From Candidatus Falkowbacteria bacterium (GTDB lineage: Bacteria > Patescibacteriota > Patescibacteriia > Patescibacteriales > UBA12465), in NCBI GenBank assembly GCA_037137655.1, contig JBAXJX010000001.1:353188-417187 (forward strand): DNA of 64,000 nucleotides. Reading direction: 5' to 3'. How positions within the stretch are numbered: position 1 is the stretch's first letter; the number at the start of each line of letters is the position of its first letter. A model generated the notes under the pieces. It ran no database searches and had not been told where the DNA came from. It worked only from the letters and a program-made list of their open reading frames with translations. The translations under genes were made by a program, and so were the position numbers. This document shows positions 1-64,000 of this stretch, one piece after another.

Positions 1-1338
1 CAATTATCACATACTTTATATGTATTAGATGAACCAACAATTGGCTTGCATGAACGCGACACTGATCGCTTAATCGAAACCTTAAAAACTTTACGCGATA
101 AAAATAATACCGTCGTAATCGTAGAACATGACGAACGAACAATTTTAGAATCCGATTATCTAATTGATCTTGGACCATTAGCTGGTGTGCATGGTGGTGA
201 GGTAGTGGCCATGGGTGAAACTAAAAAATTATTAGCTGATGAAAATAATTCTTTTCCAAAATCATTAACCCTTAAATATTTAAACGGAAAAAAGGAAATC
301 GAAGTGCCGCGTCATCGTCGTCAGCAAAATCATGGTAGCTTGAAAATTGTTGGAGCACGCGCCAACAATTTAAAAAATGTAAATTTGGAAATTCCACTTG
401 GCCGCTTAGTTGGGATTAGTGGCGTTTCTGGTTCCGGCAAGTCATCCTTGCTATATGATGTGTTGTATAAAAATATTAATCACATCAAAAATAGCCGTGG
501 CGCACAAAGAAAATTAGTGGATGTTAAAGACATTAAAGGCACAGAATTCATCAATAAAATTGTAGTGATTGATCAATCACCAATTGGGCGTAGTCCGCGT
601 TCTAACCCTTCGACTTACACCGGTATTTTTACGCCAATTCGCGACTTCTTTGCTGCTTTACCAGAATCCAAAGAACGAGCCTACACAATATCAAGATTCT
701 CCTTTAATCGTCCTGGTGGGCGTTGTGAGGCCTGTGAGGGGGCTGGATTTAACCTAGTGGAAATGCATTTCTTACCAGCAGTATTAGTGGAATGTGAAGT
801 ATGTCGCGGAAAGCGCTTTAATCGCGAAACCTTGCAAGTTAAATATAAAAATCACAGCATCGCTGATGTGCTTAATTTAACGGTGGATGAGGGAATTGAT
901 TTATTTGCCGACAATTATCATATTGCTGATAAACTTAAAGTTTTAAAATCGGTTGGCTTGGGTTATCTAAAATTAGGTCAATCAGCCACCACACTTTCCG
1001 GTGGTGAAGCACAACGCATTAAAATTTCCAAAGAACTAAATTATTCTTACGGCCAAAAAACTCTATACCTCTTAGATGAGCCGACCACTGGTTTGCATTA
1101 TGAAGATATTAATATGTTACTGGTGGTCTTGAATAAATTAGTAGACAAAGGAAATTCCGCTTTAATTATTGAACACAACTTACATATGATTAAATCGATG
1201 GACTGGGTCATTGATCTTGGACCGGACGGCGGAGAAGCTGGTGGTAAAATTTTAGCCAGCGGTGAACCAGAAGATATTGTGCGTGAAGAAAATAGTTTAA
1301 CCGGAAAATATCTTAAACCATACTTGGAGAAAAAATAA
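1..1338 (+). CDS. uvrA: Excinuclease ABC subunit A, C-terminal part (5' end outside window)
   Basis: Frame 1 is open from base 1 (QLSHTLYVLDEPTIGLHERD, Walker B of the first ABC module). Also Walker A GVSGSGKSS, zinc finger CEACEGAG..CEVCRGKR, signature LSGGEAQR and second Walker B LYLLDEPTTGLH. Confidence 0.95.
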   Translation, partial: QLSHTLYVLDEPTIGLHERDTDRLIETLKTLRDKNNTVVIVEHDERTILESDYLIDLGPLAGVHGGEVVAMGETKKLLADENNSFPKSLTLKYLNGKKEIEVPRHRRQQNHGSLKIVGARANNLKNVNLEIPLGRLVGISGVSGSGKSSLLYDVLYKNINHIKNSRGAQRKLVDVKDIKGTEFINKIVVIDQSPIGRSPRSNPSTYTGIFTPIRDFFAALPESKERAYTISRFSFNRPGGRCEACEGAGFNLVEMHFLPAVLVECEVCRGKRFNRETLQVKYKNHSIADVLNLTVDEGIDLFADNYHIADKLKVLKSVGLGYLKLGQSATTLSGGEAQRIKISKELNYSYGQKTLYLLDEPTTGLHYEDINMLLVVLNKLVDKGNSALIIEHNLHMIKSMDWVIDLGPDGGEAGGKILASGEPEDIVREENSLTGKYLKPYLEKK

Positions 1339-1344
1339 TTTTAT

Positions 1345-2508
1345 ATGAATATTACCCTAAAAGATAAGGTGAAAAATATTCCTCATGAACCGGGGGTGTA
1401 TTTTTGGTTGGATCAAAACGGGGAAATACTTTACATTGGTCGTGCCACCAACCTACATCAACGCACCGGACAATACTTACAAAAAAATATTAGCACCCGC
1501 ATCGCCGAGATGATTAGCTTGGCGTGTGATGTAAAATACCAAACTACTGAAAGTTTACTGGAAGCTATTATCTTGGAAGCTAATTTAATAAAAAAACATT
1601 GGCCCAAATATAACGTTAAGGATCGCGATGACCGATCATTCGTTTACATTGTCATTAGTAAAGGTGATTATCCTAAGCCGATTATTATTCGGGGGCAAGA
1701 TTTAAAAAAAATCCCTTTAAAAGATGCAAAGGTTTTTGGACCATATCAATCATTAACTTTAGCTCAAGCCGCACTGCGTATTATTCGGCGCATTTTTCCG
1801 TACAGCACTTGTGTGGCTCATAGCGGCCGCGCTTGTTTTGATTATCAAATTGGCTTATGTCCCGGAGTCTGTTTAGGTATAATCAATAAAAAAGATTATC
1901 AAAAAAATATTAATAATATAATTTTATTACTTGGCGGTAAGAAAGAAAAATTATTAGCCAACTTAATAAAAAATAATCCTGACAAAGCTAAAGCCCTGCA
2001 ACACATCCAAGATGTAACTTTATTAGTGGAAGAAAAAAATGTGTCCGAGGAGAATATAAAAAGAATTGAAGGCTATGATATTTCTCACTTAGCCGGTAAA
2101 GAAACTTATGGTTCAATGGTGGTTTTTAGTAACAACCAACCTGACAAGAATGAATATCGTTTATTTAAAATCAAAGACGCACCGGCCGGTGATGACGAAC
2201 GTGCTCTAAGTGAAATGCTTTTACGGCGCTTGGCTCACCATGAATGGCCCCAACCGGATTTAATTATGATTGATGGCGGTGGACCACAAATTGATTTCAT
2301 CCAAAAATTGTTTAACAATCATGATGTTAAAATACCTTTCGTGGGAATTTCGAAATATGCTGGTGATAAATTAGTTTTTCCTGATGGCACTAAAAAAAAT
2401 TCTAAAGATTTAATGGAAAATATTAAACCAGTTTTAATTAAAGTGCGAGAAGAAGCTCATCGTTTTGTAATTTCAGCTGGACGACGAGCTCGTCAAATAA
2501 AAAAATAA
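1345..2508 (+). CDS. uvrC: UvrC-like excinuclease subunit, short form (387 aa)
   Basis: GIY-YIG motif (GVYFWLDQNGEILYIGRATNL). Cys cluster CVAHSGRACFDYQIGLCPGVC. UvrC endonuclease core RIEGYDISHLAGKETYGSMVVF..IMIDGGGPQI. Starts 6 nt after uvrA. No C-terminal helix-hairpin-helix region. Confidence 0.8.
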   Translation: MNITLKDKVKNIPHEPGVYFWLDQNGEILYIGRATNLHQRTGQYLQKNISTRIAEMISLACDVKYQTTESLLEAIILEANLIKKHWPKYNVKDRDDRSFVYIVISKGDYPKPIIIRGQDLKKIPLKDAKVFGPYQSLTLAQAALRIIRRIFPYSTCVAHSGRACFDYQIGLCPGVCLGIINKKDYQKNINNIILLLGGKKEKLLANLIKNNPDKAKALQHIQDVTLLVEEKNVSEENIKRIEGYDISHLAGKETYGSMVVFSNNQPDKNEYRLFKIKDAPAGDDERALSEMLLRRLAHHEWPQPDLIMIDGGGPQIDFIQKLFNNHDVKIPFVGISKYAGDKLVFPDGTKKNSKDLMENIKPVLIKVREEAHRFVISAGRRARQIKK

Positions 2509-2590
2509 AATTATTTTAAAAAAAAACTCTTGGCGATAATAAAAAAATTTGCTATAATAAATTTATCAATAATAAATTATAAAAAAAATT

Positions 2591-2980
2591 ATGGCAGAGA
2601 CAGTGAAAAAATTTTATCGCTCACGCGACGAAAGAATTATATTTGGCGTTTGTGGTGGCTTATCAGAATATTTTAATGTCGACGTCTCAATTATCAGAGT
2701 AATTTTTATATTATTAGCTCTAACCGGTACGATTGGTTTTTGGTTGTATCTTTTTTTAACTATTATAGCACCACTTAAACCGGTCGCCGGAAAAGAAGAA
2801 ATTATTTCAAAAAACAAAAACAAACAATCACGCGAATTATTCGGATTATTACTTTTATGCTTAGGCGTGGTTATAATTTTACAGAAACTATTAAACTTCT
2901 GGTTTGACTGGAGTTTATTTATGTCGGTTATTATTGTATTCTTGGGTGTTTATTTGCTTGTTAAAAATAATAAAAAATAA
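2591..2980 (+). CDS. PspC-domain membrane protein
   Basis: N-terminal YRSRDERIIFGVCGGLSEYFNVDVSIIRVIFILLAL is a typical PspC domain. Followed by 2-3 TM helices. Confidence 0.75.
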   Translation: MAETVKKFYRSRDERIIFGVCGGLSEYFNVDVSIIRVIFILLALTGTIGFWLYLFLTIIAPLKPVAGKEEIISKNKNKQSRELFGLLLLCLGVVIILQKLLNFWFDWSLFMSVIIVFLGVYLLVKNNKK

Positions 2981-3001
2981 AAATAACATATTAAAAAAAC
3001 T

Positions 3002-3985
3002 ATGCCTATCAAACCTGTCAAAAAAACAGTTGCAAAAAAACCAGCTGTTAAAAAAACTCCACTCGTTAAAGAAGTCAAAAAAACAGTTGCAAAAAAACCA
3101 GCTGTTAAAAAAACTGTAATTAAAAAAGCCGCTCCCTTGAAAAGCGCTATGCCAGAGTTTATGGTTCCGGTGGCTGTAAAAAAGACAATTAGTAATGAGG
3201 TGAATAGAGTTTTGACACCAGCGCCACAAGAAAAAATTAATACAATCAAATCCGACACAATGAGTTGTGAAAAAGATGGTGATGATTGTGCTTGTTGCGG
3301 TCATGAGAATAAACATAGTTTTAGCCGTGCCATCATTGGATTGGCTTTGATTATTTTTGGTTTGATATATTTAGGAAAGAATCTTGGTATTTTACCATTC
3401 TTTATAAATTTAAACTTACTAAACTTTTGGCCATTAATCTTGATACTTATTGGTTTTTTCATGGTTAATAAAAAAGCTAAATTATCAATTCTAACAGGTG
3501 TTGTTGGAGCAGCTACTTTTGCGCTCATTATTTTCTTTATAATGCTTTACGCCGATTCTAATCTTAAATCAGATTCCGAAGCTTTATCCCCAACAACACT
3601 CGTTCCACATATTCAAAAAAATATTGAGGCTGAAAAAGCGGCAAGTGATAATATTGAAAGTAGTAGTACAATCGAGCTAAGCAATATCATTGCTAATCAA
3701 GTTGTTAGTGCTAGTCCGTTACACGTTGAAGGTAATGCGCCTGGCGCTTGGTTTTTTGAAGCCTCCTTTCCGATTAAAATCGTTGATGAAAATCTTAACG
3801 AACTTGGCCAAGGTCAAGCTAAGGCAATCGGTGATTGGGCAACTAGCAGTTTAGTTAAATTTACTGCCGATATTACTTATAAGAAATCAAGTTCAACTAA
3901 AGCTGAGATTATCTTTGCTAAAGATAATCCATCAGGATTGGAAAAAAATTACGAGAAATTCACAATCCCAGTGGAATTAAAATAG
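3002..3985 (+). CDS. Membrane protein: Lys-rich repeat N-terminus, Cys cluster, LiaF-like TM region, Gmad2-like C-terminal domain
   Basis: VKKTVAKKPAVKKT occurs twice. Cys cluster CEKDGDDCACCGH. Three or four TM helices. The C-terminus (SPLHVEGNAPGAWFFEASFPIKIVDENLNELGQG) resembles Gmad2 Ig-like domains, from memory. Confidence 0.5.
   Translation: MPIKPVKKTVAKKPAVKKTPLVKEVKKTVAKKPAVKKTVIKKAAPLKSAMPEFMVPVAVKKTISNEVNRVLTPAPQEKINTIKSDTMSCEKDGDDCACCGHENKHSFSRAIIGLALIIFGLIYLGKNLGILPFFINLNLLNFWPLILILIGFFMVNKKAKLSILTGVVGAATFALIIFFIMLYADSNLKSDSEALSPTTLVPHIQKNIEAEKAASDNIESSSTIELSNIIANQVVSASPLHVEGNAPGAWFFEASFPIKIVDENLNELGQGQAKAIGDWATSSLVKFTADITYKKSSSTKAEIIFAKDNPSGLEKNYEKFTIPVELK
3017..3115 (+). repeat. 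Perfect 42-nt direct repeat (3017-3058 and 3074-3115) inside a CDS
   Basis: gtcaaaaaaacagttgcaaaaaaaccagctgttaaaaaaact occurs twice, 57 nt apart and in frame. It encodes VKKTVAKKPAVKKT. Confidence 0.9.
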
Positions 3986-3998
3986 TAAACCATAATGC

Positions 3999-4394
3999 AT
4001 GTTTAAAAAATTATTAAAAAGTTTTGCTTTCTGGAAATACCTAACCAATTTTTGGACGATTTCTTATTTTGTTTTTATAGTTATTGATTTCTTACTTAAT
4101 AATGAATGGGAACAATATTTAGATATTTTAGGTTTTATCTATATCGGTGTTTTAGCTATATATGTTGGTAATAAAGAATTCGAGCGCTGGTACCATAAAC
4201 ATCTTGCGAAGCATCCTGGTGAAACTTTCGTTCTTGTTTGGACAGCATTAATCTTCATTCTATTGTTAGCCACTATCATAACTAAAAAACCATACAAGAT
4301 TCCAAGTGTTGTTATATCGTCTTATGTAGCAGTCTTAACCATCCTGGCTATTACTGAAAAATCAAAATCATTATTTCGCAATAAAAACAAATAA
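3999..4394 (+). CDS. Small integral membrane protein, unknown function
   Basis: 131-aa ORF with about 4 predicted TM helices. Tightly follows the preceding gene. Confidence 0.5.
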   Translation: MFKKLLKSFAFWKYLTNFWTISYFVFIVIDFLLNNEWEQYLDILGFIYIGVLAIYVGNKEFERWYHKHLAKHPGETFVLVWTALIFILLLATIITKKPYKIPSVVISSYVAVLTILAITEKSKSLFRNKNK

Positions 4395-4403
4395 ACTCAA
4401 AAT

Positions 4404-4436
4404 AAAAAACGACTCAATCATTGAGTCGTTTTTTTG
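4404..4436. terminator. Bidirectional rho-independent terminator between convergent genes
   Basis: aaaaaacgactcaatcattgagtcgttttttt: 9-bp stem with an A-run on one side and a T-run on the other. Confidence 0.7.
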
Positions 4437-4449
4437 TCCCATTGCCAAA

Positions 4450-5124
4450 TTATTTTTTCAAATCCATTTTATAGCCATGACCAGAAATATTATAAATAAG
4501 ATTTGAGCGTTTATTAATATTAATCTTTTTCCGAAGCTTTAAAATATGTGACTCGACGGTATTAGAGAAGGGATCAACTTCCATTTCCCAAACATGCTCC
4601 ATAATCATAGCGCGCGACATCGGCTTACCTTGATTTTGTAATAAATATTTAAGCAAACAAAATTCCTTTTTTGTTAAATATATTTCTTTATTACCGCGCC
4701 AAACTTTATGTCGAGCGTCATCAATAATTAAATCACCAATAGAAGTTATTGGAGCCTCAATCTTGCCGGGGCGACGAAGTAGGGCGCGAACTCGAGCTAA
4801 TAACTCTTCAAAGACAAATGGCTTGCCAAGGTAATCATCAACTCCAATTTCAAAAGCCTTAAGTTTATCGTGCATTTCCGCATTAACGGTTAACATGATT
4901 ATAGGCATGGTTTTACCATCAGCCCGAATTTCTCGGACCACCTCATCACCATTTTGAGTGGGCAGGGAATAATCAACAATAATCAAATCGTACTCATTGG
5001 TGCGCGCTAAAAAAGAACCTTTAGCACCATCAATACATTCGTCAACCACAAAAAACTCTGACTCCAAGCTCATTTTTAAAAACTTACTAATGTCGAGATC
5101 GTCCTCAATGATTAGAATTTTCAT
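4450..5124 (-). CDS. OmpR/PhoB-family DNA-binding response regulator
   Basis: MKILIIEDDLD receiver start, phospho-acceptor IIVDYSLP, winged-helix C-terminus (LTKKEFCLLKYLLQN..GHGYKM). I chose the internal ATG at 5122-5124. The track ORF runs to 5250 through a hydrophobic junk extension. Confidence 0.9.
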   Translation of the reverse strand: MKILIIEDDLDISKFLKMSLESEFFVVDECIDGAKGSFLARTNEYDLIIVDYSLPTQNGDEVVREIRADGKTMPIIMLTVNAEMHDKLKAFEIGVDDYLGKPFVFEELLARVRALLRRPGKIEAPITSIGDLIIDDARHKVWRGNKEIYLTKKEFCLLKYLLQNQGKPMSRAMIMEHVWEMEVDPFSNTVESHILKLRKKININKRSNLIYNISGHGYKMDLKK

Positions 5125-5250
5125 AGCGATTTTTGTTAATAATAAATAATAACAAATTATAATAAAAAGTAAATAACTTTTTTCTAAACTTGAGTCTAAT
5201 AAAAAAACCCTCGATTTTATGAGGGTTTTTGAGATGTTTTTGTCTAGCAA

Positions 5251-5745
5251 TTAATGTTTGCCGACTTTTGTTTTGGAATTAGTTATTTTTTCCACAACGA
5301 CGTTAGCCTTGGCCATATTTTGCAAGTCCATTTCGTCGATTTCGTCTTGCGGAATAATACCGGAAAATTCAGTTGTAACTAGTCGTTTAATATCATCTTC
5401 GGCTACTTGTTGTTTGACGAAGGGATATTTTTTAATTTTAGAATTTAACCACCCAATAACTTGTTTTAAGTTTTGGGGGGAATTAAAATACTTAATTACT
5501 TGACTGGCAAAATTTGAATCTTTTTCCTCAGCACTATTGTAAAGGAATTTGCTTTCAGCTGGAATCAGCTTTGATTTACCATTATAATCCAAGTACCAAA
5601 CTATTGCTTTTTGTGTAATATAGTCTTTCCAGCTTAGACCGGGAAACCATTTACTTATACTTGGCTCTGGTGTTTCTTGAGCCGAAACCATATTTGTACT
5701 TATCAAACTAATGACAAGTAAACTAATTATAAAAGAACTTTTCAT
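5251..5745 (-). CDS. Secreted hypothetical protein
   Basis: ATG at 5743-5745 is preceded by GGAGGT. Signal peptide MKSSFIISLLVISLISTNMVSA. No recognisable family. Confidence 0.55.
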   Translation of the reverse strand: MKSSFIISLLVISLISTNMVSAQETPEPSISKWFPGLSWKDYITQKAIVWYLDYNGKSKLIPAESKFLYNSAEEKDSNFASQVIKYFNSPQNLKQVIGWLNSKIKKYPFVKQQVAEDDIKRLVTTEFSGIIPQDEIDEMDLQNMAKANVVVEKITNSKTKVGKH

Positions 5746-5821
5746 GATAACCTCCAATTTTAGTGAATAAACTATATTAACACTATAATTACAATTTGTC
5801 AAGATATCAGCGGTTTATAAA

Positions 5822-5850
5822 TTGACAATGCTTAAATTTTATGCTATTAT
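5822..5850 (+). promoter_or_regulatory. Sigma70-type promoter; the transcript is probably leaderless
   Basis: TTGACA (5822-5827), 17-nt spacer ending in TGc, TATTAT (5845-5850). The ATG at 5857 lies 6 nt after the -10 and has no Shine-Dalgarno. Confidence 0.6.
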
Positions 5851-5856
5851 AGCTTT

Positions 5857-7899
5857 ATGAACAAAATTACAAAAATCATCACAATCATATCTTTTTTGAC
5901 TTTATTGTTACCGCTCTCGGCTAATGCTGAATCTTTAGCTATAAGTCCAAAAAATCCCCGCCTAGCCAATTATTTTTTGAAATGGACGATTGAGGATAAT
6001 GAAGTAGCTCAACTCGCTAAATGGGACGTTTTAATCTTGGATATGGATGTCCAGGAGAATAGCCGGGCTAATCTTCAAAAAATTAGACAATTAAACCCAA
6101 AAATAAAAATCCTAGCTTATATTGGATCACAAGAAGCTAATGCTGATATCTACTCTAACCAATGGGCAAAATACGGTGTTCTAAAAAAACGCTTAGTTGA
6201 TAATATTCCGGATGGTTGGTGGATGAAAGATTCGAGTGGTGCTCGAGTATCATTTTGGCCAGGGAACTACCTTTTAAACGTTTCAGATGGTTGTTTAACT
6301 AATACTAGTGGCCAACGCTGGAATGATTATTTACCTCAATTCGTCAGCAGTCAAATCTTAAGCACTGGCTTATGGGACGGTGTCTTTTATGATAGTCTTT
6401 GGGGCGATGTCACTTGGTTTAAACGTAATTTAGATATTGATAATAATAAAAATATCAGCAGCGAGGCTGATATAAATAATAAATGGTCATCTGGCATGAA
6501 AGAAATTATTGCCAAAACCAGAGATATTAACGCCGGTAAAAATTATATTATTCTTGGTAACGCTAACGTTTTCTTTCCATATCAAAGCAACTTAAATGGC
6601 ATGATGCTAGAAGGCTTTCCAAGCGCCTGGGAAGCTGGTGGTACTTGGTCCGGTTCGATGACCACTTATGCCAAACTTGGAAAAATTAATCTTGATCCTA
6701 AAATTACTATTTTAAATAGCTTCAACAAGAATCAAAATGACTTTGCTAAAATGCGTTTTGGCTTAGCTAGCACCTTACTCGATGATCATGGCTACTACAG
6801 TTATGATTATGATGTTAGTAATCATGGCCAATTATGGTGGTATGACGAGTATGATGTTAGTTTGGGTAATCCAACACTTCCAGCTTATAACGTTTTAGAT
6901 AAAACCAATACGACCTATAAACCTGGTCTATGGCGCCGTGATTATGAGAATGGTATTGTCATCGTAAACTCAACTAAGGACTTACAACGTTACATATTTA
7001 CAAAAGAAGAATTTGAAAAAATAAACGGTACCCAAGATCGCAGCGTTAACAATGGCACAATTATTAACTATATAAAAATAAACCCTGGTGACGGCATAGT
7101 ATTACTGCGCCGAAAATCTGACATAGTTAACACCAGTTTTTACAATGGTAATTTCGTTAGAGTTTTTAACTATTCTGGCCAACAAGTCCGCAATGGTTTT
7201 TTCTCATACTTAGATAGCTTCCCGGGCGGCAACCAAATCATTAAAGCCAATATTGACGGTGACAAGAGCTTGGAATATTTAAGTGATAGTCAAGGTAAAA
7301 TTTTATTAACCAAGGACGGAAAAAGAGTTAAAAATTTTGAACCATACGGAAAACTATATAAAGGTAATATTTTCATGGCCATTTCCGACTTTGATAATAA
7401 TGGAAAATATGAGATAATTAGTGGAACTGGAAAGGGTGGTAGCTCACAAGTAGTCGTTATGGGAAGTGACGGAAAAATCATTAACAGCTTCTTTGCTTAC
7501 GACAAAAAATTTAAAGGTGGTGTTAGTGTGGCGAGTGGTAATATTGGCGGTGACAGTAAAAAAGAAATTGTGACTGGTGCCGGCCCAGGTGGCGGTCCAG
7601 AAATTAGAATTTTCAGTCAAACTGGTCAACTTTTTTCCAAATTCATGGCTTACGACAAAAACTTTAAAGGTGGCGTTAGCGTGGCCGTTGGTGATGTTAA
7701 CGGTGATGGTCAAAATGAAATTGTGACTGGCGCAGGCGCAGGCGGTGGTCCAGAAGTTAGAATTTTTGATAAGAACGGAAAATTACTGAAAAAATTCATG
7801 GCCTATGATGCTAATATTAAAACTGGAGTCAAGGTTAGCGTTGAAGATATTGATAACAATGGAACTCAAGAAATTTTAGTAAGCTCAGCTAATTTCTAA
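5857..7899 (+). CDS. Secreted protein: GH114-like TIM-barrel glycosidase-like domain plus C-terminal FG-GAP/VCBS repeats
   Basis: Signal peptide. N-terminal motifs WDVLILDMD, KILAYIGSQE, WDGVFYDSLWGD resemble GH114/GHL-type hydrolases (from memory, weak). The C-terminus has four or more repeats of FxAYDxxFKGGVSVAxGDxxGDxxxEIVTGAGxGGGPExRIF. Confidence 0.55.
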   Translation: MNKITKIITIISFLTLLLPLSANAESLAISPKNPRLANYFLKWTIEDNEVAQLAKWDVLILDMDVQENSRANLQKIRQLNPKIKILAYIGSQEANADIYSNQWAKYGVLKKRLVDNIPDGWWMKDSSGARVSFWPGNYLLNVSDGCLTNTSGQRWNDYLPQFVSSQILSTGLWDGVFYDSLWGDVTWFKRNLDIDNNKNISSEADINNKWSSGMKEIIAKTRDINAGKNYIILGNANVFFPYQSNLNGMMLEGFPSAWEAGGTWSGSMTTYAKLGKINLDPKITILNSFNKNQNDFAKMRFGLASTLLDDHGYYSYDYDVSNHGQLWWYDEYDVSLGNPTLPAYNVLDKTNTTYKPGLWRRDYENGIVIVNSTKDLQRYIFTKEEFEKINGTQDRSVNNGTIINYIKINPGDGIVLLRRKSDIVNTSFYNGNFVRVFNYSGQQVRNGFFSYLDSFPGGNQIIKANIDGDKSLEYLSDSQGKILLTKDGKRVKNFEPYGKLYKGNIFMAISDFDNNGKYEIISGTGKGGSSQVVVMGSDGKIINSFFAYDKKFKGGVSVASGNIGGDSKKEIVTGAGPGGGPEIRIFSQTGQLFSKFMAYDKNFKGGVSVAVGDVNGDGQNEIVTGAGAGGGPEVRIFDKNGKLLKKFMAYDANIKTGVKVSVEDIDNNGTQEILVSSANF

Positions 7900-7915
7900 A
7901 ATAAAATATAAAAAT

Positions 7916-9604
7916 ATGCTCAAATACTTAAAACGACGACACGAAAAACATTATAAAGGTAAACCATTCCATTTGTTTGCGGATATCTTTTTTGTCTTAA
8001 CCATAATTACATTGTTAATCACTTTTTTTGTCATTAAAAATTGGCAACCAAAAGCAACGGTCAGCGTTAGTATTAGTGGCCCAAGTAAAATAAGTAGTGG
8101 CACAACCAACGACTTTACTTTTAAATATCAAGCCAATCAAGATACAAAAAATAATGTTTTAAATTTAAATTTACCAAACAATTTCACTATTACTGGAGTT
8201 GAGCCAACCAGCACTTATGACATTAAAACTAATTCCTTAACTATTGGAGATTTAAAACAAGGACAATCGGGTGAATTTAAAATTCATAGTATAATTTCTG
8301 GCGCCATAAATCATGATGCCCAGCTTTTTTCCAGCCTTACTTGTGATCAATGTGGCACAGGAATCTTGAGTTACTTTGATTATAATATCAACGATTCTGC
8401 TTTAAGTATCGAGACAGAACTACCGGATAAAATCTATAACAATATTGAATTTAGCGGTAAGTTAAAAGTTAAAAACAATGGCGCTACCACGACTGATGAG
8501 ATAAAATTAGTCATTGATAAACAATTACAATTCAGAGGTCTTGAATCTGGTGTAAATGACAATACTTTAATTATTAAAAATCTTGCTCCCGGACAAACCA
8601 AAGATATTAATTTCACGGCTATTAGCAGTTCCGGTGTTGGTCTTAAAAATATTACCATTAGTACCTATCTAATAATCGACGGAGAAGAATTAAAGCAACT
8701 TGATAAGCTTGTCGCGCTTAATGTGGGCGAATCAAATTTTAAACTATCAATTACACCTGATAAAAATACTGCTCGAGGCGGGGAAAGCATAAACTACTTA
8801 ATAAACTTTCAAAACAAGGAGGCTAGTCAATTATCCAATATTAAATTTAGCCTTTTTTCTGGCCACAATGATTTTGAGATAAGCTCTATTAAACTACTTG
8901 ATTTTGATAAAAAAACGACACTTAGCGATAAAATCATCAACATCACAGATTCATTAAATCCAGGTGAATCAGGTAAAATCAATATTACAGTTAACTACAA
9001 GAGATTAAAAACTGACTCTGAGGTAGAGTTACCGCTCGATGTTCTTGTGCAGTATAAAATTAGTGAACAAACTTTAAAATACCACCTAATTTCTGATAAG
9101 ACAAAAATTTTATCGAGTCTAAAAGCTTCAGCCATGGTTCGTTATTACAGCCAACAAGGTGATCAACTTGGTGTTGGACCAGTACCACCAATGGTTGATA
9201 TGGCCACAAAATATTGGGTATTTTTAGAAATAAACAACAAGGGAAATGACCTTGATAATATAACTGTTAGTGCTGACGTGCCAAGTGCTGCTATCTGGAC
9301 TGATAATAAAAGTTTGCTGTCCGGTGGTTTAAATTATAACAGCAACACTGGTCATGCCCTATGGCAAATGGATGAAATTTCTAAAGATGGTAACGGTGTT
9401 TATCGTGTTGCTTTTGAACTTGGTGTTATCCCGGAAATCAGTGATATCGGAAAAACTATTTCTCTGCTAAATAATATTCGCTATACCGCTCATGATAAAT
9501 TTTGCGATCAAACTATTTCTGGAAATTTAAATGATCTTGATACTAAAATTACCGACTCTCACTTTGGCGCTAATAACGGACTAGTGGTAGCGAACGAACA
9601 ATAA
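7916..9604 (+). CDS. Membrane-anchored surface protein with repeated beta-sandwich-like modules
   Basis: N-terminal TM anchor. Repeated segments of the type LNLPNNFTITG..GDLKQGQSGEFKI and IKNLAPGQTKDINFT, reminiscent of DUF11/CARDB repeats. Confidence 0.45.
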   Translation: MLKYLKRRHEKHYKGKPFHLFADIFFVLTIITLLITFFVIKNWQPKATVSVSISGPSKISSGTTNDFTFKYQANQDTKNNVLNLNLPNNFTITGVEPTSTYDIKTNSLTIGDLKQGQSGEFKIHSIISGAINHDAQLFSSLTCDQCGTGILSYFDYNINDSALSIETELPDKIYNNIEFSGKLKVKNNGATTTDEIKLVIDKQLQFRGLESGVNDNTLIIKNLAPGQTKDINFTAISSSGVGLKNITISTYLIIDGEELKQLDKLVALNVGESNFKLSITPDKNTARGGESINYLINFQNKEASQLSNIKFSLFSGHNDFEISSIKLLDFDKKTTLSDKIINITDSLNPGESGKINITVNYKRLKTDSEVELPLDVLVQYKISEQTLKYHLISDKTKILSSLKASAMVRYYSQQGDQLGVGPVPPMVDMATKYWVFLEINNKGNDLDNITVSADVPSAAIWTDNKSLLSGGLNYNSNTGHALWQMDEISKDGNGVYRVAFELGVIPEISDIGKTISLLNNIRYTAHDKFCDQTISGNLNDLDTKITDSHFGANNGLVVANEQ

Positions 9605-9625
9605 TCTATAATCAACTTTCAACTA

Positions 9626-9657
9626 CAAAAAACGTCTCATTTCTGGGGCGTTTTTTA
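9626..9657 (+). terminator. Rho-independent terminator
   Basis: aacgtctc-atttct-ggggcgtt hairpin (with G-U pairs), followed by tttttt. Confidence 0.6.
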
Positions 9658-9724
9658 TAATTGAAAATCTTGTTTATATTTAGATAAAATGCTAAGATTA
9701 TAATAATTAAAATTGTTTTAAGCT

Positions 9725-10867
9725 ATGATTGATTTTTTCCGAAAGCTAATTAAGCCTAAATATTGGCCTCTAAACGAAATCCAAATAATTAAACGCAATA
9801 TTTTAGAAAATTTTGCTTATTTACAGTCCATCCAAAAAGATGCGACTATTTTTCCGGTTTTAAAATCCAATGCTTATGGCCACGGCCTAAAAGAGCTTTG
9901 CCAAATACTAAATGAGTCATCAGCCAAGGCCGTTATTGTTGACTCTTTTCCAGAAGCTCAAATTGCTTATAAAAATTTCCGAAAAAAAGTTATCATCTTA
10001 AATGAAATGCCACTTCAAGCTTACGGTTATTGTCGGCTCGATCGCAGCGAGTTTTGCGTTTACAATTTAGCCACCATTAAACACTTAGCTGACAAATATC
10101 CAGGTGCTTTTATTCATCTGTTTGTTAACACTGGCATGAACCGAGAGGGAATTGGCAACTTTAAAGAGTTTATGGGACAGGCTAAAAAACATTTAAACAA
10201 ACTTAATGTTGTTGGTTTATGTTCTCACCTAGCCTCAGCGGAAATAAGTTCTGATTTAAACGACAAACAATTGAATAACTTTTTAAACTATTTAGAAATT
10301 TTAAATAATTCTGGATTTCATCCTAAAATTGTTCACCTAGGAAATTCAGCTGGTATCTTCACTATAAATAACCCCAAAATAAACGCTTACCGCGCCGGGA
10401 TTGCGCTTTACGGCTACAACATGTTTTCACCTGAACACCCAGCCTACAAGGCTGCCAGTGGCCTAAAACCAGCCCTCAGACTACTATCAACCGTTTCCGC
10501 TACCCAAGATTTAAAACCAGGAGATTCCGCCTCTTATAATGAAAGTTATATTGCTACCAAAGCCACCAAAATTGCCACTATTCCATTCGGTTACTATGAA
10601 GGACTTGATCGAAGGCTGTCGAGTCTAGGCGAATTTAAAATCATGAACAACAAACCATTCTTTGCTAAAATTGCCGGACGGGTTTGTATGAATTTAACTT
10701 GTCTTGATTGCCAAGATAACGACGTGGCGATAGGGGATAGAGTAGAGCTAATATCGCTTGATAATAGCGCACCAAACTCCGTTAACAATCTAGCTAAACT
10801 TGAGAACACTATATCTTATGAAATATTAACCGATCTACAATCTAACATTCATCGGGAAATAATATAA
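9725..10867 (+). CDS. alr: Alanine racemase
   Basis: PLP-lysine motif PVLKSNAYGHGL. Length 380 aa. C-terminal GYYEGLDRRLS..GRVCMN motifs. Confidence 0.9.
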   Translation: MIDFFRKLIKPKYWPLNEIQIIKRNILENFAYLQSIQKDATIFPVLKSNAYGHGLKELCQILNESSAKAVIVDSFPEAQIAYKNFRKKVIILNEMPLQAYGYCRLDRSEFCVYNLATIKHLADKYPGAFIHLFVNTGMNREGIGNFKEFMGQAKKHLNKLNVVGLCSHLASAEISSDLNDKQLNNFLNYLEILNNSGFHPKIVHLGNSAGIFTINNPKINAYRAGIALYGYNMFSPEHPAYKAASGLKPALRLLSTVSATQDLKPGDSASYNESYIATKATKIATIPFGYYEGLDRRLSSLGEFKIMNNKPFFAKIAGRVCMNLTCLDCQDNDVAIGDRVELISLDNSAPNSVNNLAKLENTISYEILTDLQSNIHREII

Positions 10868-10877
10868 AAATCAAAAT

Positions 10878-11876
10878 ATGTCAAGCATGGAAATAAGAAG
10901 TTATTACGAAAACAAAGGGAATATCAAACAAGACTACAGTCGAAAAAGTCTGCAAAATCCGTTTTACGGTAAACGGGGAAATTCCAACAAAAATATCTTC
11001 GGCAATTTTAAAATTATTTTAATTGCTGCGGTTTTTTTTATTATTTTATTATTTTGGTTTTTTTTATTTTCACCAGTGTTTAATATTAGATCTGTAAAAA
11101 TTGATGGATTAATTCGAACCAACGAATCAGATGTTTCCAGTATTATTCAAAATCAAATAGCGAGTCAAAGGGCTTTAATATTTTCGCAAAAAAATATCAT
11201 TATTTTTAACAAGGGAAAAGCTATTAATGATCTTTTAGATAAATTTGGCTTTCTCGATGTTTCTATTAAAAAAAGCATAACTGGCAACTTAAATATTTCT
11301 GTCCACGAACGAGAATATGCCTTTATTTGGGGTGAGAATGGTGATTACTATTATATTGATAAAGATGGTCATGTTATCAATAAAATTCCAAGTAATTTTA
11401 CCCCGATTGCCAATTTAAATATTATACCGAGTGTAAGCACTAGCACCGATTTAAATGCTAGCAGCACTGATATTGCCAGCGCTCCAGTGCCAGATGTTTT
11501 AAGTATCCAAAAGGAAGCCTTAATTGAAGTTAAAAAAAATAATAAAGATAATTATTCAATTATAGACAATCTATATAATCCTTTAATAAAAAATGATATA
11601 ATTACTATTGATCCGATCTATCTGGACTTTGTTAATAAAATTAGCAAAATTATGGATGCTGAGGCCGATCATAGTTTATGGGTTAGTCGTTTTATCATAG
11701 ACTCAGATATTGACACTATAAAAGCCCAGTTAAATTCCGGCCTAACCATCTACTTTAGTGTCAAACAAGTGCCAGAAGACCAAATAAAGAGCTTAACAGC
11801 ACTTAAAGATAAATTAAATAAAACAATTAAGAAAAAAGTGGATCTGCGGTATGGTGATCGCATCTACTATGAATAA
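10878..11876 (+). CDS. FtsQ/DivIB-like cell division protein (POTRA domain)
   Basis: Single TM helix, then FNIRSVKIDGLIRTNESDV....NLNISVHEREYAFIW, a typical POTRA pattern. Confidence 0.55.
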   Translation: MSSMEIRSYYENKGNIKQDYSRKSLQNPFYGKRGNSNKNIFGNFKIILIAAVFFIILLFWFFLFSPVFNIRSVKIDGLIRTNESDVSSIIQNQIASQRALIFSQKNIIIFNKGKAINDLLDKFGFLDVSIKKSITGNLNISVHEREYAFIWGENGDYYYIDKDGHVINKIPSNFTPIANLNIIPSVSTSTDLNASSTDIASAPVPDVLSIQKEALIEVKKNNKDNYSIIDNLYNPLIKNDIITIDPIYLDFVNKISKIMDAEADHSLWVSRFIIDSDIDTIKAQLNSGLTIYFSVKQVPEDQIKSLTALKDKLNKTIKKKVDLRYGDRIYYE

Positions 11877-11882
11877 AAATAT

Positions 11883-12038
11883 ATGAACATGAATAGTGAA
11901 AAACTTTTTAAATTTGTGTTTGGTAGTGCGATTTTTGTTTTTTGTTTAGTAACTATCGGACTATTTTTAATAATCCTAAAAATTGCTTTAATCTTTACAC
12001 CAAGCATTAATTTAATGGGGTTAGTGATTAGTTATTAG
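11883..12038 (+). CDS. Possible 51-aa hydrophobic micro-protein
   Basis: ATG..TAG ORF read by hand (MNMNSEKLFKFVFGSAIFVFCLVTIGLFLIILKIALIFTPSINLMGLVISY). One or two TM helices. Too short to appear in the ORF track. Confidence 0.3.
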   Translation: MNMNSEKLFKFVFGSAIFVFCLVTIGLFLIILKIALIFTPSINLMGLVISY

Positions 12039-12104
12039 TTATTAGTACTTTAAGTATTATATATCAAATAAACGGCTGTAAAGCCTAAAAAGATATATAA
12101 CAAT

Positions 12105-12143
12105 AGGTGGATTAATATACATTATGCGAAGTATTGTATATCA
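12105..12143. other. dif-like Xer recombination site
   Basis: 12105-12132 reads AGGTGGATTAA-TATACA-TTATGCGAAGT. Its reverse complement shares 16 contiguous nt (CGCATAATGTATATTA) with E. coli dif GGTGCGCATAATGTATATTATGTTAAAT. It overlaps an imperfect inverted repeat, TAATATACATTA (12113-12124) and TATTGTATATCA (12132-12143). Confidence 0.55.
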
Positions 12144-12181
12144 CCGAATTTAAGCATTTAAAACATTTAAGGTATTTCCCT

Positions 12182-13132
12182 ATGGCTAAAGCGATAATAA
12201 AATATCTTGGCGACTTTATTGACTACTGTGAAATTGAAAAAGGTTTATCAGTTAAGACTCAAGAAAATTATTCACGATTTTTAAACAAATTTTTTAAATG
12301 GCTAAAAAGTAGCGACTTAGCCGAATTAACTCCAGATCAATTAAGTGATGATCATATTTGGCGCTACCGTTTATTTTTGTCTCGCTTCGTTGACCCTGTC
12401 AATAAAAAATTATTAAAAAAGAGCACTCAGAACTACTACTTGATTTCCCTGCGCAGTTTATTAGAATTTTTTGTCGAAAAAAATATTACTTCTCTACCGC
12501 CGTCAAAAGTAAAATTAGCTAAGGATCGGGCCGAGCGCGAAATAAAATTTTTAAAAATTGATCAACTAAAAAAATTATTAGAAGCCCCAAGTATTTTGGA
12601 TGTGCGCGGACTTCGTGATCGCTCAATTTTAGAGACCCTCTTCTCTACCGGACTTCGTGTTTCTGAGCTAACCAAAATTAATCGTGATGACCTGCGTTTA
12701 CGCGCCGCTTCAACCGATTTAGAAATGACTATAGTTGGAAAAGGTTCTAAGGTTAGAACAGTTTATTTTTCCGAAAGAGCGGTTAATATCATTAAAAAAT
12801 ACCTCGAGAAACGAACCGACATGGACCCTGCCCTGTTTATAAATTTTAAACCTGGTATCGCTAAAACCGACAAAGATCGCCGCCTATCCGTTAAAAGTGT
12901 CGAGGAATTAGTTAAAAAATATGTCCGCGTTTCCGGTCTACCGGTTAATGCGACGCCACATACTTTAAGACACTCATTTGCCACTGACTTACTAGCACAA
13001 GGAGTTGATTTGCGCCTTGTACAAGAGTTTCTGGGCCATAAAAATATCTCCACCACTCAAATCTATACTCACGTTACCAATAAACAATTACGCGATATTC
13101 ATAAAAAGGTTCACAATCAAAGCCAGTTTTAA
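12182..13132 (+). CDS. Tyrosine recombinase, Xer family
   Basis: SAM-like N-domain. Catalytic motifs GLRVSEL, HTLRHSFATDLL, LGHKNISTTQIYTHV. I prefer the ATG at 12182 over the TTG at 12134, which would overlap the dif-like site. Confidence 0.85.
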   Translation: MAKAIIKYLGDFIDYCEIEKGLSVKTQENYSRFLNKFFKWLKSSDLAELTPDQLSDDHIWRYRLFLSRFVDPVNKKLLKKSTQNYYLISLRSLLEFFVEKNITSLPPSKVKLAKDRAEREIKFLKIDQLKKLLEAPSILDVRGLRDRSILETLFSTGLRVSELTKINRDDLRLRAASTDLEMTIVGKGSKVRTVYFSERAVNIIKKYLEKRTDMDPALFINFKPGIAKTDKDRRLSVKSVEELVKKYVRVSGLPVNATPHTLRHSFATDLLAQGVDLRLVQEFLGHKNISTTQIYTHVTNKQLRDIHKKVHNQSQF

Positions 13133-13146
13133 TAGTAATATCTCAA

Positions 13147-13178
13147 CAAAAAAAACTCCAATGCGGAGTTCTTTTTTA
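13147..13178. terminator. Bidirectional terminator
   Basis: aaaaaaaactcc-aatgc-ggagttctttttt, between convergent genes. Confidence 0.65.
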
Positions 13179-13187
13179 ATTTTATTT

Positions 13188-14414
13188 TTATTGTAAGTAT
13201 CCGGCTGGATCAACTGGAATACCGTCTTTTCTGATTTCAAAATGTAAATGAGGTCCAGTGGTAAATGGTCCAGCTCCAATTGAGCCTGGCATACCGCCAC
13301 TGTGACCAATAACTTGTCCTTGTGTCACATATTGATCAGCTTTCACGTTAACTGCGGACACGTGGCCATAAACACTAGAAAGACCGTCACCGTAAATAAT
13401 CATAATGTAAGCGTAGTTTTTAGAGCCATCAAATTTAACGCGGGCCACATAACCATCAGACACCGCATACAAATTAGAACCTTGACCAGCTTTAATATCC
13501 CAACCAGGATGTTCACCTAAAGTCTTTCTAAAAGGATAATCTGGATCATGAAATCTTGTAGTTATGTAATTTTTCGCTACCGGCCAAATAAAGCCACTGT
13601 AATTTAAGGCTGGTTTATTTTTTAAAGAATTAAGTTTATCTCGAACCTGTTTCTCAGTCTTAGAAATATCGGCTGACGCCTGGGCGTTTTCTTGTCTGGC
13701 AGCTGCCAATAAACTTTGGTATTGGCGCTCAGATTTATTGGTATTATCTAAGACGTAATTTTTATCACTTAACTCTGAATCTAAAATTGCTTTTTTCTCA
13801 TCCATCACTTTTTTTAGATCAGCGAGTTGTGCTTGTTTGTCGACAAGTAATTTTTCATTTTGTTCTAATTTATCCTTGTCAGTTTTTAAACCATCAACAC
13901 TTTTAATTATTTCCTCGTTAGTATTATCAAGATACTGCACCTGATTTATAAAATCAGCCAAGGAATTATTTAACAATAAAATTTCTAAAGTGGAAACTTT
14001 ATCATTCTTATACATAATCTTTAAAAGATTGGCGATATGATTTTTTTCTTGCTCAATTTGGTCGTTAGTATTTTGGATATCAATCGTCGTCCGCTTCATT
14101 TCTAAATTAGTTTCATCAATTTGCAAAGCAACAGTATCAATTTCGGATTGGGATTGAGCGATCTGCGCACTAAGGGTATCGATTTGATTACTTAAATCAC
14201 TTTTCTCTGACTCCTTTTGTAAAATTAAATCACTATACTGTTTTTGTCGGGCTTGAGCATCAACGATTCTTTGTTTGCTCGCGTTTATTTGATCGTTTAA
14301 TTTTTTAATTTCTTGATTCACTTCATCTTCTTGGCTACCCCAAGCAAAACTGGCTCCACGAAAGAGAGTAAAAATTAATAAGAGTAAAATTGAGATTTTA
14401 AATATTTTTTTCAT
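13188..14414 (-). CDS. M23 peptidoglycan metalloendopeptidase with long coiled-coil N-domain (EnvC-like architecture)
   Basis: Signal peptide, about 250 aa of Q/E/K-rich coiled coil, then the M23 motifs HPGWDI and GPHLHFEIR. Confidence 0.85.
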   Translation of the reverse strand: MKKIFKISILLLLIFTLFRGASFAWGSQEDEVNQEIKKLNDQINASKQRIVDAQARQKQYSDLILQKESEKSDLSNQIDTLSAQIAQSQSEIDTVALQIDETNLEMKRTTIDIQNTNDQIEQEKNHIANLLKIMYKNDKVSTLEILLLNNSLADFINQVQYLDNTNEEIIKSVDGLKTDKDKLEQNEKLLVDKQAQLADLKKVMDEKKAILDSELSDKNYVLDNTNKSERQYQSLLAAARQENAQASADISKTEKQVRDKLNSLKNKPALNYSGFIWPVAKNYITTRFHDPDYPFRKTLGEHPGWDIKAGQGSNLYAVSDGYVARVKFDGSKNYAYIMIIYGDGLSSVYGHVSAVNVKADQYVTQGQVIGHSGGMPGSIGAGPFTTGPHLHFEIRKDGIPVDPAGYLQ

Positions 14415-14454
14415 GACACTATATTAACACGTTTTTTAATTTTTGTAAATACTA

Positions 14455-15639
14455 CTATTTAATTTTGTGTTTAGAAATATACTCATTAAACTTTTCTAAG
14501 AATATTTTAGTCGAGGCTCGGCGCAATGGATGAACTGAATTTAAAAGTTTATCACTACGCACCCATTGCCAGTCACAATGATCCCAATAATTTAATTTTA
14601 TATCTTTATCTTTCCCGACAAACTCTGCCAAAGCTAAACCTTGGCGTTGTCCTTTATAAGAAACATGCTTTTTATTTTTCTTACCAAACTTATATTTATA
14701 TAAATTGGGAAAGGTGGCCGAGATTTTATAATTAGAATTTCCTGTTTCCTCGCTCAACTCTCTAAAAGCGGCCACAGCTAAATTTTCATCATCGGTTCCG
14801 CCTTGAGGTAATTGCCAATGATCATTATCATCTTCCCTTTCAACTATTAAAACATAATAATCATCAGCTTCTTTTTTGTAAGCCAAGCAGGCAATATTAT
14901 CGCGATAAAACCAAGGATTAACTAAACGTGACTTTAAAAAAGCCAAAGAAAATTTTACAACCGCATTATAAATACGACCAGCTCGTTTTTTTGGATATTT
15001 AACTAGACGCCACAACCACTCCATGCCAAGTTGGCGCATTATTTTTGGAGCTCGAGTGGCCTTACCACTAACAAAATCAAAAGAACCACCAACACCAATA
15101 GCTAAACGTAAACCAAGAACATTGTGTAAATTATGATAAATAAATTTTTCCTGATGCGGTGCGCCAGTAGCAACAAACATAATATCAAATTCTTTCTCTT
15201 CTTTGCCCAGATTTGGCATCCTCATGGAATCAAGTTGAACACTTTTAACACAGAGTTTTAAATTGGGATATTTATCTTTAAGCGCCACTTGAATTTCGCG
15301 GTCGCAAGACAATCCATTGCAATGGTTAATTATTAAAACCCGTAAACCGCGCTCACTGGCCGTTTGTAATATTTCCAAACTTAAATCAGCACCAGTTAGT
15401 CGTGGAATTCTTTTCCCCAAAAGTCGCGCCACGAATTTCAAACCAACACCATCAATAAGTGATAAGTCGGTTTGATTTAATATGTAAAAATATTCCTCAT
15501 CTTTTTGAGCGGCCAATACTATTTCTGGATTTAATGTCGCCACAAAACGCGGTCGATTAGAGCGCAAAAAAATATCAATTCGTTCCCGAACTTCTTGTGC
15601 GCTAAATTCATTAACCTTAACACCTAAGATTTTTATCAT
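14455..15639 (-). CDS. Fusion: WecB/TagA/CpsF (GT26) glycosyltransferase + Nudix hydrolase
   Basis: N-terminal half: ILGVKVN..VATLNPEIVLAAQKD..IDGVGL..APHQEKF..VGGSFDF..RAPKIMRQLGMEWLWRL (GT26). C-terminal half: WQLPQGGTDDENLAVAAFRELSEETG (Nudix box, RppH-like WQxPQGG). ATG at 15637-15639 chosen. Confidence 0.75.
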   Translation of the reverse strand: MIKILGVKVNEFSAQEVRERIDIFLRSNRPRFVATLNPEIVLAAQKDEEYFYILNQTDLSLIDGVGLKFVARLLGKRIPRLTGADLSLEILQTASERGLRVLIINHCNGLSCDREIQVALKDKYPNLKLCVKSVQLDSMRMPNLGKEEKEFDIMFVATGAPHQEKFIYHNLHNVLGLRLAIGVGGSFDFVSGKATRAPKIMRQLGMEWLWRLVKYPKKRAGRIYNAVVKFSLAFLKSRLVNPWFYRDNIACLAYKKEADDYYVLIVEREDDNDHWQLPQGGTDDENLAVAAFRELSEETGNSNYKISATFPNLYKYKFGKKNKKHVSYKGQRQGLALAEFVGKDKDIKLNYWDHCDWQWVRSDKLLNSVHPLRRASTKIFLEKFNEYISKHKIK

Positions 15640-15739
15640 ATTCTCTATTATATGATTTTTTGCATAATTTAGCAAATTTTTTATTTGTCGGATTTTATTA
15701 AATATGTTAAAATTAAATTAATAATTATTATAAAAAAAT

Positions 15740-16702
15740 ATGAACGATTTCAAAAAGATTAGTAATAAAATATCGCAAATAACATTGGGCGGGTTAAAGG
15801 AAAAAGACAATATTGTTTGGACTAACATTATTGACGCCGGTGATGATGAAATCAACTTCTTACAAAGCAACTACGACTTTAACCTAAGTCATCTAGAAGC
15901 TTCTGCGGCCACTGTCTTTTCCCAAAGACCAATGATTGCTAGAGAAAAAAAATATTTTTTTATAATTTTACATTTCCCTGTTTTAATTAACGGAAAAATA
16001 ATTGCCGGCGAAATAGAATTTTTTATTAGCCACGGCTATTTAATAACCGTTCACAATAATAATGTTCCAGCATTAATTGATTTTTTTTCTAACTGCAGCA
16101 ATGACAAAGAATATTTAAATAATTATAACATCAAGTCATCAATCATCTTATTGTATGACTTACTTAATTGCCTGATAAACGATTGCTACAAATTAATTGA
16201 TAACACCAGCTTAGACATTAATCGAGTGGAAGACTTAATCTTTTCCAAAAAATCTAATGCTGCTACAAATTTAATTTTGAATTTACGTCGCAATATAATC
16301 AACTTGCGTAAAATATTACAAAACCACAAACATATTCTCGGCGAATTAACCGAAGTTAAAAGTGGTCTAATTAGTCAAAGTGAAATTAAAACCCATTACA
16401 ACAATTTAGTTGACCACTCTGATCGAATTTGGACAATGCTTGATAACCAAAAAGAAATGATTGAAGCTCTAAATAATACCAATCAATCATTACTCGACAA
16501 TGAGATGAGCAAAGTTATGAAAACCTTAACCATCTTTTCGGTTATCGTTTTCCCTTTAACTTTACTAGCAACAATGTTCAGCATGAGCGTTCCTGGAATT
16601 CCCTTTGCTAATAATCCCCACGCCTTCTGGATAGTTTCCTTGATTATTGGAGGCCTAGGCGTAATTATGCTTTTATTTTTTGTCCGCAAAAGATGGTTGT
16701 AG
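15740..16702 (+). CDS. CorA-family divalent cation transporter homologue with non-canonical pore motif
   Basis: Length, two C-terminal TM helices and MKTLTIFSVIVFPLTLLATMFSMSVPG..RKRWL align with CorA. SMS occupies the GMN position. Confidence 0.75.
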   Translation: MNDFKKISNKISQITLGGLKEKDNIVWTNIIDAGDDEINFLQSNYDFNLSHLEASAATVFSQRPMIAREKKYFFIILHFPVLINGKIIAGEIEFFISHGYLITVHNNNVPALIDFFSNCSNDKEYLNNYNIKSSIILLYDLLNCLINDCYKLIDNTSLDINRVEDLIFSKKSNAATNLILNLRRNIINLRKILQNHKHILGELTEVKSGLISQSEIKTHYNNLVDHSDRIWTMLDNQKEMIEALNNTNQSLLDNEMSKVMKTLTIFSVIVFPLTLLATMFSMSVPGIPFANNPHAFWIVSLIIGGLGVIMLLFFVRKRWL

Positions 16703-16771
16703 CTCTTGTTTAAAATTTATTATCTAAAAATAGCCAAAATTACTTGGCTATTTTTTTATTAGCTCTTCTTA

Positions 16772-16800
16772 TTGACAAATATATAAAAATCTGCTATAAT
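16772..16800 (+). promoter_or_regulatory. Consensus sigma70 promoter
   Basis: TTGACA, 17-nt spacer (with TGc), TATAAT. It sits 20 nt upstream of the ATG at 16821. Confidence 0.7.
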
Positions 16801-16820
16801 CTTAAATCACTAATAAATAT

Positions 16821-17936
16821 ATGAAAATAGCTTTAATTGGACAAAAAGGAATACCATCAAATAGCGGCGGCGTTGAGACTCACGTTGAGAATCTAGCAAT
16901 CCGCTTGGTTCAAGCTGGACATGAAGTTATTGCCTATTCTCGTAAAGGTTATACTGGCAGCGATTTAAAGGAGTATAAGGGCGTAGAAATAATCAACATT
17001 CCCAGCGTTAAAAGTAAAAATCTGGAAGCTATTGTCCACACTTTTTTGTCATGCCTTGATCTTATTTTTAAACGCAAAGTTGATGTCGTTCACTTTCATT
17101 CTATCGGACCATCATCTTTAATGTTTTTAATTAAACTATTTAAACCCCGAACTCCAATCGTTTTCACCTTTCACTGCCAAGATTACTATCACCAGAAATG
17201 GGGAGTATTTGCTCGTCTTTATTTAAAGTTTGGCGAAATGGTTGCTTGTCACTTAGCTGATAAAACTATTACTGTTTCTAAAGATTTAGAAGCTTATGCT
17301 AAAGCTAAATATAATGCTCGAGCTAAATATATTCCTAATGGCGTAAGTTTGCCAGAAATTTTAGAGGCTAACAGCATTAAACAATGGGGTCTAGCCAAAG
17401 ATAACTACATTGTGGCTGTTTCCCGTTTAATTAGACATAAAGGTTTACACTATTTAATTGCAGCTTACCAACAAATTAAAACCGATAAAAAATTAGTAAT
17501 CGTGGGCGACAGCTCTTATACTGATGACTATGTTGAAGAATTAAAAGCTTTGGCGGGTGACAATAAAAATATTATCTTTACCGGTAAACAAGGTGGTCAG
17601 ACTTTAGCGGAATTATTTTCTAATGCCTATTTATTTGTACAACCATCCGAATCTGAGGGTTTATCTATCGCCCTTTTAGAGGCTATGTCTTATAAGAACG
17701 CTTGTTTGGTAAGTGATATTCCAGCTAACCGTGAAGTAGTTGATGTAAATGGCCTAAGCTTTAAAAATACCGACATCCACGATCTTAAAGTTTCGTTGGA
17801 ATACTTATTGTTACACGAAGAAATTATCAATAAAAATAAAGAAGATATGTACGCCCGAGTTAAGACTGAATACAGCTGGGATGATATTGTTAAAAACATT
17901 ATAAATGAATACCAACTATTGACAATAAAAAAATAA
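16821..17936 (+). CDS. Glycosyltransferase family 4
   Basis: GT-B pattern: GGVETHVENLA N-terminus and C-terminal PSESEGLSIALLEAMSYKNACLVSD (EX7E-like). Confidence 0.85.
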   Translation: MKIALIGQKGIPSNSGGVETHVENLAIRLVQAGHEVIAYSRKGYTGSDLKEYKGVEIINIPSVKSKNLEAIVHTFLSCLDLIFKRKVDVVHFHSIGPSSLMFLIKLFKPRTPIVFTFHCQDYYHQKWGVFARLYLKFGEMVACHLADKTITVSKDLEAYAKAKYNARAKYIPNGVSLPEILEANSIKQWGLAKDNYIVAVSRLIRHKGLHYLIAAYQQIKTDKKLVIVGDSSYTDDYVEELKALAGDNKNIIFTGKQGGQTLAELFSNAYLFVQPSESEGLSIALLEAMSYKNACLVSDIPANREVVDVNGLSFKNTDIHDLKVSLEYLLLHEEIINKNKEDMYARVKTEYSWDDIVKNIINEYQLLTIKK

Positions 17937-18025
17937 TGTGCTACACTAATACATCAGATTAATGTAATATAATATAAAATTGAAGTTCCTTAAAAATTGA
18001 ATATAAACGATTAAAACCATAGATC

Positions 18026-18625
18026 ATGAGAAATGTAAGTATTTTCCTAAGCATGGCAATTGTAGCTTTATTAAGCTTTAACGGTTGCAAAAAAGATCCT
18101 AATTTATACATTAATAAAGACGGATCAGGTAGAGATACTACCACAAACAAAAACAATGATATCTGGACTTACGCTTGGAATTACCAACCGCAAAATCTAG
18201 TTAGCTCACCAACAGTTAGCAGTCTCGGAACAAAAAGTTCCAGGGGCTATCCGAGTGTTAAGGCTACTTTCACAGTTAGCTTAGCCAATTCAAAAGTTGA
18301 TCCACGTAACGGAACATTAAACATTCCTCACGTTGGTCCTGGCGGAGTAACTATTTATAGTAACGTGGCAAATGATGCTACCTACACTATAGAAAAGATC
18401 GACAAAGCCAACGGAACAATTACTGTTAGCATCGCGACCGACGTGCCACCATCTGGATATACCGACTTATTATTTAACTTTAATGTTGATAATGGTGACG
18501 GAAAACTCCACTGGTTTCAGGCTTACGGAACATACGCAAAATGCAAAAATTCTTTAACAGATGACGGTTCAACCAACATCTACGCTATGAGAATTTTTTA
18601 CAACAAAGTTGATCCCCTATTCTAG
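18026..18625 (+). CDS. Putative lipoprotein, unknown function
   Basis: Signal peptide with a lipobox-like LSFNGC. No recognisable domain. Confidence 0.45.
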   Translation: MRNVSIFLSMAIVALLSFNGCKKDPNLYINKDGSGRDTTTNKNNDIWTYAWNYQPQNLVSSPTVSSLGTKSSRGYPSVKATFTVSLANSKVDPRNGTLNIPHVGPGGVTIYSNVANDATYTIEKIDKANGTITVSIATDVPPSGYTDLLFNFNVDNGDGKLHWFQAYGTYAKCKNSLTDDGSTNIYAMRIFYNKVDPLF

Positions 18626-18651
18626 GAATTAATCTGAAAAAACAAAAACAC

Positions 18652-18687
18652 AAAGCCCCGAAGAAACATTCTTCCGGGGCTTTTTTA
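18652..18687. terminator. Bidirectional terminator
   Basis: aagccccgaagaaacattcttccggggctttttt, between convergent genes. Confidence 0.7.
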
Positions 18688-18699
18688 TTTACCTTAATA

Positions 18700-20349
18700 T
18701 TATTTTTTCAGTGACTTGCAAACTTTAATAAATTCGACGAACAATGGATGCGGACTTAAGGGGCGAGAAATATATTCGGGATGAAATTGAGTGCCAATAA
18801 AAAATGGGTGTTCCGTGATTTCGACGGCCTCCACAATCCGACCATCCGGCGAAGTGCCGGCAATCGTCAAACCATTCTTAGTTAAAAGTTCACGGTAATC
18901 ATTGTTGAATTCATAACGATGGCGATGACGTTCGGAAACAGTTTTCTCTTTTGTAAATTTAGCATAAGCTTTGGCCATGTGCGTATTGGCATTTATCTTA
19001 CAAGGCCAACCACCTAAACGAATTGTGCCACCATAACCTTTTTCCCGAATTAATTTTTCTTGCTCCGGCATAATATGAATAACGGAATACAAAGTTTTTT
19101 TATCAACCTCTTCGGAATTAGCATTATTTAAACCGCAGGCGTGGCGCGCAAATTCAATCACAGCCATTTGCATACCATAGCACAAACCAAAATACGGCAC
19201 ATTATTTTCACGACAATATTGAATGGTCATAATCTTCCCTTCGGCGCCGCGACTACCAAAGCCCTGAGGCACGAGAATGCCCTTTAAATGCTTTAGAATG
19301 CCAACACCGTCTTTCTCCACATCCTCAGCGCTAATCCACTCCACCTTAACCTTGCAATGATTATAAGCAGCGGCATGTTTTACAGCCTCCAACACCGAGA
19401 TATAAGAGTCACCCAAGGAAAAATCACCAGTCGCAAAATATTTTCCGACGATGCCAATGGTAATTTCGGAAGTTTTAATTTTACTCGCTTTAACAAAATT
19501 TTCCCAATCCTTATTGCCGCTAGTGCGACGAACGCGTAAACCAAATTGTTTTAACATGCGATCACCTAAACGATCCTTTTCAAAATTTAATGGAATATCA
19601 TAAATAGAATCAGCGTCAGGAGCGGAAATAACATTCTCCGGAGAAACATTACAATTAATTGCCAACTTATCCCGACGATGTTGATCAATGTGCACACTGG
19701 AGCGCGCGACGATAAAATCCGGTTGAATTCCAGCGCTATTTAAATTACGCACCGCGTGTTGGGTTGGCTTGGTTTTCATTTCACCAAGCATACTTGGTAG
19801 TGGCAAATAAGACACAATCACAAACATCACATCTTTTGGATTTTGCAATTTCATCACACGTGCTGCTTCTAAAAATAATAAGTTTTCATATTCACCAACC
19901 GTACCACCAATTTCAATCACCATGATTTCTGCTTTGGTTTTTTTAACAGCCTTGTCGATACGACTTCTGATTTCCATTGGGATATGTGGCACAACTTGCA
20001 CGCACTTACCCTGGTACTCTAAATTTCTTTCCTTATTGATAACTGTCTGGTAAATTCGACCAGTAGTCATGTAATTTTCTTTATAAATATTTTTACCCAA
20101 AAATCTTTCATAGTTACCAATGTCTTGATCAGTCTCATCACCATCCTCGGTCACAAAAACTTCACCGTGCTCAATTGGATTCATGGTGCCAGCATCAACA
20201 TTAATATAAGGGTCCATTTTCATGCAAGAAACCTCATAACCTTTAGATTGTAAGATTTCAGCAATAGAAGCAGTCGTAATTCCCTTACCCACACCACTCA
20301 TCACACCACCAACCACAAAAATGAACTTTGTTTTTTTTGTTTTAGTCAT
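18700..20349 (-). CDS. pyrG: CTP synthase
   Basis: KFIFVVGGVMSGVGKGI N-terminus. Glutamine amidotransferase motifs GLCYGMQ and HRHRYEFN. 549 aa. Confidence 0.95.
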   Translation of the reverse strand: MTKTKKTKFIFVVGGVMSGVGKGITTASIAEILQSKGYEVSCMKMDPYINVDAGTMNPIEHGEVFVTEDGDETDQDIGNYERFLGKNIYKENYMTTGRIYQTVINKERNLEYQGKCVQVVPHIPMEIRSRIDKAVKKTKAEIMVIEIGGTVGEYENLLFLEAARVMKLQNPKDVMFVIVSYLPLPSMLGEMKTKPTQHAVRNLNSAGIQPDFIVARSSVHIDQHRRDKLAINCNVSPENVISAPDADSIYDIPLNFEKDRLGDRMLKQFGLRVRRTSGNKDWENFVKASKIKTSEITIGIVGKYFATGDFSLGDSYISVLEAVKHAAAYNHCKVKVEWISAEDVEKDGVGILKHLKGILVPQGFGSRGAEGKIMTIQYCRENNVPYFGLCYGMQMAVIEFARHACGLNNANSEEVDKKTLYSVIHIMPEQEKLIREKGYGGTIRLGGWPCKINANTHMAKAYAKFTKEKTVSERHRHRYEFNNDYRELLTKNGLTIAGTSPDGRIVEAVEITEHPFFIGTQFHPEYISRPLSPHPLFVEFIKVCKSLKK

Positions 20350-20426
20350 ACTATTGCTTTTTTTTAATATTTATGTTATTATTTTAATAGTTATTTAAAT
20401 GTTTCACTCCAAAAAAAATAAGAAAA

Positions 20427-20810
20427 ATGGTAACGATATCGATCTTTAAAAAAAACGGAAAATTCATCTTTGTCGACAGTGAAAACGGTGAAGAAATTAT
20501 TCGAACAAAAATGCCAGCTTTAATATCTTATTTAGTCGAAAACTTCGAGACTGAATACAATGAAGTTGGTGACCAATTATTCAACTTTTCTCGTAAACAT
20601 GAAAGTCTTAATAAGCCTCTTGAAAAATCTAATCAAGAAAAAGACAAAAACAACAAGAACAAGAACAATGACCGAATTAAAATAACACTGGCTTATAATG
20701 AATTAGATGGTTATGAACAATTAGAATTAATTAGTGAATTCAAAGCAGCTCTTTCCTTGGCTAATGGGCTCGGTATAGAAATCCCAGAAGATTTTGAAGC
20801 CGAATATTAA
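20427..20810 (+). CDS. Hypothetical protein
   Basis: 127-aa ORF with an acidic C-terminus and a Lys/Asn-rich linker. No family recognised. Confidence 0.4.
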   Translation: MVTISIFKKNGKFIFVDSENGEEIIRTKMPALISYLVENFETEYNEVGDQLFNFSRKHESLNKPLEKSNQEKDKNNKNKNNDRIKITLAYNELDGYEQLELISEFKAALSLANGLGIEIPEDFEAEY

Positions 20811-20820
20811 TTCACAAATT

Positions 20821-20868
20821 TAAAAAAACAACATGCGACTCACCTTTCGGTCAGTCGCATTTTTTTAT
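20821..20868. terminator. Bidirectional terminator
   Basis: aaaaaaa..atgcgactcacc-tttc-ggtcagtcgcat-ttttttt. Confidence 0.65.
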
Positions 20869-20869
20869 A

Positions 20870-22108
20870 CTATTTAGACAATAAACTTTTAACAGCTTCA
20901 TCCATTTGTGGATCGCGTCCCTTGTTATAATCATCATTAGTCATTTCAACTTTTTTATTTGGCTCAATTCCAATTTCATTTATACTGTCACCATTCGGTG
21001 TAAACCACTTGGCAATTGTCACTTTCACAGCTGAGCCGTCAGCGAAATCAACTAGTGTTTGAACCGAACCTTTACCGAAAGTTTTTTGACCGATTAAAGT
21101 GGCCTTATTGTAATCACGTAAAGCACCGGAGACAATTTCAGAGGCTGAGGCACTGCCCTGGTTAACCAAGATAACGGTTTTAAAATTCTTTAAGCGCGCA
21201 TTACCGTTACTTAAATATTTATTCTCTTTACCATCACCTGATTTTTCAATCACCACTGGGCCAGCCTCCACCCATTCACTTGCCATGGCCACAGCCGTAT
21301 CTAGATAGCCACCTGGATTATTTCTTAAATCTAAAATTATACCTTTAGGATTTTTCTGCAAAATATCGCCCACCGCTTTATCAAATAAGCCACGAGTATC
21401 ATTATTAAAAGCTGAAACAGTTACTACGTAAAGACCATCAGACCGCAAAGAAGTTTTAACGCTTTTAACAGTGATTACACCACGATTAATAACATAATCT
21501 TTTGGCTTGTCTAATCCACTGCGATAAACTGACACTGTCACTGAAGTATCTTTTGGTCCACGAATCATACGCACCACAGCATCAACACTAAGACCAAGTG
21601 TAGATGTACCGTTAACTGCATAAATTTGATCACCAGCACGCAACCCAGCTTTTTGTGCTGGCATACCATCTAGTGGTGAGACGATTGTTATAACGTCATT
21701 TTTCAAAGCAATTTCCGCGCCAATTCCCTCGAACGTTCCAGCCATGTCATTTTTAAAATCACTATTATTTTTAGGATCAAAAAAGACTGTATAAGGATCA
21801 CCAATTGAAGCAGTCATTCCCTTTAAGGCACCGTAGAAAGCATCCTTATCACTTATCTTACCTTTATCAACATAAGATTGTTTTAAGCTACTTAAAACCG
21901 TTTGATATAAATTATAATCAAAACCCTGAGTATCAGCGCTAACCTCTTTAGATGATAAGATGTTTACAATATTGGAACGTTGCGCTGAATAAGCACCAGA
22001 AACAAAAGTTACAAACAACACCAACAAAACCACAATAACAATAAGAACTACTCTTAGTATCTTTTTATACTTCTTCCGTTTTTCACCTTGAAACATATTT
22101 TTAAACAT
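20870..22108 (-). CDS. S41 carboxy-terminal processing peptidase (PDZ-containing)
   Basis: PDZ segment SPLDGMPAQKAGLRAGDQI. Catalytic region VNQGSASASEIVSGAL..TFGKGSVQ. Confidence 0.9.
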   Translation of the reverse strand: MFKNMFQGEKRKKYKKILRVVLIVIVVLLVLFVTFVSGAYSAQRSNIVNILSSKEVSADTQGFDYNLYQTVLSSLKQSYVDKGKISDKDAFYGALKGMTASIGDPYTVFFDPKNNSDFKNDMAGTFEGIGAEIALKNDVITIVSPLDGMPAQKAGLRAGDQIYAVNGTSTLGLSVDAVVRMIRGPKDTSVTVSVYRSGLDKPKDYVINRGVITVKSVKTSLRSDGLYVVTVSAFNNDTRGLFDKAVGDILQKNPKGIILDLRNNPGGYLDTAVAMASEWVEAGPVVIEKSGDGKENKYLSNGNARLKNFKTVILVNQGSASASEIVSGALRDYNKATLIGQKTFGKGSVQTLVDFADGSAVKVTIAKWFTPNGDSINEIGIEPNKKVEMTNDDYNKGRDPQMDEAVKSLLSK

Positions 22109-22125
22109 AGTATTTTTTATATTAT

Positions 22126-22704
22126 TTAATTTCTTATAATCTTTATATCGTTTATATCTCTAATATCAATTATGCGGGACGACTCATTATCAAGCACACC
22201 ATCATCAACCACCACATCTGGGCCAATAGTTTTAAAATATTTATCTAGATTCTTAACATTATTTAAATTTTTTTTAGCACTAAGATTTAAGCTAGTAGAA
22301 ATTATTGGCTCACCTAATGACTTTATTATTTTAACTAAAAATTGCTTGTTTGGCAAACGAACTGCGACACTCCTATCTGCCGCCATCACATTCCCCGGTA
22401 AAATATCTCGCCCCCGCAAAATTACAGTTGTCGGACGAACACCATCCACCCAAACCGAACGCAAATATTTATCCTGTTTAGCGGACAGATAAGTATATTT
22501 TTTTAACATACACCAACTACCAACCAAAATTATTAACGCCTTACTAACATCTCTTTCTTTAATCTTATAAATTTTGGTAATAGCGGACTTACTATTTAAA
22601 CGGCAACTAAAACCATAAATTGTATCGGTCGGTAAAACTACTACTTTATTATTTTTTAAACTATTAACAATTAAATCATTATCTGATAAATCCGTCTTAA
22701 TCAT
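22126..22704 (-). CDS. tsaC: L-threonylcarbamoyladenylate synthase (YrdC/Sua5 family)
   Basis: VVVLPTDTIYGFSC and SVAVRLP motifs. 192 aa. Confidence 0.8.
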   Translation of the reverse strand: MIKTDLSDNDLIVNSLKNNKVVVLPTDTIYGFSCRLNSKSAITKIYKIKERDVSKALIILVGSWCMLKKYTYLSAKQDKYLRSVWVDGVRPTTVILRGRDILPGNVMAADRSVAVRLPNKQFLVKIIKSLGEPIISTSLNLSAKKNLNNVKNLDKYFKTIGPDVVVDDGVLDNESSRIIDIRDINDIKIIRN

Positions 22705-22720
22705 AAAAATTAAATTTCAC

Positions 22721-23242
22721 TTAGCTTATAATCGATTTTAAAATACGTAATGCTTCCGGGTAAAGTGGAGTTAGGACGTCAACTAATTTTATTAACGTTG
22801 GCGCAATTTTAGAACTAGTCATTTGCGCCCCTAAAAAAGTTGTAATTAAAGTATAACGTGAGGCTACGTAAATAATAGTTCCAGCAAAAAACGCACCTTC
22901 TGCTAAACCAAACGCGCCACCAGCCAATTTATCGATTAATTTAGTAAATGGAATAATGGAAATTAAATTAAACACTTTTTGTAAAATATAAAAAGCGATT
23001 CCCACCACTAAGCGCACCAAAATTAAAATAATTACAAAAGAGGCGATGCGACCAAGATTCTCATGACCGAAATAAAGCCAAGTAGTATTATTATAAAAAG
23101 TTAAATAGTAATGAGCCGCTAACCAAGAACCTAAAATTAAACCAACAAAGTTCCCGGCCATTTTTAATAGACCATTAAAAAAACCGTAAAAACAAAAACC
23201 GGCCAATACTAAAATTAAAGCTAAATCAAAAAATGACACCAT
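22721..23242 (-). CDS. CvpA-family membrane protein
   Basis: DLALILVLAGFCFYGFFNGLLK N-terminus, about 4 TM helices, typical size. Confidence 0.65.
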   Translation of the reverse strand: MVSFFDLALILVLAGFCFYGFFNGLLKMAGNFVGLILGSWLAAHYYLTFYNNTTWLYFGHENLGRIASFVIILILVRLVVGIAFYILQKVFNLISIIPFTKLIDKLAGGAFGLAEGAFFAGTIIYVASRYTLITTFLGAQMTSSKIAPTLIKLVDVLTPLYPEALRILKSIIS

Positions 23243-23257
23243 ATTTTTTAGAATTAT

Positions 23258-24688
23258 TTAGACTATCTTAGGAAATAAAGAATCACCTTTTTTAACTTGA
23301 GCGTAGGAAAATTGGCGCAATATTTTTTTAGCTGTTTCCGGCAAAAAAGCTTGCAAACAATAAGCAATGTTTAAAATATTTTGGGCCACCGGGCGCAAAG
23401 TATTAGTAATTTGTTCTTTTTCAGTCATCTTCCATGGCGTTGTTTGACTCAAAAATTCATCACTCTGTTTTATTTTTTCCCAAACTATTTTCAAAGCTTC
23501 AGAAAAATTATATTCATCCAAGGCCGCAAAAACAGCTCGACTGAAGTCCGTGTCACTATTTTCCACTAATTGTAATTCAATCTCATTTTTTTCTAACAAA
23601 TTAGAAGTGCGGGCCACCAAATTACCTAAACCATTAGCCAAATCAGCATTGTACAGTTTTTCCATTTTTTCATAAGAGAAATCACCATCTTCAAAAGTAG
23701 AAACTTCCTTTAATAAGTAATAACGCACCGGATCAACCCCATATTTTTCCACCAACTCGCGTGGATCAATTGTGTTGCCAAGTGACTTACTAATTTTTTG
23801 ACCATTGAGTGTTAAGAAGCCAAAAACTAAAACTTGTTTAGAATTAGCAACACCAGCCGACATTAACATCGCTTGCCAAATCGCCGTTTGTTGGCGCAAA
23901 TTATCTTTACCGCAAACCTGCACGCCCGGCCAAAAATTTTTAAACTCGGCTGTCTCATTTGGCCACCCTAAACAAGAAATATAATTAACTAAAGCATCAA
24001 ACCAAACGTACATAACTTGATTATCATCACCCGGAACAGTAATCCCCCAAGGCATTTTTTCCTTTAAGCGTGACACCGAGAAATCCTGCAAACCACCAGC
24101 CACGAAATTTTTTATTTCATTAAAGCGATGATTGGGTACTACGAACTCAGGATTTTCCTCGTAAAATTTCAACAACTTTTTTTGATAAGCGGAAAAACGA
24201 AAAAAATAATTTTCCTCATCAATAATCTCGAGTTCTGCATTTGGGTGCAACGGACAGCGACCATCAACAAGCTCTGAGTCAGTCTTTTCTAGTTCGCAAC
24301 CCACGCAATATTTAGTGCTATATTTCTTTTTATAAATATCACCATTTTTCTCACAACGGCGCCAAAATTCTTGGGCGGCCGCCACATGCTTAACATCAGT
24401 TGTCCGAATAAAACTATTACAACTTAAGTTTAATAATTCTTGCAACACTTTAAACTTAAGCGCACTATCATCACAATATTTATCAACACTCACACCCAAC
24501 CCTTGAGCTTTTTGGTAAATTTTTAAACCATGTTCATCGGTGCCGGTATTAAAAAATATATCATCACCTTTTAAGGCATGATAACGTGCAATTACATCAG
24601 CATTAATAATTTCTTTAGCAAAACCAATGTGTGGCTCAGCATTAATATATGGTAAAGTTGTGGTGATATAAAAATTTTTATTTGGCAT
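23258..24688 (-). CDS. metG: Methionine--tRNA ligase
   Basis: HIGH-type motif PYINAEPHIGFA. KMSKS variant KISKSLGN. Zn knuckle CVGCE..CPLH. Confidence 0.95.
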   Translation of the reverse strand: MPNKNFYITTTLPYINAEPHIGFAKEIINADVIARYHALKGDDIFFNTGTDEHGLKIYQKAQGLGVSVDKYCDDSALKFKVLQELLNLSCNSFIRTTDVKHVAAAQEFWRRCEKNGDIYKKKYSTKYCVGCELEKTDSELVDGRCPLHPNAELEIIDEENYFFRFSAYQKKLLKFYEENPEFVVPNHRFNEIKNFVAGGLQDFSVSRLKEKMPWGITVPGDDNQVMYVWFDALVNYISCLGWPNETAEFKNFWPGVQVCGKDNLRQQTAIWQAMLMSAGVANSKQVLVFGFLTLNGQKISKSLGNTIDPRELVEKYGVDPVRYYLLKEVSTFEDGDFSYEKMEKLYNADLANGLGNLVARTSNLLEKNEIELQLVENSDTDFSRAVFAALDEYNFSEALKIVWEKIKQSDEFLSQTTPWKMTEKEQITNTLRPVAQNILNIAYCLQAFLPETAKKILRQFSYAQVKKGDSLFPKIV

Positions 24689-24690
24689 AT

Positions 24691-25365
24691 TTATTTTTCA
24701 TTCTTAATAATAACAACGAATTCCCCTTTTTGCTCCACCGCTGTCGCTTCCAGTGTTTGCAGAATACTTTCAGCGCTACCGCGATAAATAGTTTCATGCA
24801 TCTTGGTTAATTCCCGACCAACCACCAAGTAAGCGCTTGGCATAATCAATATAATTTCTCTCAACATTTTTAAAATGCGGTGCTTGGATTCATATAAAAT
24901 TACCGGGTATTGGGCGAGCGCAATTTCTTTCAACATCTTTTGGCGGCCGTTTTTATTGGGTAAGAAGCCGTAAAAAGCAAAGCGATCAATTGGCATGCCA
25001 GAAACCGCCACTAAAGCTGTAATGGCTGAGGCGCCAGGAATGGAAACAATTTTAGCATCAGCATCCAATTTTAATATTTCCTCAATTAACTTTCCACCAG
25101 GATCAGAAATGCCTGGAGTGCCAGCATCAGTAATAAGCGCCAAGGAATTTCCCAGGCGCAATAAGTCAATTAAATATTTAACTTTTTCTGGACTGGAATG
25201 TTGATGAAACGAAATTAATTTAGATTTTATTTCATAGTGCGCTAAAAGTTTTCCGGCAACACGAGTATCTTCACATAAAATATAATCGACCTCTTTTAGA
25301 GTTCGTAGAGCACGTAAAGTAATGTCTTCCAAATTACCAATTGGAGTGGATACAATATATAACAT
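24691..25365 (-). CDS. rsmI: 16S rRNA (cytidine1402-2'-O)-methyltransferase
   Basis: LYIVSTPIGNLEDITLRAL..ILCEDTR..SDAGTPGISDPG pattern. Confidence 0.9.
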   Translation of the reverse strand: MLYIVSTPIGNLEDITLRALRTLKEVDYILCEDTRVAGKLLAHYEIKSKLISFHQHSSPEKVKYLIDLLRLGNSLALITDAGTPGISDPGGKLIEEILKLDADAKIVSIPGASAITALVAVSGMPIDRFAFYGFLPNKNGRQKMLKEIALAQYPVILYESKHRILKMLREIILIMPSAYLVVGRELTKMHETIYRGSAESILQTLEATAVEQKGEFVVIIKNEK

Positions 25366-25369
25366 AATA

Positions 25370-27058
25370 TTATCTTAATTCCTCTTCTCTTTCACTTAGA
25401 TATCTTGACCACTCCTCAACAATACCAACGATAACCTTAAATGGAGTTTCAATAATAAAATCTAAAATGAAAATAAAAATATTAACGCGTGAAATATTAT
25501 CCGATAAAAATTTACCCATCGCTACAATCGGCATGTAAAAAAAGTTAAACAAGAAACTAAAAATAGTTTCCTTCTCTTCTGTAATTACATATTTACGAAC
25601 ATCACGTTTAATTCTAAAACTAAAAAAACTAACAAAGGTTAAGAAGAACAAGAAAATAGTGATACTAACCCAGTTGAAATTTATAAGAATTAACAAATAA
25701 ACCAATAAGCTAACTGAAACCAAAAAAGCCAAAGAATAAATCGCATTAAAAATCGAAGCGGTAATAATATTACGCTTGGTTAGTTTCCGCAAATAAATCG
25801 GCTGGCGACGCATATTGTCGGTATAAACAATTTCCTTAATACCATCAATGATTTTCTCCGTATTTCGTTCGTTCGGCGTTTTAGTAAACATAATAACAAT
25901 CAATAATAAGACTGCCGGGAAACAAATATTAATTAACAAGGCGCCATAATTAATCGGTTCACCAAAAAGTTTAATAGCTGGAATTTCAATAATAAAAACG
26001 AAAACCGATTTTGTTAAAAAAATATAAATTATACTTCTCATGCCAGCGCCCCACAAACGTCCTTTAACTACGGCGTATTTTTTCTGACACTTTTCTTTCA
26101 CCAAACCAATGAAAGCCTTCATATTAGAAGAGGCGCTTTCAAAGTTTTTTGCTGGATCCTCCTCGGCGATTTCTCGGAAAATAGAATAATATAAAGTATA
26201 GCGGCGAACAATTTTATCAATTTGCTTTATAAGCGGATGGTCAAGTTGATACTCGACGGCCGAATGAATACCTTTTAAATTTTTAGCCACCTCAATCAAC
26301 GCTTCACTCGAAATATCTTCCCAATTATTATAATATTTAAAAACCACAAAACTAAGCATCTCGTGATCTAAATTCATGAAGTTACGCGCAATACTTAAAT
26401 AGATTTGAATATCTAAGTCGTTTTGGTAAGGTAAGTCATTTGGCAATTTTATAATGCGAGACAAGGTCTCAAACATATTTGAAACAAAAAATTGACGAAC
26501 CTCATCTTTACTTAAATTATCTTCCACTTCAGTAGCCGCTAAAGTAATAATCCAATTTATCATCTTAGCGCCTTCAGAATCATCTTTATCAATATCAACA
26601 ATGTCATCTTCCCCATTTAACACTAAATTTTTATAGTTCTGCTTCAACTCAATATATTTATCCAGCAAACCGGCTACTTCTTTTATTTTAGCCTCCGGAA
26701 TTTTATCATTCGGCAAATATCCAGCTTGAATAAGCTCTGTTAACAAGTTGTATGACATCTCTTCACTCTTGTAAGCTCTGACGATACCCTCAATCACAAT
26801 ATAACGCTTTAACAAGCGCTTAATAGCATTCTTTCTAAGTAAGTGATCGTCATCATAATCAACCGCATTACGAATCTTTTCATACAAAAAAGACAAGCGT
26901 GAAACGATGTGGGAAACATGAATTCTTGGGACGTCATCATCAAAATTTTTAATCGCTGATTTCTGTTTTTTACCTAAAATTAGCTGAAATATCTTCTTGG
27001 CATTAGGATTAATTGATGAATTAACCTCATTTTTTTTGATCAAATTTGGACTAACCAT
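25370..27058 (-). CDS. Large hypothetical membrane protein
   Basis: 562 aa. About 330 aa of soluble helical N-domain, then about 6 TM helices. No motif I can name with confidence. Confidence 0.5.
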   Translation of the reverse strand: MVSPNLIKKNEVNSSINPNAKKIFQLILGKKQKSAIKNFDDDVPRIHVSHIVSRLSFLYEKIRNAVDYDDDHLLRKNAIKRLLKRYIVIEGIVRAYKSEEMSYNLLTELIQAGYLPNDKIPEAKIKEVAGLLDKYIELKQNYKNLVLNGEDDIVDIDKDDSEGAKMINWIITLAATEVEDNLSKDEVRQFFVSNMFETLSRIIKLPNDLPYQNDLDIQIYLSIARNFMNLDHEMLSFVVFKYYNNWEDISSEALIEVAKNLKGIHSAVEYQLDHPLIKQIDKIVRRYTLYYSIFREIAEEDPAKNFESASSNMKAFIGLVKEKCQKKYAVVKGRLWGAGMRSIIYIFLTKSVFVFIIEIPAIKLFGEPINYGALLINICFPAVLLLIVIMFTKTPNERNTEKIIDGIKEIVYTDNMRRQPIYLRKLTKRNIITASIFNAIYSLAFLVSVSLLVYLLILINFNWVSITIFLFFLTFVSFFSFRIKRDVRKYVITEEKETIFSFLFNFFYMPIVAMGKFLSDNISRVNIFIFILDFIIETPFKVIVGIVEEWSRYLSEREEELR

Positions 27059-27188
27059 ATAAAGAAAATTTACCCCTCGGGGATTCTTAAAAATAAGCTT
27101 AAATTAAATCATTATTTTATATCTATATTTTAGCGCTCCCGGCAAAAAAAAGCAAACCACCAGAAATAATCTTTAAGCTAAAAAACTA

Positions 27189-27217
27189 TTGACACCCCTG
27201 CTTTTATCGGGTATTAT
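27189..27217 (+). promoter_or_regulatory. Sigma70 promoter of the secE-nusG-rplKA cluster
   Basis: TTGACA, 17-nt spacer, TATTAT. It sits 50 nt upstream of secE. Confidence 0.6.
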
Positions 27218-27266
27218 ATAGGTATATAAACAAATGGCCGACAAGGCTGTTTTTATTTAAACAAAT

Positions 27267-27449
27267 ATGAGCAAATTTACACAATACATCAAAGACTCAG
27301 TAGCTGAAATGAAAAAGGTTACTTGGCCGACAAAAAAACAAACTTATCACTACGCTATTTTAGTGATTGGTATTAGTATCGGCACAGCGGCTTTTTTAGG
27401 CGCTTTGGATTGGGCATTTACTTTGGGATTAAAAATGCTAATTAAATAA
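27267..27449 (+). CDS. secE: Preprotein translocase subunit SecE
   Basis: 60 aa. VAEMKKVTWPTKKQT followed by a single TM helix. Located upstream of nusG. Confidence 0.85.
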   Translation: MSKFTQYIKDSVAEMKKVTWPTKKQTYHYAILVIGISIGTAAFLGALDWAFTLGLKMLIK

Positions 27450-27473
27450 TAAAATTAATAATAAATTAAATTT

Positions 27474-28019
27474 ATGGCCAAACAAACTCTAAACCAGGGG
27501 CGCCGCTGGTACGTTTTACACACCTACTCCGGTTATGAAGAAAACGTTGCCCGCAACTTAAGACAAAGAGTAGAAACTTTGGACATGGGCAATAAAATCT
27601 TCAGCGTTTTAGTTCCAACTGAAAAGAAAACTAAAATTAAAAACGGCAAACGTCGTATTATTGAAGAAAAGATCTTCCCTGGCTATGTCTTAGTAGAAAT
27701 GGAAGTGACTGACGAATCTTGGTATGTTGTTCGTAACACTCCAAATGTTACCGGTTTCATCGGCGTTGGTTCAACTCCAGTGCCAATTGGCGACGAAGAA
27801 GTTAAAGCTCTTAAGAAAAGAATGGGTGAAGAAGAACCAAGATTTAAAATCGACGTGGTCATGGGTGATGTGGTTAGAATTACTGAAGGTCCATTTAAAA
27901 ACTTGGAGGGTAAAATTACCAACATTGATGAAGCAAAAGGTAAAATCAAAGTTAACGTTTCTATGTTTGGTCGTGAAACTCCAGTCGAATTAGATTTCCT
28001 ACAAATTAAAAAAATATAA
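27474..28019 (+). CDS. nusG: Transcription termination/antitermination factor NusG
   Basis: RWYVLHTYSGYEENV NGN domain and KOW motif GDVVRITEGPFKNLEGKI. Confidence 0.95.
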   Translation: MAKQTLNQGRRWYVLHTYSGYEENVARNLRQRVETLDMGNKIFSVLVPTEKKTKIKNGKRRIIEEKIFPGYVLVEMEVTDESWYVVRNTPNVTGFIGVGSTPVPIGDEEVKALKKRMGEEEPRFKIDVVMGDVVRITEGPFKNLEGKITNIDEAKGKIKVNVSMFGRETPVELDFLQIKKI

Positions 28020-28072
28020 TAAATTTATTTTCGTTCTGTTAAAACAGGCTTCTACGAAAATATAAAATTAAT

Positions 28073-28495
28073 ATGGCAAAGAAAATTAAAACAATTATCA
28101 AATTACAGATCGTCGGCGGCCAAGCTAATCCAGCTCCTCCAGTCGGTCCAGCTTTAGGTCAACATGGTCTTAACATTCAAGAATTTTGTCAAAAATTCAA
28201 CGAAAAGACTAAGGATAAAATGGGTGACATCGTTCCAGTAGAAATTACTGTTTACGAAGATCGTACTTATGATTTTATCACTAAAACTGCTCCAGCATCA
28301 GAGCTTATCAAAAAAGCCGCTGGTATTAAGAGTGGTTCAGGTAAACCATTGACTACTAAAGTTGGTTCTATTACTGAAGATCAATTACGCGCGATTGCTG
28401 AAACAAAAATGCCCGATTTAAACGCAACTAGTATTGAAGGCGCTATGAAAATTATTGCCGGTACTGCTCGTCAAATGGGTGTTGAAATAAAATAA
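28073..28495 (+). CDS. rplK: 50S ribosomal protein L11
   Basis: [30 protein letters not shown]. Confidence 0.97.
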
Positions 28496-28552
28496 TAAAA
28501 TTAATTGTGGGAGAAAAATCATTTTAATGTTTTCGCTCGCACCACGAAAATT

Positions 28553-29260
28553 ATGTCAAAAGAAAAAGTAGAAAAAAAAGTTGAGAAAAAAGTTGCTAAA
28601 GTTGTTGACTTTGGTTTCGACAAAAACAAAAATTATTCTATCGCTGAAGCTATCGCTTTAGTAAAGAAAAATAGTAAAGTAAAATTCGACGCTTCAGTTG
28701 AAGTTCATTTCCGTCTTGGTATCGATCCAAGAAAAGGTGAACAACAAGTTCGTGGCGCTGTTTCCCTACCTCATGGTACAGGTAAAACTGTTAAAGTTGC
28801 TGCTTTCGTTAGCCCTTCAAATGAACAGGCTTGTCGCGATGCTGGTGCTGACTATGTTGGTGGCGAAGAATTAATTGCTGAAATCAAAAAGACTGAAAAA
28901 ACTGACTTCGCAGTGGCTGTAGCTGAACCAGATATGATGAGAAATTTAGCTCAAATAGCTAAAATTCTTGGTACTCGTGGTTTAATGCCTTCACCAAAAA
29001 ACGACACTGTTACTGCTGACCCAGCTAAAGCTGTGGCCGAATTAAAGAAAGGTAAAGTTAGTTTCAAAAATGATGATTCCGGTAATATCCATTCTTTGAT
29101 TGGTAAAGTTAGTTTCGATGATGCTAAATTATTAGAAAACTACAATATCATGTTAGATACTATTAAGAAATCAAAACCAAGCTCTTCCAAGGGTGTTTAC
29201 ATCAAAAACATCAGTGTAAGTTCTTCTATGGGGCCTGGCGTGAAAGTTTCACTTTCTTAA
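28553..29260 (+). CDS. rplA: 50S ribosomal protein L1
   Basis: YSIAEAIALVKK..KFDASVEVHFRLGIDPRKGEQQVRG. I chose the ATG at 28553. The track ORF starts at a TTG at 28505, inside a structured spacer. Confidence 0.93.
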   Translation: MSKEKVEKKVEKKVAKVVDFGFDKNKNYSIAEAIALVKKNSKVKFDASVEVHFRLGIDPRKGEQQVRGAVSLPHGTGKTVKVAAFVSPSNEQACRDAGADYVGGEELIAEIKKTEKTDFAVAVAEPDMMRNLAQIAKILGTRGLMPSPKNDTVTADPAKAVAELKKGKVSFKNDDSGNIHSLIGKVSFDDAKLLENYNIMLDTIKKSKPSSSKGVYIKNISVSSSMGPGVKVSLS

Positions 29261-29271
29261 TCGACTCACAT

Positions 29272-29307
29272 AAAAAAACACCTCGCAAATTGCGAGGTGT
29301 TTTTTTA
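29272..29307. terminator. Bidirectional terminator
   Basis: aaaaaaacacctcgc-aaatt-gcgaggtgttttttt. Perfect 9-bp stem. Confidence 0.8.
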
Positions 29308-29317
29308 TTGTAGTTTC

Positions 29318-29920
29318 TTATTTATTTTGACCATTCTGGAATTCTTTCATGCCATTTTTCAACTCCGCCATTTCTTTTTTCAACTCCACCACTTCAGCTC
29401 TTAAGCCTTCAACTTCTTTTTTCAACTCCGCTATTCTTATTTCACGATCAATCATAAAACTATTTACTTTCTCCAATTCGGCAATTTTCAATTTCAAATC
29501 TTCTTTTGACTTATTTAACTCCTCTTCGGCTTTTTTACGCTCAGTAATATCACGAATAGTTCCTTCGACATAAATAATTACCCCTTTATCATCTTTAACA
29601 ATATGACTGGAGACTGAAACGGGCACGTGCCGGCCATTTTTATGCAATAAAGTTAATTCATAATCATAAACAACACCACTGACAAATAATTTTTTCATGA
29701 AAACTTCGCGCTGGGCTGGCTCAGCGTAGAGATCAGTAACTGGGTGTCCAATTAATTCTTCTGGTTTCCATCCCGATAAAACAAAACAAGAGCGAGAAAG
29801 ATTAGTAATAATTCCCTGTCCATCAGCCTGATAATAAAGATCTACAAAATTATCTAAGATGCTTTGATAATTTTCATCTTCTTGGCGCAATTGAACTTCT
29901 AAATTTTTATCATTTTTCAT
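29318..29920 (-). CDS. PAS-domain protein with C-terminal coiled coil and no output domain
   Basis: PAS core (GIITNLSRSCFVLSGWKPEELIGHPVTDLY..HKNGRHVPVSVSSHIV..EGTIRDITERKKAEEEL), then about 60 aa of heptad-rich tail. Confidence 0.7.
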   Translation of the reverse strand: MKNDKNLEVQLRQEDENYQSILDNFVDLYYQADGQGIITNLSRSCFVLSGWKPEELIGHPVTDLYAEPAQREVFMKKLFVSGVVYDYELTLLHKNGRHVPVSVSSHIVKDDKGVIIYVEGTIRDITERKKAEEELNKSKEDLKLKIAELEKVNSFMIDREIRIAELKKEVEGLRAEVVELKKEMAELKNGMKEFQNGQNK

Positions 29921-29947
29921 ATAGAAAAATTAAATTAAAATTATAAA

Positions 29948-30721
29948 TTAAAATAAAATAAACATAATCAATAATAAACCTAAAATAATACGGTAAATAC
30001 CGAAAGCTTTAAAATCATGCTTTCGAATATAAGCCATTAAAAATTTAATCACTCCTAAGGCCACAACGAAAGCCACTAATGAGCCAATCACCAATAACTC
30101 ACCTTGATTAACTGTGATTGCACCAGCGCTCTTATAGAGGTCTAGCAACGAGGCAGCCAGTATAGTTGGCACAGCCAATAGGAAAGAAAATTCTACTACT
30201 GTTTCGCGCTTTAAACCCATCCCCAAACCGCCAATAATAGTCGCCGCCGAACGGGAGACACCAGGGATAATAGCAATTGATTGAAACAAACCTAAAAACA
30301 AACATTGTTTATAAGAAATTTTCTCCGGATCGTTCTTAGCGAAAAACTTTTTGGCATAATACAATTCGAATAAAATAATTGCACAACCACCAATTAGCAG
30401 ACTCCAAGCCATGAGCATGAAAGTGCTTAATAAAAATGTTTTAAGAATATGATACATTAACAAACCAATAATAGCTGTTGGGATAAAAGCCACAATTAAT
30501 TTTTTAATCATTTCCAAGTGCCAAAACTTTTTCCAAAAAACTACTAGTACCGCTAAAATCGCACCAAGCTGAATAAAAATCTCAAAAGTCTTAGAAAAAT
30601 TATCACTTGGGATATGTAAAATAAAATTGGAAAATAAAGCCAAATGCGCCGTAGAAGAGATTGGCAAAAATTCCGTTAAACCCTCAATTACACCCAAAAT
30701 TAAAGCGTGAATAACGTTCAT
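29948..30721 (-). CDS. uppP: Undecaprenyl-diphosphate phosphatase
   Basis: GVIEGLTEFLPISSTAHL and PGVSRSAATI motifs. Polytopic. Confidence 0.9.
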   Translation of the reverse strand: MNVIHALILGVIEGLTEFLPISSTAHLALFSNFILHIPSDNFSKTFEIFIQLGAILAVLVVFWKKFWHLEMIKKLIVAFIPTAIIGLLMYHILKTFLLSTFMLMAWSLLIGGCAIILFELYYAKKFFAKNDPEKISYKQCLFLGLFQSIAIIPGVSRSAATIIGGLGMGLKRETVVEFSFLLAVPTILAASLLDLYKSAGAITVNQGELLVIGSLVAFVVALGVIKFLMAYIRKHDFKAFGIYRIILGLLLIMFILF

Positions 30722-30728
30722 AGTTTTT

Positions 30729-32129
30729 TTATTTTAAATTATCTTTTAAGTAGTTTTTTAAATCCGCAATTTTAATTCTTGATTGCTGCATAGTGTCGCG
30801 ATCACGAATCGTTACATCATCGCCCTCTAAACTATCGAAATCGATTGTTAAACAATATGGTGTACCAATTTCATCTTGGCGACGGTAGCGTTTACCAATA
30901 TTACCATTATCGTCAAACTCGCACATAAATTCCGAGCGCAAAGACATATAAACCTCACGGGCCTTTGCCACTAAATCTGGTTTATTTTTTAACAATGGGA
31001 AAATTGCCACTTTTACCGGGGCTAAATGTTTCGGGAATTTCAAAACCGTACGCATTTCCCCATTTTCTAAAGTTTCTTCACAATAAGCTTTATCAATAAA
31101 CATGTACATCAAACGATTCAAACCAACAGAAGTTTCCACCACATTTGGCACATATCGAGTTTTTGTAGTCTCATCAAAATAACTCAAATCCACACCAGAG
31201 AATTTACCGTGTTGTGATAAATCCCAATCACCGCGAGCATGAATACCTTCCACTTCTTTAAAGCCACCAAGGGATCTAAAATTATATTCCACATCATAAG
31301 CCTCACTGGCATAATGCGCCAATTTTTCGTGTTTATACCAACGAATATCTTCGGCGGCGATGCCATTAGCTAAATACCAGTTCCAACGAATTTCACGCCA
31401 TTCATCATATTTTGCTTTCAAAGCATCTGGCGCTAAGAAATACTGCATTTCCATTTGTTCAAATTCGCGAGTCCGAAAAACAAATTGACGGGCCACAATT
31501 TCATTGCGGAATGCCTTACCAACTTGAGCCACACCAAAAGGTAATTTAGAGGTCACCGAGTCTAATGTATTTTTATATTGCAAGTAAATACCACCGCAAG
31601 TTTCTGGGCGTAAGTAAACCACATTTTCTTCAGACAAAGCATCGGTTGGTGAGCCTAAGTTTGATTTCACCATCAAAGAGAAACGCTTGGCCGGAGTCAA
31701 ATCAGCCGAACCACAATTCGGACAAACTAATTTCTTTTGATCACGCAATTTATCTAATTCGGTATTTACAAATTCAATTGATTGTTTATCAGCGTTAATG
31801 CCAAAATCTTCCAATAAATGATCAGCTCTAAAACGACTTTTGCATTTGCGACAATCAACTTGCGGGTCATCAAAACTAGCAATATGTCCACTGGCTTCCC
31901 AAGTTTTTGGATGCATAAAAATGGCACTATCAAGACCAACCACATCTTCTCTTTCCTGGATCATAGCGCGCCACCAAGAATCGCGAATATTATTTTTCAA
32001 CAATACGCCGTAATGACCATAATCATAAATACCGCCCAAACCGCCATAAATTTCCGATGATGGAAATATAAAGCCTCGGCGCTTACAAAGTGACACAATT
32101 TTTTCAATACCTTCCAGTGATTTATCCAT
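30729..32129 (-). CDS. glyQS: Glycine--tRNA ligase (single-chain, alpha2 type)
   Basis: RRGFIFPSSEIYGGLGGIYDYGHYG N-terminus, class II motifs, and an anticodon-binding C-domain. 466 aa. Confidence 0.95.
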   Translation of the reverse strand: MDKSLEGIEKIVSLCKRRGFIFPSSEIYGGLGGIYDYGHYGVLLKNNIRDSWWRAMIQEREDVVGLDSAIFMHPKTWEASGHIASFDDPQVDCRKCKSRFRADHLLEDFGINADKQSIEFVNTELDKLRDQKKLVCPNCGSADLTPAKRFSLMVKSNLGSPTDALSEENVVYLRPETCGGIYLQYKNTLDSVTSKLPFGVAQVGKAFRNEIVARQFVFRTREFEQMEMQYFLAPDALKAKYDEWREIRWNWYLANGIAAEDIRWYKHEKLAHYASEAYDVEYNFRSLGGFKEVEGIHARGDWDLSQHGKFSGVDLSYFDETTKTRYVPNVVETSVGLNRLMYMFIDKAYCEETLENGEMRTVLKFPKHLAPVKVAIFPLLKNKPDLVAKAREVYMSLRSEFMCEFDDNGNIGKRYRRQDEIGTPYCLTIDFDSLEGDDVTIRDRDTMQQSRIKIADLKNYLKDNLK

Positions 32130-32191
32130 ATTAAATACATTAATTATTATGCTTATAGATTATCAATATTTACCAAAAAAGACAAGTAATT

Positions 32192-32228
32192 AAACAAAAA
32201 AGCCAGTCGGATTTCCGACTGGCTCTTT
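32192..32228 (-). terminator. Rho-independent terminator after the major pilin gene
   Basis: Perfect 10-bp stem agccagtcgg/ccgactggct with loop attt. On the minus strand it is followed by ttttttgttt. Confidence 0.8.
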
Positions 32229-32239
32229 TAAAAGGAGTA

Positions 32240-32695
32240 TTATCTAGTAACACTAATTGTTTGTGCTACACCAGAAATTGCTTCAGCCCCTGGAGCAGTA
32301 ACTGTAATACGGCTACTTGTAGTTTTGATTACAGTGTAACCAGTACTAGTAACTGAATAAGAGATTGGATCATAAGGCATAGCAACTAAATAAGTTGAGC
32401 TAGCAGTTAACACTGACAAATCAACTAAACCAGTGCAAGATTGACCAGTTTGACAAATTGTTGAAGTAGCCGAAGATGTTGGAATTGTTGATGGAAAACT
32501 ACCGTTATCAATGTTGTATTGATAAATTGCATTCAAAATCGTGTTTACATCCATTTTGCGTTGTGAGTTGCGAGTAGCAGCTAACTGACGATTTGGATTA
32601 ATCGCTAAAATAACGATACCGGCTAAGATTGCAATCATAGCAACAACTAACAAGATTTCTAACAACGTAAAACCTGCTTGGCTTTTTGTTTTCAT
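32240..32695 (-). CDS. Type IV pilin (candidate major pilin)
   Basis: Class III signal MKTKSQAG|FTLLEILLVVAMIAILAGIV (G-1, F+1, E+5). 151 aa. Last gene of the pilus operon, with its own strong terminator. Confidence 0.85.
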   Translation of the reverse strand: MKTKSQAGFTLLEILLVVAMIAILAGIVILAINPNRQLAATRNSQRKMDVNTILNAIYQYNIDNGSFPSTIPTSSATSTICQTGQSCTGLVDLSVLTASSTYLVAMPYDPISYSVTSTGYTVIKTTSSRITVTAPGAEAISGVAQTISVTR

Positions 32696-32738
32696 AATTT
32701 TTGAAAAATTATTTTTATTAAATTATAGGTTTCAAAAT

Positions 32739-33167
32739 TTAATCTGAGACCTCTAACCACGAAACAATGTTAATCGTGGGATCTATTTGATTTATTAAAA
32801 TAGTTGTTTTACGCACCAGAATTCCAACAGTACTCGAAGCAACAATCGTGCGATTTGTGCCGCCAGTATTAGTAACGGTATATCCACAAGTGCCTTGACC
32901 TAAGGTGATAGTGGCACTACCAGTAAACGATGATGATTCCCTGATTTTCTCCAATGCTTCTTCGGTGCAAGCGTTCGTCAATCCTTTAGATTGGTCAGCC
33001 TGACCAACCGTAAAACTGGTACGCGATGATGCTAAGCCTAATAATAAGAGTGAGGCGGTAATAGCGACACCGATAGCGGAGACTACTAATACGCTCAACA
33101 AGGCAACATAAGCATTTAACTCATTATAACATTTTTTAGTTTTATCTACAAATATTTTCATAGTCAA
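32739..33167 (-). CDS. Pilus-associated protein with N-terminal TM helix but no prepilin cleavage motif (PilX-N/ComGG-like position)
   Basis: YVALLSVLVVSAIGVAITASLLLLGL anchor, then a small Thr/Gly-rich domain. Embedded between pilin genes. Confidence 0.4.
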   Translation of the reverse strand: MTMKIFVDKTKKCYNELNAYVALLSVLVVSAIGVAITASLLLLGLASSRTSFTVGQADQSKGLTNACTEEALEKIRESSSFTGSATITLGQGTCGYTVTNTGGTNRTIVASSTVGILVRKTTILINQIDPTINIVSWLEVSD

Positions 33168-33176
33168 AAAATAAAA

Positions 33177-33680
33177 TTAACGTAAAGCCGCTGAACTTAT
33201 AAAAGTTTTAGTAAAGTTATATTCATTACGCCCCGAAGTATTAACACTACTTAAAGTAAATTGAATACGCACACCACCGGGCGTTGATGAGGATCGTGAT
33301 AAATTTAAGAATAACAAATTCGAAGCCAAGACACGACCATTATTTAAATCAACTGCCGCTGTACTAGATTCAGTCATTCTAATTGTGCTACTCGCTAAAT
33401 AAAAAACCGTTGGTGTGGTAGTAGTAATATAAGTATTTACCGACAAAGTTGAGGAGCTAGTTCCAATGCTTGGTGCATTAATGATAGTAGCATTACGCGT
33501 TGTTTGGGTAATAATTTGCATCACCTGCAATCCTTGTTGTTCTACCTCGGCAATGGTTTGATTTTTAATGCGCGCTTCTAACAACATAGCCATAAAAAAA
33601 GACACCGCCAACATTAAAATTGAAGTAATCGCGATATATAATAAAATTTCTAACAAGGTAAAACCTGATTTATTTTTCAT
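33177..33680 (-). CDS. Minor (pseudo)pilin
   Basis: MKNKSG|FTLLEILLYIAITSIL. The ATG at 33678-33680 lies 1 nt after the stop of the upstream gene. Confidence 0.8.
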   Translation of the reverse strand: MKNKSGFTLLEILLYIAITSILMLAVSFFMAMLLEARIKNQTIAEVEQQGLQVMQIITQTTRNATIINAPSIGTSSSTLSVNTYITTTTPTVFYLASSTIRMTESSTAAVDLNNGRVLASNLLFLNLSRSSSTPGGVRIQFTLSSVNTSGRNEYNFTKTFISSAALR

Positions 33681-33681
33681 A

Positions 33682-35430
33682 TTAATCCCAAGTAAAATCA
33701 TACCAAAAATCAGTATCAGCTGAACCGGTACCAACATGGGCCGTTAAAGCTTTACCAACTGGCGTGGTGTACATTAAATTAGTTGCCCCGTTCCAAACAG
33801 CACTGAATAATTGTTGATTAGTATTGGCAAACAAGGCCATAATGTCATTACTCAAAATATCAGGAATAAGTCGTGTCGTTAATGTTTGTGATCCCAGCCC
33901 AGAAATTAAAGTAGCGGCACTATCCCAAGTAGCCGTAGAAGTATTATATTTTTTCAAAAAACCAGCCGTAGTGGATGACAAATCACCAAAAATGGCAATG
34001 GCTGGGCCACCATTAGTATAAGGATAAGCCAAGGCGTTGCTAAGCTGAACACCATTATCAGTTCCAGAGACAGATGTTAAAACATTATTGGTCGGTACGG
34101 TAATTGTGGGTGTAAAATCATTTTTAAAACAAACGATTCTAGCCTGAGCAGCAGCATCCTTATTACAGAAAATAAATTCATTAGCTTTAGGATTGGCCGC
34201 AATACTTAGAGCGCCAATATTATTTGTTTGAGTTGCAGTTATTGTCGACGAACTCCAAGTACCGCCACCGCTACCATTGGCCGTAAAAATCTGGGCGGCA
34301 ATATTCTTATTATTACCACCTCTATAAACTAAGCCGCCGATAAGCGGACTATTTGGACTCCAAGTAAAATCAATTTCCTTCTCAGTGTTTATCACGCCGT
34401 TAACATCATGAATAGGGTGGAGCGTCCAAGTGCTACCATTAAAATACTCCGTATCAGCATCTTTGTTTTGATCATAAATAGCTACCATTACTTCATTGGT
34501 TCCTGGCCGATTACGCGCGATAATAAAATTAGGAATGCCGCCGCCATTACCAGACAAATCCGCTAAATTACTTTGTGAGCCCCAAGATGAACCGCTCCAA
34601 ACTACATATTTTGGTATTGTGGCATTATCCGAATAGATGGCCATGAAATTACCATTCGCCAAATAAGCGCCATCAAAGTTTTTGACATCAAGAAAATTTT
34701 TGTTTGTGATAGTGGAAAGAGCTTTAACATTTCCCCAGGTTGAAGTTGTGCCGTTATAAACTTGAGCGTAAAGATATTGAAAAGTACCATCGTAGTGACG
34801 CGAAATAACAATTTTTTCATTCCGGGTCGGCGAAGAATAAACCCTGATGGCGCGAGCATAACGATTAGTCGAAACATCAATATCAGCCAAAGATGAAGTT
34901 GCACTCCAGACACCAGCCGCACTAAATGTTTTAGACCACATTATATCATTTGTAATACCACCAGCACTATAAACCAACATACCGCCGTGACCAACCGGGG
35001 CTGAAGCCACTTGCCAATTAGTTAAATAAGTAACTAAAGAAATTGAGCCACTTCTCTGTCCATTTTGCATCCAAGTAACCGTACTAGTCACCATTTTGCG
35101 ATTAGCACTAATTGTACCAACAGAAATTTGGCGCGTAAAAACACCCAGATTATCCGGAGTAGTAGTTAAGCTCCATTGATTACTAGAAGTTGATAAATAA
35201 TACGTCCCATCAACTAAATTAGTAAAACTAGCATCACGAATGTTACGTGCTGCTTCCAAACCTTCCTCGGCCAACATATTGGCGTGTTCACGACCACCAG
35301 CTAGTGAAGTTGATTCTTCGCCATAAAGAAAACCGCTAACCAAAACTGTCACCATAATAACAAAAATTGAAGCGGCTAGTAAGGCCTCAACTGTCGAAAA
35401 TCCTGTCTTTTTATGTAAAATATTTTTCAT
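33682..35430 (-). CDS. Large pilin-like protein, paralogue 1 (582 aa): prepilin N-terminus + repeat (propeller-like) domain
   Basis: MKNILHKKTG|FSTVEALLAASIFV. About 8 repeats of roughly 50-55 aa ending in [YFW]NG..[ST]W-type turns. C-terminus DFWYDFTWD. I chose the internal ATG at 35428-35430, so the track ORF extension to 35553 is rejected. Confidence 0.75.
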   Translation of the reverse strand: MKNILHKKTGFSTVEALLAASIFVIMVTVLVSGFLYGEESTSLAGGREHANMLAEEGLEAARNIRDASFTNLVDGTYYLSTSSNQWSLTTTPDNLGVFTRQISVGTISANRKMVTSTVTWMQNGQRSGSISLVTYLTNWQVASAPVGHGGMLVYSAGGITNDIMWSKTFSAAGVWSATSSLADIDVSTNRYARAIRVYSSPTRNEKIVISRHYDGTFQYLYAQVYNGTTSTWGNVKALSTITNKNFLDVKNFDGAYLANGNFMAIYSDNATIPKYVVWSGSSWGSQSNLADLSGNGGGIPNFIIARNRPGTNEVMVAIYDQNKDADTEYFNGSTWTLHPIHDVNGVINTEKEIDFTWSPNSPLIGGLVYRGGNNKNIAAQIFTANGSGGGTWSSSTITATQTNNIGALSIAANPKANEFIFCNKDAAAQARIVCFKNDFTPTITVPTNNVLTSVSGTDNGVQLSNALAYPYTNGGPAIAIFGDLSSTTAGFLKKYNTSTATWDSAATLISGLGSQTLTTRLIPDILSNDIMALFANTNQQLFSAVWNGATNLMYTTPVGKALTAHVGTGSADTDFWYDFTWD

Positions 35431-35431
35431 A

Positions 35432-37216
35432 TTAATCCCAGGTAAAATCATACCAATAATCTTCATCGGCCGAGCCACTACCCGTATGAGATACCAAGGC
35501 TTTACCGACTGGAGTAGTATAAATTGTGCTACTCGCACTATTCCAAAATACACTAAATAATTGCTGACTAGTATTAGCTAGTAATATTAAAATATCATCA
35601 CTTTGATTATCCGGAATTAAACGAACGGTTTCCAACGTAGCCCCCAAAGCGGCAATCGAAGTGCTGGCACTATCCCAAGTTACCGTGCCGGAATTATATT
35701 TTTTCAAAAGCGCCGAGCTAGTAGAAACATCTGAATAAACTGAAATGGCTGTAGTAGTATTTATCCCAAAAGCATTGTCGTAACTGCGTTGAATGCCAGT
35801 GTCTGAGTTGCTCGTTAAAGTATTGTTAGTTGGCACACTTATCGCTGGCGTAAAATCACTTTTGTAACAAATAATTCTCGGAGTAGTGTTCGCGTCTTTA
35901 TCACAAAAAATAAATTCACTAGCCTTAGGGTTGGCTGTAATATCTAATGCTCCAATATTGCTAGTTTGAACACCAGTAGCAATCGCTGTACTCCAGGTGC
36001 CGCCACCACTACCATTGGCCGTAAAAATTTTTAGACCAATTTTTTTGGAGTTAGCCCCTGTATAAATCAAACCACCGATCAAAGAATTGTTAGGGCTCCA
36101 AGCAAAATCCACAAACTTTTTGGTCGCTAGCGGCGCTGAAACATCATGTGATACTGGACCAGACCAATTAGTTAGCGTATAAGTTCCGCCGTTAAAGTAT
36201 TCCGTATTTGCATCCGAAGCTTGATCAAAAGTCGCCACCATCACCTCATTTGTACCTGGTCGATTACGCGCAACAATAAAATTAGGAATACCACCAGTTG
36301 CTAAAGGATTGATACTGTTTTGCGCCCCCCAAGATGTACCATTCCAAATTCTATATTTAGTTGTCGTCGAGTTATCTGAATAAAGCGCCATAAAATCACC
36401 ATTGGCTAAATAGGTTCCATCAAAATTTTGCACATCCAAATAAGTCGTAGCATTCCAACTTGATAGTAATTGTACATTTCCCCAGCTTGAACTAGCGCTA
36501 TTATAAACTTGGCTATAAATATATTGCGTCGTACCATTGTAATGACGTGAGATGGCAATTTTTTCTTGGCGCGAGTTAGAAGAGTATAAAGTTAGAGCCC
36601 GAGCATAACGATTAGTGGTAGAAGTACTTACATCCGCCATAGAAGATGTGGCACTCCACACCCCAGCCGCACTCAGAGTTTGATAAACCATATTTTCATT
36701 ACTTGAAGCGCCAATGCTGTAAACCAACATACCACCATGGGCCGTAGGAGTTGTTGCTACCTGCCAATTAGTTAACAAGGTTGTAAGCGAAATAGTCACA
36801 TTTTGTTGTCCGCCTTGCAACCAAGAAACCGTGCTGGTTACCACTTTGCGTTTAGCATCGATTGTGCCAATTGAAATTTGGCGCGTAAAAATACCTAGAT
36901 TATCCGGAGTACTTGTTAGACTCCATTGATTACTAGAAGTTGATAAATAATATGTCCCATCAACTAAATTAGTGAAACTAGCATCACGAATATTACGCAC
37001 CGCCTCCAAGCCACCTTCTGCCAACATATTGGCGCGCGCTCTATTACCAGCTAAAGTAGTAGCTTGTTCACCATAAAGAAAACTAGCCACCAAAGAAACA
37101 ACCAGCAACACAAAAATTGAAGCGGCCAATAAAACCTCAGTCGTTAAAAAAGCTCGGCGCTTAGTAGTTAACCGTGCCCTTGCTATTAATTGTGAGAATG
37201 CGTGTCGAGGAAACAT
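35432..37216 (-). CDS. Large pilin-like protein, paralogue 2 (594 aa)
   Basis: Collinear with paralogue 1 at a 1750-nt offset. The leader MFPRHAFSQLIARARLTTKRRA|FLTTEVLLAASIFV has Ala at -1. The only in-frame start I found is the ATG at 37214-37216, overlapping the upstream gene by 56 nt. Confidence 0.7.
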   Translation of the reverse strand: MFPRHAFSQLIARARLTTKRRAFLTTEVLLAASIFVLLVVSLVASFLYGEQATTLAGNRARANMLAEGGLEAVRNIRDASFTNLVDGTYYLSTSSNQWSLTSTPDNLGIFTRQISIGTIDAKRKVVTSTVSWLQGGQQNVTISLTTLLTNWQVATTPTAHGGMLVYSIGASSNENMVYQTLSAAGVWSATSSMADVSTSTTNRYARALTLYSSNSRQEKIAISRHYNGTTQYIYSQVYNSASSSWGNVQLLSSWNATTYLDVQNFDGTYLANGDFMALYSDNSTTTKYRIWNGTSWGAQNSINPLATGGIPNFIVARNRPGTNEVMVATFDQASDANTEYFNGGTYTLTNWSGPVSHDVSAPLATKKFVDFAWSPNNSLIGGLIYTGANSKKIGLKIFTANGSGGGTWSTAIATGVQTSNIGALDITANPKASEFIFCDKDANTTPRIICYKSDFTPAISVPTNNTLTSNSDTGIQRSYDNAFGINTTTAISVYSDVSTSSALLKKYNSGTVTWDSASTSIAALGATLETVRLIPDNQSDDILILLANTSQQLFSVFWNSASSTIYTTPVGKALVSHTGSGSADEDYWYDFTWD

Positions 37217-37595
37217 TTGATATTAAAGTGATTGTCCCGGTAGCTACTGGCATCCCGGAAAATTTATTAAAAATAATTTGCGTGCTCGTAGACGGATTAA
37301 CGCTATTGGGCATATCTGCAACCTCGTCATAAGTAGCGTCATGACCACTATAATTTGTTCCTTTAAAAATAGTAACATTGGCGGTTTGGACATAAACACC
37401 CCAAGCGCTGTCGCCGCTAGAAGACTGAGCTAAAGATTGAGCGCGGCGCAAACTTTGAGCTACAGTTACAACGGCCACGTCCAAATCACTCCGACTTTGA
37501 AATGACTGATAAATTGGGATAGTAGTTCCGACAATAATAATTATCATTGCCATTGAAAGAAGGACCTCCATTAATGTAAACCCGCGTTTAACCAT
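37161..37595 (-). CDS. Minor (pseudo)pilin
   Basis: MVKRG|FTLMEVLLSMAMIIIIVG. 144 aa. The start lies 1 nt after the pilC stop. Confidence 0.8.
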   Translation of the reverse strand: MVKRGFTLMEVLLSMAMIIIIVGTTIPIYQSFQSRSDLDVAVVTVAQSLRRAQSLAQSSSGDSAWGVYVQTANVTIFKGTNYSGHDATYDEVADMPNSVNPSTSTQIIFNKFSGMPVATGTITLISNVSSTRILTINSKGTVNY

Positions 37596-37596
37596 A

Positions 37597-38691
37597 TTAT
37601 TGTTGTGAGCCCATACCGCCTAAAAGATTGTAAATTGGCATAATAATTGCTAAGGCCACACCAATAACTGCAAACCACACGATAATTAACAATAGCGGCT
37701 CTAGAATAACGGTTAAATCTCGAACGGTTGTTTCGGTTTTAGCTTCATAATTAGAGCCAACTTTCATTAAAGCATCAGCCAGAGTACCGGATCGTTCGCC
37801 GGCAATAATCAATTTTTGAATTGAACTTGGAATTAAGTGGCGAGAGCCATGATAGGCATCAAACGATTGTTGAAAAGAATTTCCGTCTTCCAAGTTCTTC
37901 CCTAAAAATTTATAAAACTTTTTATAACGATAAGTATCACAAGATTGGATTAAAGAATTAACTGATTGTGTAATTGGTAATCCGGCTGCCAATAAAATTC
38001 CCAACAAATAACCGAAGCGTGACAACTCAACCTCACGCATTAAACGACCAACACCCGGCACAAGAAATAAAATTCCCTGACCAATACGCTTGGACCCCGG
38101 AAAGAAAAAAATAAAATAAGCTAGTGCTGTTATCGTTAAAATTATGGTCGGCACCGCTATCACACCATGACTACCTAGAAAATTAGAAAAAGTGATTAAT
38201 AAGCGCGTAAGCAACGGTAATTGCAAATGAAGTTGCGTAAAAACATTAGCTAGTTTTGGCAATACAAACCAAGAAATACCAACACCAATAAATCCAGTTA
38301 GACCAAGCACAAAAATTGGATAAGCTACCGCTGATCTAATGCGTGATTTAAAAATACGATTTTTTTGTTGCTCAGCACTAATGATTTGTAAATTTTCTGA
38401 AAGTCGACCAGACTCTTCACCGATACGAGCCAAGGAGATAGAGTGATCAGGAAACAATCCAGAAGATTCGAGTGCGCGCCACAAAGGCGACCCAGCCTCA
38501 ACGTCGTCTTTTATTTGAACAATAACTCTTTGCATGTGACGTGAGTCAATATCACCAGAAACAGCATCAATCGCATCAAAAATACTCATACCAGCGCCAA
38601 CTAGTATACCTAAATTTTCCATGAAACTATCACGACTCTTGCCTAAACCGACAGTGGATAGTGAATGACCAATTTTTTTAAAAATATTCAT
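37597..38691 (-). CDS. pilC: Type IV pilus platform protein (GspF/PilC family)
   Basis: Two GspF-type repeats (GSPLWRALESSGLFPDHSISLARIGEESGRL and GNSFQQSFDAYHGSRHLIPSSIQKLIIAGERSGTL) and 3 TM helices. Confidence 0.9.
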   Translation of the reverse strand: MNIFKKIGHSLSTVGLGKSRDSFMENLGILVGAGMSIFDAIDAVSGDIDSRHMQRVIVQIKDDVEAGSPLWRALESSGLFPDHSISLARIGEESGRLSENLQIISAEQQKNRIFKSRIRSAVAYPIFVLGLTGFIGVGISWFVLPKLANVFTQLHLQLPLLTRLLITFSNFLGSHGVIAVPTIILTITALAYFIFFFPGSKRIGQGILFLVPGVGRLMREVELSRFGYLLGILLAAGLPITQSVNSLIQSCDTYRYKKFYKFLGKNLEDGNSFQQSFDAYHGSRHLIPSSIQKLIIAGERSGTLADALMKVGSNYEAKTETTVRDLTVILEPLLLIIVWFAVIGVALAIIMPIYNLLGGMGSQQ

Positions 38692-38695
38692 GACT

Positions 38696-40366
38696 TTAAA
38701 CTATTTTTTTATCAAGATTTATTACTGGTGGTTCAGCCACACGAAGTAATTCATCTAAGGTGGTGATACCACCTTTAACCTTTTCAATGCCATCCTCAAA
38801 CAAAGATAGTGTTCCCTGCTTTCGGGCCAAATCCCAAACCTCGATTGAGGATGGAGACTTCAAAATTAATTCGCGCATCTCTTGGGTGTTTTTAATAAAT
38901 TCAAAAATAGCAGTCCGACCGCGAAAACCAGTGCCGTCACAAGTTGGACAACCTTTACCCTCGTACATTATAGCCTCCTTTTTTCCAAAAGCAGCTTTAG
39001 TCCAATAATCATTTAATGGAATTTTAGAAAGTGGGACTGTAACACTACGACGACAGTTTGTACAAATTTTGCGCACAAGACGTTGAGCTACGATTAACTC
39101 CAAGGTTGAAGACAATAAAAACTCTTCCGCCCCCATATCTAAAAGGCGTGGAATAGCCGTTGCAGCATCGTTAGCATGAAAGGTTGAAAACAATAAATGA
39201 CCAGTTAAAGCAGCGTTAATTGAAATTTCCACTGTTTCCTCATCACGAATTTCACCCACCAAAATTATATCCGGATCCTGACGAACAATAGAGCGTAAAC
39301 CTTTAGCGAAAGTTAAACCAGTTTGTTGGTTTACTTGAATTTGATTAATACCTAACATTTTATATTCCACTGGATCCTCAATAGTAGTAATGTTAACATC
39401 TGGTTCATCTAAAATTTTCAACAAAGAATAAAGAGTGGTTGTTTTACCAGAACCAGTTGGACCAGTAACCAAGATCATGCCAAAAGGTTTATTGGAGGCA
39501 ACTTTAAATATTTCTTGGTTCTCTTGTGATAGACCTAATTCCGATAAAGTAAGATTTTGCACATAAGCCGAAAGAACGCGCAATACCACCTTTTCCCCGT
39601 CAACCGTTGGCACAATTGAGGTACGCAAATCAACAATATTATCAACATCTTCATAGCGCATCGAACCGTCTTGAGCGGCAAAATGTTCGTCGATTCTTAA
39701 ATGACTTTGAACCTTAATACGATTTAAAATATTCTCATAATATTCCCGTGGGATACGACCAGCTTCCTGCAAAACACCATCAACTCGAAAACGCACCAAA
39801 ACACGGTCACGTTGTGGCTCAAGATGAATATCGGAAGCATGATAAGTTAAAGCATCTAAAATAATTTGTTCAATAATTTCCGGAGCAACACGTTTTTGAG
39901 TAGTAATAATTTGAGAAAATCTTGTCGCTAATGATTTACGGTATTGAGCTAAAGCTGAGTCAATATCATCACCACCAGAATAACATAAAACGATTTTCTT
40001 TTTTGGAAAAATTGGAGTTAAGGCTTCAATAATGCCGGGTTGCATCGGATTATCAGTTGTAATATAAATAACAGATTTCTTTTCAGTAAAAAAAATGGTG
40101 CGAAATTGCATAGCAATATCTTGCGGAATCATCATTATTTGCTCATGTGATGGCATGTTAATGTTAAGATTGGCATATGGCACGGCAAAAGCCTCAGCGA
40201 TCGCCTGATCCAAAATATCACGAGAAATTAATCCCTCGGATAATAAATATTCCACAATTGAAGATTCTCTTTTTTTAGCAAATTCTTCGGCAGTGGCAAT
40301 ATCATCCTCACTGACATAATTACCTTTAAGCAAGGCTTGCTTGATTGTAGCATCATCGAATTTCAT
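38696..40366 (-). CDS. pilB: Type IV pilus assembly ATPase (GspE/PilB family)
   Basis: N-terminal T2SE-N domain, Walker A GPTGSGKTTT, Asp/His boxes, tetracysteine CTNC..CPTC. Confidence 0.95.
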   Translation of the reverse strand: MKFDDATIKQALLKGNYVSEDDIATAEEFAKKRESSIVEYLLSEGLISRDILDQAIAEAFAVPYANLNINMPSHEQIMMIPQDIAMQFRTIFFTEKKSVIYITTDNPMQPGIIEALTPIFPKKKIVLCYSGGDDIDSALAQYRKSLATRFSQIITTQKRVAPEIIEQIILDALTYHASDIHLEPQRDRVLVRFRVDGVLQEAGRIPREYYENILNRIKVQSHLRIDEHFAAQDGSMRYEDVDNIVDLRTSIVPTVDGEKVVLRVLSAYVQNLTLSELGLSQENQEIFKVASNKPFGMILVTGPTGSGKTTTLYSLLKILDEPDVNITTIEDPVEYKMLGINQIQVNQQTGLTFAKGLRSIVRQDPDIILVGEIRDEETVEISINAALTGHLLFSTFHANDAATAIPRLLDMGAEEFLLSSTLELIVAQRLVRKICTNCRRSVTVPLSKIPLNDYWTKAAFGKKEAIMYEGKGCPTCDGTGFRGRTAIFEFIKNTQEMRELILKSPSSIEVWDLARKQGTLSLFEDGIEKVKGGITTLDELLRVAEPPVINLDKKIV

Positions 40367-40444
40367 AAATTTATATAATTTCCACTACTCGCGACAAAAC
40401 AGTCGATAACGAAGTATTGAATTTTAACATAAGATTCTAGAACA

Positions 40445-40837
40445 CTAAGCTAAGGCCTTTTTTACATCATTAATAATGTCAGCTAAATGCACATCGGCTT
40501 TAACATAAGTTGCAGTCACACCGAGATGAATGTAGGACTGAATTTTATCCGGACTAGCTGTATTGGAGACCACAAAAATTGGAATATTTTTAAACTTATC
40601 ACTACTTTTCAACATAATCACAAAATCCAAACCATCAGACTCGCCCAAAAGATAGTGATCCAACCAAATAGCATCAATTTTGTCAGGATTATCTAAAACT
40701 GCTAAAGCGGCATGCACCGAATTAACAGCGAAAACTTCGAAGCCAGCATAAGTTAATTTATCCTTAACAACCTCCTGTAAAGATGGTTCGTCTTCTAGAA
40801 CTAAAATTCTAAATTTTTCATTTTTATTTACAGTCAT
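40445..40837 (-). CDS. Single-domain response regulator (receiver only)
   Basis: 130 aa. ILVLEDE, IWLDHYL (acceptor Asp), VVSNT, YVKA. No output domain. Confidence 0.85.
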   Translation of the reverse strand: MTVNKNEKFRILVLEDEPSLQEVVKDKLTYAGFEVFAVNSVHAALAVLDNPDKIDAIWLDHYLLGESDGLDFVIMLKSSDKFKNIPIFVVSNTASPDKIQSYIHLGVTATYVKADVHLADIINDVKKALA

Positions 40838-40852
40838 AAATTTAAAATTAAA

Positions 40853-41221
40853 TTACAATATTTTTTTAACGTATTCCACTACCTCAGCCAAAGTAATATT
40901 AGATTTTATAAAAAAATCTTTAGCACCCAAATCTTTAGCGCGCTTCTCATCACCTTGCTGACTTAAATTCGACAAAATAATAACTGGAGTTTTTATACCC
41001 TCACGATTCATTTGCTCTAACACTGAGAAGCCATCCATTTTAGGCATGATCAAATCCATCAAAACTAAATCAACACTTTCTTTTGATAAATATTGTAGAG
41101 CACTTTCACCGTTAGGAGCTGTAGCTGTTTCAAAACCAACAATACCTAGCTTCAATTCTAAAGCATGGGCAATCGCTCGCTCGTCATCAACGATAAGTAT
41201 TTTCTTTTTAGCTGAAGCCAT
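40853..41221 (-). CDS. Single-domain CheY-like response regulator
   Basis: 122 aa. ILIVDDE, LVLMDLIMPKMDG, ILSN, FFIKS. Confidence 0.9.
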   Translation of the reverse strand: MASAKKKILIVDDERAIAHALELKLGIVGFETATAPNGESALQYLSKESVDLVLMDLIMPKMDGFSVLEQMNREGIKTPVIILSNLSQQGDEKRAKDLGAKDFFIKSNITLAEVVEYVKKIL

Positions 41222-41291
41222 ATATTTTTACAAAAATTTTCTAATATAATTATAACAAAAAATAAACTTTCCGACAAGAAAAATTATAAAA

Positions 41292-42815
41292 TTATTCCAA
41301 TCTCTTTGTACCATCTTTTTTAATCATGCCAGTTTTTGGTAAAAGCACAGTAAAGGTTGTGCCAATATTTTCTGTAGAAACAAAACTAATAGTGCCACCA
41401 CAACTATCAACAATCATCTTGGTCAAATAAAGCCCAAGTCCATTACCAGCCACATCAACCAAGCGAGCGTTATCAGAGCGATACAACTTACTAAATATTT
41501 TCGTCTGATCTAACGAAGGAATACCGATACCAGTGTCGCTCACCGTAATTTTTAAATTTTTACCTTCAATTTTAGCGGTAAATTTAACCTCACCGCCAAC
41601 TGGTGTATATTTAATGGCATTAGTAATTAAATTTTCAACAACGATGTGCATTAGCTGCCAATCAAGCATTATTGGTGGAATGAGTGCGTCATAGTCAAGA
41701 GAAAATTTTATAGACCGAGTTTTAATATTATGATCTTGTTCAAGTATGACGGTATTAACAACATCAGAAAATAAACACTCCTTCGGATCAATAATAAAAG
41801 TCCCAAGCTCGATACGAGAAACACTAAGCAAAGAATTAACTAAATTAATCATTCTTTGATTACCTAAATAAATTTCATCCAACAAAGTTCTTTGGACAAC
41901 TGGCACATCGCCAGCATCACCAGCCAGTAACATTTCTACATACCATTTTATAATTGAAAGCGGTGAACGTAGTTGATGTGAAGCTAAAGAGACGAATTCA
42001 GTTTTAGCTCGATCAATATTTTTTTCATTAGTTATATCACGCTCAATTCCGATAAAATAAAGAATGTTTTTATTTTTATCCAGCGCTGGAGAAATACTGG
42101 CGGTTGCATCATAAACCTCACCGTTTTTACGACGATTATTTAATTCACCAGTAAAAGTCGTTTTCTTATTTTTAATTGTATCCCAAAGTTTTTTGTAAAA
42201 ATCCAAAGACATTGGCATATTCCACAACTTCCCCGCTTTAGTTCCGATAACTTCCGCCCGACTATAACCGGTAATTTTTTCCACCATTTTATTGGCGTAA
42301 ATAACAATTCCTTCTGGATCAGTTATAACAATATGATCAGAAGCATTATCCACAGCCAATTTAAACTTTTCCAAATCATTAACAGCCGTATCAAATTTAA
42401 CCGCTTCTAATGCTAAATCACTGGTACGATTAGCTATTTCCAAGTTTAAACTTTTATTAGTGCTATTTAAATTACTAATAGCCCTCTCCAAACTAAGAGC
42501 TACGGAACCAACTGCCCCGGCCGAGTTTAATAAATCAGCTCCAATTTTTATATCAAAATTTTGCGCACCGATTTCCTTTATAATGCTATCAATTTTTTTA
42601 ATTTTTTTACTTTCCTCATTGGCATAAAAAATAGCCAAAGAAAGCAACAAAATAAAAAAAATCGCAATCAAAATTACAAAAGAATTAACATCAATTAGTC
42701 CGACTACGCCAAAACTGTTAAGTGAGAAATAAATCCAAAAAACTACAGATAGTAATAACAATAGGACAAGCAATATTATTAAATAAACAGCTGATCCTTT
42801 CTTTTGGGTGTTCAT
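41292..42815 (-). CDS. Sensor histidine kinase (2 TM with minimal loop, HAMP-like linker, PAS, HisKA, HATPase_c)
   Basis: H-box SLASHQLRSPL. N/G boxes LITNAIKYT and DTGIGIP, GNGLGL. PAS region SDHIVITDPEGIVIYANK. Confidence 0.9.
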   Translation of the reverse strand: MNTQKKGSAVYLIILLVLLLLLSVVFWIYFSLNSFGVVGLIDVNSFVILIAIFFILLLSLAIFYANEESKKIKKIDSIIKEIGAQNFDIKIGADLLNSAGAVGSVALSLERAISNLNSTNKSLNLEIANRTSDLALEAVKFDTAVNDLEKFKLAVDNASDHIVITDPEGIVIYANKMVEKITGYSRAEVIGTKAGKLWNMPMSLDFYKKLWDTIKNKKTTFTGELNNRRKNGEVYDATASISPALDKNKNILYFIGIERDITNEKNIDRAKTEFVSLASHQLRSPLSIIKWYVEMLLAGDAGDVPVVQRTLLDEIYLGNQRMINLVNSLLSVSRIELGTFIIDPKECLFSDVVNTVILEQDHNIKTRSIKFSLDYDALIPPIMLDWQLMHIVVENLITNAIKYTPVGGEVKFTAKIEGKNLKITVSDTGIGIPSLDQTKIFSKLYRSDNARLVDVAGNGLGLYLTKMIVDSCGGTISFVSTENIGTTFTVLLPKTGMIKKDGTKRLE

Positions 42816-42862
42816 ATTTTATTTTTATAAATAATAAAAACAGAAACAAATATTATTCCTTA

Positions 42863-42871
42863 AGTATAGCA
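42863..42871 (-). promoter_or_regulatory. Candidate extended -10 promoter element for the HK-RR-RR(-pil) unit
   Basis: The minus strand reads TGCTATACT about 45 nt upstream of the kinase ATG. The -35 is weak. Confidence 0.35.
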
Positions 42872-42904
42872 TATTTTAATTTTAGGAGGAAGAGTTTAAC
42901 GGCC

Positions 42905-44053
42905 TTATTTTGTCTTTCTTTTAAAAACATTAAATTTCATGGCAGCTAAAAAAGTAGCAATAGGCATCGACAAAATAATACCAACACTACCAACGAGTGT
43001 TCTAACTATTTCCGTACTAACAACTTCGGTGTTTATCAAACGACTGAACGTTACGGAGTCATGATTTAAAATAAACAACAATAAGAGCGGCAACGAGGCG
43101 CCAGCATAAGTTAAAAATAAAGTATTAATAATAGCACCCAAATGCGACTTACCGACTTTATAAGCCAAGGAGAACACCTTCTTTGATTCTAAGGCTGGGT
43201 TAGCTTCCCTGATTTGTTCTACCGCTTCGATTTGACCAATAATTATATCATCCAAAATTCCAATCGCACCAATAATAAATCCGGCTAATAGCAAGCCCTG
43301 AAAATTAATCTGAGCTGTTCCAGCCCCAATTAAAAAACTTGTTTCTTCTTGGGCCATACCTGATAATTTAGTTAAACTCACAAAAATTACCGACAAAATT
43401 AAGGTTACTAACAATGAAGCTAAAACCGATAAAATAGCGATATGCGACTTACGCTTAAAGCCTTCGCTTAAATAAATTATCGTAGCCAGAATGAGTAGCC
43501 CGCCAATTAAACTAATTATAAAAGGATCATGTCCAGCCAATATTTGCGGCAACATGAATTTAATAATCACAAAGAAACTTATCACCAATCCAAGTAAAGC
43601 ACTAAAGCCCTTCCAGCGACCAATAACAATAACCACAAAAACAAAAATAGCGGTTAATATAAAAATATAGCCCGTTCTAACAAAATCAACTACATAAAAA
43701 GTTGTTTTACCACTATCGTCCGAAAAAGCATCAACATAAACTCGGTCACCGACAGCATAAAAATTAGCATTAGCCACTTCAATTTCTGATACACCAAAAT
43801 AATCAATTTTCTTATCCTCGTATTGACCATCAAGACCAAGAAGTTTTAAATCTTGTTGTTTGTATTTTGAACCATCCTCGCGAGTTTTTTCTTGCACTTG
43901 CATCACTTCAATCACCCGAGCTGTGAAAGTGGCCCCGTCCTTTTTAGTGCTGTCGTTATTATCGCTGCTAGTAGCACTGTCAGCTCGTGATACAGCCGGC
44001 AACAATAAAAACAATATAGCTATTGCTGCAAAAATTTTTCTGAATGTTTTCAT
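42905..44053 (-). CDS. Polytopic membrane protein, YibE/F-like
   Basis: Signal peptide, about 100-aa external domain, then about 8 TM helices. The YibE/F assignment is from memory of that architecture only. Confidence 0.5.
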   Translation of the reverse strand: MKTFRKIFAAIAILFLLLPAVSRADSATSSDNNDSTKKDGATFTARVIEVMQVQEKTREDGSKYKQQDLKLLGLDGQYEDKKIDYFGVSEIEVANANFYAVGDRVYVDAFSDDSGKTTFYVVDFVRTGYIFILTAIFVFVVIVIGRWKGFSALLGLVISFFVIIKFMLPQILAGHDPFIISLIGGLLILATIIYLSEGFKRKSHIAILSVLASLLVTLILSVIFVSLTKLSGMAQEETSFLIGAGTAQINFQGLLLAGFIIGAIGILDDIIIGQIEAVEQIREANPALESKKVFSLAYKVGKSHLGAIINTLFLTYAGASLPLLLLFILNHDSVTFSRLINTEVVSTEIVRTLVGSVGIILSMPIATFLAAMKFNVFKRKTK

Positions 44054-44099
44054 AATATTATTATACTAAATACCACCTTAACAAGCAATTAACCCCGCC

Positions 44100-44141
44100 A
44101 ACAAAAAATGCCAAAAAATTATAGAAATTAATTGGCATTTT
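44100..44141 (-). terminator. Possible terminator
   Basis: aatgccaa (44107-44114) pairs with ttggcatt (44132-44139), followed by a T-run on the minus strand. The loop is long (17 nt). Confidence 0.4.
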
Positions 44142-44167
44142 TATATGGCAATCAGACAAAAAAATGA

Positions 44168-44539
44168 CTAGATATGCATGGCATTGATCTCGGCCGCACT
44201 TATAACCGTGATACCATGACTTTTAGCGTAAGCTTCGACTTTTTTAATATAAGCGTTGCGAATAGTTGCGCTATAATCAAAGCTTGAGAACCTATTGATA
44301 ATCTTTAAAGCGGAGGCGTCCCACTTTAATGATGTTTTAGCACTAGAGCTTGAAGTAGTTTTCTTGGCAACTTTCTTAACAACTTTTTTCACAGTCTTTT
44401 TCTTAACAACTTTTTTAGCTTTAACAACAGTTTTTACCGTCTTTGCGGTGCCTGCCGTTGTCGCCGCACTAACCGGGGCAATGCCAATAAAAAAGCTAAG
44501 AAGCAAAATTAAAGTAAGTCCTGATATAATTTTTTTCAT
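44168..44539 (-). CDS. Secreted Lys-rich protein, unknown function
   Basis: Signal peptide ..APVSA|A, then VKTVVKAKKVVKKKTVKKVVKKVAKKT, then a small folded-looking C-terminus. Confidence 0.5.
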   Translation of the reverse strand: MKKIISGLTLILLLSFFIGIAPVSAATTAGTAKTVKTVVKAKKVVKKKTVKKVVKKVAKKTTSSSSAKTSLKWDASALKIINRFSSFDYSATIRNAYIKKVEAYAKSHGITVISAAEINAMHI

Positions 44540-44566
44540 AGAATATTGGCAATTATTATTTATTTA

Positions 44567-45055
44567 TTATTTTGCAGTTGATGTTGCAGCGTCAGCTGTT
44601 GTTACAGCAGCAGCTTTAGCGGCTTTCAAATCAGTCATAGCACTAGCGTAGGCTGTTTTTCTAGTTGCTTTAGCAGCAGCAGTTGCATCTTTACGAGCTT
44701 TTAGGGCAGCAGCTTTAGCTACTTTGTCTTTTCCAGCAACTTTAACAGCAGCAGCATATGTAGTGTTAGCATCTTTTACGCTAGCCTTGTAAGCAGTGTT
44801 AGCTGATTTAATAGCGGCAGCATAAGCTTGGTTGGCGCTTTTAACAGCGGCTGTATTTACATTAGTTTTTTTAACAGTTTTAACGATATTTTTTTTAACA
44901 ACTTCTTTTTTAACAACTTCTTTTTTAACAGTTCTAACAACAAGCTTAGGGTTATAAGATGTTACAACACCAGTACTGGTTTCAGCTGCCATGGCTGGAG
45001 AAGCAGCAATCGCTACTAAAGCTAAGCTCATAATCAATAAATTTACTTTTTTCAT
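44567..45055 (-). CDS. Secreted Ala/Lys-rich repeat protein, unknown function
   Basis: Signal peptide ..SPAMA|A. VKKEVVKKEVVKKNIVKTVKK, then 11-residue repeats. Confidence 0.5.
   Translation of the reverse strand: MKKVNLLIMSLALVAIAASPAMAAETSTGVVTSYNPKLVVRTVKKEVVKKEVVKKNIVKTVKKTNVNTAAVKSANQAYAAAIKSANTAYKASVKDANTTYAAAVKVAGKDKVAKAAALKARKDATAAAKATRKTAYASAMTDLKAAKAAAVTTADAATSTAK
44747..44845 (-). repeat. Three tandem 33-nt (11-residue) coding repeats
   Basis: VKSANQAYAAA / IKSANTAYKAS / VKDANTTYAAA. Confidence 0.7.
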
Positions 45056-45068
45056 AATCTTTTTTTAA

Positions 45069-45449
45069 TTAATAAATATTAAATAGTTGACGACGATAAC
45101 GACGCGCAATTTTTACGGCATACATTAACAATCCCAAATTAATAAACCAGAGTGCCATCTCGATTATTGGTAAAACCTCATTTAGACCACTAAAGAGATT
45201 AAATACGTAATCAAGACTAAAATCAAAATCACTTATCAGGGCTTTCACCACTGTTAGCGCTTCGGTTTCAGCAATCTGGCCATAAACATGAAGACTTAGG
45301 AACACAAAAACAAAAGATAGGGCGAAGAAAGTTACTAGTAAATAAAATCTAAATTTTATAACCAATAACTGCTTTTTAATCCTCAGCCTTAAATCAGTCG
45401 GAATCTCTTCCGCTGGAACATTTTTAAGTTGTTCTAATAATTTATCCAT
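45069..45449 (-). CDS. Membrane protein downstream of the ECF sigma factor (candidate anti-sigma)
   Basis: Called by position only. About 35-aa cytoplasmic N-terminus, then 2 TM helices. No HxxxCxxC motif. Confidence 0.35.
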   Translation of the reverse strand: MDKLLEQLKNVPAEEIPTDLRLRIKKQLLVIKFRFYLLVTFFALSFVFVFLSLHVYGQIAETEALTVVKALISDFDFSLDYVFNLFSGLNEVLPIIEMALWFINLGLLMYAVKIARRYRRQLFNIY

Positions 45450-45471
45450 ACATTTATTACCGTCTACGATT

Positions 45472-46014
45472 TTAATTGATTTTTTTCAATAACTCGGCCT
45501 TGGCGCGAGAAATATTGGTTTTAACCGTATTAAGCGGTATTTGTAAGATTTCACTAATTTCAACATAGCTAAAGCCTTGTTGATAATAAAGCCTGATAAC
45601 ACTCTCGTGACCCGACTTTAAGGATTTTAAAGCATTCTCCAAATCTAAATTGTTAATCTGCTCTATACTGTAATACGACAAGGAGAGTTCATTTGTTTCA
45701 AACTCAGCCGCTTCATCAATTTCTTGGGTTTTAGGTAGTCTTTTTTGCTTCTTTAACCAATCGTAAGCCGTATTCGTGGCAATCTTATATAACCAAGCAC
45801 GGAAATTTTTATCAGTATCTATTTTACTCCGGTTTTTATAAACCTTAATGAAAGTGTCTTGCGTCAAATCAAGAGCGTCATCAGAGTTACCAAGCAAACG
45901 ATAAAGATGATTATAAATTGCCGCCTGGTAAAAACTAACCATAGCATCAAAAGCTTTTAGGCTTCCCCGCTTAGCCGCAACAATTAAATTTTCATCAAAC
46001 ACCTGGGCTTCCAT
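45472..46014 (-). CDS. ECF-type RNA polymerase sigma factor (sigma-70 family)
   Basis: Region 2 (DALDLTQDTFIKVYKN..FRAWLYKIATNTAYDWLKK) and region 4 (VIRLYYQQGFSYVEISEILQIPLNTVKTNISRAK). Confidence 0.9.
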   Translation of the reverse strand: MEAQVFDENLIVAAKRGSLKAFDAMVSFYQAAIYNHLYRLLGNSDDALDLTQDTFIKVYKNRSKIDTDKNFRAWLYKIATNTAYDWLKKQKRLPKTQEIDEAAEFETNELSLSYYSIEQINNLDLENALKSLKSGHESVIRLYYQQGFSYVEISEILQIPLNTVKTNISRAKAELLKKIN

Positions 46015-46043
46015 TCTATTTCGAGGTATTAATTTTTAAACGA

Positions 46044-46394
46044 TTAAATTTTTTCAAATTTCACACTTAAAATTGGACCGTATTTATTATTTTTTTCATC
46101 CGTAATCTCAATCTTCTCACCCTTAATAATTTGGGATAAGGCCATATTGCTAAGCATTTCTTTATCTGAGGCAATGTAAGTTTTTATTTCATCAATTTTA
46201 TCAAATTCTTCTTTTAAATCTGACTCTAGAACTGATTGGATTTTCTTTTTTTTCTCCTTAAGTTCTTTTAATTCCTCTAGGACTAATTGGTATTCTTGAG
46301 AATTAATCAAAACGCTTTTGTGAATGTCTTTTAAGATCTTTTGTTCACCTTGTTTTTCTCGAATACGATTAAAAATGTCTTGCACTTCTGCCAT
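46044..46394 (-). CDS. Small coiled-coil protein, unknown function
   Basis: 116-aa Glu/Lys-rich ORF between the kinase and sigma genes. Confidence 0.4.
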   Translation of the reverse strand: MAEVQDIFNRIREKQGEQKILKDIHKSVLINSQEYQLVLEELKELKEKKKKIQSVLESDLKEEFDKIDEIKTYIASDKEMLSNMALSQIIKGEKIEITDEKNNKYGPILSVKFEKI

Positions 46395-46462
46395 AATTTT
46401 ATGATAAAATTTTATTATAAGAGAAGAATATTATAGCATCTTGTAGCGCTAATTACAAAGGC

Positions 46463-48880
46463 TTATTTTTGGTCTTTTTTTAGCGCTATTACCGTCTTAC
46501 CAGAACTAAGCGGTAAATTAATGAAGAAGGTTGTACCGATACTCTCGGTTGATTCAAACCAAATTTTACCACCCAAACGCTCAACAATAGCCTTGACTAT
46601 ATATAGCCCCAGACCGTTGCCGTCAGTGAAAAAAAGTTTGGCATTATTAGAACGAAAAAGCTTATTAAAAACCATGTCATGATCAGTACTTGGAATACCA
46701 ATTCCCTCATCTTTAACAACTATGACGATATTTTTTTCAGCTTCATTTAAACTTATTGATAAATCAACTTTTTTGCCAGCTGGTGTGTAATTGGTAGCAT
46801 TTGATAAAAGATTTTGAAAAACCATGCGCACTTGATCAGGGTCAGCCTTGATCATTGGGATATTATCGGCAATATTTTCCTTAAACTTTATTTTTTTATC
46901 TTGCATGATCATTTTTTGCTCCTCGATCACGTTACGAGCCAGTGCTGCCAAATCAACATCTTTTGGTTTATTTACAAAAGTGCCCATGTCTAGGCGTGAG
47001 ACATTAAGAATAGAATTAACTAAAATAATCATGCGCTTATTACTGCTGCGAATATCATCTAAGTATTCAATTTGTTCAGGATTTAATTCACCAACCTGTT
47101 TACTAATTAACATTTCCGTAAATAAACTAATGGCTGATAATGGAGTGCGCAATTGATGGGAAATCAAAGAGACAAACTCATCTTTAGAGTTCTCTAGTTG
47201 CTTGGCCTTGGTAATGTCACGTTCCACGCCAACAAAATAAACTATTTCATTTTTTTTATTAAACACCGGAGAAACAGTAAAGGCGACCGTATAAATTTCA
47301 CCATTCTTACGACGATTTTGTAACTCGCCAGAAAGAACCTTTTTATCTGTTTTTATAACTTTCCAAAAATTTTGATAAAACTCTAGTGGCATCGGAAGCT
47401 TCCATAAAACAGCTGCTTTTTTACCAACCGCCTCTTCAACTTTATAACCAGTCATTTGTTCAGCCATTTTATTAGCATAAATCACAATACCGTCCGGGTC
47501 GGTGATAACGATATGATCAGAAGACCCTTCCACAGCTAGACGGAATTTCTCCAAATCATTAGCCATAACTTCAGCCTTACGTCTTTCAATATCCATATCA
47601 CCCAACAAGGAAATAAGAGCTCTTTTTTGTTTATCAAGCTCCACGCTCTTTTCAGCTGATTCCGCGGCTTTATCACTAACCTTTTTATCCATCACACCAC
47701 TCCAGTCTTTCAATTTTTGTGCAGTTGTTAAAAAAGATTTAGACAAAGAATTTAATTCATCTTGCGCCTTAATAGTTTTATCATCAAAAGAAATATCAAA
47801 ATTACCAGCACTAATTTTTTCCAAAGCACTGTTAAATTTAGGAATTGGACGATAAATTAAATCAGCCAGTAGACGCGCTAAAAAAATAATTACAATAACG
47901 CTCAAAAAAATCTCAAAAATAGTTTCCCACAAAACTGCTTGAGCATTCGCAGTTATTTCACTCTTATCGATTTTTACAACTACACCCCAATTATTTTCCG
48001 GCAAATAACGCCATGATGACAAAACTTCTTTACCTCGATAATCAGCGGCCTGGCCATAACCCGAATTTCCACGAGCCGCTAGTTGGACTGGATCAGTGCC
48101 GGAATTTCCTAAAATTAAACGATTAAACGCCGCTTTAGGATCAAACCGAAGTGGATTCAAAAACATAGCCGCATCACCATTCTTGTTGTAAATATATCTA
48201 CTGTCGGTAGTTTTTGCGGTGGAGTCAACTAATTTAACCAAGTCAACTTCCAATGTAGCATAAGTTAAATAATCATTATTATTAGAATTATATATAGATG
48301 AGGCACTAACCTCAATCATTATAACGCCCAAAAAATCTCCGCTACTTTCGTATACTGGAGCACTAACCAAGAATTCTCCGCCTTTATCGCCAGGATAAAT
48401 ATCGCCATAATAAACTCCAGCCTGGCCGTTTCTAAAGGCAGTTGAACCAAAGCTGTAAAAATTATCACTAATAGCTCGATGTAATAATTGTTTATTGAGG
48501 TCGTAAACAATTACACCGTCAGAATTAACAAAAAAAATATTATTTGTTCCGTGATACTGTCCGGCCAATGATTTAAATTGCGAATCCAAATAAAGTAATG
48601 ACTTGTCGTATTCTGGACTACCAGGCTTATTACCGGTATCTGAAATTATTGCTAGATTTGATTTAATATAGTCATTATCTTTAATACCAATCTCACCATG
48701 AAAGATGTTAAGATTTAACTGAATATTATTAACCTCATTACTTAAAATTGTATCCAAAAAAGATCTATCTTTATTAGCTAGTAATTGCTGACCACTAAAA
48801 TAAGCCAAAGCCATTAATAAAATCAATGGTACTAAAGCAAGTAATAAATAGGTAAAGAAAATCTTTCTTTTAAACTTCAT
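46463..48880 (-). CDS. Sensor histidine kinase (dCache-like periplasmic domain, HAMP, PAS, HisKA, HATPase_c)
   Basis: TM1, about 290-aa external domain, TM2, HAMP (PIPKFNSALEKISAGNFD). The PAS region is paralogous to the 41.3 kb kinase. H-box SLISHQLRTPL. GNGLGL. Confidence 0.9.
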   Translation of the reverse strand: MKFKRKIFFTYLLLALVPLILLMALAYFSGQQLLANKDRSFLDTILSNEVNNIQLNLNIFHGEIGIKDNDYIKSNLAIISDTGNKPGSPEYDKSLLYLDSQFKSLAGQYHGTNNIFFVNSDGVIVYDLNKQLLHRAISDNFYSFGSTAFRNGQAGVYYGDIYPGDKGGEFLVSAPVYESSGDFLGVIMIEVSASSIYNSNNNDYLTYATLEVDLVKLVDSTAKTTDSRYIYNKNGDAAMFLNPLRFDPKAAFNRLILGNSGTDPVQLAARGNSGYGQAADYRGKEVLSSWRYLPENNWGVVVKIDKSEITANAQAVLWETIFEIFLSVIVIIFLARLLADLIYRPIPKFNSALEKISAGNFDISFDDKTIKAQDELNSLSKSFLTTAQKLKDWSGVMDKKVSDKAAESAEKSVELDKQKRALISLLGDMDIERRKAEVMANDLEKFRLAVEGSSDHIVITDPDGIVIYANKMAEQMTGYKVEEAVGKKAAVLWKLPMPLEFYQNFWKVIKTDKKVLSGELQNRRKNGEIYTVAFTVSPVFNKKNEIVYFVGVERDITKAKQLENSKDEFVSLISHQLRTPLSAISLFTEMLISKQVGELNPEQIEYLDDIRSSNKRMIILVNSILNVSRLDMGTFVNKPKDVDLAALARNVIEEQKMIMQDKKIKFKENIADNIPMIKADPDQVRMVFQNLLSNATNYTPAGKKVDLSISLNEAEKNIVIVVKDEGIGIPSTDHDMVFNKLFRSNNAKLFFTDGNGLGLYIVKAIVERLGGKIWFESTESIGTTFFINLPLSSGKTVIALKKDQK

Positions 48881-48887
48881 ATTTTAA

Positions 48888-49916
48888 TTAAACCTTAGAC
48901 TTTCCGTTCTTCTTATTATTAACGACGTCCTTCGATTCGATTATTCTTAGTTCCCTATCAATCATTATTTTATTAAGTTTCTCTAAGTCAGTATTTTTAT
49001 CCTTAAGTGCGACAATAGCTTGACCACTCTCAACTAATTCTCGACTAATTCTAGTATTATCAGCCACCAATCTATTTATTTTCTCCTTAAAATCATCAAT
49101 TTCCTTTTGATGTGAATCATTTGTCTCCTCTTTGGAGATGCGAAGAGTTTCAACCATACTGTTAAAATTCTTGGCCAAGTCACTCATTTCATCTTTACCT
49201 GATTTAATATCAGCCTTAACACTAAAGTCACCAGCACTAACCTTCATTGCCAAATCATTAAGCATGGCAATTGGTTTTGATAAATTTAAATAAAAAGGAA
49301 TACACAAAAAAATCATGATAATAAAGACTGCCAAAAATGACATGGCAATTTCGCGATACGCTCCAAACAATTGATTATTTAAAGAATCAAAAGAAAATAT
49401 ATAACGCATTACTAGAACGTGCCCACCAGAAATTTCTTTAATCGGCACAAAATACTCTAACACTTTTTGACCCATAAAATCAGACTCATGATAAGATGAT
49501 TCTTCGTTGGTAAGCGCATTGAGAGAGGCTGCATCACTGACCGACCGAACAACATCGCCCGTATATCGCCCAGAACTCAACTCATTGGAGTCAAACAATA
49601 TCCGACCATTAACTGATATTAAAGAGGCATTAATAATATCTTTATTGGTGGCAAATTTTGCTTCCAAACGATCTTTGAAAAATTGAAAATCCTGTTCATC
49701 GGGCTGGGCGTAAAAAGTAATATAATCCTGGTAAATTGACTGGGCACTAAACTCAGAAAATATTTTACCCCGCGTCACAATATCATTATAGAATTCATTG
49801 CGCTGACTGATTAATGAAACCGATGAGAATATCAATAAAGATAAAAATATCAAGATAACCCCAAAGAAACCAATTTTTACAGCCAAACTATTATAATTTA
49901 TTTTAAATTTTTCCAT
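48888..49916 (-). CDS. HAMP-domain membrane protein without an enzymatic output
   Basis: TM1, about 170-aa external domain, TM2, HAMP (KPIAMLNDLAMKVSAGDFSVKADIKSGKDEMSDLAKNFNSMVETL), coiled-coil tail. No H-box or ATPase. Confidence 0.7.
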   Translation of the reverse strand: MEKFKINYNSLAVKIGFFGVILIFLSLLIFSSVSLISQRNEFYNDIVTRGKIFSEFSAQSIYQDYITFYAQPDEQDFQFFKDRLEAKFATNKDIINASLISVNGRILFDSNELSSGRYTGDVVRSVSDAASLNALTNEESSYHESDFMGQKVLEYFVPIKEISGGHVLVMRYIFSFDSLNNQLFGAYREIAMSFLAVFIIMIFLCIPFYLNLSKPIAMLNDLAMKVSAGDFSVKADIKSGKDEMSDLAKNFNSMVETLRISKEETNDSHQKEIDDFKEKINRLVADNTRISRELVESGQAIVALKDKNTDLEKLNKIMIDRELRIIESKDVVNNKKNGKSKV

Positions 49917-49946
49917 ACTTATTACTTATTATTTAATAATAAAATA

Positions 49947-51344
49947 TTATTTTTTATTATTACTATCCAAAATTAATTGAACTCTGGACGCAGCATCATC
50001 TAGGGCTTGCTTAACATCCTTACCAACCCAAGCCGCTTGAATTTGTTCCATTAAAGTTGCTTTAATTTTAGCTGCCTGTAAAACATTTGGTTCTGGAGTT
50101 GAAGAACTAAGTTGGGCAATGAACGGAGCTTTAAATGTATTACTAACCAACACATCCTTATTAGCACTAGAAACTAAATCAACTTTACGATCCGGAATTG
50201 CTTTAATAGTTCTGGCTAATAAATCACCATAACGCGTAGTGCCACTTGGTTGAACATCTTCCGTAAACCAACGTAAGAAATCCCAAGCCGCTTTTTTGTT
50301 TTTAGATTTATTCATAACACCAACGAACCAGCTGTATTGTAATGAATTTGGTTTAGAAAAATATGGCACCGAAGTTACACCAACCTCTTGATCAAATCTA
50401 GTACCCATTTGATCTCTAAAAGTACCTTCTGTCCACGGAGCCACAAAAGCCATGGCAGCTTTATCATTGCTAAAATCCCAAACATTAGAATTGGCGTCGG
50501 TATAACCTTTTTTGAAAAGATCAACAATTGAAGTTAACACCTCAACACCTTTAGCGTCATTAAACATCGGCTTGCTATTATCAGCTGACAAATAGCTACC
50601 ACCATTACTAAATAATAATGATAGAAATGGATCAACCACGGCCCAATCAACACCTTTTGTAAAAGCAAAACCATATTTAATAATATTTCCTTTAGTATCT
50701 TTTTTGGTAATCTTTTTTGCGGCCGCAACCACATCATCCCAAGTTTTTGGCGCCAAAGCATTACCATCAGCGTCAACAATGCCAGCGTCCTTGAACATCT
50801 TTTTATTATAAATCAAAGAATAATCATTAACTTCGCCCGGGATACCCCAAACATTTCCATCAATCACCACACCAGATTTAGAAACATAATTAGCTTCCAC
50901 ATCAGCTTTAATATCTTTTGGTGGAACATCAAGCAAACCCTCTTTAGCATAAGAAACTCCCCAAGGAGAATAGATTTGAAAAATATCCGGAGCCTGATCG
51001 ATATCGTTTAGTAATTTTATCTTAGCTTCATAATCAGCGTAAGGCACAGTCAAAACGCTAATATCCACATTTGGATGAAGTGTCATGTATTCATCAAGAT
51101 ATTGTTTAAATCCCTTTTCCTTTAACACGCCATTTTCATAAACACCTTCTAGTTGATATTTTTCCGTCCAATGGGCAGCGTAAACTAATTTTATTTTATC
51201 ACCGTTTGTCACCGGACTAACAACTGGGTTGTTATTTTTTGGAAGACTAGAGATTTCCGGTTTTGTTTTTATAAATAAAACGATAAACACGGCCACTAGC
51301 ATAAGCAATATGGTCGCTGTTAACAGAACAAGCTTTTTGTTCAT
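49947..51344 (-). CDS. Extracellular solute-binding protein (ABC family-1/sugar type), TM-anchored, with no transporter partners nearby
   Basis: N-terminal anchor. Motifs DIFQIYSPWG, WGIPGEVNDYSLIYNKKMFKDAGI, PKTWDDVVAAAKK are typical of sugar SBPs. Confidence 0.8.
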   Translation of the reverse strand: MNKKLVLLTATILLMLVAVFIVLFIKTKPEISSLPKNNNPVVSPVTNGDKIKLVYAAHWTEKYQLEGVYENGVLKEKGFKQYLDEYMTLHPNVDISVLTVPYADYEAKIKLLNDIDQAPDIFQIYSPWGVSYAKEGLLDVPPKDIKADVEANYVSKSGVVIDGNVWGIPGEVNDYSLIYNKKMFKDAGIVDADGNALAPKTWDDVVAAAKKITKKDTKGNIIKYGFAFTKGVDWAVVDPFLSLLFSNGGSYLSADNSKPMFNDAKGVEVLTSIVDLFKKGYTDANSNVWDFSNDKAAMAFVAPWTEGTFRDQMGTRFDQEVGVTSVPYFSKPNSLQYSWFVGVMNKSKNKKAAWDFLRWFTEDVQPSGTTRYGDLLARTIKAIPDRKVDLVSSANKDVLVSNTFKAPFIAQLSSSTPEPNVLQAAKIKATLMEQIQAAWVGKDVKQALDDAASRVQLILDSNNKK

Positions 51345-51479
51345 ATTATTGAGTTCGAATAATTAAACAAATTTAAAATTAAATTTTTTAATTTTAATTA
51401 TTCTTTTAAAAAATATCTTTCACTTATTATATCATTTTATGAAACTTTGGGCAAAAAAATAACAGCAACAATATTGAAC

Positions 51480-52109
51480 TTATATAATATTTCTAATTTT
51501 CATTTCGAAGAAACAACGCGAACAAGCTAAAACATCCGCCAAGGCGTCATGAGCATTGGCAAAATCTTCGTTAAACAGTTGTCGATACAACTCCGCTAAC
51601 TTAGGAAATTTTCTATTTGGCAAATTACAAAAAGCAATACTACTTTTCATAGTACAAATTCTGGTCAGATTTAAAAAATTAGTATCCAAGCTAGCGCGCA
51701 AAAATTCCGCCGCCATCACACTAATATCAAAGCTGATATTATGCGCGACTAAAGTCACGTTATTATTTTGAAGTGACGCATTAAATTGGGCTAGAGCCTC
51801 ATGCACCGGAATACCAAATTCATTAGCCTTAGCATCGGTAATGCCGTGGACTGCGGATGAAGCTGCTGGAATAGTAAAACCATCCGGCTTGATAATAAAA
51901 GTTTTTTCTTCAATAATATTTTTATTTTCATCCGCCAATACCCAGGCTAATTGCACAACGCGCGGCCAGTTATCAAGATCTTCGTATGAGGCATTATAGT
52001 TCTTTGGTAAACCAGTTGTTTCTGTATCAAAAAACAAATAAAACTTAGGGGGTCGCTCAAACAAACTTCCCTGTTGCCAATTTTTACTATCATCTTTAAT
52101 TTCATTCAT
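51480..52109 (-). CDS. DEDDh 3'-5' exonuclease (DnaQ-like)
   Basis: Exo I FFDTETTGLP, Exo II LVAHNISFDISV, Exo III HDALADV. Confidence 0.85.
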   Translation of the reverse strand: MNEIKDDSKNWQQGSLFERPPKFYLFFDTETTGLPKNYNASYEDLDNWPRVVQLAWVLADENKNIIEEKTFIIKPDGFTIPAASSAVHGITDAKANEFGIPVHEALAQFNASLQNNNVTLVAHNISFDISVMAAEFLRASLDTNFLNLTRICTMKSSIAFCNLPNRKFPKLAELYRQLFNEDFANAHDALADVLACSRCFFEMKIRNII

Positions 52110-52151
52110 AGTTTAAATATTTAATTCTTGTCTATCCATATATTTTACCAC

Positions 52152-53198
52152 TTACCATTCTAAACTACCAGTAGAATATTCTTTAACCGTTGATTCAAAA
52201 AAATTACTCTCCGTCATATTACCCTGGGTAAATTCGTCCAACCAAGTAAAGGGGTTTTCCGCATTCCATTGTTTTGGTAAACCTAAAACTTGTAACCGTA
52301 AATCACCAACGAAGTGTAAGTACTGAGTTAGATTATCCTTATTTAAACCAAGGATTCCCTCTTGAATACAAGATAAGCCCCAAGCAAGTTCATGTTCCAC
52401 CGCCCCTTCAATATTGGTTATCACCCGAGCTTTAAATTCTTCAGTCCACAATTCTGGTTGTTCTTTTTTAATAGTATTCACAATTTCCACAAACAGCTTT
52501 AAGTGCATATCCTCATCACGGTTAATAAATTGAATCATCTGGGCACTACCGGGCATTTTATTGTTACGACGCAAAACGTAAAAATTTAAGAAGGCACTAT
52601 AAAAATAAATTCCTTCTAAAATCACATTACCAATGCAAGCCTCTAAAAACATTTGGTCGGTTTCGAAAGTGCCGGTATTAAAACTTTGATCACTAATTTT
52701 ATTAACGGCTTGTAAAACATATTGATTTTTAGAGTAAAGCTCTTTATCTGTTTTATACAAACCATAAACTTCATTTGGTTCAAATCCCAGCGCTTCAATC
52801 ATCGTGGCATAACTGTGCACATGCAAAGCCTCTTCATAGGCCTGGCGCACAATTGCTAATACAACTTCCGGTGAAGTAATTCGATTAACAATATTAGTGG
52901 TTAAATTTCCCGTTTGAATTCCATCTAAATTTGAAACAAAAGCCAAGCTCCGTTTATACACACGACGCTCATTTTCCGTTAGAATTCCAGGTTTATTCCA
53001 TTGCTCAATATCTTCCTGTAAATTAACTTCTTGTGGCACCCAATTATTTTTTAACATCGTTTGAAATATTTCGTTAGCAAACGGATGCTTGAGTGGTGAA
53101 ACTTGCATTAAACCATCGTCTGCCCCATTAATAATTCGACGCTGGTTAATAATTTCCGCGCTCGACAAATCATTCATATTTCCAATTTTTCTTCCCAT
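52152..53198 (-). CDS. nrdB: Ribonucleotide reductase class I beta subunit
   Basis: Di-iron/tyrosyl motifs EEALHVHSYATMIE, ILEGIYFYSAF, RDEDMHL. C-terminal EYSTGSLEW tail. Confidence 0.93.
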   Translation of the reverse strand: MGRKIGNMNDLSSAEIINQRRIINGADDGLMQVSPLKHPFANEIFQTMLKNNWVPQEVNLQEDIEQWNKPGILTENERRVYKRSLAFVSNLDGIQTGNLTTNIVNRITSPEVVLAIVRQAYEEALHVHSYATMIEALGFEPNEVYGLYKTDKELYSKNQYVLQAVNKISDQSFNTGTFETDQMFLEACIGNVILEGIYFYSAFLNFYVLRRNNKMPGSAQMIQFINRDEDMHLKLFVEIVNTIKKEQPELWTEEFKARVITNIEGAVEHELAWGLSCIQEGILGLNKDNLTQYLHFVGDLRLQVLGLPKQWNAENPFTWLDEFTQGNMTESNFFESTVKEYSTGSLEW

Positions 53199-53216
53199 AT
53201 TTTTTATTTTAATTAT

Positions 53217-55916
53217 TTATTGACAAGCCTCACAGTCCGGATTATTTATCAAACAAGCCTTAGGCGCTTCTTCTAAAATAACCTTAGGAATTTCCACTTC
53301 AATAGTTTTACTAATTTGTGAAGCCGCTAAGGTGCGCAAATAATAAGTGGTTTTCAACCCAGTCTCCCAAGCACTAACATATAAATCACTAAGCTCCTTA
53401 CCGCTGCTACCAGAGATAAAAATATTAGTCGAAGCACTTTGATCAATCCACTTGCCACGAGCAGCGGCAGCGGCGATTACCCACTTAGCCTCAATCTCAA
53501 ATGTTTCGCGATATTTATTTTTTATTTCCACCGGAATATTTGGCACACCAAGAACTGAACCATTATGATATTTAATCAAATCAACCATTTCCTTATTCCA
53601 TAAACCAATCGTTAATAAATCATCAACCAAATAACGATTAATAACAGTGAAGCTACCGGACATATTTTCTTTACTATAAATATTTTTAAAGATTGGTTCC
53701 ACGCACGGCACCGATCCGGCAATATTAGAAATGGTAGCTGTCGGCGCAATCGCTAAACAATTAGAATTACGCATACCTTGAGTTTTAATTTTAGTGCGCA
53801 AAGCATCCCAATCTAATGACGAATTTTTATTGACGCTTAATTTTACACCACGCTCATCCTCCAGTAATTGCAAAGTATCAAGCGGCATTAAACCGCGACT
53901 CCATTTGCTACCAGGGTAACTTTGATAAGATCCACGCTCCAGTGCTAAATCCGAACTAGCCTCATAAGCATAGTAAGAAATTAATTCCATTGATTTATCA
54001 GCAAAAGCCACATTAGCCTCACTCGCAAAATTAATTCCAATTTGATACAGCGCATCATGATAGCCCATTAAGCCTAAGCCAACTGGACGATGTAAGCTAT
54101 TAGATTTTTCAGTTTCTGGAATGGAATAATAATTAATATCAATCACGTTATCCAACATACGCATACCGATACGCACAGTTTTTTTTATCAACTCATTATC
54201 CAATTTCCCTGCCACCACCATTTTAGTTAAATTTAGACTAGCCAAATTACAAACCGCCACCTCATTCTTGGAATTGTTAAGCGTAATTTCCGTGCAAAGA
54301 TTGGAATTATGAACTGTGCCTACATGATCTTGTGGTGAACGTAAATTACATGGATCTTTAAAAGTAATCCACGGGTGACCAGTTTCAAATAACATTGTTA
54401 ACATCTTGCGCCACAAATCACGCGCTTTAATAGTTTTAGAACTGTGAATATTAGTTGCGTTAAGTTCGTAATCTAAATATTTATGTTCAAAATTTTTACC
54501 ATAAGCCTCGTGTAATCCAGGAACTTCATCCGGCGAAAATAATGTCCACTCGCCATCAGCAATAACTCGTTTCATAAATAAATCTGGAATCCAAACCGCT
54601 GGATGAATATCATGTGCCCGGCGTCTTTCGTCGCCGGTATTTTTCTTAAGCTCTAAAAATTCTTCGATATCTTTATGCCATGGCTCGAGATATGCCGCTA
54701 AGGCGCCACGACGTTTTCCACCTTGGTTAACGGCGACGGCAATGTCATTAAAGATTTTTATAAACGGAATTATACCTTGAGAATCACCATTAGTCCCTTT
54801 AATTTTTGAACCCATCGCCCGCACGTTAGTCCAATCGGTGCCGACACCGCCAGACCATTTCGATAAACTCGCCACATCAGAAAAAGATTTAAAAATTCCA
54901 GAGAGCGAGTCCTCCACGGAGTTTAAATAACATGAGCTTAGTTGGCTGTGGGTCGTGCCCGAATTAAACAAGGTTGGTGTTGATGGAATTAACAAGAATT
55001 CTGACATTGTGTTATAAAACTCAATTGCCCGTTCTTCTCGTTTATCTTCTTTTAATGCCAAGCCCATCGCAATTCGCATCCACATCCATTGAGGCAACTC
55101 AAAAACCTGGCGTGGCTGGAACGGTGTCTTCAATAAATAACGATCATAAATTGTTTGCGCTCCTAAGAATTGAAAATTATTATCACGCTCCGCTTTTAAG
55201 GCGCCAGCGATTATCTCTAAATTAAAATTAGCTAACTCTGGATCAAGCAATTCATATTCAATTCCCTTTTTAATGTAATCCGCAAAAGCATTGTTTAATG
55301 TTTTGTCACCCAAAATTTCCAGAGATAAATCATTTAACAATAAACGAGAGGCTAAATAAGAATAATTATAATGTCTTTCAATTAAAGCAATAACTGAATT
55401 TATTAATGCCTTATTTAATTCTTTAGTAGTAATTCCTTCGTAAAGACTTTGGCGCATGCCAACAATAATCGTGTCTAAATCGATATAATTCAAATCAATC
55501 GCTAAGTTTGATATTTTTTCGCGCCAAAAAGTTTCATTATAAAATTCTAACTCACCCTTTTCATTGTTAATCTTAAAAGAATTATTTTTTATTTCTTGAT
55601 TTATCCAATCCTTTTTTAACTCTCTTTGTTTTTGATGTTCCGAGCGATATAAAATATAAGCTTTGGCCACATCATAAGCACCAAGAGCCATCAATTCTTT
55701 TTCTGTTAAATCTTGAACATCCTCAACGCTTAAAGCTTTGTCCTTAGTGACAAAATCAACAATCACTTTATTTTCAACTGCCAAAGCAATTTCCTTGGCC
55801 GAATATTTACCAGTATAATCAAGAGCCGTTAAGGCTCGATCAATAGCTAATTCGATTTTACTTAAATTAAAATCAACTAATTCCCCGTTTCTTTTTTTTA
55901 CTTTATAAGTAAGCAT
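53217..55916 (-). CDS. nrdA: Ribonucleotide reductase class I alpha subunit with ATP-cone
   Basis: ATP-cone VKKRNGELVDFNLSKI. Catalytic NLCTEI. C-terminal CLINNPDCEACQ. ATG at 55914-55916 chosen; the track ORF extension is rejected. Confidence 0.95.
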   Translation of the reverse strand: MLTYKVKKRNGELVDFNLSKIELAIDRALTALDYTGKYSAKEIALAVENKVIVDFVTKDKALSVEDVQDLTEKELMALGAYDVAKAYILYRSEHQKQRELKKDWINQEIKNNSFKINNEKGELEFYNETFWREKISNLAIDLNYIDLDTIIVGMRQSLYEGITTKELNKALINSVIALIERHYNYSYLASRLLLNDLSLEILGDKTLNNAFADYIKKGIEYELLDPELANFNLEIIAGALKAERDNNFQFLGAQTIYDRYLLKTPFQPRQVFELPQWMWMRIAMGLALKEDKREERAIEFYNTMSEFLLIPSTPTLFNSGTTHSQLSSCYLNSVEDSLSGIFKSFSDVASLSKWSGGVGTDWTNVRAMGSKIKGTNGDSQGIIPFIKIFNDIAVAVNQGGKRRGALAAYLEPWHKDIEEFLELKKNTGDERRRAHDIHPAVWIPDLFMKRVIADGEWTLFSPDEVPGLHEAYGKNFEHKYLDYELNATNIHSSKTIKARDLWRKMLTMLFETGHPWITFKDPCNLRSPQDHVGTVHNSNLCTEITLNNSKNEVAVCNLASLNLTKMVVAGKLDNELIKKTVRIGMRMLDNVIDINYYSIPETEKSNSLHRPVGLGLMGYHDALYQIGINFASEANVAFADKSMELISYYAYEASSDLALERGSYQSYPGSKWSRGLMPLDTLQLLEDERGVKLSVNKNSSLDWDALRTKIKTQGMRNSNCLAIAPTATISNIAGSVPCVEPIFKNIYSKENMSGSFTVINRYLVDDLLTIGLWNKEMVDLIKYHNGSVLGVPNIPVEIKNKYRETFEIEAKWVIAAAAARGKWIDQSASTNIFISGSSGKELSDLYVSAWETGLKTTYYLRTLAASQISKTIEVEIPKVILEEAPKACLINNPDCEACQ

Positions 55917-55944
55917 AGGTTTAAAATTATTTTTTACAATATTT

Positions 55945-55992
55945 CCATATGTAGTATATGGTATGCTTATTATAGCACAACATGTAGTTTGT
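55945..55992 (-). promoter_or_regulatory. nrdAB promoter (extended -10 TGCTATAAT) flanked by two related boxes (possible NrdR-type operators)
   Basis: On the minus strand TGCTATAAT sits at 55969-55977. Box A is ccatatGTAGTatatgg (55945-55961). Box B is ACAACATGTAGTTTGT (55977-55992). Both share ATGTAGT, 33 bp apart. Confidence 0.35.
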
Positions 55993-56080
55993 AGCCAACA
56001 GTTAAAAAAATATGAAATCTTAGCCACTTCCCTCTTATTTTACAACCTAAAAGCTAAAAAAATATAAATTATCCACAGAC

Positions 56081-56112
56081 AAAAAAGAGTTCGATTTAAG
56101 TCGAACTCTTTT
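56081..56112 (-). terminator. Rho-independent terminator after tspO
   Basis: gagttcga-tttaag-tcgaactc, with a T-run on the minus strand. Confidence 0.7.
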
Positions 56113-56138
56113 GGTGCAAAAATATTTTATGGAAAATA

Positions 56139-56534
56139 CTAACGATTAATGTATGTAATTGTTAATTGCAAAATTGTTGCGAATGACACCCAAAGTAAAT
56201 ACGGGATTTGGATATAAGCAATCCACGGAGCATACGGATAAATTGTGATCATCGCCCAAATCAAGGTTCCTAAAATTAGTAAGATGTCGAGCGCGGCTAA
56301 TAAGTTATTTTGCAAACCAAATTGCAGAGGCGTAAAACAAGCGTTAAAAATAAGATTTAAAATAAATGGCAAAACAATTATGAAGCCGATTTCTTTTTTA
56401 AAACCCATTAGAAAAACCTTGCCGAAAGAAATAAAAATTAAAACATAAAGAAATGACCAAACCGGACCAAAGAGCCATGACGGCGGAGCCCAAGATGGTT
56501 TAAGAAGTTGTGCGTACCATTCGTATGATTTCAT
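56139..56534 (-). CDS. tspO: TspO/MBR-family protein, short form
   Basis: EWYAQLLKPSWAPPSWLFGPVWSFLYVLI signature. 131 aa, about 4 TM helices. Confidence 0.8.
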   Translation of the reverse strand: MKSYEWYAQLLKPSWAPPSWLFGPVWSFLYVLIFISFGKVFLMGFKKEIGFIIVLPFILNLIFNACFTPLQFGLQNNLLAALDILLILGTLIWAMITIYPYAPWIAYIQIPYLLWVSFATILQLTITYINR

Positions 56535-56542
56535 AAATTTAA

Positions 56543-57769
56543 TTAATTACTTGGAGTTAAATATCTAATAATAACTACACCTGAACCACCGGCAAGTCCA
56601 TAACTACCAAAAGCACCGCCTCCACCGCCTCCACCGGTATTTGGAGTGCCAGCACTAGTACTACCGCCAGTTCCTCCACTGCCAGTGCCACCAGCACCAT
56701 TAGTACCACCACCAGCAGTATAGCCAGTACCTCCGCCGCCGCCAGCATAATAAACACTTGAGCCACTTATACCATAAGAACAACCGATACCGCCAGCGCC
56801 ACCAGAATATCCATATGTTGTATGACCAGCCGCGCCACAACCGCCACCGCCCGGAGCAGCATTATAACCTGACCAAGCGCCGCCACCGCCATTATTACCT
56901 TGTCCGACCATCCCGGTACCGCCCGGATCACCAGCAGTACTACCGCCACCACCAGAGCCGCCGCTTCCAGCCACGCCGCCAGAACCACCAAAAGCGCCGC
57001 CGCCGCCGCCATAAGCAGTTATACCACTAAATACCGAATTACCACCATTACCACCATTACTGGCTGGTGTTCCACCGGCACCGATTGTCACACCATAAGC
57101 CTGAGCGCTAACCGCATAGGACGAACTAGAAACTAAACCACCGGCACCACCACCGCCGCCATAATGATAACCACCAGCACCACCACCCGCCACAACTAAA
57201 ATTTCAATATTACCAGCACTGTTCGGCGTGAATGTTCCACTATTATTAAAAGTATGAATTGTATAAAGACCGCTAGTCGTAATTGTACCACCATTCGCCG
57301 CAAAAGTTACTGGGGTACAATCAATATTTGAAACACCACTTGGAGTGGCGCATTTAAATCCTGGTGCGCTAGCTGCGACACTACCGCCAAGACAATAAGA
57401 TAAAGTGTAAGAGCTGCCATCACTGGATGATAAATAACCATAAGCCCGATTAGCGGCGCTCGTGCAAGATCCGTCAGCCGGAGTTGGCGGTGTTGGAATT
57501 ATTGCCATGTACGTTGTCGTGCCTAAAGTTGAAGTAGAAAAAATTGAACCAGAATTAAATTCCCCTTTTGTTGGATAGCGCTGCTGATCATTGAAAAATA
57601 ATTCGAGCGCAGTTTGGATTTGTTTGACGTCAGCCACGCGACGCGCGTCACGCGCTTTAGCTCGAGCATTTTGTAAAGCCACAACTGCAATCGTCGCTAA
57701 AATGCCGATAATGGCGATAACAACAAGGAGTTCGATAAGAGTAAAGCCGCGTTTATTTTTTGGTGGCAT
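56543..57769 (-). CDS. Type IV pilin-like protein with large glycine-rich C-terminal domain
   Basis: MPPKNKRG|[24 protein letters not shown]. Pilin head with Cys pairs. Then about 240 aa of Gly-rich sequence from [24 protein letters not shown] to [10 protein letters not shown]. Confidence 0.8.
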
Positions 57770-57788
57770 AAGTAAAATGAATAAATTT

Positions 57789-58712
57789 TTAATATTTTAA
57801 TTTTAGCGCAAATTTTTCTTCAAATTTTTTAATCTTCGGTGAAATAACTAAATCGCAATAAACTTGATGACCGTTCTTTAAATAATAATCACGGTGGTAA
57901 TCCTCGGCTGGATAAAAAACTAACAATGGCTTAATCTCGGTTACAATCGGATCTTTAAATTCTTTATTTTTTTCCAAATTAGCAATATATTCTTGAGCTG
58001 CTTGCCACTCCGCATCCGAATTAAATAAAATTATTGAACGATATTGTTCGCCCACATCATTTCCTTGTCGATTTAAAGAGGTTGGATCATGCATAGCGAA
58101 AAACACCTCCAAGAGATCATTGTAACTTATTAATTGCGGATCAAATTCAATTTTAACTACTTCCGCATGACCACTCGTGCCAGCTGAAACTTGTTCATAA
58201 GTTGGATTAACTAAGTGGCCGCCAGCGTAACCAGAGATAACCGAGACAACACCCTTTAATCTTTGGAAAATAGCCTCGCAACACCAAAAACAGCCACCAC
58301 CAAAAACAGCCACTGCCCGACCTTCGGCAATTTTTAATTTAGGTACAAATCTTAAAGATAAAGAGTTTACACAATGACGTGCGTCAAGCGGTGTTAAATT
58401 TTCTCCGGTAAAAACATGGCCCAAATGAGCCCCGCAAGTCGCACAAGTAATTTCCATTCTTTGACCATCAGCATCAGGGCTATGATTAACCCGTCCAGAG
58501 ATTTCTTGATCAAAACTAGGCCAACCACAATGAGCATCAAATTTTGCTTCTGATTTATAAAGCGGCGTATCACAACGACGACATACATAAATTCCGTCAG
58601 CAAATAAACTATCATACTCACCGCTACCACGAAGTTCCGTGCCTTTATGCAACATAATTTGCTCTTCGGCAGCAGTTAATTTATTTAATTTTGTTTTTAT
58701 TTGATCCAACAT
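57789..58712 (-). CDS. Bifunctional methionine sulfoxide reductase, MsrB-MsrA order
   Basis: MsrB: [32 protein letters not shown]. MsrA: [35 protein letters not shown] at 58710-58712 preferred over the TTG at 58733. Confidence 0.9.
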
Positions 58713-58795
58713 AAAATTATTTTTTAGCTGCAATTACTGCTTTAAAAAATTAGTTTATTGTAATGCTAATATTATAGCAAAATTTGAAAAATAAT

Positions 58796-58830
58796 AAAAT
58801 AAAAAACAGCTGGGCGAACCATGCTGTTTA
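58796..58830 (-). terminator. Possible terminator after the GH25 gene
   Basis: aaacagc (58804-58810) pairs with gctgttt (58823-58829). 12-nt loop. T-run on the minus strand. Confidence 0.45.
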
Positions 58831-58835
58831 TAAAA

Positions 58836-59534
58836 TTAAAGGATTATTTTATGGAGATTGCGTGCAATATTAGCATCAACTTTTCCATGAATACCTTTAA
58901 TGGTAAATTTCGATGAGAATTGATGAATGCGTGAACTTTTTACCAAGTCATCTTGTTTTTTATCAGGATCATAAGCGGCCACCCACAATGGATACCACTC
59001 GAAACCATGATTTTTCATATAACGTTCGTAAAAATTATGACTAGTATAAATCATTGGCTTGCGACCATATTTTTTGTCGAGTGCTAAAAGCATTAACTTT
59101 AGTTCACCCAATAAAGAATCCATTGATTTATTTTTACTAATCCTTTCAATGTCTAAAACTGGAATAATATCACCATTTACCAAAGTTACGGTCGCGGAGA
59201 AATTTTTTATTTGCGCCGCCGCACTTTCATTCGGATCAAAGTAATGATAAGCCCCAACAACAAAACCATTTTTCTTCGCCTCTTTGTAGTTCACTTGGAA
59301 TTTTTTATCCTTGCGATCAGCTCCCATTGTAGACCGAATGATGACAAATTTTACTGCCTTCGGTTTTTTTTCATCCTTAACTGTTTTCCAGTTAATGTCA
59401 CCATTGTTCTCCGACACATCAATCCCAAAAGAAATTTGCGTCTTGTTAGTTTTCTTAATTCCAGCGTCCTTTAAATCGACTTGAGCCGCGCAAAGGACCA
59501 ACAGAAATAACATTAAAAAAATTTTCACCTTCAT
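58836..59534 (-). CDS. Secreted GH25 muramidase (lysozyme)
   Basis: Signal peptide MKVKIFLMLFLLVLCAA. GIDVSENNGDINW, GAYHYF, PVLDIE motifs. RBS GAGGGGAG lies upstream of the ATG at 59532-59534. Confidence 0.85.
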   Translation of the reverse strand: MKVKIFLMLFLLVLCAAQVDLKDAGIKKTNKTQISFGIDVSENNGDINWKTVKDEKKPKAVKFVIIRSTMGADRKDKKFQVNYKEAKKNGFVVGAYHYFDPNESAAAQIKNFSATVTLVNGDIIPVLDIERISKNKSMDSLLGELKLMLLALDKKYGRKPMIYTSHNFYERYMKNHGFEWYPLWVAAYDPDKKQDDLVKSSRIHQFSSKFTIKGIHGKVDANIARNLHKIIL

Positions 59535-59683
59535 ATCATCTCCCCTCTTTTTTAAGAACAATTATTGTTAAATAATATAATAATTTTGCGTAAAAGTCAA
59601 ATAAAAAAGGAGCCCTATAAGCATAGCTCTCCTTTGTAATTTGTAGTAAAAAAATGTTTTTGATAAATTGCAGAATCAGCCGA

Positions 59684-60652
59684 TTACTTAATTTCCAAAT
59701 TTTTAATTTTCTCAGCCTGTCTCAAGATCCACCACACGCGCAATGGTCGAATCATTAAAACATAGCCAATTTCAAAAAAATCAGCTCCAGCCTTCTTTAT
59801 CATTCTAACTTTCTTGGGTGACGATATTCCACCACTGGCTTTAATTGGCATTTTAATTCCCTCAAATCTTAAATTCTGAATTTTATACAAAACTAAAGGA
59901 AAGATATCGGAACCAGATAAGCCACCACCACCAAATTCGGCCAACGGCGATTCACCTGTTTTGGAAAATTTCTTCCAATCAATTCCAACATCTGGCGTGC
60001 CCCAAGGAATAGTATTAGAGATAGTCAGGATGTCGCACAAGCCACTAGCCTCTATTTCCCTGACTGTTTCCGTGCCAATTAAAGCGTTGGCCTTTAAATC
60101 CAAGGGGATCTTCAAATCAGAAGCAATTCTTAAAACCTCTAAAGCCTCACCCGCCAAGTCAGCCGTGTGATGCTTAGTATTAGGACAAGAGATATTAATT
60201 TGCAAACCAATTTTAGTTTTAAATCCTGGCAGATAGTATTTTAGCAATGCCACAAAATCTTTCGTTTCTTGTAAGCGCTCTTCTTTAGTGTTGCCAACAG
60301 CCATAAAAGAAATAAAAAACGGTCTATCAATTTTTTGCCAGCGACCATCATCAAATAAAGCTTTAGCACCTGGGCCACTTAAACCAACCGCATTTAAAAC
60401 CGCACCTTTAAACGGATAAATTTTAATACACTTTGGTTTAAATTCTTTTGGTTGCAAGTTCTTATTAAGTGGCATATTTCCTGCACGATAATTCAAAGTG
60501 GTAGTTTTAGCCACAAAAGTAGTTCTGTTAATCCGTCTAAAGCCAGGTACAAATATTTTATACAAAACATCGTACGGCCAACCATCACCAAAAAAGTTCA
60601 ATGACCCGGAGGCCAAAAAACAATTCGTAAATTCAATTCCTCTAATTTTCAT
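59684..60652 (-). CDS. Dihydroorotate dehydrogenase-like flavoenzyme (class 1-like)
   Basis: FxNxxxxASG N-terminus, GLSGPG, INISCPNTKH (Cys base region), ASGGISS. The assignment within the DHOD/DHPD superfamily is uncertain. Confidence 0.6.
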   Translation of the reverse strand: MKIRGIEFTNCFLASGSLNFFGDGWPYDVLYKIFVPGFRRINRTTFVAKTTTLNYRAGNMPLNKNLQPKEFKPKCIKIYPFKGAVLNAVGLSGPGAKALFDDGRWQKIDRPFFISFMAVGNTKEERLQETKDFVALLKYYLPGFKTKIGLQINISCPNTKHHTADLAGEALEVLRIASDLKIPLDLKANALIGTETVREIEASGLCDILTISNTIPWGTPDVGIDWKKFSKTGESPLAEFGGGGLSGSDIFPLVLYKIQNLRFEGIKMPIKASGGISSPKKVRMIKKAGADFFEIGYVLMIRPLRVWWILRQAEKIKNLEIK

Positions 60653-60724
60653 TTTTATTTATTTTTAAGGTTCATATTTGTTTCTATCAAGCTAAACCTA
60701 ACACAAAGCTTTAAAAATTGCAAG

Positions 60725-60753
60725 TTGACAAAAAAAGCGAAGAATGCTTAAAT
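60725..60753 (+). promoter_or_regulatory. Sigma70-type promoter for pyrC
   Basis: TTGACA, 17-nt spacer (TGc), TTAAAT. It sits 44 nt upstream of the ATG. Confidence 0.5.
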
Positions 60754-60797
60754 AAGCTAAATAAGTTTGTATATTAACAATTTAAAACCAATAGACT

Positions 60798-61850
60798 ATG
60801 AATAACTACAGCTGCATTATCCCCATCGACCTCCACGTTCACGGACGCACCGGACTAATACTGGAGAGCGTAATTCCCTACACTTACAACAACTTTGACT
60901 CGGCCGTGATGATGGGAAATCTAGCTGAGCCAGATGGACCAACCGATAGCTTGGAAAAAGTTATCACTTACCGTAATGAAATTATGAGTCATGTGCCGAA
61001 AAACAATCCGTTTAAACCAATCATGACTGTTATGCTCACGCGCAGTTTAACGCCGGAAAAATTACATGACGCCGCCACTGTAGCACGCGTTTTAAAATTT
61101 ATTCCTGGAGCGACATCAACCAATTCAAGTGGCGGAATATCTTTCTTTGAGTTAAAAAAATCTTATTACCCAGTTTTGAAAATGGCGGAAAAAATTGGCA
61201 TGATCTTTTCGGTGCATGCTGAATTAATCAAAGACAGCTTTGGTCGCGATATCCCAGAATTGGAACGTGAAGCGGCAGCCATTCCTTTTATGGAAGATAT
61301 TGTCCATAAATTTCCAAGATTAAAAATTGTCTTCGAACACGTTTCTAGTCGCGCAGCTTGTGATTTTGTAAAAGCGTGCCCGGATAACGTGGCCGCCACA
61401 ATTACCCTGCATCATCTAATTTTAAGCAAAGAAGATGTTTTTAACACTAACGGCGAGGTTGATAATATTTTCAACTACTGCAAACCACCAGCTAAAAAAG
61501 TATCGGATCGCGAAGCAATTTTAAAAGTGGCCTTTTCCGGACATAAGAAATTTTTCTTTGGTTCTGATTCCGCTCCACATCCAATCAGCGCTAAATTAAA
61601 CAATGGTGCTGCTGGAGTGTTTACCGCCCCAATTCTGGTCGAAAAATTAGTTGAAATTTTTGCCAAAGCCAATAAGTTGGATAAGCTGGAAAAATTCATG
61701 TCAATCAATGGTCGCAAATTCTATGGTCTACCAATTCCTGACCAAAGAATTGAATTTACCAAGATTGAACATGAACACGCCAATGAAGTTAATGGAATTA
61801 GAATATTTAATTGTGACTTCAGAAAATTACAATGGCGTCGAATCGTCTAA
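60798..61850 (+). CDS. pyrC: Dihydroorotase (E. coli-type, class II)
   Basis: Collinear with E. coli PyrC as I remember it: DLHVH, VLKFIPGATSTNS (carboxylated-Lys region), VHAE, KIVFEHVSS, ATITLHHL, GSDSAPH, INGRKFYGLP. Confidence 0.85.
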   Translation: MNNYSCIIPIDLHVHGRTGLILESVIPYTYNNFDSAVMMGNLAEPDGPTDSLEKVITYRNEIMSHVPKNNPFKPIMTVMLTRSLTPEKLHDAATVARVLKFIPGATSTNSSGGISFFELKKSYYPVLKMAEKIGMIFSVHAELIKDSFGRDIPELEREAAAIPFMEDIVHKFPRLKIVFEHVSSRAACDFVKACPDNVAATITLHHLILSKEDVFNTNGEVDNIFNYCKPPAKKVSDREAILKVAFSGHKKFFFGSDSAPHPISAKLNNGAAGVFTAPILVEKLVEIFAKANKLDKLEKFMSINGRKFYGLPIPDQRIEFTKIEHEHANEVNGIRIFNCDFRKLQWRRIV

Positions 61851-61864
61851 AAATCTAAAAACAC

Positions 61865-61897
61865 AAAAGCCTTAAGAAAAATCTTAAGGCTTTTTTA
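61865..61897 (+). terminator. Rho-independent terminator
   Basis: aagccttaag-aaaaat-cttaaggctt, followed by tttt. Confidence 0.8.
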
Positions 61898-61942
61898 TTG
61901 CACCTGCCATAGCTTTAGCGTCGGCTGGTTACATCTTTTCTA

Positions 61943-62575
61943 TTATTTTATTTCCATGAAAACTTCATCCTTGGCAAAACGCACTTTACGCGCCAAGACA
62001 TACGGATCACTCTCTGAGCGATAACCAAGCGGGCAGATTAAAACACTTTCATAACCCTTCTCATCTAAGCCTAGAATTTCGTTTACTTTTGTAGCATTAA
62101 AACCTTCCATTGGACAAGCATCAATCTTTTTTAAAGCCGCGGTTTCCAATAAGAAGCCCAAAGCGATGCAAGCTTGCTTACTAGCCCACGCTTTTAACTC
62201 ATCATCACTGCGGCTAGTAATGGCGCCAAGCATCATTTTTTTATAATCCGCTAAAGTCGAAATTTGAATTAGTCGAGTAGTAGCCACCAACTCCAAATAA
62301 TCATCAATGATTTTTTCATCGATTTTTTTTGGCACCACAAAAACTATTAATTCCGCCGCATCAACCGCTTGCATTTGACCATGAGCCGCCGCCGCAATTT
62401 TTTCTCTTAACTCTGGATTTTTTACCACGAAGGCTTTCCATAACGGCAAACCATAAGAACTTGGGGCTAAGCGTGTCGCCTCCAATAATTCATCAAAGTC
62501 AGTGGCGCTAATTTTTTTACTAGCATCAAATACTTTAGTGGCATAACGCCAATTTAGCTGTTCGATAATATTCAT
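61943..62575 (-). CDS. Nitroreductase-family NAD(P)H:FMN oxidoreductase
   Basis: LNWRYATKVFD N-terminus, SSYGLPLWKAFVV, CPMEGF. 210 aa. Confidence 0.8.
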   Translation of the reverse strand: MNIIEQLNWRYATKVFDASKKISATDFDELLEATRLAPSSYGLPLWKAFVVKNPELREKIAAAAHGQMQAVDAAELIVFVVPKKIDEKIIDDYLELVATTRLIQISTLADYKKMMLGAITSRSDDELKAWASKQACIALGFLLETAALKKIDACPMEGFNATKVNEILGLDEKGYESVLICPLGYRSESDPYVLARKVRFAKDEVFMEIK

Positions 62576-62646
62576 ATTTTTTATTTTTTATTACTTTATT
62601 AAATACAGAAAAATATTAGCACCTATTCATAAAAAAACAAACCAGT

Positions 62647-63525
62647 CTACTGACAAGTGTAAGTTGTGGAAGCTACTTTTTCTGAAAAAATAGAACCTTT
62701 TTTATAAATTTTAGCGGTGTAAGTGCGGGTTTTTCCTTTCAAAAAATCACCCTGCTCTTCACCACCAGTATCCACGCTCCAAGTGCTTGTCTCTGGTTGT
62801 CCTTCCTGGCGCGTACAAGTATCACCAACTGCTATCCATGCGCCAGACGAATAAGTCCAATCACCACAAGACCACTTATCATCTGACCAAACAAGTATCG
62901 GCAATTCAAGTCGCGTTCCAACTGGCCCCTGAACCGTGCCAGAAGTAATAGCTCTAATATGATTTAAGCTGTTGCCATATTGATCGGTGCCAGTAACAAA
63001 ATCACAAGTGGAAGAAGTGATTTTCACGTCATAAGTAACAACGGCAATAGTTGTGGTGGATGAGGTCGCTTTGTTTTTATCAAAAGCAAGTATTTTTATC
63101 AAATCAGCATTTTTAATTCCCAAACCCAATTGACGCATTATAAGATAAGCGGCCGCCCCATCTTTTAAATAATGAGTATTACCATTAGCATCAATATAAT
63201 AAGCTTCTCCCTTACTTTCTATTTGTAAAAAAATTTTACCTTGATTTTTCTTCGCTAAATTTTTATCGGCTTTAATTTTATCTAAATCTTTATTGGTAAT
63301 ACCAACACCCAAATTACGCATAATGTTATAAGCCGCATCACCGTCAACCATATAATAGCGCTTGCTATCTTTTGGATTTACATACCACGCCTCACCTTTT
63401 GATTCCACCTGCAAAAGAATACGACCTTTTAGTTTTGTCGATAGCTCCTCAGCGCGCAATTGATAAAATGGGATGGATCCCACAAAAATAATGATACCCA
63501 AAAAAACGAATAATTGTTTTTTCAT
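62647..63525 (-). CDS. Secreted protein with two tandem ~57-aa repeats and a Cys-containing C-terminal domain
   Basis: Signal peptide. LKGRILLQVESKGEAWYVNPKDSKRYYMVDGDAAYNIMRNLGVGITNKDL repeats as NQGKIFLQIESKGEAYYIDANGNTHYLKDGAAAYLIMRQLGLGIKNADL. Confidence 0.5.
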   Translation of the reverse strand: MKKQLFVFLGIIIFVGSIPFYQLRAEELSTKLKGRILLQVESKGEAWYVNPKDSKRYYMVDGDAAYNIMRNLGVGITNKDLDKIKADKNLAKKNQGKIFLQIESKGEAYYIDANGNTHYLKDGAAAYLIMRQLGLGIKNADLIKILAFDKNKATSSTTTIAVVTYDVKITSSTCDFVTGTDQYGNSLNHIRAITSGTVQGPVGTRLELPILVWSDDKWSCGDWTYSSGAWIAVGDTCTRQEGQPETSTWSVDTGGEEQGDFLKGKTRTYTAKIYKKGSIFSEKVASTTYTCQ

Positions 63526-63541
63526 AGTTTTATTTTTAAAT

Positions 63542-64000
63542 TTATAAAGACTTTTTATTTAATTTCAAAAAATCAAAACTTATAAACACTGCCGCCGCGA
63601 TAAGCGCCATGATACCACCAAAAACAAAGGGTGCGCTCGGGCTCAATAAATTCCATAGCCAACCAGCAATAAATGAAGCCAGGAAAGCACATAATCCCAC
63701 AACCGTTTGATAAGCACCAAAAGCTGTCCCGGATTGCGTCGCCGGCACAATTGTAGAAATATAACTTCGCGACACACCATCTGTTAAAGCCATATACAAT
63801 CCGTATAATGGGAACAAAATCCAAATTAACCAGGCTTGATTTATAAAACCCAAGGCAAAATATACGGCCGCAAATAATATAAAGCCAAAAGTTAAAACTT
63901 TTTTAGAGCCAATTTTATCAGCTACCGCGCCAGCCGGATAGGAAAAAATAGAATAAGCAAAATTAAATAAAACGTAAGATAAAATTGTAAGCGTCAACGA
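63542..64000 (-). CDS. MFS transporter, C-terminal part (gene continues beyond the window end)
   Basis: The frame is open to base 64000. About 4 TM helices with an MFS-like loop (ALTDGVSRSYIS). The track start at 63997 is only a TTG. Confidence 0.7.
   Translation of the reverse strand, partial: SLTLTILSYVLFNFAYSIFSYPAGAVADKIGSKKVLTFGFILFAAVYFALGFINQAWLIWILFPLYGLYMALTDGVSRSYISTIVPATQSGTAFGAYQTVVGLCAFLASFIAGWLWNLLSPSAPFVFGGIMALIAAAVFISFDFLKLNKKSL

Follow-up and report, generated by a model that had tools for sequence, protein, structure and literature searches.

A 28-bp dif-like site adjoins a Xer recombinase gene in a Falkowbacteria-like Patescibacterium, probably forming a chromosome dimer-resolution module

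The window analysed here (the whole stretch of Falkowbacteria DNA, 64 kb in length) contains a gene for a 316-aa Xer-type tyrosine recombinase (xer, 12182..13132, plus strand, recognised by Pfam Phage_integrase and NCBIfam models), which is preceded by a 28-bp dif-like site. The mechanically called open reading frame begins with a TTG codon at 12134, and the conserved start is the ATG at 12182 (MAKAIIKYLGDF...), located 49 nt after the site and within the 39–50 nt that had been estimated in a sequence-only reading of this DNA. The conserved upstream neighbour (10878..11876, plus strand) encodes a bitopic membrane protein that is probably FtsQ/DivIB-like, with one transmembrane helix and a weak match to Pfam FtsQ_DivIB_C (E = 0.023, full-length profile). 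Downstream, xer faces a gene encoding a coiled-coil and M23 peptidase protein of the EnvC/DipM-like type (13188..14414, minus strand), with a hairpin terminator (13154..13170, plus strand) between the two convergent genes. In related genomes the FtsQ-like gene (gene family 2) is the immediate left-hand neighbour of the site in almost every locus with an available left flank, the M23 peptidase gene (gene family 1) is present in 72 loci, and the synteny of alr, the FtsQ-like gene, the M23 peptidase gene and tagA is kept across proteins that are 65–79% identical. The surroundings of the site are cell-division and housekeeping genes, in an order conserved across genomes.

The site is located at 12105..12132 in an intergenic region, where the plus-strand letters are AGGTGGATTAATATACATTATGCGAAGT, exactly as first noted, and the minus strand reads ACTTCGCATAA-TGTATA-TTAATCCACCT in the canonical orientation. 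It consists of a weak distal arm, AGGTGGATTAA (12105..12115, plus strand), a 6-bp central (crossover) region, TATACA (12116..12121, plus strand), with the reverse complement TGTATA as in E. coli dif, and a strong xer-proximal arm, TTATGCGAAGT (12122..12132, plus strand), the reverse complement of which (ACTTCGCATAA) is an XerC-type arm. The 28-mer occurs only once in the 64-kb window when up to 3 mismatches are allowed, and was matched in 0 of 100 shuffled controls. Comparison with the dif sequence of E. coli K12 (GGTGCGCATAATGTATATTATGTTAAAT; Carnoy & Roten 2009, PMC2731167) confirmed the 16 contiguous nt previously said to be shared with the reverse complement of the site, with 19/28 positions being equal overall, and a longer stretch of 20 contiguous nt is shared with the dif site of Thiobacillus denitrificans (sequence from PMC2731167). 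The strong arm together with the spacer (ACTTCGCATAA-TGTATA) is identical to published beta-proteobacterial dif at 17/17 positions, and the strong arm has the same sequence as the XerC arms of T. denitrificans and M. flagellatus dif (PMC2731167). The canonical XerD arm TTATGTTAAAT, which is widely conserved among dif sites (PMC2731167), is missing, with TTAATCCACCT being found at that position.

Conservation of the site was assessed in 80 orthologous xer loci from Falkowbacteria-like genomes. The site was found in 75 of these, as one copy each and on the same strand as xer, at 13–1129 nt upstream of the mapped xer start (13–130 nt in most loci), which bears out the expectation of a motif conserved, once per locus, upstream of orthologous xer genes; four of the five loci lacking the site have ≤140 nt of upstream sequence present. 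The linkage was also detected in the reverse direction, since 55 of the 68 metagenome loci retrieved with the motif alone have a xer start within ~2 kb, while two of the 13 exceptions are contigs of 62% GC carrying a site with a canonical XerD-like arm. A weight matrix built from the 75 sites gave scores of 33–47 bits on the primary sites and <12 bits on everything else in 2.6 million positions, and no second full site was detected, either across the 64-kb window or in the 10 kb on each side in the 75 loci. The copy number is thus one per 64-kb window and one per 20-kb locus.

Alignment of the 75 sites, which represent 31 distinct 28-mers, gave an 11-6-11 arrangement, to which symmetric variants in relatives also point. 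Conservation is confined to the 28-mer itself and does not extend into the intergenic DNA around it. The sequence-only reading had left the exact 28-mer ambiguous, as an overlapping imperfect palindrome (12105–12143; TAATATACATTA-N7-TATTGTATATCA, 10/12 positions complementary) offered a second register. The palindrome is indeed present, but its downstream half is not kept in relatives, and we therefore dropped it and consider 11-6-11 to be the real register. The length of 28 bp, the 11-bp arms and 6-bp centre, the non-coding position and the conservation are all as known for dif sites, in which two imperfectly inverted 11-bp arms flank a centre of 6–8 bp over ~28 bp. The two arms differ strongly in their conservation. 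The right arm TTATGCGAAGT is near-invariant, with two single-base variants among the 75 sites, and the spacer reads TATACA 46 times and TCTACA 23 times, the rest being rarer variants. The weak arm is conserved at positions 1, 4 and 8–11, and varies among relatives at positions 2, 3 and 5–7; in 11 sites it mirrors the strong arm at 10–11 of 11 positions (ACTTCGCTTAA or ACTTCGCATAA), and in most genomes only 5–6 of 11 positions match this mirror image. The variation of the arms is one-sided and compensatory changes were never seen, which points to binding by a protein and not to hairpin formation. As the 6-bp spacer is not palindromic, the site has a polarity.

The recombinase combines a Phage_integrase domain (Pfam, 136.9 bits) with a SAM-like N-terminal domain, and its identity of 67–91% to the 120 cluster representatives listed is that of a typical housekeeping gene product. 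It scores equally on the NCBIfam models for XerD (224.9 bits, cut-off 329.6) and XerC (223.9 bits, cut-off 335.15), below both equivalog cut-offs, and also remains below the cut-off for archaeal XerA (XerA_Arch, 200.8 bits versus 220). The nearest solved structures are those of XerD and XerA (126–127 bits), with XerH (5JJV) reaching only 52.5 bits. The DNA-binding signature S-V-K-S is of the XerA-type 'XKX' form, and aligns with S-P-K-T in Pyrococcus abyssi XerA, as opposed to T-R-Q-T in XerD; its Lys238 shows ≥90% conservation in the recombinase family. Identity in the catalytic domain is 47% with P. abyssi XerA, 40% with E. coli XerD and 35% with T. acidophilum XerA, a spread that is not decisive for assignment to either XerA or XerD. 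A second tyrosine recombinase was found neither in the 64-kb window nor within 10 kb on either side in the 80 loci.

Gene orientation switches at the locus. In our own ORF call ~10 of 12 genes to the left are on the plus strand and 42 of 51 to the right are on the minus strand, in good agreement with the earlier count for the right-hand side (43 of 52). The exact convergence point is at 13132/13188, between xer and the M23 peptidase gene, and plus-strand genes continue for another 8.6 kb left of the window. Because the flanks are syntenic, the gene convergence seen in relatives represents inherited synteny and the loci are not independent, and the orientation switch in relatives was not retained as evidence for a terminus. 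The prediction of a replication terminus at 12–13 kb was only partly borne out, as a skew extremum does lie close by, but not at that position. Raw cumulative GC skew reaches its maximum at ~8.3 kb, within a plateau spanning 3.3–11.3 kb of the window, and the best estimate of the replication-associated switch, based on four-fold degenerate sites, is 5500..6500, with the change-point likelihood being maximal at 5.5–6.0 kb, 8.4 log-likelihood units above a model with no switch. Placing the switch right at the site gives a poorer fit to the four-fold degenerate sites than assuming no switch, with a likelihood 13 log units below that of the best point, and this position was rejected for the genome. 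In the right-hand genes, four-fold-site skew is 0.00 for those on the minus strand and −0.45 for those on the plus strand.

The pooled likelihood of 37 relatives likewise gave no switch at the site, with a heterogeneous displacement to either side; raw skew shows no sign change in 14 of 50 related loci, and the right flank has the appearance of a leading top strand in 18 of 57. In two complete chromosomes the site is located, counted from the start of the record, at ~203.6 of 977 kb (CP066698.1) and ~84.9 of 896 kb (OW818634.1), positions that by themselves say nothing about the terminus. Accepted dif sites are found at 278 bp to 78 kb from the skew inflection (Carnoy & Roten, PMC2731167), and those of Legionella at 89 bp to 79 kb, so an offset of ~4–6 kb is normal. 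The site is likely to be terminus-proximal, with the replication-associated skew switch a few kb away.

With respect to known systems, the site shares its 28-bp length, 11-bp arms and 6-bp spacer, and approximately its closeness to the GC-skew switch, with canonical XerCD/dif; in that system, however, the genes xerC and xerD lie apart from dif and two recombinases are used, whereas here the site is linked to xer and probably one recombinase is involved. Archaeal XerA/dif likewise combines one recombinase with a 28-bp site, a 6-bp spacer and near-symmetric arms, the XKX signature of Pyrococcus XerA is present in the recombinase, and in Sulfolobus the predicted dif site is close to xerA, as it is here. 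The host is bacterial rather than archaeal, though, the arms are of the bacterial XerC type, and the recombinase does not reach the XerA_Arch cut-off. Linkage between site and gene has been suggested as a possible hallmark of single-recombinase systems (review PMC5357621), and in our data it holds from both directions.

The analogy with difSL/xerS and difH/xerH drawn in the sequence-only reading stands for gene linkage, but not for the families, as both the recombinase and the site fall outside them. XerS/difSL of streptococci and lactococci is a one-recombinase module, with the site likewise adjoining the gene in the terminus region, but difSL spans 31 bp, 11 bp of which form the central region, and XerS has 356 aa (PMC5357621), as opposed to 28 bp, a 6-bp spacer and 316 aa here, and the XerS model gave only 117.1 bits (cut-off 267). 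XerH/difH of Helicobacter and Campylobacter also has one recombinase with its gene linked to the site, and asymmetric arms, but XerH is 354–362 aa in length and only distantly related to the recombinase described here, and difH resembles difSL more than canonical dif (PMC2731167). An integron integrase with an attI site does not fit either, as the integron-integrase model, with a cut-off of 265, scored 103.3 bits and the loci contain no further sites. Finally, Xer-related simple tyrosine recombinases of candidate phyla were classified as a 'Cand' subgroup and suggested to be Xer stand-ins (Smyshlyaev et al. 2021), a classification of proteins only, which describes neither a recombination site nor gene linkage.

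We propose that the locus is probably a chromosome dimer-resolution module, consisting of the 28-bp dif and the gene for the Xer protein acting on it. That the 28-bp site functions as dif is very likely from its anatomy and conservation, and linkage in both directions (75/80 and 55/68 loci) strongly supports the earlier suggestion that the dif-like site is served by the adjacent Xer. If the site does function as dif, a single recombinase would be expected, with reasonable confidence, to serve both arms, because the XerD arm is missing and the left arm is either variable or a mirror image of the strong arm. Xer monomers would bind the two 11-bp arms, tightly on the near-invariant proximal arm TTATGCGAAGT and more weakly and cooperatively on the degenerate distal arm, and the two dif copies of a dimeric chromosome would synapse during cell division. 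The recombinase would then cut where the asymmetric 6-bp spacer meets the arms and swap two pairs of strands, thereby restoring monomers, presumably as a homotetramer of one recombinase like XerA, XerS and XerH. No FtsK is encoded in the 64-kb window, and any dependence of the predicted reaction on FtsK would be a further presumed feature.

Alternatively, the site may be a dif served by two recombinases, with the adjacent Xer on the conserved XerC-type arm and a Xer paralogue, encoded elsewhere, on the variable arm. The XerC and XerD pair is used by most bacteria (review PMC5357621), the conserved arm is identical to a XerC arm, the arms differ at 5–6 of 11 positions in most genomes, and the DNA examined represents ~7% of a genome of roughly 1 Mb. 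Yet the XerD position is occupied by an arm other than TTATGTTAAAT, one that changes from one close relative to the next even though the Xer protein is conserved, and the distal arm mirrors the proximal one in 11 sites; together with the linkage of dif to the xer gene and the lack of a second recombinase in the 64 kb and within 10 kb on either side in the 80 loci, this makes a two-recombinase arrangement unlikely. It is very unlikely that the site has no role in recombination and merely regulates xer, as an operator bound by Xer or by another protein. The short distance to the mapped xer start in most loci would suit an operator, as would a half-site found 24–37 nt before the mapped xer start in four loci with a displaced site, but an operator does not need the exact 11-6-11 geometry or the 17/17 identity to a dif arm plus spacer, and in some loci the site is kept even at 500–1100 nt from xer, with another gene between them. 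Autoregulation would moreover be compatible with dif function.

In many mobile elements the recombinase gene adjoins its own site, and small ORFs of heterogeneous nature are located between site and xer in ~14 related loci, which could indicate the attachment site of an integrated element (or an element exploiting Xer) with the recombinase as its integrase. This is highly improbable given the synteny of alr, the FtsQ-like gene, the M23 peptidase gene and tagA across proteins only 65–79% identical, the lack of a second full site within 10 kb on either side, and the absence of phage, plasmid or transposase genes nearby, and the motif had zero matches in 2.9 million viral contigs. The matrix scan of the window and the loci and the viral-contig scan gave no sign of Xer-exploiting elements or a second dif copy. 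The cell-division and housekeeping neighbourhood, with no att repeats flanking the recombinase, upholds the view that the latter is not part of an integrated element. Although the two arms form an imperfect inverted repeat and some Xer-like recombinases of Mollicutes drive inversions, a phase-variation switch based on DNA inversion or a folded hairpin (an attC-like site or a terminator) is scarcely credible, as there is one site per locus and hence no inversion partner, the arm variation is one-sided and uncompensated, and the recombinase falls far below the integron-integrase cut-off.

The full-text literature searched contained no account of how Patescibacteria/CPR resolve chromosome dimers or of a dif site in them, the protein-level 'Cand' subgroup being all that has been reported, and the dimer-resolution module proposed here is new as a dif/Xer variant in Patescibacteria, the mechanism itself being already known. 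Whether it extends more widely is evenly balanced in our judgement: a major class of Patescibacteria may resolve chromosome dimers without XerD, using a single XerA-like recombinase and a dif made up of two XerC-type half-sites, one strong and one degenerate, with gene and site inherited as a module beside cell-division genes. If so, it would be a bacterial counterpart of archaeal XerA, possibly near the state that preceded the duplication into XerC and XerD. The module adds a data point on the kinship of one- and two-recombinase Xer systems. The 28-bp site may serve as a sequence marker for the terminus region, aiding the orientation and checking of assemblies of uncultured genomes, and is a potential genetic tool for marker excision of the Xer-cise type for the few groups doing genetics in this phylum.

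The interval between the site and xer differs among genomes. In ~14 related loci it contains heterogeneous, unrelated small ORFs on the minus strand, one of which encodes an acyltransferase according to a Pfam scan that gave no match for the others; gene capture at dif mediated by Xer is a less likely reading of this variable slot.

On the strand that is sense for xer, the gene of a 316-aa Xer-type tyrosine recombinase (12182–13132, + strand), the dif-like site at 12105–12132 reads AGGTGGATTAATATACATTATGCGAAGT. Its reverse complement (ACTTCGCATAA-TGTATA-TTAATCCACCT) has 16 contiguous nt in common with E. coli K12 dif, in agreement with the sequence-only reading, and 20 contiguous nt in common with the dif of Thiobacillus denitrificans (ACTTCGCATAATGTATATTATGTTAAAT), with both dif sequences taken from the table of Carnoy & Roten 2009 (PMC2731167). 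The 28-mer occurs once in the window (~35% GC) when up to 3 mismatches are tolerated, and zero matches were found in shuffled sequences. The ORF beside the site spans 12134–13132, and its conserved start is the ATG at 12182, 49 nt past the site. The nearest relatives of the window are Patescibacteria, the majority of which are named Candidatus Falkowbacteria.

A recombinase-alignment search, with one genome per species, yielded 80 orthologous loci (protein identity 65–79%), which were searched for the 22-nt core ATTAATATACATTATGCGAAGT with ≤4 mismatches. Exactly one copy was present in 75/80 loci, always upstream of xer and on its strand (13–1129 nt from the mapped start), thus bearing out the predicted conservation upstream of orthologous xer genes; the upstream sequence was ≤140 nt in four of the five exceptions, and 755 nt in the fifth. 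Alignment of the intergenic regions, proposed earlier as a check, gave a sharp conserved block of exactly 28 bp, surrounded by DNA without conservation. Within this block the right, xer-proximal 11-bp arm (TTATGCGAAGT, xer-sense) is near-invariant, with two single-base variants in 75 sites (31 distinct 28-mers), the central 6-bp spacer is variable and not palindromic (TATACA in 46 sites, TCTACA in 23, and rarer variants), and the left arm (AGGTGGATTAA in the window) keeps positions 1, 4 and 8–11 and varies at 2, 3 and 5–7. The left arm mirrors the right arm at 10–11 of 11 positions in 11 sites (ACTTCGCTTAA or ACTTCGCATAA), and the register is set at 11-6-11 by these symmetric sites. The second register suggested by an overlapping palindrome was discarded, as the downstream sequence on which it depends lacks conservation in the relatives. 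Left-arm position 8 is T instead of the mirror A in 30/31 distinct sites. Arm variation in the site alignment is one-sided and never accompanied by compensatory changes, which argues against a selected hairpin and for a putative protein-binding site composed of a strong and a weak half-site. The arms are perfectly symmetric in locus L003 (ACTTCGCATAA-TATACA-TTATGCGAAGT, 9398–9425); only in this locus and L018 (site at 9849–9876) are insertions of several minus-strand genes left of the site combined with a raw skew that is reversed on both flanks.

A weight matrix derived from the sites scored the primary sites at 33–47 bits, and nothing else reached 12 bits in the 2.6 million positions of the 64-kb window and 81 loci, the sole other matches being symmetric sites read on the reverse strand. 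When metagenome contigs were searched with the DNA motif alone, a xer start was located within ~2 kb in 55 of the 68 matches with at least 400 nt downstream, including distant xer genes (49–57% identity) with a near-symmetric site flipped relative to xer. Contigs L109, L113, L120 and L123 carry xer genes of 54–57% identity with the same site upstream of the start in flipped orientation, indicating that the module reaches beyond the Falkowbacteria-like group. Two of the 13 exceptions (L132 and L133) are 62%-GC contigs with a canonical XerD-type other arm (ATTTRAC...), and their sites, ACTTCGCATAA-TRTATA-TTAAGTYAAAT, are ordinary XerCD dif sites of high-GC bacteria from other phyla, which shows that the strong arm and spacer are common to bacteria well beyond Patescibacteria. 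No match to the motif was found among 2.9 million viral contigs.

The xer product combines a tyrosine-recombinase catalytic domain with a SAM-like N-terminal domain (Pfam), and reached none of five curated NCBIfam cut-offs: XerD (224.9 bits, cut-off 329.6), XerC (223.9, cut-off 335.15), archaeal XerA (200.8, cut-off 220), XerS (117, cut-off 267) and integron integrase (103, cut-off 265). The closest solved structures tie (P. abyssi XerA, 127 bits; E. coli XerD, 126 bits), the XerH structure is distant (52 bits), and the catalytic domain is 47%, 40% and 35% identical to that of P. abyssi XerA, E. coli XerD and T. acidophilum XerA, respectively. The position separating the families (XRX in XerC, RQX in XerD and XKX in XerA; Cortez et al. 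2010) reads S-V-K-S, aligned with S-P-K-T in XerA and T-R-Q-T in XerD, and the signature lysine is ≥90% conserved in the family of the recombinase. Cluster representatives among the matches listed (120) are 67–91% identical to it, giving xer the look of a housekeeping gene. XerS/difSL, XerH/difH and Sulfolobus XerA/dif are likewise linked gene-plus-site modules; however, protein scores and length, together with a spacer of 6 bp instead of 11 bp, place the recombinase outside the XerS and XerH families. Despite its XerA signature, the protein falls short of the equivalog thresholds of XerA, XerC and XerD; it may belong to the subgroup that Smyshlyaev et al. 2021 named 'Cand'. Its site is half of a canonical bacterial dif. 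A full-text search of the literature on dif/Xer in Patescibacteria, CPR or Falkowbacteria did not find the site described.

The neighbourhood is chromosomal and conserved, with an alanine racemase, a bitopic and probably FtsQ/DivIB-like protein, the site and xer in this order from left to right, and convergent with xer a coiled-coil M23 peptidase (EnvC/DipM-like, 13188–14414), a TagA-NUDIX fusion, CorA and a glycosyltransferase. The gene immediately to the left of the site in almost all loci with a left flank (10878–11876, + strand) encodes a conserved hypothetical protein with a cytoplasmic N-terminus, one transmembrane helix and a weak, full-length match to Pfam FtsQ_DivIB_C (E=0.023, below cut-off). 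With this gene on one side and that of the EnvC-like M23 peptidase on the other, the dif/xer pair lies between two cell-division-type genes. A 51-codon ORF between the FtsQ-like gene and the site (11883–12038, + strand) encodes a strongly hydrophobic peptide (MNMNSEKLFKFVFGSAIFVFCLV...), and in the single ORF at 14455–15675 (− strand) a NUDIX hydrolase domain is joined to a glycosyltransferase domain of the WecG/TagA type. The remaining window contains CTP synthase, aminoacyl-tRNA synthetases, type IV pilus genes, histidine kinases, ribonucleotide reductase and nusG-rplK-rplA, the latter on the strand opposite to most neighbours. An 87-nt tRNA-Trp called by ARAGORN (27703–27789, + strand) falls inside the NusG ORF (27474–28019, 108 bits) and is probably a false positive.

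Genes converge at 13132/13188, with the genes to the left on the + strand for 21 kb or more (of which 8.6 kb lie outside the window) and 42/51 genes right of the site on the − strand, which matches the orientation switch seen previously. The same convergence is present in the relatives, and since the flanks are syntenic, it represents one inherited arrangement rather than 50 independent observations. Replication skew was separated from coding-strand bias using G versus C at four-fold degenerate sites. Right of the site, coding-strand skew was 0.00 ± 0.05 for minus-strand genes versus −0.45 ± 0.12 for plus-strand genes, which indicates a real strand asymmetry with the top strand lagging. The lagging value is shared by xer (−0.51) and four plus-strand genes at 5857–11876 (−0.39), the two minus-strand genes at 4450–5802 are also of lagging type (−0.43), and the plus-strand genes beyond them to the left have a far less negative value (−0.17). 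A change-point scan of the four-fold sites placed the switch at 5.5–6.0 kb (8.4 log-likelihood units over no switch), so that the plus-strand genes of 5857–13132 resemble right-replichore genes on the lagging strand; placing the switch at the site itself fitted these data worse than no switch. The sequence-only reading expected a skew extremum near 12–13 kb, and the raw cumulative skew peaks close by (8.3 kb, plateau 3.3–11.3 kb), but the four-fold switch coincides with neither the gene convergence (13.15 kb) nor the site (12.1 kb). The switch at ~5.8 kb falls at a divergent gene pair (5251–5802, − strand; 5857–7899, + strand). The distance from the site to the skew inflection is 4–6 kb, which amounts to ~0.5% of a genome of roughly 1 Mb; in Proteobacteria, the predicted terminus and accepted dif sites are 278 bp–78 kb apart (Carnoy & Roten 2009, PMC2731167), and the corresponding range in Legionella is 89 bp–79 kb. 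The skew signal is weaker and heterogeneous in the relatives, with a + to − sign change of raw skew in 34/50 loci, plus-strand genes less C-skewed left than right of the site in 41/47 loci (p = 6e-8, with loci phylogenetically non-independent), and a right flank that looks lagging in 30 loci, compared with 18 in which it looks leading and 9 in which it looks neutral. This is consistent with, but does not prove, a site kept within the terminus region, with kilobase-scale shifts in the position where the forks actually meet.

The site and xer probably constitute a dif/Xer dimer-resolution module, for which we observed the geometry, identity to a dif arm and spacer, a single copy in the sampled DNA (~73 kb from this genome, with 20-kb segments from relatives), conservation, linkage, protein family and terminus-proximal skew. 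In such a module the invariant arm would be bound strongly and the weak arm cooperatively, cleavage would occur at the spacer borders, and the asymmetric spacer and the conserved arm asymmetry at position 8 would provide polarity. It is likely that one recombinase serves the site, since the arm at the XerD position differs from the widely conserved TTATGTTAAAT, drifts among close relatives with a conserved protein, and in some lineages duplicates the strong arm, and since gene-site linkage is described as a possible hallmark of one-recombinase systems (review PMC5357621). The main alternative, a second Xer encoded elsewhere in the genome, is in our view less likely; no second tyrosine recombinase was found in the window or within 10 kb on either side in the 80 loci. 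Operator-only and inversion or hairpin readings each fail specific tests, as does a mobile element; the conserved chromosomal context and the lack of phage, plasmid or transposon genes in the 64-kb window rule out the integrated-element reading. The mechanism of a dimer-resolution module is not surprising, and the site may serve as terminus marker, possible genetic tool and evolutionary data point.

A variable slot between the site and xer contains 1–3 unrelated ORFs of 100–270 aa, nearly all on the minus strand, in ~14 relatives (L001, L002, L003, L008, L017, L021, L025, L039, L045, L046, L048, L055, L057 and L068). Pfam identified one of them as an acyltransferase, with the others that were scanned lacking a match, and no second full site was found flanking them in these loci. 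Four loci have an isolated half-site 24–37 nt before the mapped xer start, by a likely −10 box, with the full site 180–1100 nt away: ACTTCGCATAA in L024 (3726–3736), L033 (9969–9979) and L046 (1243–1253), and ACTTCGCTTAA in L048 (2642–2652). About one match to an exact 11-mer is expected by chance over all loci combined, and these half-sites could be remnants of old sites or autoregulatory half-operators.

Follow-up and report, generated by a model that had tools for sequence, protein, structure and literature searches.

A patescibacterial kinase-receiver-pilus cluster within a probable mosaic of gene modules

We consider it fairly probable that the genes between positions 51344 and 32240 of the analysed window (the whole stretch of 64,000 nucleotides, from a Candidatus Falkowbacteria genome) are a mosaic of four modules in a longer leading-strand run and not one island, and from module D we infer a signalling route leading from kinase 2 through two receivers to the PilB/PilC motor. 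Judging from gene neighbourhoods, module D is the sole robust unit of the stretch: kinase 2-RR1-RR2-PilB-PilC-pilins is the local form of a Patescibacteria-wide cluster, conserved across the phylum. In relatives, the presence or absence of modules A, B and C is independent of that of the pilus genes. The gene list and order of the original prediction, all on the minus strand, were borne out by the ORFs and Pfam, and its functional island coupling sensing to pili survives as the phylum-wide linkage of kinase 2, RR1, RR2, PilB, PilC and the pilins, not as one island.

The pilus module and its relatives across the phylum

All genes of module D are on the minus strand. Kinase 2 (41292..42815; Pfam) has two TM segments followed by PAS, HisKA and HATPase domains. 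The two stand-alone receivers, RR1 (40853..41221; 122 aa; Pfam 2.7e-25) and RR2 (40445..40837; 130 aa; Pfam), belong to distinct orthogroups, one adjacent to PilB (signature LDLxMPxxDGF...SNLSQxxD) and the other adjacent to the kinase (IWLDYLLG...VVSNTASPDK), with RR2 coming after the kinase in 16 loci. The phospho-acceptor pocket is intact in each, and in RR1 the equivalents of CheY D12/D13, D57, T87 and K109 are all present. Both are receiver-only proteins with no DNA-binding domain, scoring below cutoff for every named NCBIfam family.

The PilB-type assembly ATPase (38696..40366; T2SSE 1.2e-119) has an MshEN-like N-domain and reaches 485 bits with TIGR02538, below the equivalog cutoff. It is followed by the PilC platform protein (37597..38691; T2SSF 2e-45) and by pilin_a (37161..37595), a minor pilin candidate with a weak N_methyl match, whose position is kept in almost all of 80 loci. 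The previously unannotated bigA (35432..37216) and its tandem paralogue bigB (33682..35430; 64% identity; start moved to Met42 of the listed ORF) encode proteins of 580-594 aa with pilin-like N-termini. The bigA translation continues into a C-terminal domain of ~450 aa, and across loci its N-terminal ~145 aa are conserved and its C-terminus is variable. Downstream lie pilin_d (33177..33680; start moved to Met20; N_methyl 1.5e-07 at ORF residues 20-45), orf142 (32739..33167), a pilus-cluster protein whose N-terminal helix is hydrophobic, with no Pfam match and with a position conserved across the phylum, and the major-pilin candidate pilin_e (32240..32695; N_methyl; GspG-like at 40 bits, below cutoff). 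The last is often multi-copy in other loci and here has its own promoter-like site (32735-32708). PilT, PilM/N/O and PilD were not found in the window.

A census covered 80 PilB loci (PilB identity 48-68%) in species-representative genomes drawn from many CPR classes; they were picked by PilB similarity, so the result is limited to this PilB paralogue. The gene order RR1-PilB-PilC-pilin_a-big-pilin_d-orf142-pilin_e recurs across them. In at least 60 of 75 loci, pilB is directly preceded by a receiver gene of the same strand, with a median gap of 12 bp and many 4-bp overlaps; 56 of these receivers are single-domain, and for 59 of them RR1 gives the best score. The PAS-HisKA kinase, usually with a second stand-alone receiver, is found at either end of the cluster, and 37 of the 45 fully flanked pilus loci have a PAS kinase. 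Within Falkowbacteria, the kinase, receiver and pilus genes stay together through three different gene orders, and the Saccharibacteria loci read kinase-RR1-PilB-PilC-pilins. No description of a receiver-led pilus operon with a PAS kinase and a second receiver was found in the searchable literature. As a separate observation, the PilM-associated PilB of locus L086 has no receiver listed beside it.

Sensor, sigma factor and YibE/F modules

Module A, also on the minus strand, opens with a membrane-anchored SBP (49947..51344; SBP_bac_1, Pfam 1.4e-31), beside which no ABC permease or ATPase is found. Its orthologues occupy the equivalent position in a close relative (L001, PilB ~80% identical; SBP 81%) and in L088 (686 bits). 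Next comes a kinase-less sensor (48888..49916; TM-extracellular domain-TM-HAMP-coiled coil; Pfam HAMP) similar to the N-terminal half of WalK (NCBIfam, residues 2-259, E = 7.7e-13, below cutoff), then kinase 1 (46463..48880; dCache-PAS-HisKA-HATPase; Pfam) and a small coiled-coil protein, cc116 (46044..46394), with no match in Pfam or NCBIfam. The pairing of HAMP sensor and kinase 1 is conserved in L001, L088 and L090. In L088 the SBP-HAMP-kinase 1-cc116 block is found at 53% identity, and the 10 kb downstream of it contain no ECF sigma, receiver or PilB. In L090 HAMP-kinase 1 is followed by a MarR gene, away from PilB and receivers. The cc116 protein is 89% identical in L001, gives 179 bits right after kinase 1 in L088 and is absent next to the ECF cassettes of L086 and L087; in these neighbourhoods it goes with kinase 1 and not with the sigma factor.

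Two kinases had been matched with two receivers, which holds numerically, but the DHp specificity region of kinase 1 has diverged and the window also contains an orphan OmpR-type DNA-binding response regulator (REC + Trans_reg_C, 4450-5250) with no kinase adjoining. The pilus-linked kinases share a near-invariant DHp consensus, HQLRTPLSxINWYTEMLLAGDAG, identical whether the kinase neighbours RR1 or RR2. DHp helix 1 of kinase 2 fits this phylum-wide consensus, with Trp at H+11 and Gly at H+19. That of kinase 1 reads ISLF...SKQVG, with Leu at H+11 against Trp in 51 of 54 pilus-linked kinases; none of the 54 has Leu there, and two have Lys at H+19 as kinase 1 does. The signature ISLF...DKxLG is common to its orthogroup (window, L001, L088, L090).

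Kinase 1 and its SBP/HAMP co-sensors could nevertheless signal to the pilus receivers as a true second input, tying the far end of the stretch functionally to the pilus genes; in that case the ECF cassette and YibE/F would be insertions between the two halves. Pilus-linked kinases of other lineages mostly have the kinase 1-like architecture (~790 aa, dCache) and often stand behind kinase-less sensors, including dCache-HAMP proteins and NMT1-type SBPs; since module A resembles these sensors, RR1 or RR2 might also take part in cross-talk with kinase 1, for which no receiver of its own is found nearby in the window, L001 or L088. We regard this reading as quite unlikely, given the orthogroup's differences at nearly invariant DHp positions and the location of kinase 1 away from PilB and receivers in L088 and L090. 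Under the mosaic reading, kinase 1 and its co-sensors probably feed another partner, possibly the OmpR-type regulator.

Module B is an ECF cassette on the same strand. The sigma factor (45472..46014) consists of regions 2 and 4.2 only (Pfam r2 + r4_2; TIGR02937 sigma70-ECF, 110 bits, above cutoff), and its best equivalog score is SigW, 111 bits, far below cutoff. The gene always next after it encodes a 126-aa membrane protein (45069..45449), also in L001, L086, L087 and the P0136 context; it is an anti-sigma candidate by position only, with no anti-sigma domain in Pfam or NCBIfam. Two secreted Lys/Ala-rich proteins follow, sec1 (44567..45055), whose signal peptide and composition are seen in translation and which has homologues at the equivalent cassette position in L001, L086 and L087, and sec2 (44168..44539), recognised in translation, with homologues in L086 and L087 and not detected in L001. 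In L086, L087 and the P0136 context, ECF-memb126-sec1-sec2 stands among unrelated genes, with metal-transport, redox and toxin-antitoxin genes as neighbours. Sigma identities in the stand-alone cassettes are 76%, 70% and 60%.

Module C is a single YibE/F-family membrane protein on the minus strand (42905..44053; Pfam YibE_F 8.8e-66). It is absent between sec1 and kinase 2 in L001 and from all 45 fully flanked pilus loci, and it appears to be a lineage-specific insertion unique to this genome.

These distributions bear on the proposal that the stretch is one island, in which the SBP, HAMP and kinase inputs act together with the ECF sigma, its one transcription factor, to drive expression of the pilus genes. 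The sigma factor is indeed the sole DNA-binding regulator inside 32240-51344, and L001 keeps the order SBP-HAMP-K1-cc116-ECF-membrane protein-sec1-K2-RR1-PilB. However, such full A-B-D contiguity is kept in L001 only, where shared ancestry suffices as explanation, and an ECF sigma or SBP occurs in just 1 of the 45 fully flanked pilus loci, with weak matches. For three blocks, the ECF cassette, SBP-HAMP-kinase 1-cc116 and YibE/F, the comparison of gene neighbourhoods showed the independent distribution in relatives that the original prediction had named as speaking against it. A search for the ECF-type promoter motif, which the original prediction had proposed as a check, found none in front of any pilus gene and no recognisable autoregulated ECF promoter for the sigma cassette. 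The sigma factor is most likely a regulator of its own cassette only, and probably not a pilus regulator. The one-island model thus appears largely refuted by synteny, and we judge it very improbable.

Strand run and transcription units

The genes from 51344 down to 32240 are all co-directional, with gaps of 1-114 bp, which had been described as an unbroken array of ~19 kb that may be one functional unit. The minus-strand run in fact spans 29318-60652 (~31 kb; 31 ORFs in a row, each 100 aa or longer) and passes on both sides through housekeeping genes, so co-orientation is no proof of one unit. Also in the run are a class II aminoacyl-tRNA synthetase, BacA, an RNase T-like exonuclease, both subunits of ribonucleotide reductase, TspO, MsrBA, a GH25 lysozyme and DHODH. 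From ~12 kb through the window end the GC skew is negative, as leading-strand bias predicts.

Operon boundaries were taken from consensus scans. Promoter-like matches showed no overall enrichment (68 observed against 71 expected). Although intergenic gaps account for only ~4% of the stretch, they contain four of the seven best minus-strand sigma-70-like sites (10 of 12), which stand before the SBP, cc116, RR1 and the last pilin. The first (51426..51454, minus strand; TTGCCC-17-TATAAT with TG), located in a 135-bp gap after the RNase T-like gene, is the predicted start of module A. The candidate before RR1 (41249..41277, minus strand; TTGTCG-17-TATAAT, extended -10), TTTTTTGnTATAAT, is kept in L001 at equal distance from the ATG. 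A hairpin with a U-run (44100..44141, minus strand), which ends the ECF cassette, had been called a weak terminator; it is present and stronger than that (-22.4 kcal/mol, z = -4.3; none of 200 shuffles folds as stably), and it also argues against one island. The strong terminator claimed after the last pilin is real (32195..32230, minus strand; a stem of 16 bp, 7 of them GC pairs, followed by a T-run) and ends the pilus operon. The concentration of promoter-like sites in gaps and the conservation of the RR1 site in L001 make several transcription units likely across 32240-51344. Read-through may still co-express modules, given the A-B-D contiguity kept in L001.

Possible signalling to the pilus motor and comparison with known systems

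In the mechanism that we favour, the PAS domain of kinase 2 would sense a membrane or cytoplasmic cue, and the kinase would then autophosphorylate and pass phosphate to both RR1 and RR2. Since neither receiver has an output domain, control would be post-translational, with RR1~P docking on the PilB/PilC motor to turn pilus extension on or off and RR2 serving either as a sink for phosphate or as an antagonistic second output, like PilH relative to PilG. We infer physical RR1-PilB contact only from gene coupling.

An alternative is that RR1 and RR2 are phosphorelay intermediates or sinks of the Spo0F type and do not act on the motor, with a DNA-binding regulator elsewhere, e.g. the OmpR-type protein at 4450-5250, controlling pilin transcription as PilS-PilR does. 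Solved-structure matches of RR1 include Spo0F (E about 1e-13) and receiver domains of the OmpR/PhoP family, the orphan REC + Trans_reg_C regulator has no adjoining kinase, and a separate promoter-like site precedes the last pilin. On the other hand, neither the window nor the 80 loci showed an Hpt or Spo0B-like phosphotransferase, and the close linkage of RR1 to the start codon of pilB, found almost everywhere, points to stoichiometric production together with the ATPase and not to a diffusible relay. We consider the phosphorelay unlikely and keep to receivers acting on the motor.

Among known systems, ChvE-VirA, LuxP-LuxQ and TorT-TorS are SBP-assisted sensor kinases. Here too, an orphan SBP without transporter genes adjoins a membrane sensor kinase, although a separate kinase-less HAMP protein stands between them; the analogy suggests that ligand may be sensed via SBP-sensor contact. 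The sigma cassette resembles ECF sigma/anti-sigma cassettes (SigW-, RpoE-like) in being a self-contained unit, in which a two-domain sigma precedes a small membrane protein and a handful of co-transcribed envelope or secreted proteins, but it has no recognisable anti-sigma domain or autoregulated ECF promoter. PilS-PilR sits in the pil gene clusters of Pseudomonas, Geobacter and Myxococcus, and PilR, a sigma-54 activator of the NtrC type that combines AAA+ and DNA-binding domains, controls transcription of pilA. Both systems have a dedicated sensor kinase and response regulator in or beside the pilus cluster, but RR1 and RR2 are receiver-only.

In the Pil-Chp system of P. aeruginosa (PilJ-ChpA-PilG/PilH), two stand-alone CheY-like receivers below one kinase govern the activity of the type IV pilus: one promotes PilB function or localisation, and the other is antagonistic or a sink (PMC11656802, PMC10519157). 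The likeness lies in two stand-alone receivers with one kinase and a type IV pilus; however, the kinase here is a membrane PAS-HisKA protein and not a CheA-type ChpA with MCP and CheW, and the RR1 gene lies immediately upstream of pilB, whereas those receivers are in a separate chemosensory cluster. Direct PilG/PilH-PilB interaction is not reported in P. aeruginosa (PMC11656802), so the analogy is no guarantee of direct binding. In Nanosynbacter lyticus TM7x, the T4P-1 and T4P-2 loci of this saccharibacterium contain PilB, PilC and five pilins, among them one large minor pilin, PilX, with an accessory C-terminal domain (PMC11623550). PilX would correspond to bigA/bigB and the set of PilB, PilC and five pilins is shared, but the paper's account of the loci mentions no receiver or kinase (PMC11623550). 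Cyanobacterial PATAN-REC regulators (PixG, PixE-type) are reported to bind the PilB1/PilC motor (bioRxiv 10.1101/2021.06.11.447907, PMC11181946). They differ from RR1, which has no extra domain, in carrying a PATAN domain and being fed by CheA-like kinases. They give the strongest precedent for direct action of a response regulator on the motor of type IV pili instead of on transcription.

Gene content and orientation of the minus-strand run

The ORF calls put every gene from 51344 down to 32240 on the minus strand, and Pfam supports the gene list of the original prediction. It contains an SBP_bac_1 protein (SBP, 49947..51344), a HAMP-only membrane protein (48888..49916), kinase 1 (K1, 46463..48880) with dCache, PAS, HisKA and HATPase domains, an ECF sigma factor and a YibE/F protein (42905..44053). 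The pilus end has kinase 2 (K2) with PAS, HisKA and HATPase domains, two receiver-only proteins (RR1, 40853..41221; RR2, 40445..40837), PilB, PilC and N_methyl pilins. The ~19 kb array did not hold as a unit: the minus-strand run really spans 29318-60652 and comprises 31 consecutive ORFs, among them those for an aminoacyl-tRNA synthetase, BacA, an RNase T-like exonuclease, both ribonucleotide reductase subunits, TspO, MsrBA, a GH25 lysozyme and DHODH. Since the run extends through housekeeping genes and the GC skew is negative throughout the region, the co-orientation reflects leading-strand bias and is uninformative on function. Caution is needed here, as same-strand runs, long and common in CPR genomes, can join unrelated modules into apparent islands.

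At the lower end of the run, 2.3 kb downstream of the pilus operon and past the aminoacyl-tRNA synthetase and BacA genes, we found a stand-alone PAS-domain protein of 200 aa (29318-29920, minus strand) with a hydrophobic or coiled C-terminal segment. The window also has a tyrosine recombinase of the Phage_integrase family (12134-13132, plus strand), an M23 peptidase (13188-14414, minus strand) and the GH25 lysozyme (58836-59561, minus strand); the latter two are cell-wall hydrolases whose targets could perhaps be host or self peptidoglycan.

The strong terminator past the last pilin was recovered at 32230-32195. The hairpin at 44141-44100, previously called weak, is present as well, and with -22.4 kcal/mol, z = -4.3 and a following U-run it has a genuine terminator-like fold. 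Promoter-like sites show no overall enrichment (68 observed, 71 expected). Four of the seven best minus-strand matches are intergenic, though gaps make up ~4% of the sequence, and they lie in front of SBP, cc116 (encoding a small coiled-coil protein), RR1 and the last pilin. The extended -10 before RR1 (TTTTTTGnTATAAT) is kept in the closest relative, L001, at the same distance to the start codon. At 44057-44084 (minus strand), the promoter-like -10 element of YibE/F ends ~8 nt before the ATG, which suggests a leaderless mRNA or one with a very short leader. Rfam gave no match in the window at gathering thresholds.

Modules found apart in related genomes

The stretch 32240-51344 had been proposed to be a single functional island coupling sensing to the pilus. 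In the gene-neighbourhood check that the original prediction had set beforehand, the sub-blocks were found apart in relatives: the block from SBP to cc116, the ECF sigma cassette and YibE/F each occur, or are missing, independently. The single-island interpretation is thus mostly refuted, and the kernel of the idea, a coupling of sensing and pilus, seems right for the pilus module. L001, a 9.3 kb Logan contig, retains SBP (81% identity), HAMP (67%), K1 (64%), cc116 (89%), ECF (83%), the membrane protein encoded after the sigma gene (67%), the secreted protein sec1 (43%), K2 (62%), RR1 (79%) and a PilB (80%) that the contig end truncates. YibE/F and sec2 are missing from this contig, as is an RR2 between RR1 and PilB. 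YibE/F is thus an insertion in the lineage of the window, and the rest of the contiguity is found only at so short an evolutionary distance that common descent explains it.

Full-length K1 orthologues are few. In L088, a locus from another genome (K1 53% identity), the genes read pilin(N_methyl)-SBP-HAMP-214 aa-K1-cc116, with unrelated genes after them and no ECF, receiver or PilB within 10 kb downstream. L090 (52%) has HAMP-K1 with an unknown gene and then a MarR gene after it. Judged from these contexts, the SBP-HAMP-K1-cc116 block is independent of the sigma and pilus genes. We rejected cc116 as a member of the ECF cassette: it follows K1 in L088 and is missing from the ECF cassette loci L086 and L087, and so belongs with K1 and not with the sigma factor. 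Located at 46044-46394 (minus strand), it has the highest conservation in its block (89% identity with L001, where the neighbouring kinase reaches 64%), and searches of NCBIfam and PDB sequences returned no named family for it.

The sigma factor has regions 2 and 4 only (PF04542 and PF08281; TIGR02937 at 110 bits, above the cutoff of 42.9). Each of three orthologues (76%, 70% and 60% identity) has genes for a homologue of the 126-aa membrane protein and for two small proteins after it, and homology to sec1 and sec2 was confirmed in L086 and L087. The membrane protein follows the sigma gene in every cassette seen; it has no Pfam or NCBIfam match and no anti-sigma domain, and the PDB sequence search gave no named family either. 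The cassettes lie among unrelated neighbours: cation efflux, adenylate kinase and RelB/ParE; thioredoxin reductase, G6PD and PAP2; or copper ATPase and GreA. In L086, a PilM-type PilB locus is located ~8 kb from the cassette, with unrelated genes between and no receiver listed beside PilB. The independent occurrence, together with the terminator at 44141-44100, indicates a self-contained cassette of sigma factor, membrane protein (perhaps an anti-sigma factor) and secreted proteins. The latter, sec1 and sec2 (44168-45055, minus strand), are highly basic, Lys/Ala/Val-rich, low-complexity and secreted, and appear to be its cargo. A LiaF-like protein at 3002-3985 (plus strand) has an N-terminal histone-H1-like segment resembling them, with a weak HC2 match.

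Neither the promoter of the cassette nor the ECF-type motif sought within the island could be defined. De novo search upstream of four cassettes for a shared bipartite promoter gave AT-rich noise only. Patterns of the canonical sigma-W/sigma-E-like type did not exceed chance, none being upstream of kinase 2, RR1 or any pilus gene, and the single sigma-W-like match falls inside the sigma gene, at chance level.

A 408-aa pilin with N_methyl and Gly_rich_2 domains is encoded at 56543-57769 (minus strand), 5 kb upstream of SBP. Its homologues are directly upstream of SBP in L088 (5714-6811) and, in L086 (1949-3193), 7 kb ahead of the ECF cassette. These placements hint at an older shared neighbourhood that insertions have split (in the window, those of TspO, ribonucleotide reductase and the RNase T-like gene).

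The pilus module with its receivers and kinase

PilB belongs to the PilB/GspE family of hexameric ATPases (PF00437, 1.2e-119), at family level only, as TIGR02538 reaches 485 bits against a cutoff of 676. PilC is a PilC/GspF platform protein with two repeats (PF00482, 2e-45). The prepilin methylation motif PF07963 is above cutoff for 32240-32695 and 33177-33737 and weak for 37161-37595. Pilin-like N-termini are also visible in bigA and bigB (33682-37216, minus strand), which are tandem paralogues 64% identical over ~580 aa, with the junction peptide GINMKN repeated at both downstream boundaries. Across the phylum, proteins of this type keep the N-terminal ~145 aa and carry a C-terminal domain of ~140-950 aa and variable type (LVIVD repeats in the locus L003, for example). 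Their likely role is in tip adhesion or host recognition, and PilX1/PilX2 of TM7x are comparable; for bigA, no named family came out of the NCBIfam and PDB sequence searches. No prepilin peptidase, PilM/N/O or PilT retraction ATPase was found in the 64 kb window, and these may lie elsewhere on the 965 kb contig.

In two other Falkowbacteria genomes the kinase, RR1/RR2 orthologues and PilB/PilC are together, but with no ECF or SBP: CP066698 has RR1-K-RR2 divergent from pilin-PilB-PilC, and a CG10 genome has RR1-PilB-PilC-pilins-sensor-K-RR2. A PilB-alignment scan of GTDB species representatives yielded 80 loci (PilB identity 48-68%) from Uhr-, Magasanik-, Wolfe-, Kerfeld-, Moran-, Taylor-, Davies-, Nomura-, Berkel-, Dojka-, Peri-, Gracili- and Saccharibacteria and others. 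According to phmmer searches against all window proteins, the order RR1-PilB-PilC-pilin_a-large pilin-like protein-pilin_d-orf142-pilin_e is near-universal among them. A same-strand receiver ORF is directly upstream of pilB in at least 60 of the 75 loci with ≥600 bp upstream, with a median gap of 12 bp and many 4-bp overlaps; this is a lower bound, since in several apparent negatives the receiver is one gene off or on the divergent strand, or a PilB ORF called too long overlaps it. The receiver is single-domain in 56 loci and scores best to RR1 in 59. Within the 45 fully flanked loci, a PAS kinase is present in 37, of which 27 have it downstream of the pilins and 10 upstream; ECF sigma and SBP give one weak match each, and YibE/F, cc116 and the secreted proteins give none.

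The two-component features are present: an HisKA H-box and HATPase_c in the kinase, and the acidic pocket, phospho-Asp, Thr/Ser and Lys in the receivers. Both the RR1 and RR2 groups retain the equivalents of CheY D12/D13, D57, T87 and K109 (E. coli numbering) and have distinct signatures (LDLxMPxxDGF...SNLSQxxD and IWLDYLLG...VVSNTASPDK, respectively). Neither receiver carries an output domain or reaches a named NCBIfam family, and their closest solved structures in the PDB sequence search are generic receivers, such as PhoP, CheY, RR468 and Spo0F.

K2 matches residues 290-790 of K1 end to end with 42% identity, and so amounts to K1 lacking its Cache domain. The 54 pilus-linked kinases compared have a near-invariant DHp helix past the phospho-His (HQLRTPLSxINWYTEMLLAGDAG), beside RR1 or RR2 alike. 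Trp at H+11 (51/54) and Gly at H+19 (40/54), counted from the phospho-His, are both found in K2. K1 has Leu (0/54) and Lys (2/54) at these positions, and the K1-type helix (ISLF or INLF, then DKxLG) occurs in all K1 orthologues examined. We infer that one kinase type serves both receivers, here presumably K2, and that K1 has probably been re-wired. The match of two kinases to two receivers is correct in number and, with this divergence of the K1 helix, probably a coincidence of counts. Cognate phosphotransfer from K2 to RR1 and RR2 is suggested by adjacency and by the DHp consensus common to kinases neighbouring either receiver.

K1 as the ancestral pilus kinase was also considered, for its dCache architecture and upstream kinase-less sensors like those of pilus-linked kinases elsewhere, and was downgraded by the DHp comparison and the contexts of K1 orthologues. 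Kinase-less sensors often precede pilus-linked kinases in other genomes: dCache-HAMP in L011, L037, L044 and L079, NMT1-type SBPs in L015 and L027, and MASE3, CHASE4 and GAF in one locus each. This kinase family thus seems to recruit separate input modules routinely, which keeps cross-talk of K1 with the pilus receivers alive, at low probability.

An orphan OmpR-type response regulator (REC and Trans_reg_C; 4450-5250, minus strand) is encoded without an adjacent kinase. Directly upstream lies a 183-aa ORF without Pfam match (5251-5802, minus strand), and PspC and LiaF-like membrane proteins (2591-3985, plus strand) are nearby; as a partner of K1 the regulator is possible, if speculative. The locus L089 (2843-15269) has an unusual multi-receiver array: a kinase from the same family as K1, with 40% identity to it and a Trp-type DHp, comes before four single-domain receiver genes in a row, a 274-aa ORF and a giant ORF of >3178 aa without Pfam match.

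A candidate signalling route and known pilus systems

Type IV pili are central to the episymbiosis of cultivated Patescibacteria, in host binding, twitching and probably DNA uptake (PMC11623550, PMC9894109, PMC6744442). The receiver-PilB-pilin-kinase cluster is the part of the stretch that merits follow-up. A receiver gene in register with pilB phylum-wide and a kinase with an almost invariant partner-recognition helix make a concrete, genetically testable candidate, and these genes also occur in Saccharibacteria, a group that has become tractable.

Our proposal starts from the observed modular composition, receiver-pilB coupling, intact phospho-acceptor sites, lack of output domains and common DHp helix. 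K2 would phosphorylate RR1 and RR2, RR1~P would act post-translationally on the PilB/PilC motor, and RR2 may be a sink or antagonist. Extended to all Patescibacteria, this would be an ancient dedicated pathway in which a PAS-HisKA kinase signals to a stand-alone receiver, co-translated with PilB and gating the motor directly, with the second receiver as antagonist or sink and lineage-variable add-on sensors (dCache-HAMP, SBPs, CHASE4, MASE3, GAF). We offer this wider version tentatively, as plausible and still short of probable. If true, it would be a route from host or environmental cues to pilus extension, attachment or DNA uptake in episymbionts.

In full-text literature on pili and response regulators, kinases or two-component systems of Patescibacteria, CPR and Saccharibacteria, we found no such association, in a coverage that leaves out most subscription journals, so that an earlier description is possible. 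Nor is a receiver or kinase for CPR pili mentioned in the paper on the two TM7x pili, the CPR protein-family paper or the 2024 review of PilB cofactors. The Patescibacteria-wide cluster would be a variant of two-component control of type IV pili without description in the searched literature.

The N-domain of PilB has a weak MshEN match and lacks the Arg and Gly of the c-di-GMP-binding RLG motif; this would be consistent, as a point of low weight, with a protein partner and not c-di-GMP input at this domain. Precedents exist in the cyanobacterial PATAN-REC regulators, for direct binding of a regulator to the pilus motor, and, at the functional level, in PilG/PilH. The Pil-Chp system differs in its CheA-type kinase (Hpt, P5), MCP and CheW, none of which is found in the window, where both kinases are of the HisKA class. 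In PilS-PilR, the regulator is NtrC-type with sigma-54 activation and DNA-binding domains, whereas RR1 and RR2 are receiver-only.

Follow-up and report, generated by a model that had tools for sequence, protein, structure and literature searches.

A PAS histidine kinase and two single-domain receivers at a Candidatus Falkowbacteria type IV pilus operon: a junction of two putative Patescibacterial modules

Results

In the stretch of Candidatus Falkowbacteria DNA analyzed here (64 kb, hereafter called the window), the block of genes located upstream of pilB is, judging from sequence comparison, two modules joined together, each conserved across Patescibacteria. Module A would comprise a PAS histidine kinase (HK) and its constant partner, a bare receiver of the RR2 type, and module B a bare receiver of the RR1 type followed by pilB, pilC, and the pilin genes. 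Established directly are the domain content, the intact phosphorylation residues, and the assignment of the receivers to two distinct families, each with a conserved neighborhood of its own. What we infer is that HK phosphorylates RR1 as well as RR2 and that PilB is bound, together with the direction of the effect and the part played by RR2. A preliminary description of this DNA had suggested that a phosphorelay acts directly on the PilB/PilC machine, with the two receivers as a switch-and-sink pair, an interpretation of the block that appears partly supported.

On balance, we lean slightly toward a mechanism in which the PAS kinase feeds two bare receivers, phosphorylated RR1 (RR1~P) acts on PilB, and RR2 tunes the phosphate flow. 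According to this scheme, a membrane-anchored HK, in which the extracellular dCache domain seen in related kinases would have been lost and the cytoplasmic PAS domain kept, would autophosphorylate on H280 and pass the phosphoryl group to D56 of RR1 and D60 of RR2. RR1~P would bind PilB, the extension ATPase, or the interface between PilB and PilC, causing a post-translational change in pilus assembly, and RR2 would adjust the phosphate flow, by competing as a sink or through feedback on HK, perhaps with a further target.

Organization of the block upstream of pilB

The block, the downstream pilus operon, and the other two-component genes of the window were located as follows:

41292-42815, minus strand: HK, histidine kinase, 507 aa (ORF and Pfam)
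40853-41221, minus strand: RR1, single-domain receiver, 122 aa (ORF and Pfam)
40445-40837, minus strand: RR2, single-domain receiver, 130 aa (ORF and Pfam)
38696-40366, minus strand: PilB-type assembly ATPase, 556 aa, MshEN and T2SSE (Pfam)
37597-38691, minus strand: PilC platform protein, 364 aa, T2SSF, starting 4 nt past pilB (Pfam)
32240-37595, minus strand: remaining pilus operon (ORFs and Pfam)
37161-37595, 33177-33737, 32739-33167, and 32240-32695, minus strand: pilin-like genes
35432-37216 and 33682-35553, minus strand: two large ORFs with no family match
46463-48880, minus strand: HK2, paralogous kinase, 805 aa, dCache-PAS-HisKA-HATPase (Pfam)
4450-5250, minus strand: orphan OmpR-type response regulator, REC and Trans_reg_C, outside the block

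The ORFs matched exactly the coordinates and lengths previously reported for a kinase, two bare receivers, and pilB on one strand. The intergenic gaps measure 70 nt (HK-RR1), 15 nt (RR1-RR2), and 78 nt (RR2-pilB), the last being the distance originally read, and the end of RR1 is separated from the start of pilB by 486 nt, with RR2 in between. PilB was recognized by the Pfam MshEN and T2SSE families (E value of 1e-119) and PilC by T2SSF, and the layout of the pilus operon downstream of pilC is the same in relatives. In NCBIfam, none of HK, RR1, RR2, and PilB exceeded the curated cut-off of any family, and this search assigned no function to them.

Pfam delineates in HK a PAS domain (aa 150-262), a HisKA domain (aa 270-337, 6e-13), and a HATPase_c domain (aa 388-495, 7e-25). 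The two transmembrane helices with a tiny external loop noted earlier were recovered as hydrophobic segments at about aa 8-32 and 40-66 separated by a loop of roughly 10 residues, so that the protein reads as two transmembrane helices, a short loop, a HAMP-like linker, PAS, HisKA, and HATPase_c. The cytoplasmic PAS domain was absent from the first description. HK combines an H-box histidine in the HisKA/DHp domain with HATPase_c, as expected of a HisKA-class two-component kinase, and its phospho-accepting residue is H280, within the motif SHQLRSPL. No CheA-type kinase, Hpt, CheW, or MCP was detected with Pfam in the block or its flanks.

The closest relatives of HK are the kinases of Patescibacterial HK-RR2 cassettes, with which its DHp-CA region shares 52-57% identity and most of which are ~790 aa long with a dCache-HAMP-PAS architecture. 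HK carries the DHp signature SHQLR.PLS.I.WY.EMLL.GDAG, and the DHp helix SHQLRTPLS.INWY.EMLL.GDAG is common to the kinases of RR1-only pilus operons and of HK-RR2 cassettes. Since the adjacent HK has the signature common to RR1- and RR2-linked kinases, there is no sign that RR1 and RR2 pair with a kinase encoded elsewhere. The paralogue HK2 has the full-length cassette-kinase architecture, diverges in DHp helix 1, lacks the shared DHp helix, and has no adjoining receiver.

Two distinct families of single-domain receivers

RR1 and RR2 both consist of a REC domain only, with no output domain (Pfam Response_reg, E values of 2.7e-25 and 7.4e-11, respectively). Alignment to E. coli CheY and to their own families bore out the claim that both keep a complete active site, namely D12 D13, the phosphorylatable D56, S84, and K106 in RR1 and E15 D16, D60, S91, and K113 in RR2. 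They are nevertheless not an equivalent pair but members of distinct families, defined in the present analysis by alignment and neighborhood, with different conserved neighbors: pilB for RR1 and the kinase for RR2.

The RR1 family (44 aligned sequences, 56-79% identical to the window RR1) is ~120-125 aa long with the signature ...DLIMPKMDGF...LSNLSQ..D..RA..LGAK.FFIKSN. Its invariant residues N85, L86, Q88, D91, G99, and K106 are all found in the window RR1, and the beta4-alpha4-beta5 region is strongly conserved in this family of pilB-adjoining receivers. Receivers 54-63% identical to RR1 sit 2-70 nt upstream of pilB in other loci (RR1-type genes upstream of pilB in L083, L084, L167, L170, L171, L172, L173, L175, L119, L003, and L050). 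RR1-pilB adjacency was seen in all four loci looked up via RR1 and in five of eight distinct PilB-clade loci (the window and seven relatives). Among the 13 receivers found directly upstream of PilB in all loci retrieved, 10 were of the RR1 type and none of the RR2 type. In addition, for 17 of the best 119 RR1 homologues, the longest contig has the same size as that of one of the best 120 PilB homologues, which suggests a shared contig, compared to only 1 match for RR2 homologues; the one of these 17 that was inspected proved to be a true adjacency (L175). The window RR1 departs from its family in that linkage to the pilus operon is kept and direct adjacency to pilB is not.

The RR2 family is very conserved (~125-139 aa), with the motifs WLDHYLLG and VVSNTASPDK and the invariant residues W58, D60, H61, Y62, L63, G65, V90, S91, N92, T93, and K113, all of which the window RR2 keeps. 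A kinase of the HK family ends at most 150 nt upstream of the RR2-type gene in 67 of the 80 metagenomic loci retrieved by RR2 homology, and 59 of the 62 receivers lying directly downstream of a kinase are RR2-type. The window RR2 is unusual in being separated from HK by RR1 and, among the loci sampled, in being the immediate neighbor of pilB. That RR2 might be a lineage-specific insertion between RR1 and pilB could be ruled out, as it belongs to a large conserved family with a conserved neighbor of its own, the kinase. A match of RR2 to Pfam cREC_REC stayed below threshold (26.4 bits against a cut-off of 27) and overlaps the ordinary REC match.

Recurrence of the arrangement in other genomes

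Conservation of the kinase-RR-RR-pilB synteny had been put forward as the check on the initial reading. The linkage of an RR1-type receiver to pilB and the presence of a kinase in the operon do recur in most relatives, and a lack of synteny, the stated ground for refutation, was thus not observed, but the four-gene order is not conserved as such. The same components (HK, RR1, RR2, and the pilus operon) were instead found in four gene orders:

HK-RR1-RR2-pilB: window
HK-RR2-RR1-pilB: L003, Saccharimonadales
RR1-pilB...pilins-HK-RR2: L170
RR1-pilB-HK-RR2: L119

The pilus operon includes a kinase or a CheA system in six of the eight PilB-clade loci; in L167, a Che set with CheA is present at the pilus operon. 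An HK-REC-pilB arrangement was found in two Saccharibacteria loci (L008 and L013), an extra gene is inserted between the receivers and pilB in L168, and the pilus operon of a close relative, L169, has neither receiver nor kinase. The arrangement exceeds what chance would give, since it recurs in many independent genomes. A search of contigs with a PilB-alignment profile yielded, among the matches listed, mostly distant PilBs (35-56% identity) and served as a broad background sample rather than a close-synteny test; a contig search with a single PilB sequence returned no match.

These neighborhoods raise an alternative in which only RR1 concerns the pilus and HK-RR2 is a general-purpose Patescibacterial cassette with another target that happens to lie beside the RR1-pilB module. 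In the 80 RR2 loci, pilB was found within 8 kb of the RR2-type gene in three and in none of the other 77, the typical cassette consists of HK-RR2 followed by one to three more bare receivers, and the window HK is closest to cassette kinases, all of which speaks for this alternative. Since the cassettes usually lie far from pilB, RR2 may indeed serve something unrelated to pili. However, HK, RR2, RR1, and pilB are found together in no fewer than four independent gene orders (window, L003, L119, and L170), the order RR1-HK-RR2 is also present in L096, L123, and L164, and kinases of pilus operons that have RR1 without RR2 possess the same DHp helix. Patescibacterial genomes, moreover, encode few kinases, with about 5 two-component systems per genome (PMC7137472), which also counts against this alternative. 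We regard it as unlikely.

REC-PilB fusions and the PilB N-terminus

Receiver domains fused to PilB were found in two other lineages. In L020 (Jorgensenbacteria), REC takes the place of MshEN at the PilB N-terminus, and in L038, it is joined to the C-terminus. These domains score 91 and 64 on the RR1 profile, which is weak compared to the 160-200 of true RR1 orthologues, and both fusions come from distant lineages. Their existence favors a direct action of receivers on the motor. The window PilB lacks the strict c-di-GMP motif, as do most PilBs sampled. Absence of this MshEN motif says little about receiver-adjoining PilBs: 0 of 15 of them have the motif, but 75 of 83 other PilBs are without it as well.

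Promoter-like sites and transcriptional outputs

The extended -10 element previously proposed upstream of the kinase is present as TGCTATACT at 42863-42871 (minus strand), 47 nt before the HK start. Two further promoter-like sites, absent from the first description, lie inside the block:

41249-41277, minus strand: candidate promoter of sigma-70-like type between HK and RR1 (-35 element TTGTCG, 17-nt spacer, TGtTATAAT)
40421-40429, minus strand: extended -10-like motif TGTTAAAAT in the RR2-pilB gap, 54 nt upstream of pilB

The candidate in the HK-RR1 gap matches at 10 of 12 positions and has the TG extension, with its -10 element at 41249-41257, 27 nt before the RR1 start. Across the window, the motif TGNTAWAMT occurs 40 times compared to 24.6 +/- 5.3 expected. 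Twelve of these sites fall in intergenic DNA, which makes up 6.2% of the window, and 10 of the 12 are located 20-81 nt upstream of a start codon on the same strand. A generic sigma-70 scan of the window gave no excess (30 sites compared to 36.2 in shuffled sequence); only the extended -10 motif and its intergenic concentration stood out from the scans. Given that the gaps have promoter-like sites of their own, the block may form up to three transcription units, and co-transcription is not assured.

Such sites ahead of RR1 and pilB would also suit transcriptional control, in which HK, like PilS with PilR, signals to a DNA-binding regulator (the OmpR-type protein at 4450-5250 or another encoded outside the window) that sets pilus gene expression, and the bare receivers only buffer phosphate. 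In its favor, the window encodes one DNA-binding two-component output and no more, the OmpR-type regulator, ~36 kb from the block and with no adjoining kinase. There are two kinases to three receivers in the window, and classical PilS-PilR pairs adjoin pilB in Acidobacteria and deltaproteobacterial loci. On the other hand, the block itself has no DNA-binding output, as first described, and none was found in the sampled Patescibacterial pilus operons, where pilB has as its conserved neighbor a bare receiver whose beta4-alpha4-beta5 region is itself strongly conserved. The REC::PilB fusions likewise point to coupling at the protein level, and we consider transcriptional control improbable.

A phosphorelay in which RR1 and/or RR2 behave like Spo0F and phosphate reaches a terminal regulator elsewhere via an Hpt protein is very improbable: multi-receiver cassettes are typical of relays and Spo0F is among the solved structures matched by RR1 (E value of ~1e-13), but this match is no better than those to the PhoP, CheY, or PleD receivers, the structural matches of RR1 as well as RR2 are generic receivers that assign no function to either, and, except for CheA in L167, no Hpt/Spo0B-like gene was found in the annotated loci.

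Discussion

Cultivated Patescibacteria cannot do without type IV pili in host binding, twitching, and competition, and the control of their extension and retraction is a stated open question in this group (PMC11623550, PMC9894109). With pilB, a receiver gene travels across the phylum, which makes it a concrete candidate for a pilus regulator, as are the kinases of the same operons. Direct action of RR1~P on PilB, the reading preferred here, could be extended, tentatively and with considerable doubt, to a minimal Patescibacterial network of one kinase type and many bare receivers with no transcriptional output, in which the RR1 family would be a phylum-wide post-translational throttle of the pilus extension motor and RR2, a still more conserved family, the obligatory partner of the kinase. 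If RR1 were such a throttle, host attachment, twitching, and DNA uptake of episymbionts would come under its control, and should PilT also be missing from these lineages, RR1~P could be what toggles one motor between extension and retraction. The analysis also shows that a large part of the limited two-component complement of these reduced genomes is made up of kinases coupled to bare receivers, not to transcription factors. We found no description of the receiver-pilB linkage in Patescibacteria in the literature, of which our coverage was incomplete, and an earlier description is possible.

PilS-PilR is likewise a two-component system encoded in type IV pilus clusters. PilR belongs to the NtrC-type sigma-54 activators and is about 450-470 aa long, and PilS crosses the membrane with six helices. 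In contrast, the block has no AAA+ or DNA-binding domain, HK has two transmembrane helices, and the receivers are 122-130 aa long.

The type of mechanism proposed here is already known from EmvR, PixG/PixH, and PilG/PilH, and the new part would be its Patescibacterial form. The closest functional model is ColS-EmvR-PilB of Xanthomonas oryzae pv. oryzicola, likewise made of a classical HisKA-type kinase and an output-less single-domain receiver, EmvR, which binds the PilB ATPase directly (PMC11973254). EmvR is an orphan gene unlinked to pilB, whereas the putative PilB-binding receiver described here lies within the pilus operon across the phylum. ColS also has a DNA-binding partner, ColR, while here a second receiver family accompanies the kinase. 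EmvR-like receivers acting on PilB constitute a functional class rather than a sequence family, and it is in being REC-only with the phosphorylatable Asp that the window receivers resemble it.

In the Tax1 system of Synechocystis (PixL-PixG/PixH), PixG acts at PilB and PixH is a phosphate sink (PMC11181946); there, as in the Chp system of Pseudomonas (ChpA-PilG/PilH, PMC10519157), one kinase serves two receivers, one acting at the PilB motor and the other counteracting it as a sink. The block also contains two bare receivers, and, judging from the DHp signature, a single kinase may serve both. The Tax1 and Chp kinases are, however, CheA-type with Hpt, CheW, and MCP partners, whereas HK is a PAS-containing kinase of the HisKA class; in PixG, there is also a PATAN domain that the REC-only window receivers lack. 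Another receiver-only protein, DrdR of Xanthomonas campestris, binds PilB and PilT and alters their ATPase activity (PMC13507683). DrdR unites tandem REC domains, of which one is degenerate, in a single protein, while the block encodes two separate proteins, both with complete active sites. Finally, control through MshEN and c-di-GMP or PilZ-FimX also places the regulatory input on the N-terminal side of PilB (PMC11656802), where REC replaces MshEN in L020; the signal is a nucleotide in those systems and would be phosphorylation in the one proposed here.

Organization of the kinase-receiver block and pilus operon

The preliminary description placed a kinase with two transmembrane (TM) helices and a minimal loop, followed by two intact receivers, before pilB. 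The ORF layout, the membrane segments of the kinase, and the receiver active sites, here aligned to CheY, are as it stated. The window PilB is identical to an NCBI protein assigned to a Candidatus Falkowbacteria MAG (965-kb contig). In the window (GC content, ~35%), the genes are arranged as follows.

42815-41292, minus: HK, 507-aa kinase; 70-nt gap to RR1
41221-40853, minus: RR1, 122-aa receiver; 15-nt gap to RR2
40837-40445, minus: RR2, 130-aa receiver; 78-nt gap to pilB
40366-38696, minus: pilB
38691-37597, minus: pilC
Ending at 32240, minus: pilin-like gene, two large ORFs without family matches, three further small genes

HK carries two hydrophobic segments ~10 residues apart, a PAS domain that had been overlooked, HisKA with H280, and HATPase_c; the active site is complete in both receivers. 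Pilin N-terminal motifs are found in two of the three small genes at the operon end. The two large ORFs (33682-37216, minus; 594 and 623 aa) overlap and have no match in Pfam or NCBIfam; in their place, relatives encode one LVIVD/beta-propeller protein (~470 aa) that may be a tip adhesin. A stand-alone 200-aa PAS-domain protein (29318-29920, minus) is encoded three genes past the end of the operon, behind an aminoacyl-tRNA synthetase gene and BacA. Upstream of the block (42905-51344, minus) are a solute-binding protein, a HAMP protein, the dCache-PAS kinase HK2, a 116-aa ORF, an ECF sigma factor, a small TM protein that may be an anti-sigma factor, two Lys/Ala-rich secreted proteins, and a YibE/F membrane protein.

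The extended -10 TGCTATACT reported earlier is present, and motifs of this kind also occur between HK and RR1, accompanied by a good -35 element, and between RR2 and pilB. Since the motif is about fivefold concentrated in intergenic DNA, 20 to 81 nt before start codons, across the whole window, all three sites are plausible promoters, and the HK/RR1/RR2/pilB block may not be one single transcript.

RR1 belongs to a receiver family linked to pilB

PilB-based synteny was compared in seven distinct relatives whose PilB is 63 to 68% identical to that of the window. A single bare receiver lies 4 to 20 nt upstream of pilB in L083, L084, L167, and L170; together with the window, these make up five of eight distinct PilB-clade loci. 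In L168, two receivers lie 1.6 to 2.5 kb upstream of pilB with an ATPase gene inserted between; in L086, a kinase and a receiver stand at the opposite end of the operon instead; and neither was found in the L169 pilus operon. Of the proposed kinase-receiver-receiver-pilB synteny, the receiver directly before pilB is kept in most relatives; the window order, with RR2 adjoining pilB, is unique. The relatives' receivers before pilB are 54 to 60% identical to RR1 versus ~28% to RR2.

RR1 homologues form ~950 clusters at E < 1e-10; the best 120 are all 119 to 159 aa long, and the named ones among these are all Patescibacteria. All four homologues checked for neighborhood lie directly upstream of pilB (L171, L172, L173, and L175), with a PAS kinase directly before the receiver in L171 (Uhrbacteria). 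For 17 further homologues, the longest contig has the same size as that of a top PilB homologue (9 of these contigs are <= 6.7 kb), a coincidence seen only once for RR2 homologues.

The L171 kinase (L171:4696-6954; JACQSC010000003) has N-terminal FAD_binding_6 and NAD_binding_1 domains, then two PAS domains; this oxidoreductase module hints that pilus control receives a redox signal in that lineage. In L083, L084, L086, and L170, the pilus operon carries a kinase at its 3' end. In L083 and L084, a 110-aa ORF consisting only of a HisKA/DHp segment (L083:14235-14567 and L084:11429-11761) just precedes this sensor-less kinase and is 54 to 62% identical to its DHp; possible readings are a truncated duplicate and a protein resembling a kinase inhibitor. 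In L167 (Logan SRR7004196 contig; PilB P0089), a complete MCP, CheW, CheY, CheB, and CheA set (L167:11991-15656) takes the kinase's place; the same operon has an RR1-type receiver ending 8 nt before pilB. Chemotaxis genes are usually described as missing from Patescibacteria (PMC7137472).

RR2 accompanies the kinase

RR2 belongs to a distinct, highly conserved family (mean column identity, 60%) in which WLDHYLLG and VVSNT are invariant. In 67 of 80 RR2 loci from a metagenome scan, the RR2-type gene had a kinase ending <=150 nt before it, and PilB occurred within 8 kb in only 3; the constant neighbor of RR2 is therefore the kinase, not pilB. In 53 loci, the RR2-type gene is followed by one to three additional bare receivers, of a third type ~37% identical to RR1. 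This kinase-receiver cassette is widespread in Patescibacteria (L087-L166; for example, L099:5560-9553 and L138:5623-9596), and no output domain was found anywhere in these cassettes. One Saccharimonadales RR2-type receiver (L003:8782-9552) has a ~130-aa Pro/Thr/Ala-rich C-terminal tail that is missing in other family members.

A possible common kinase type for both receiver families

Kinase, RR1, RR2, and pilB recur together in several gene orders (window, L003, L170, and L119).

Gene orders of the components
Window: HK-RR1-RR2-pilB
L003 (Saccharimonadales genome): HK-RR2-RR1-pilB
L170: RR1-pilB-pilins-HK-RR2
L119: RR1-pilB-HK-RR2
L096, L123, L164: RR1-HK-RR2

The DHp-CA region of HK is 52 to 57% identical to those of HK-RR2 cassette kinases, which are mostly ~790 aa with dCache-HAMP-PAS. 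Because the alignment begins only at the second TM helix, HK looks like a cassette kinase minus its extracellular sensor. The neighboring paralogue HK2 (805 aa) retains the sensor, diverges in DHp helix 1, and has no adjoining receiver gene. The helix SHQLRTPLS.INWY.EMLL.GDAG is common to RR2-adjacent kinases and to kinases of RR1-only pilus operons. Its presence in HK is consistent with a single kinase type serving the two receiver families and argues against receivers paired with a kinase from another locus, the alternative named in the preliminary description.

Possible action on the pilus motor

Binding of bare receivers to PilB, with a change in its activity, has precedent in published systems: EmvR represses the PilB ATPase (PMC11973254), DrdR stimulates PilB and PilT (PMC13507683), and PixG~P binds PilB1, with PixH as a sink (PMC11181946). 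Among 80 diverse pilB loci listed, two natural REC::PilB fusions were confirmed by Pfam, which speak for direct action on the motor. In Jorgensenbacteria (L020:9545-11284), an N-terminal REC replaces MshEN, and genes for a kinase and a further receiver lie immediately before the fusion; in a deltaproteobacterial MAG (L038:1510-3852), the REC is C-terminal, joined to PilB by a proline-rich linker. In L021:9869-13120 and L028:9596-12860, a bare receiver (127 to 128 aa) sits between the two motor genes, pilB and a PilT-like ATPase gene (357 to 358 aa).

On these sequence comparisons, we lean slightly toward a reading in which the PAS kinase would phosphorylate RR1 and RR2, RR1~P would act on PilB, and RR2 would be a kinase-bound competitor or feedback element. 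Lacking CheA, CheW, and MCP, the block differs from and is not Chp/Tax; lacking an NtrC-type regulator, it likewise is not PilSR. Its proposed working most resembles ColS-EmvR-PilB, and the two-receiver layout is reminiscent of PixG/PixH. No description of receiver-pilB linkage in Patescibacteria was found in the literature searched; the main Saccharibacteria pilus study is silent on kinases and receivers and describes regulation as an open question.

The proposed mechanism has weak points. Most RR2 cassettes stand apart from pilus genes, and the gene order of the window was seen nowhere else. One rival is an HK-RR2 cassette without relation to the pilus; set against it is the recurrence of all four components together. 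A Spo0F-like relay is a further rival. A transcriptional route could involve an orphan OmpR-type response regulator 36 kb away (4450-5250, minus; REC and Trans_reg_C), the third weak point. It has no kinase beside it, and its neighbors are either without family matches or LiaF-like.
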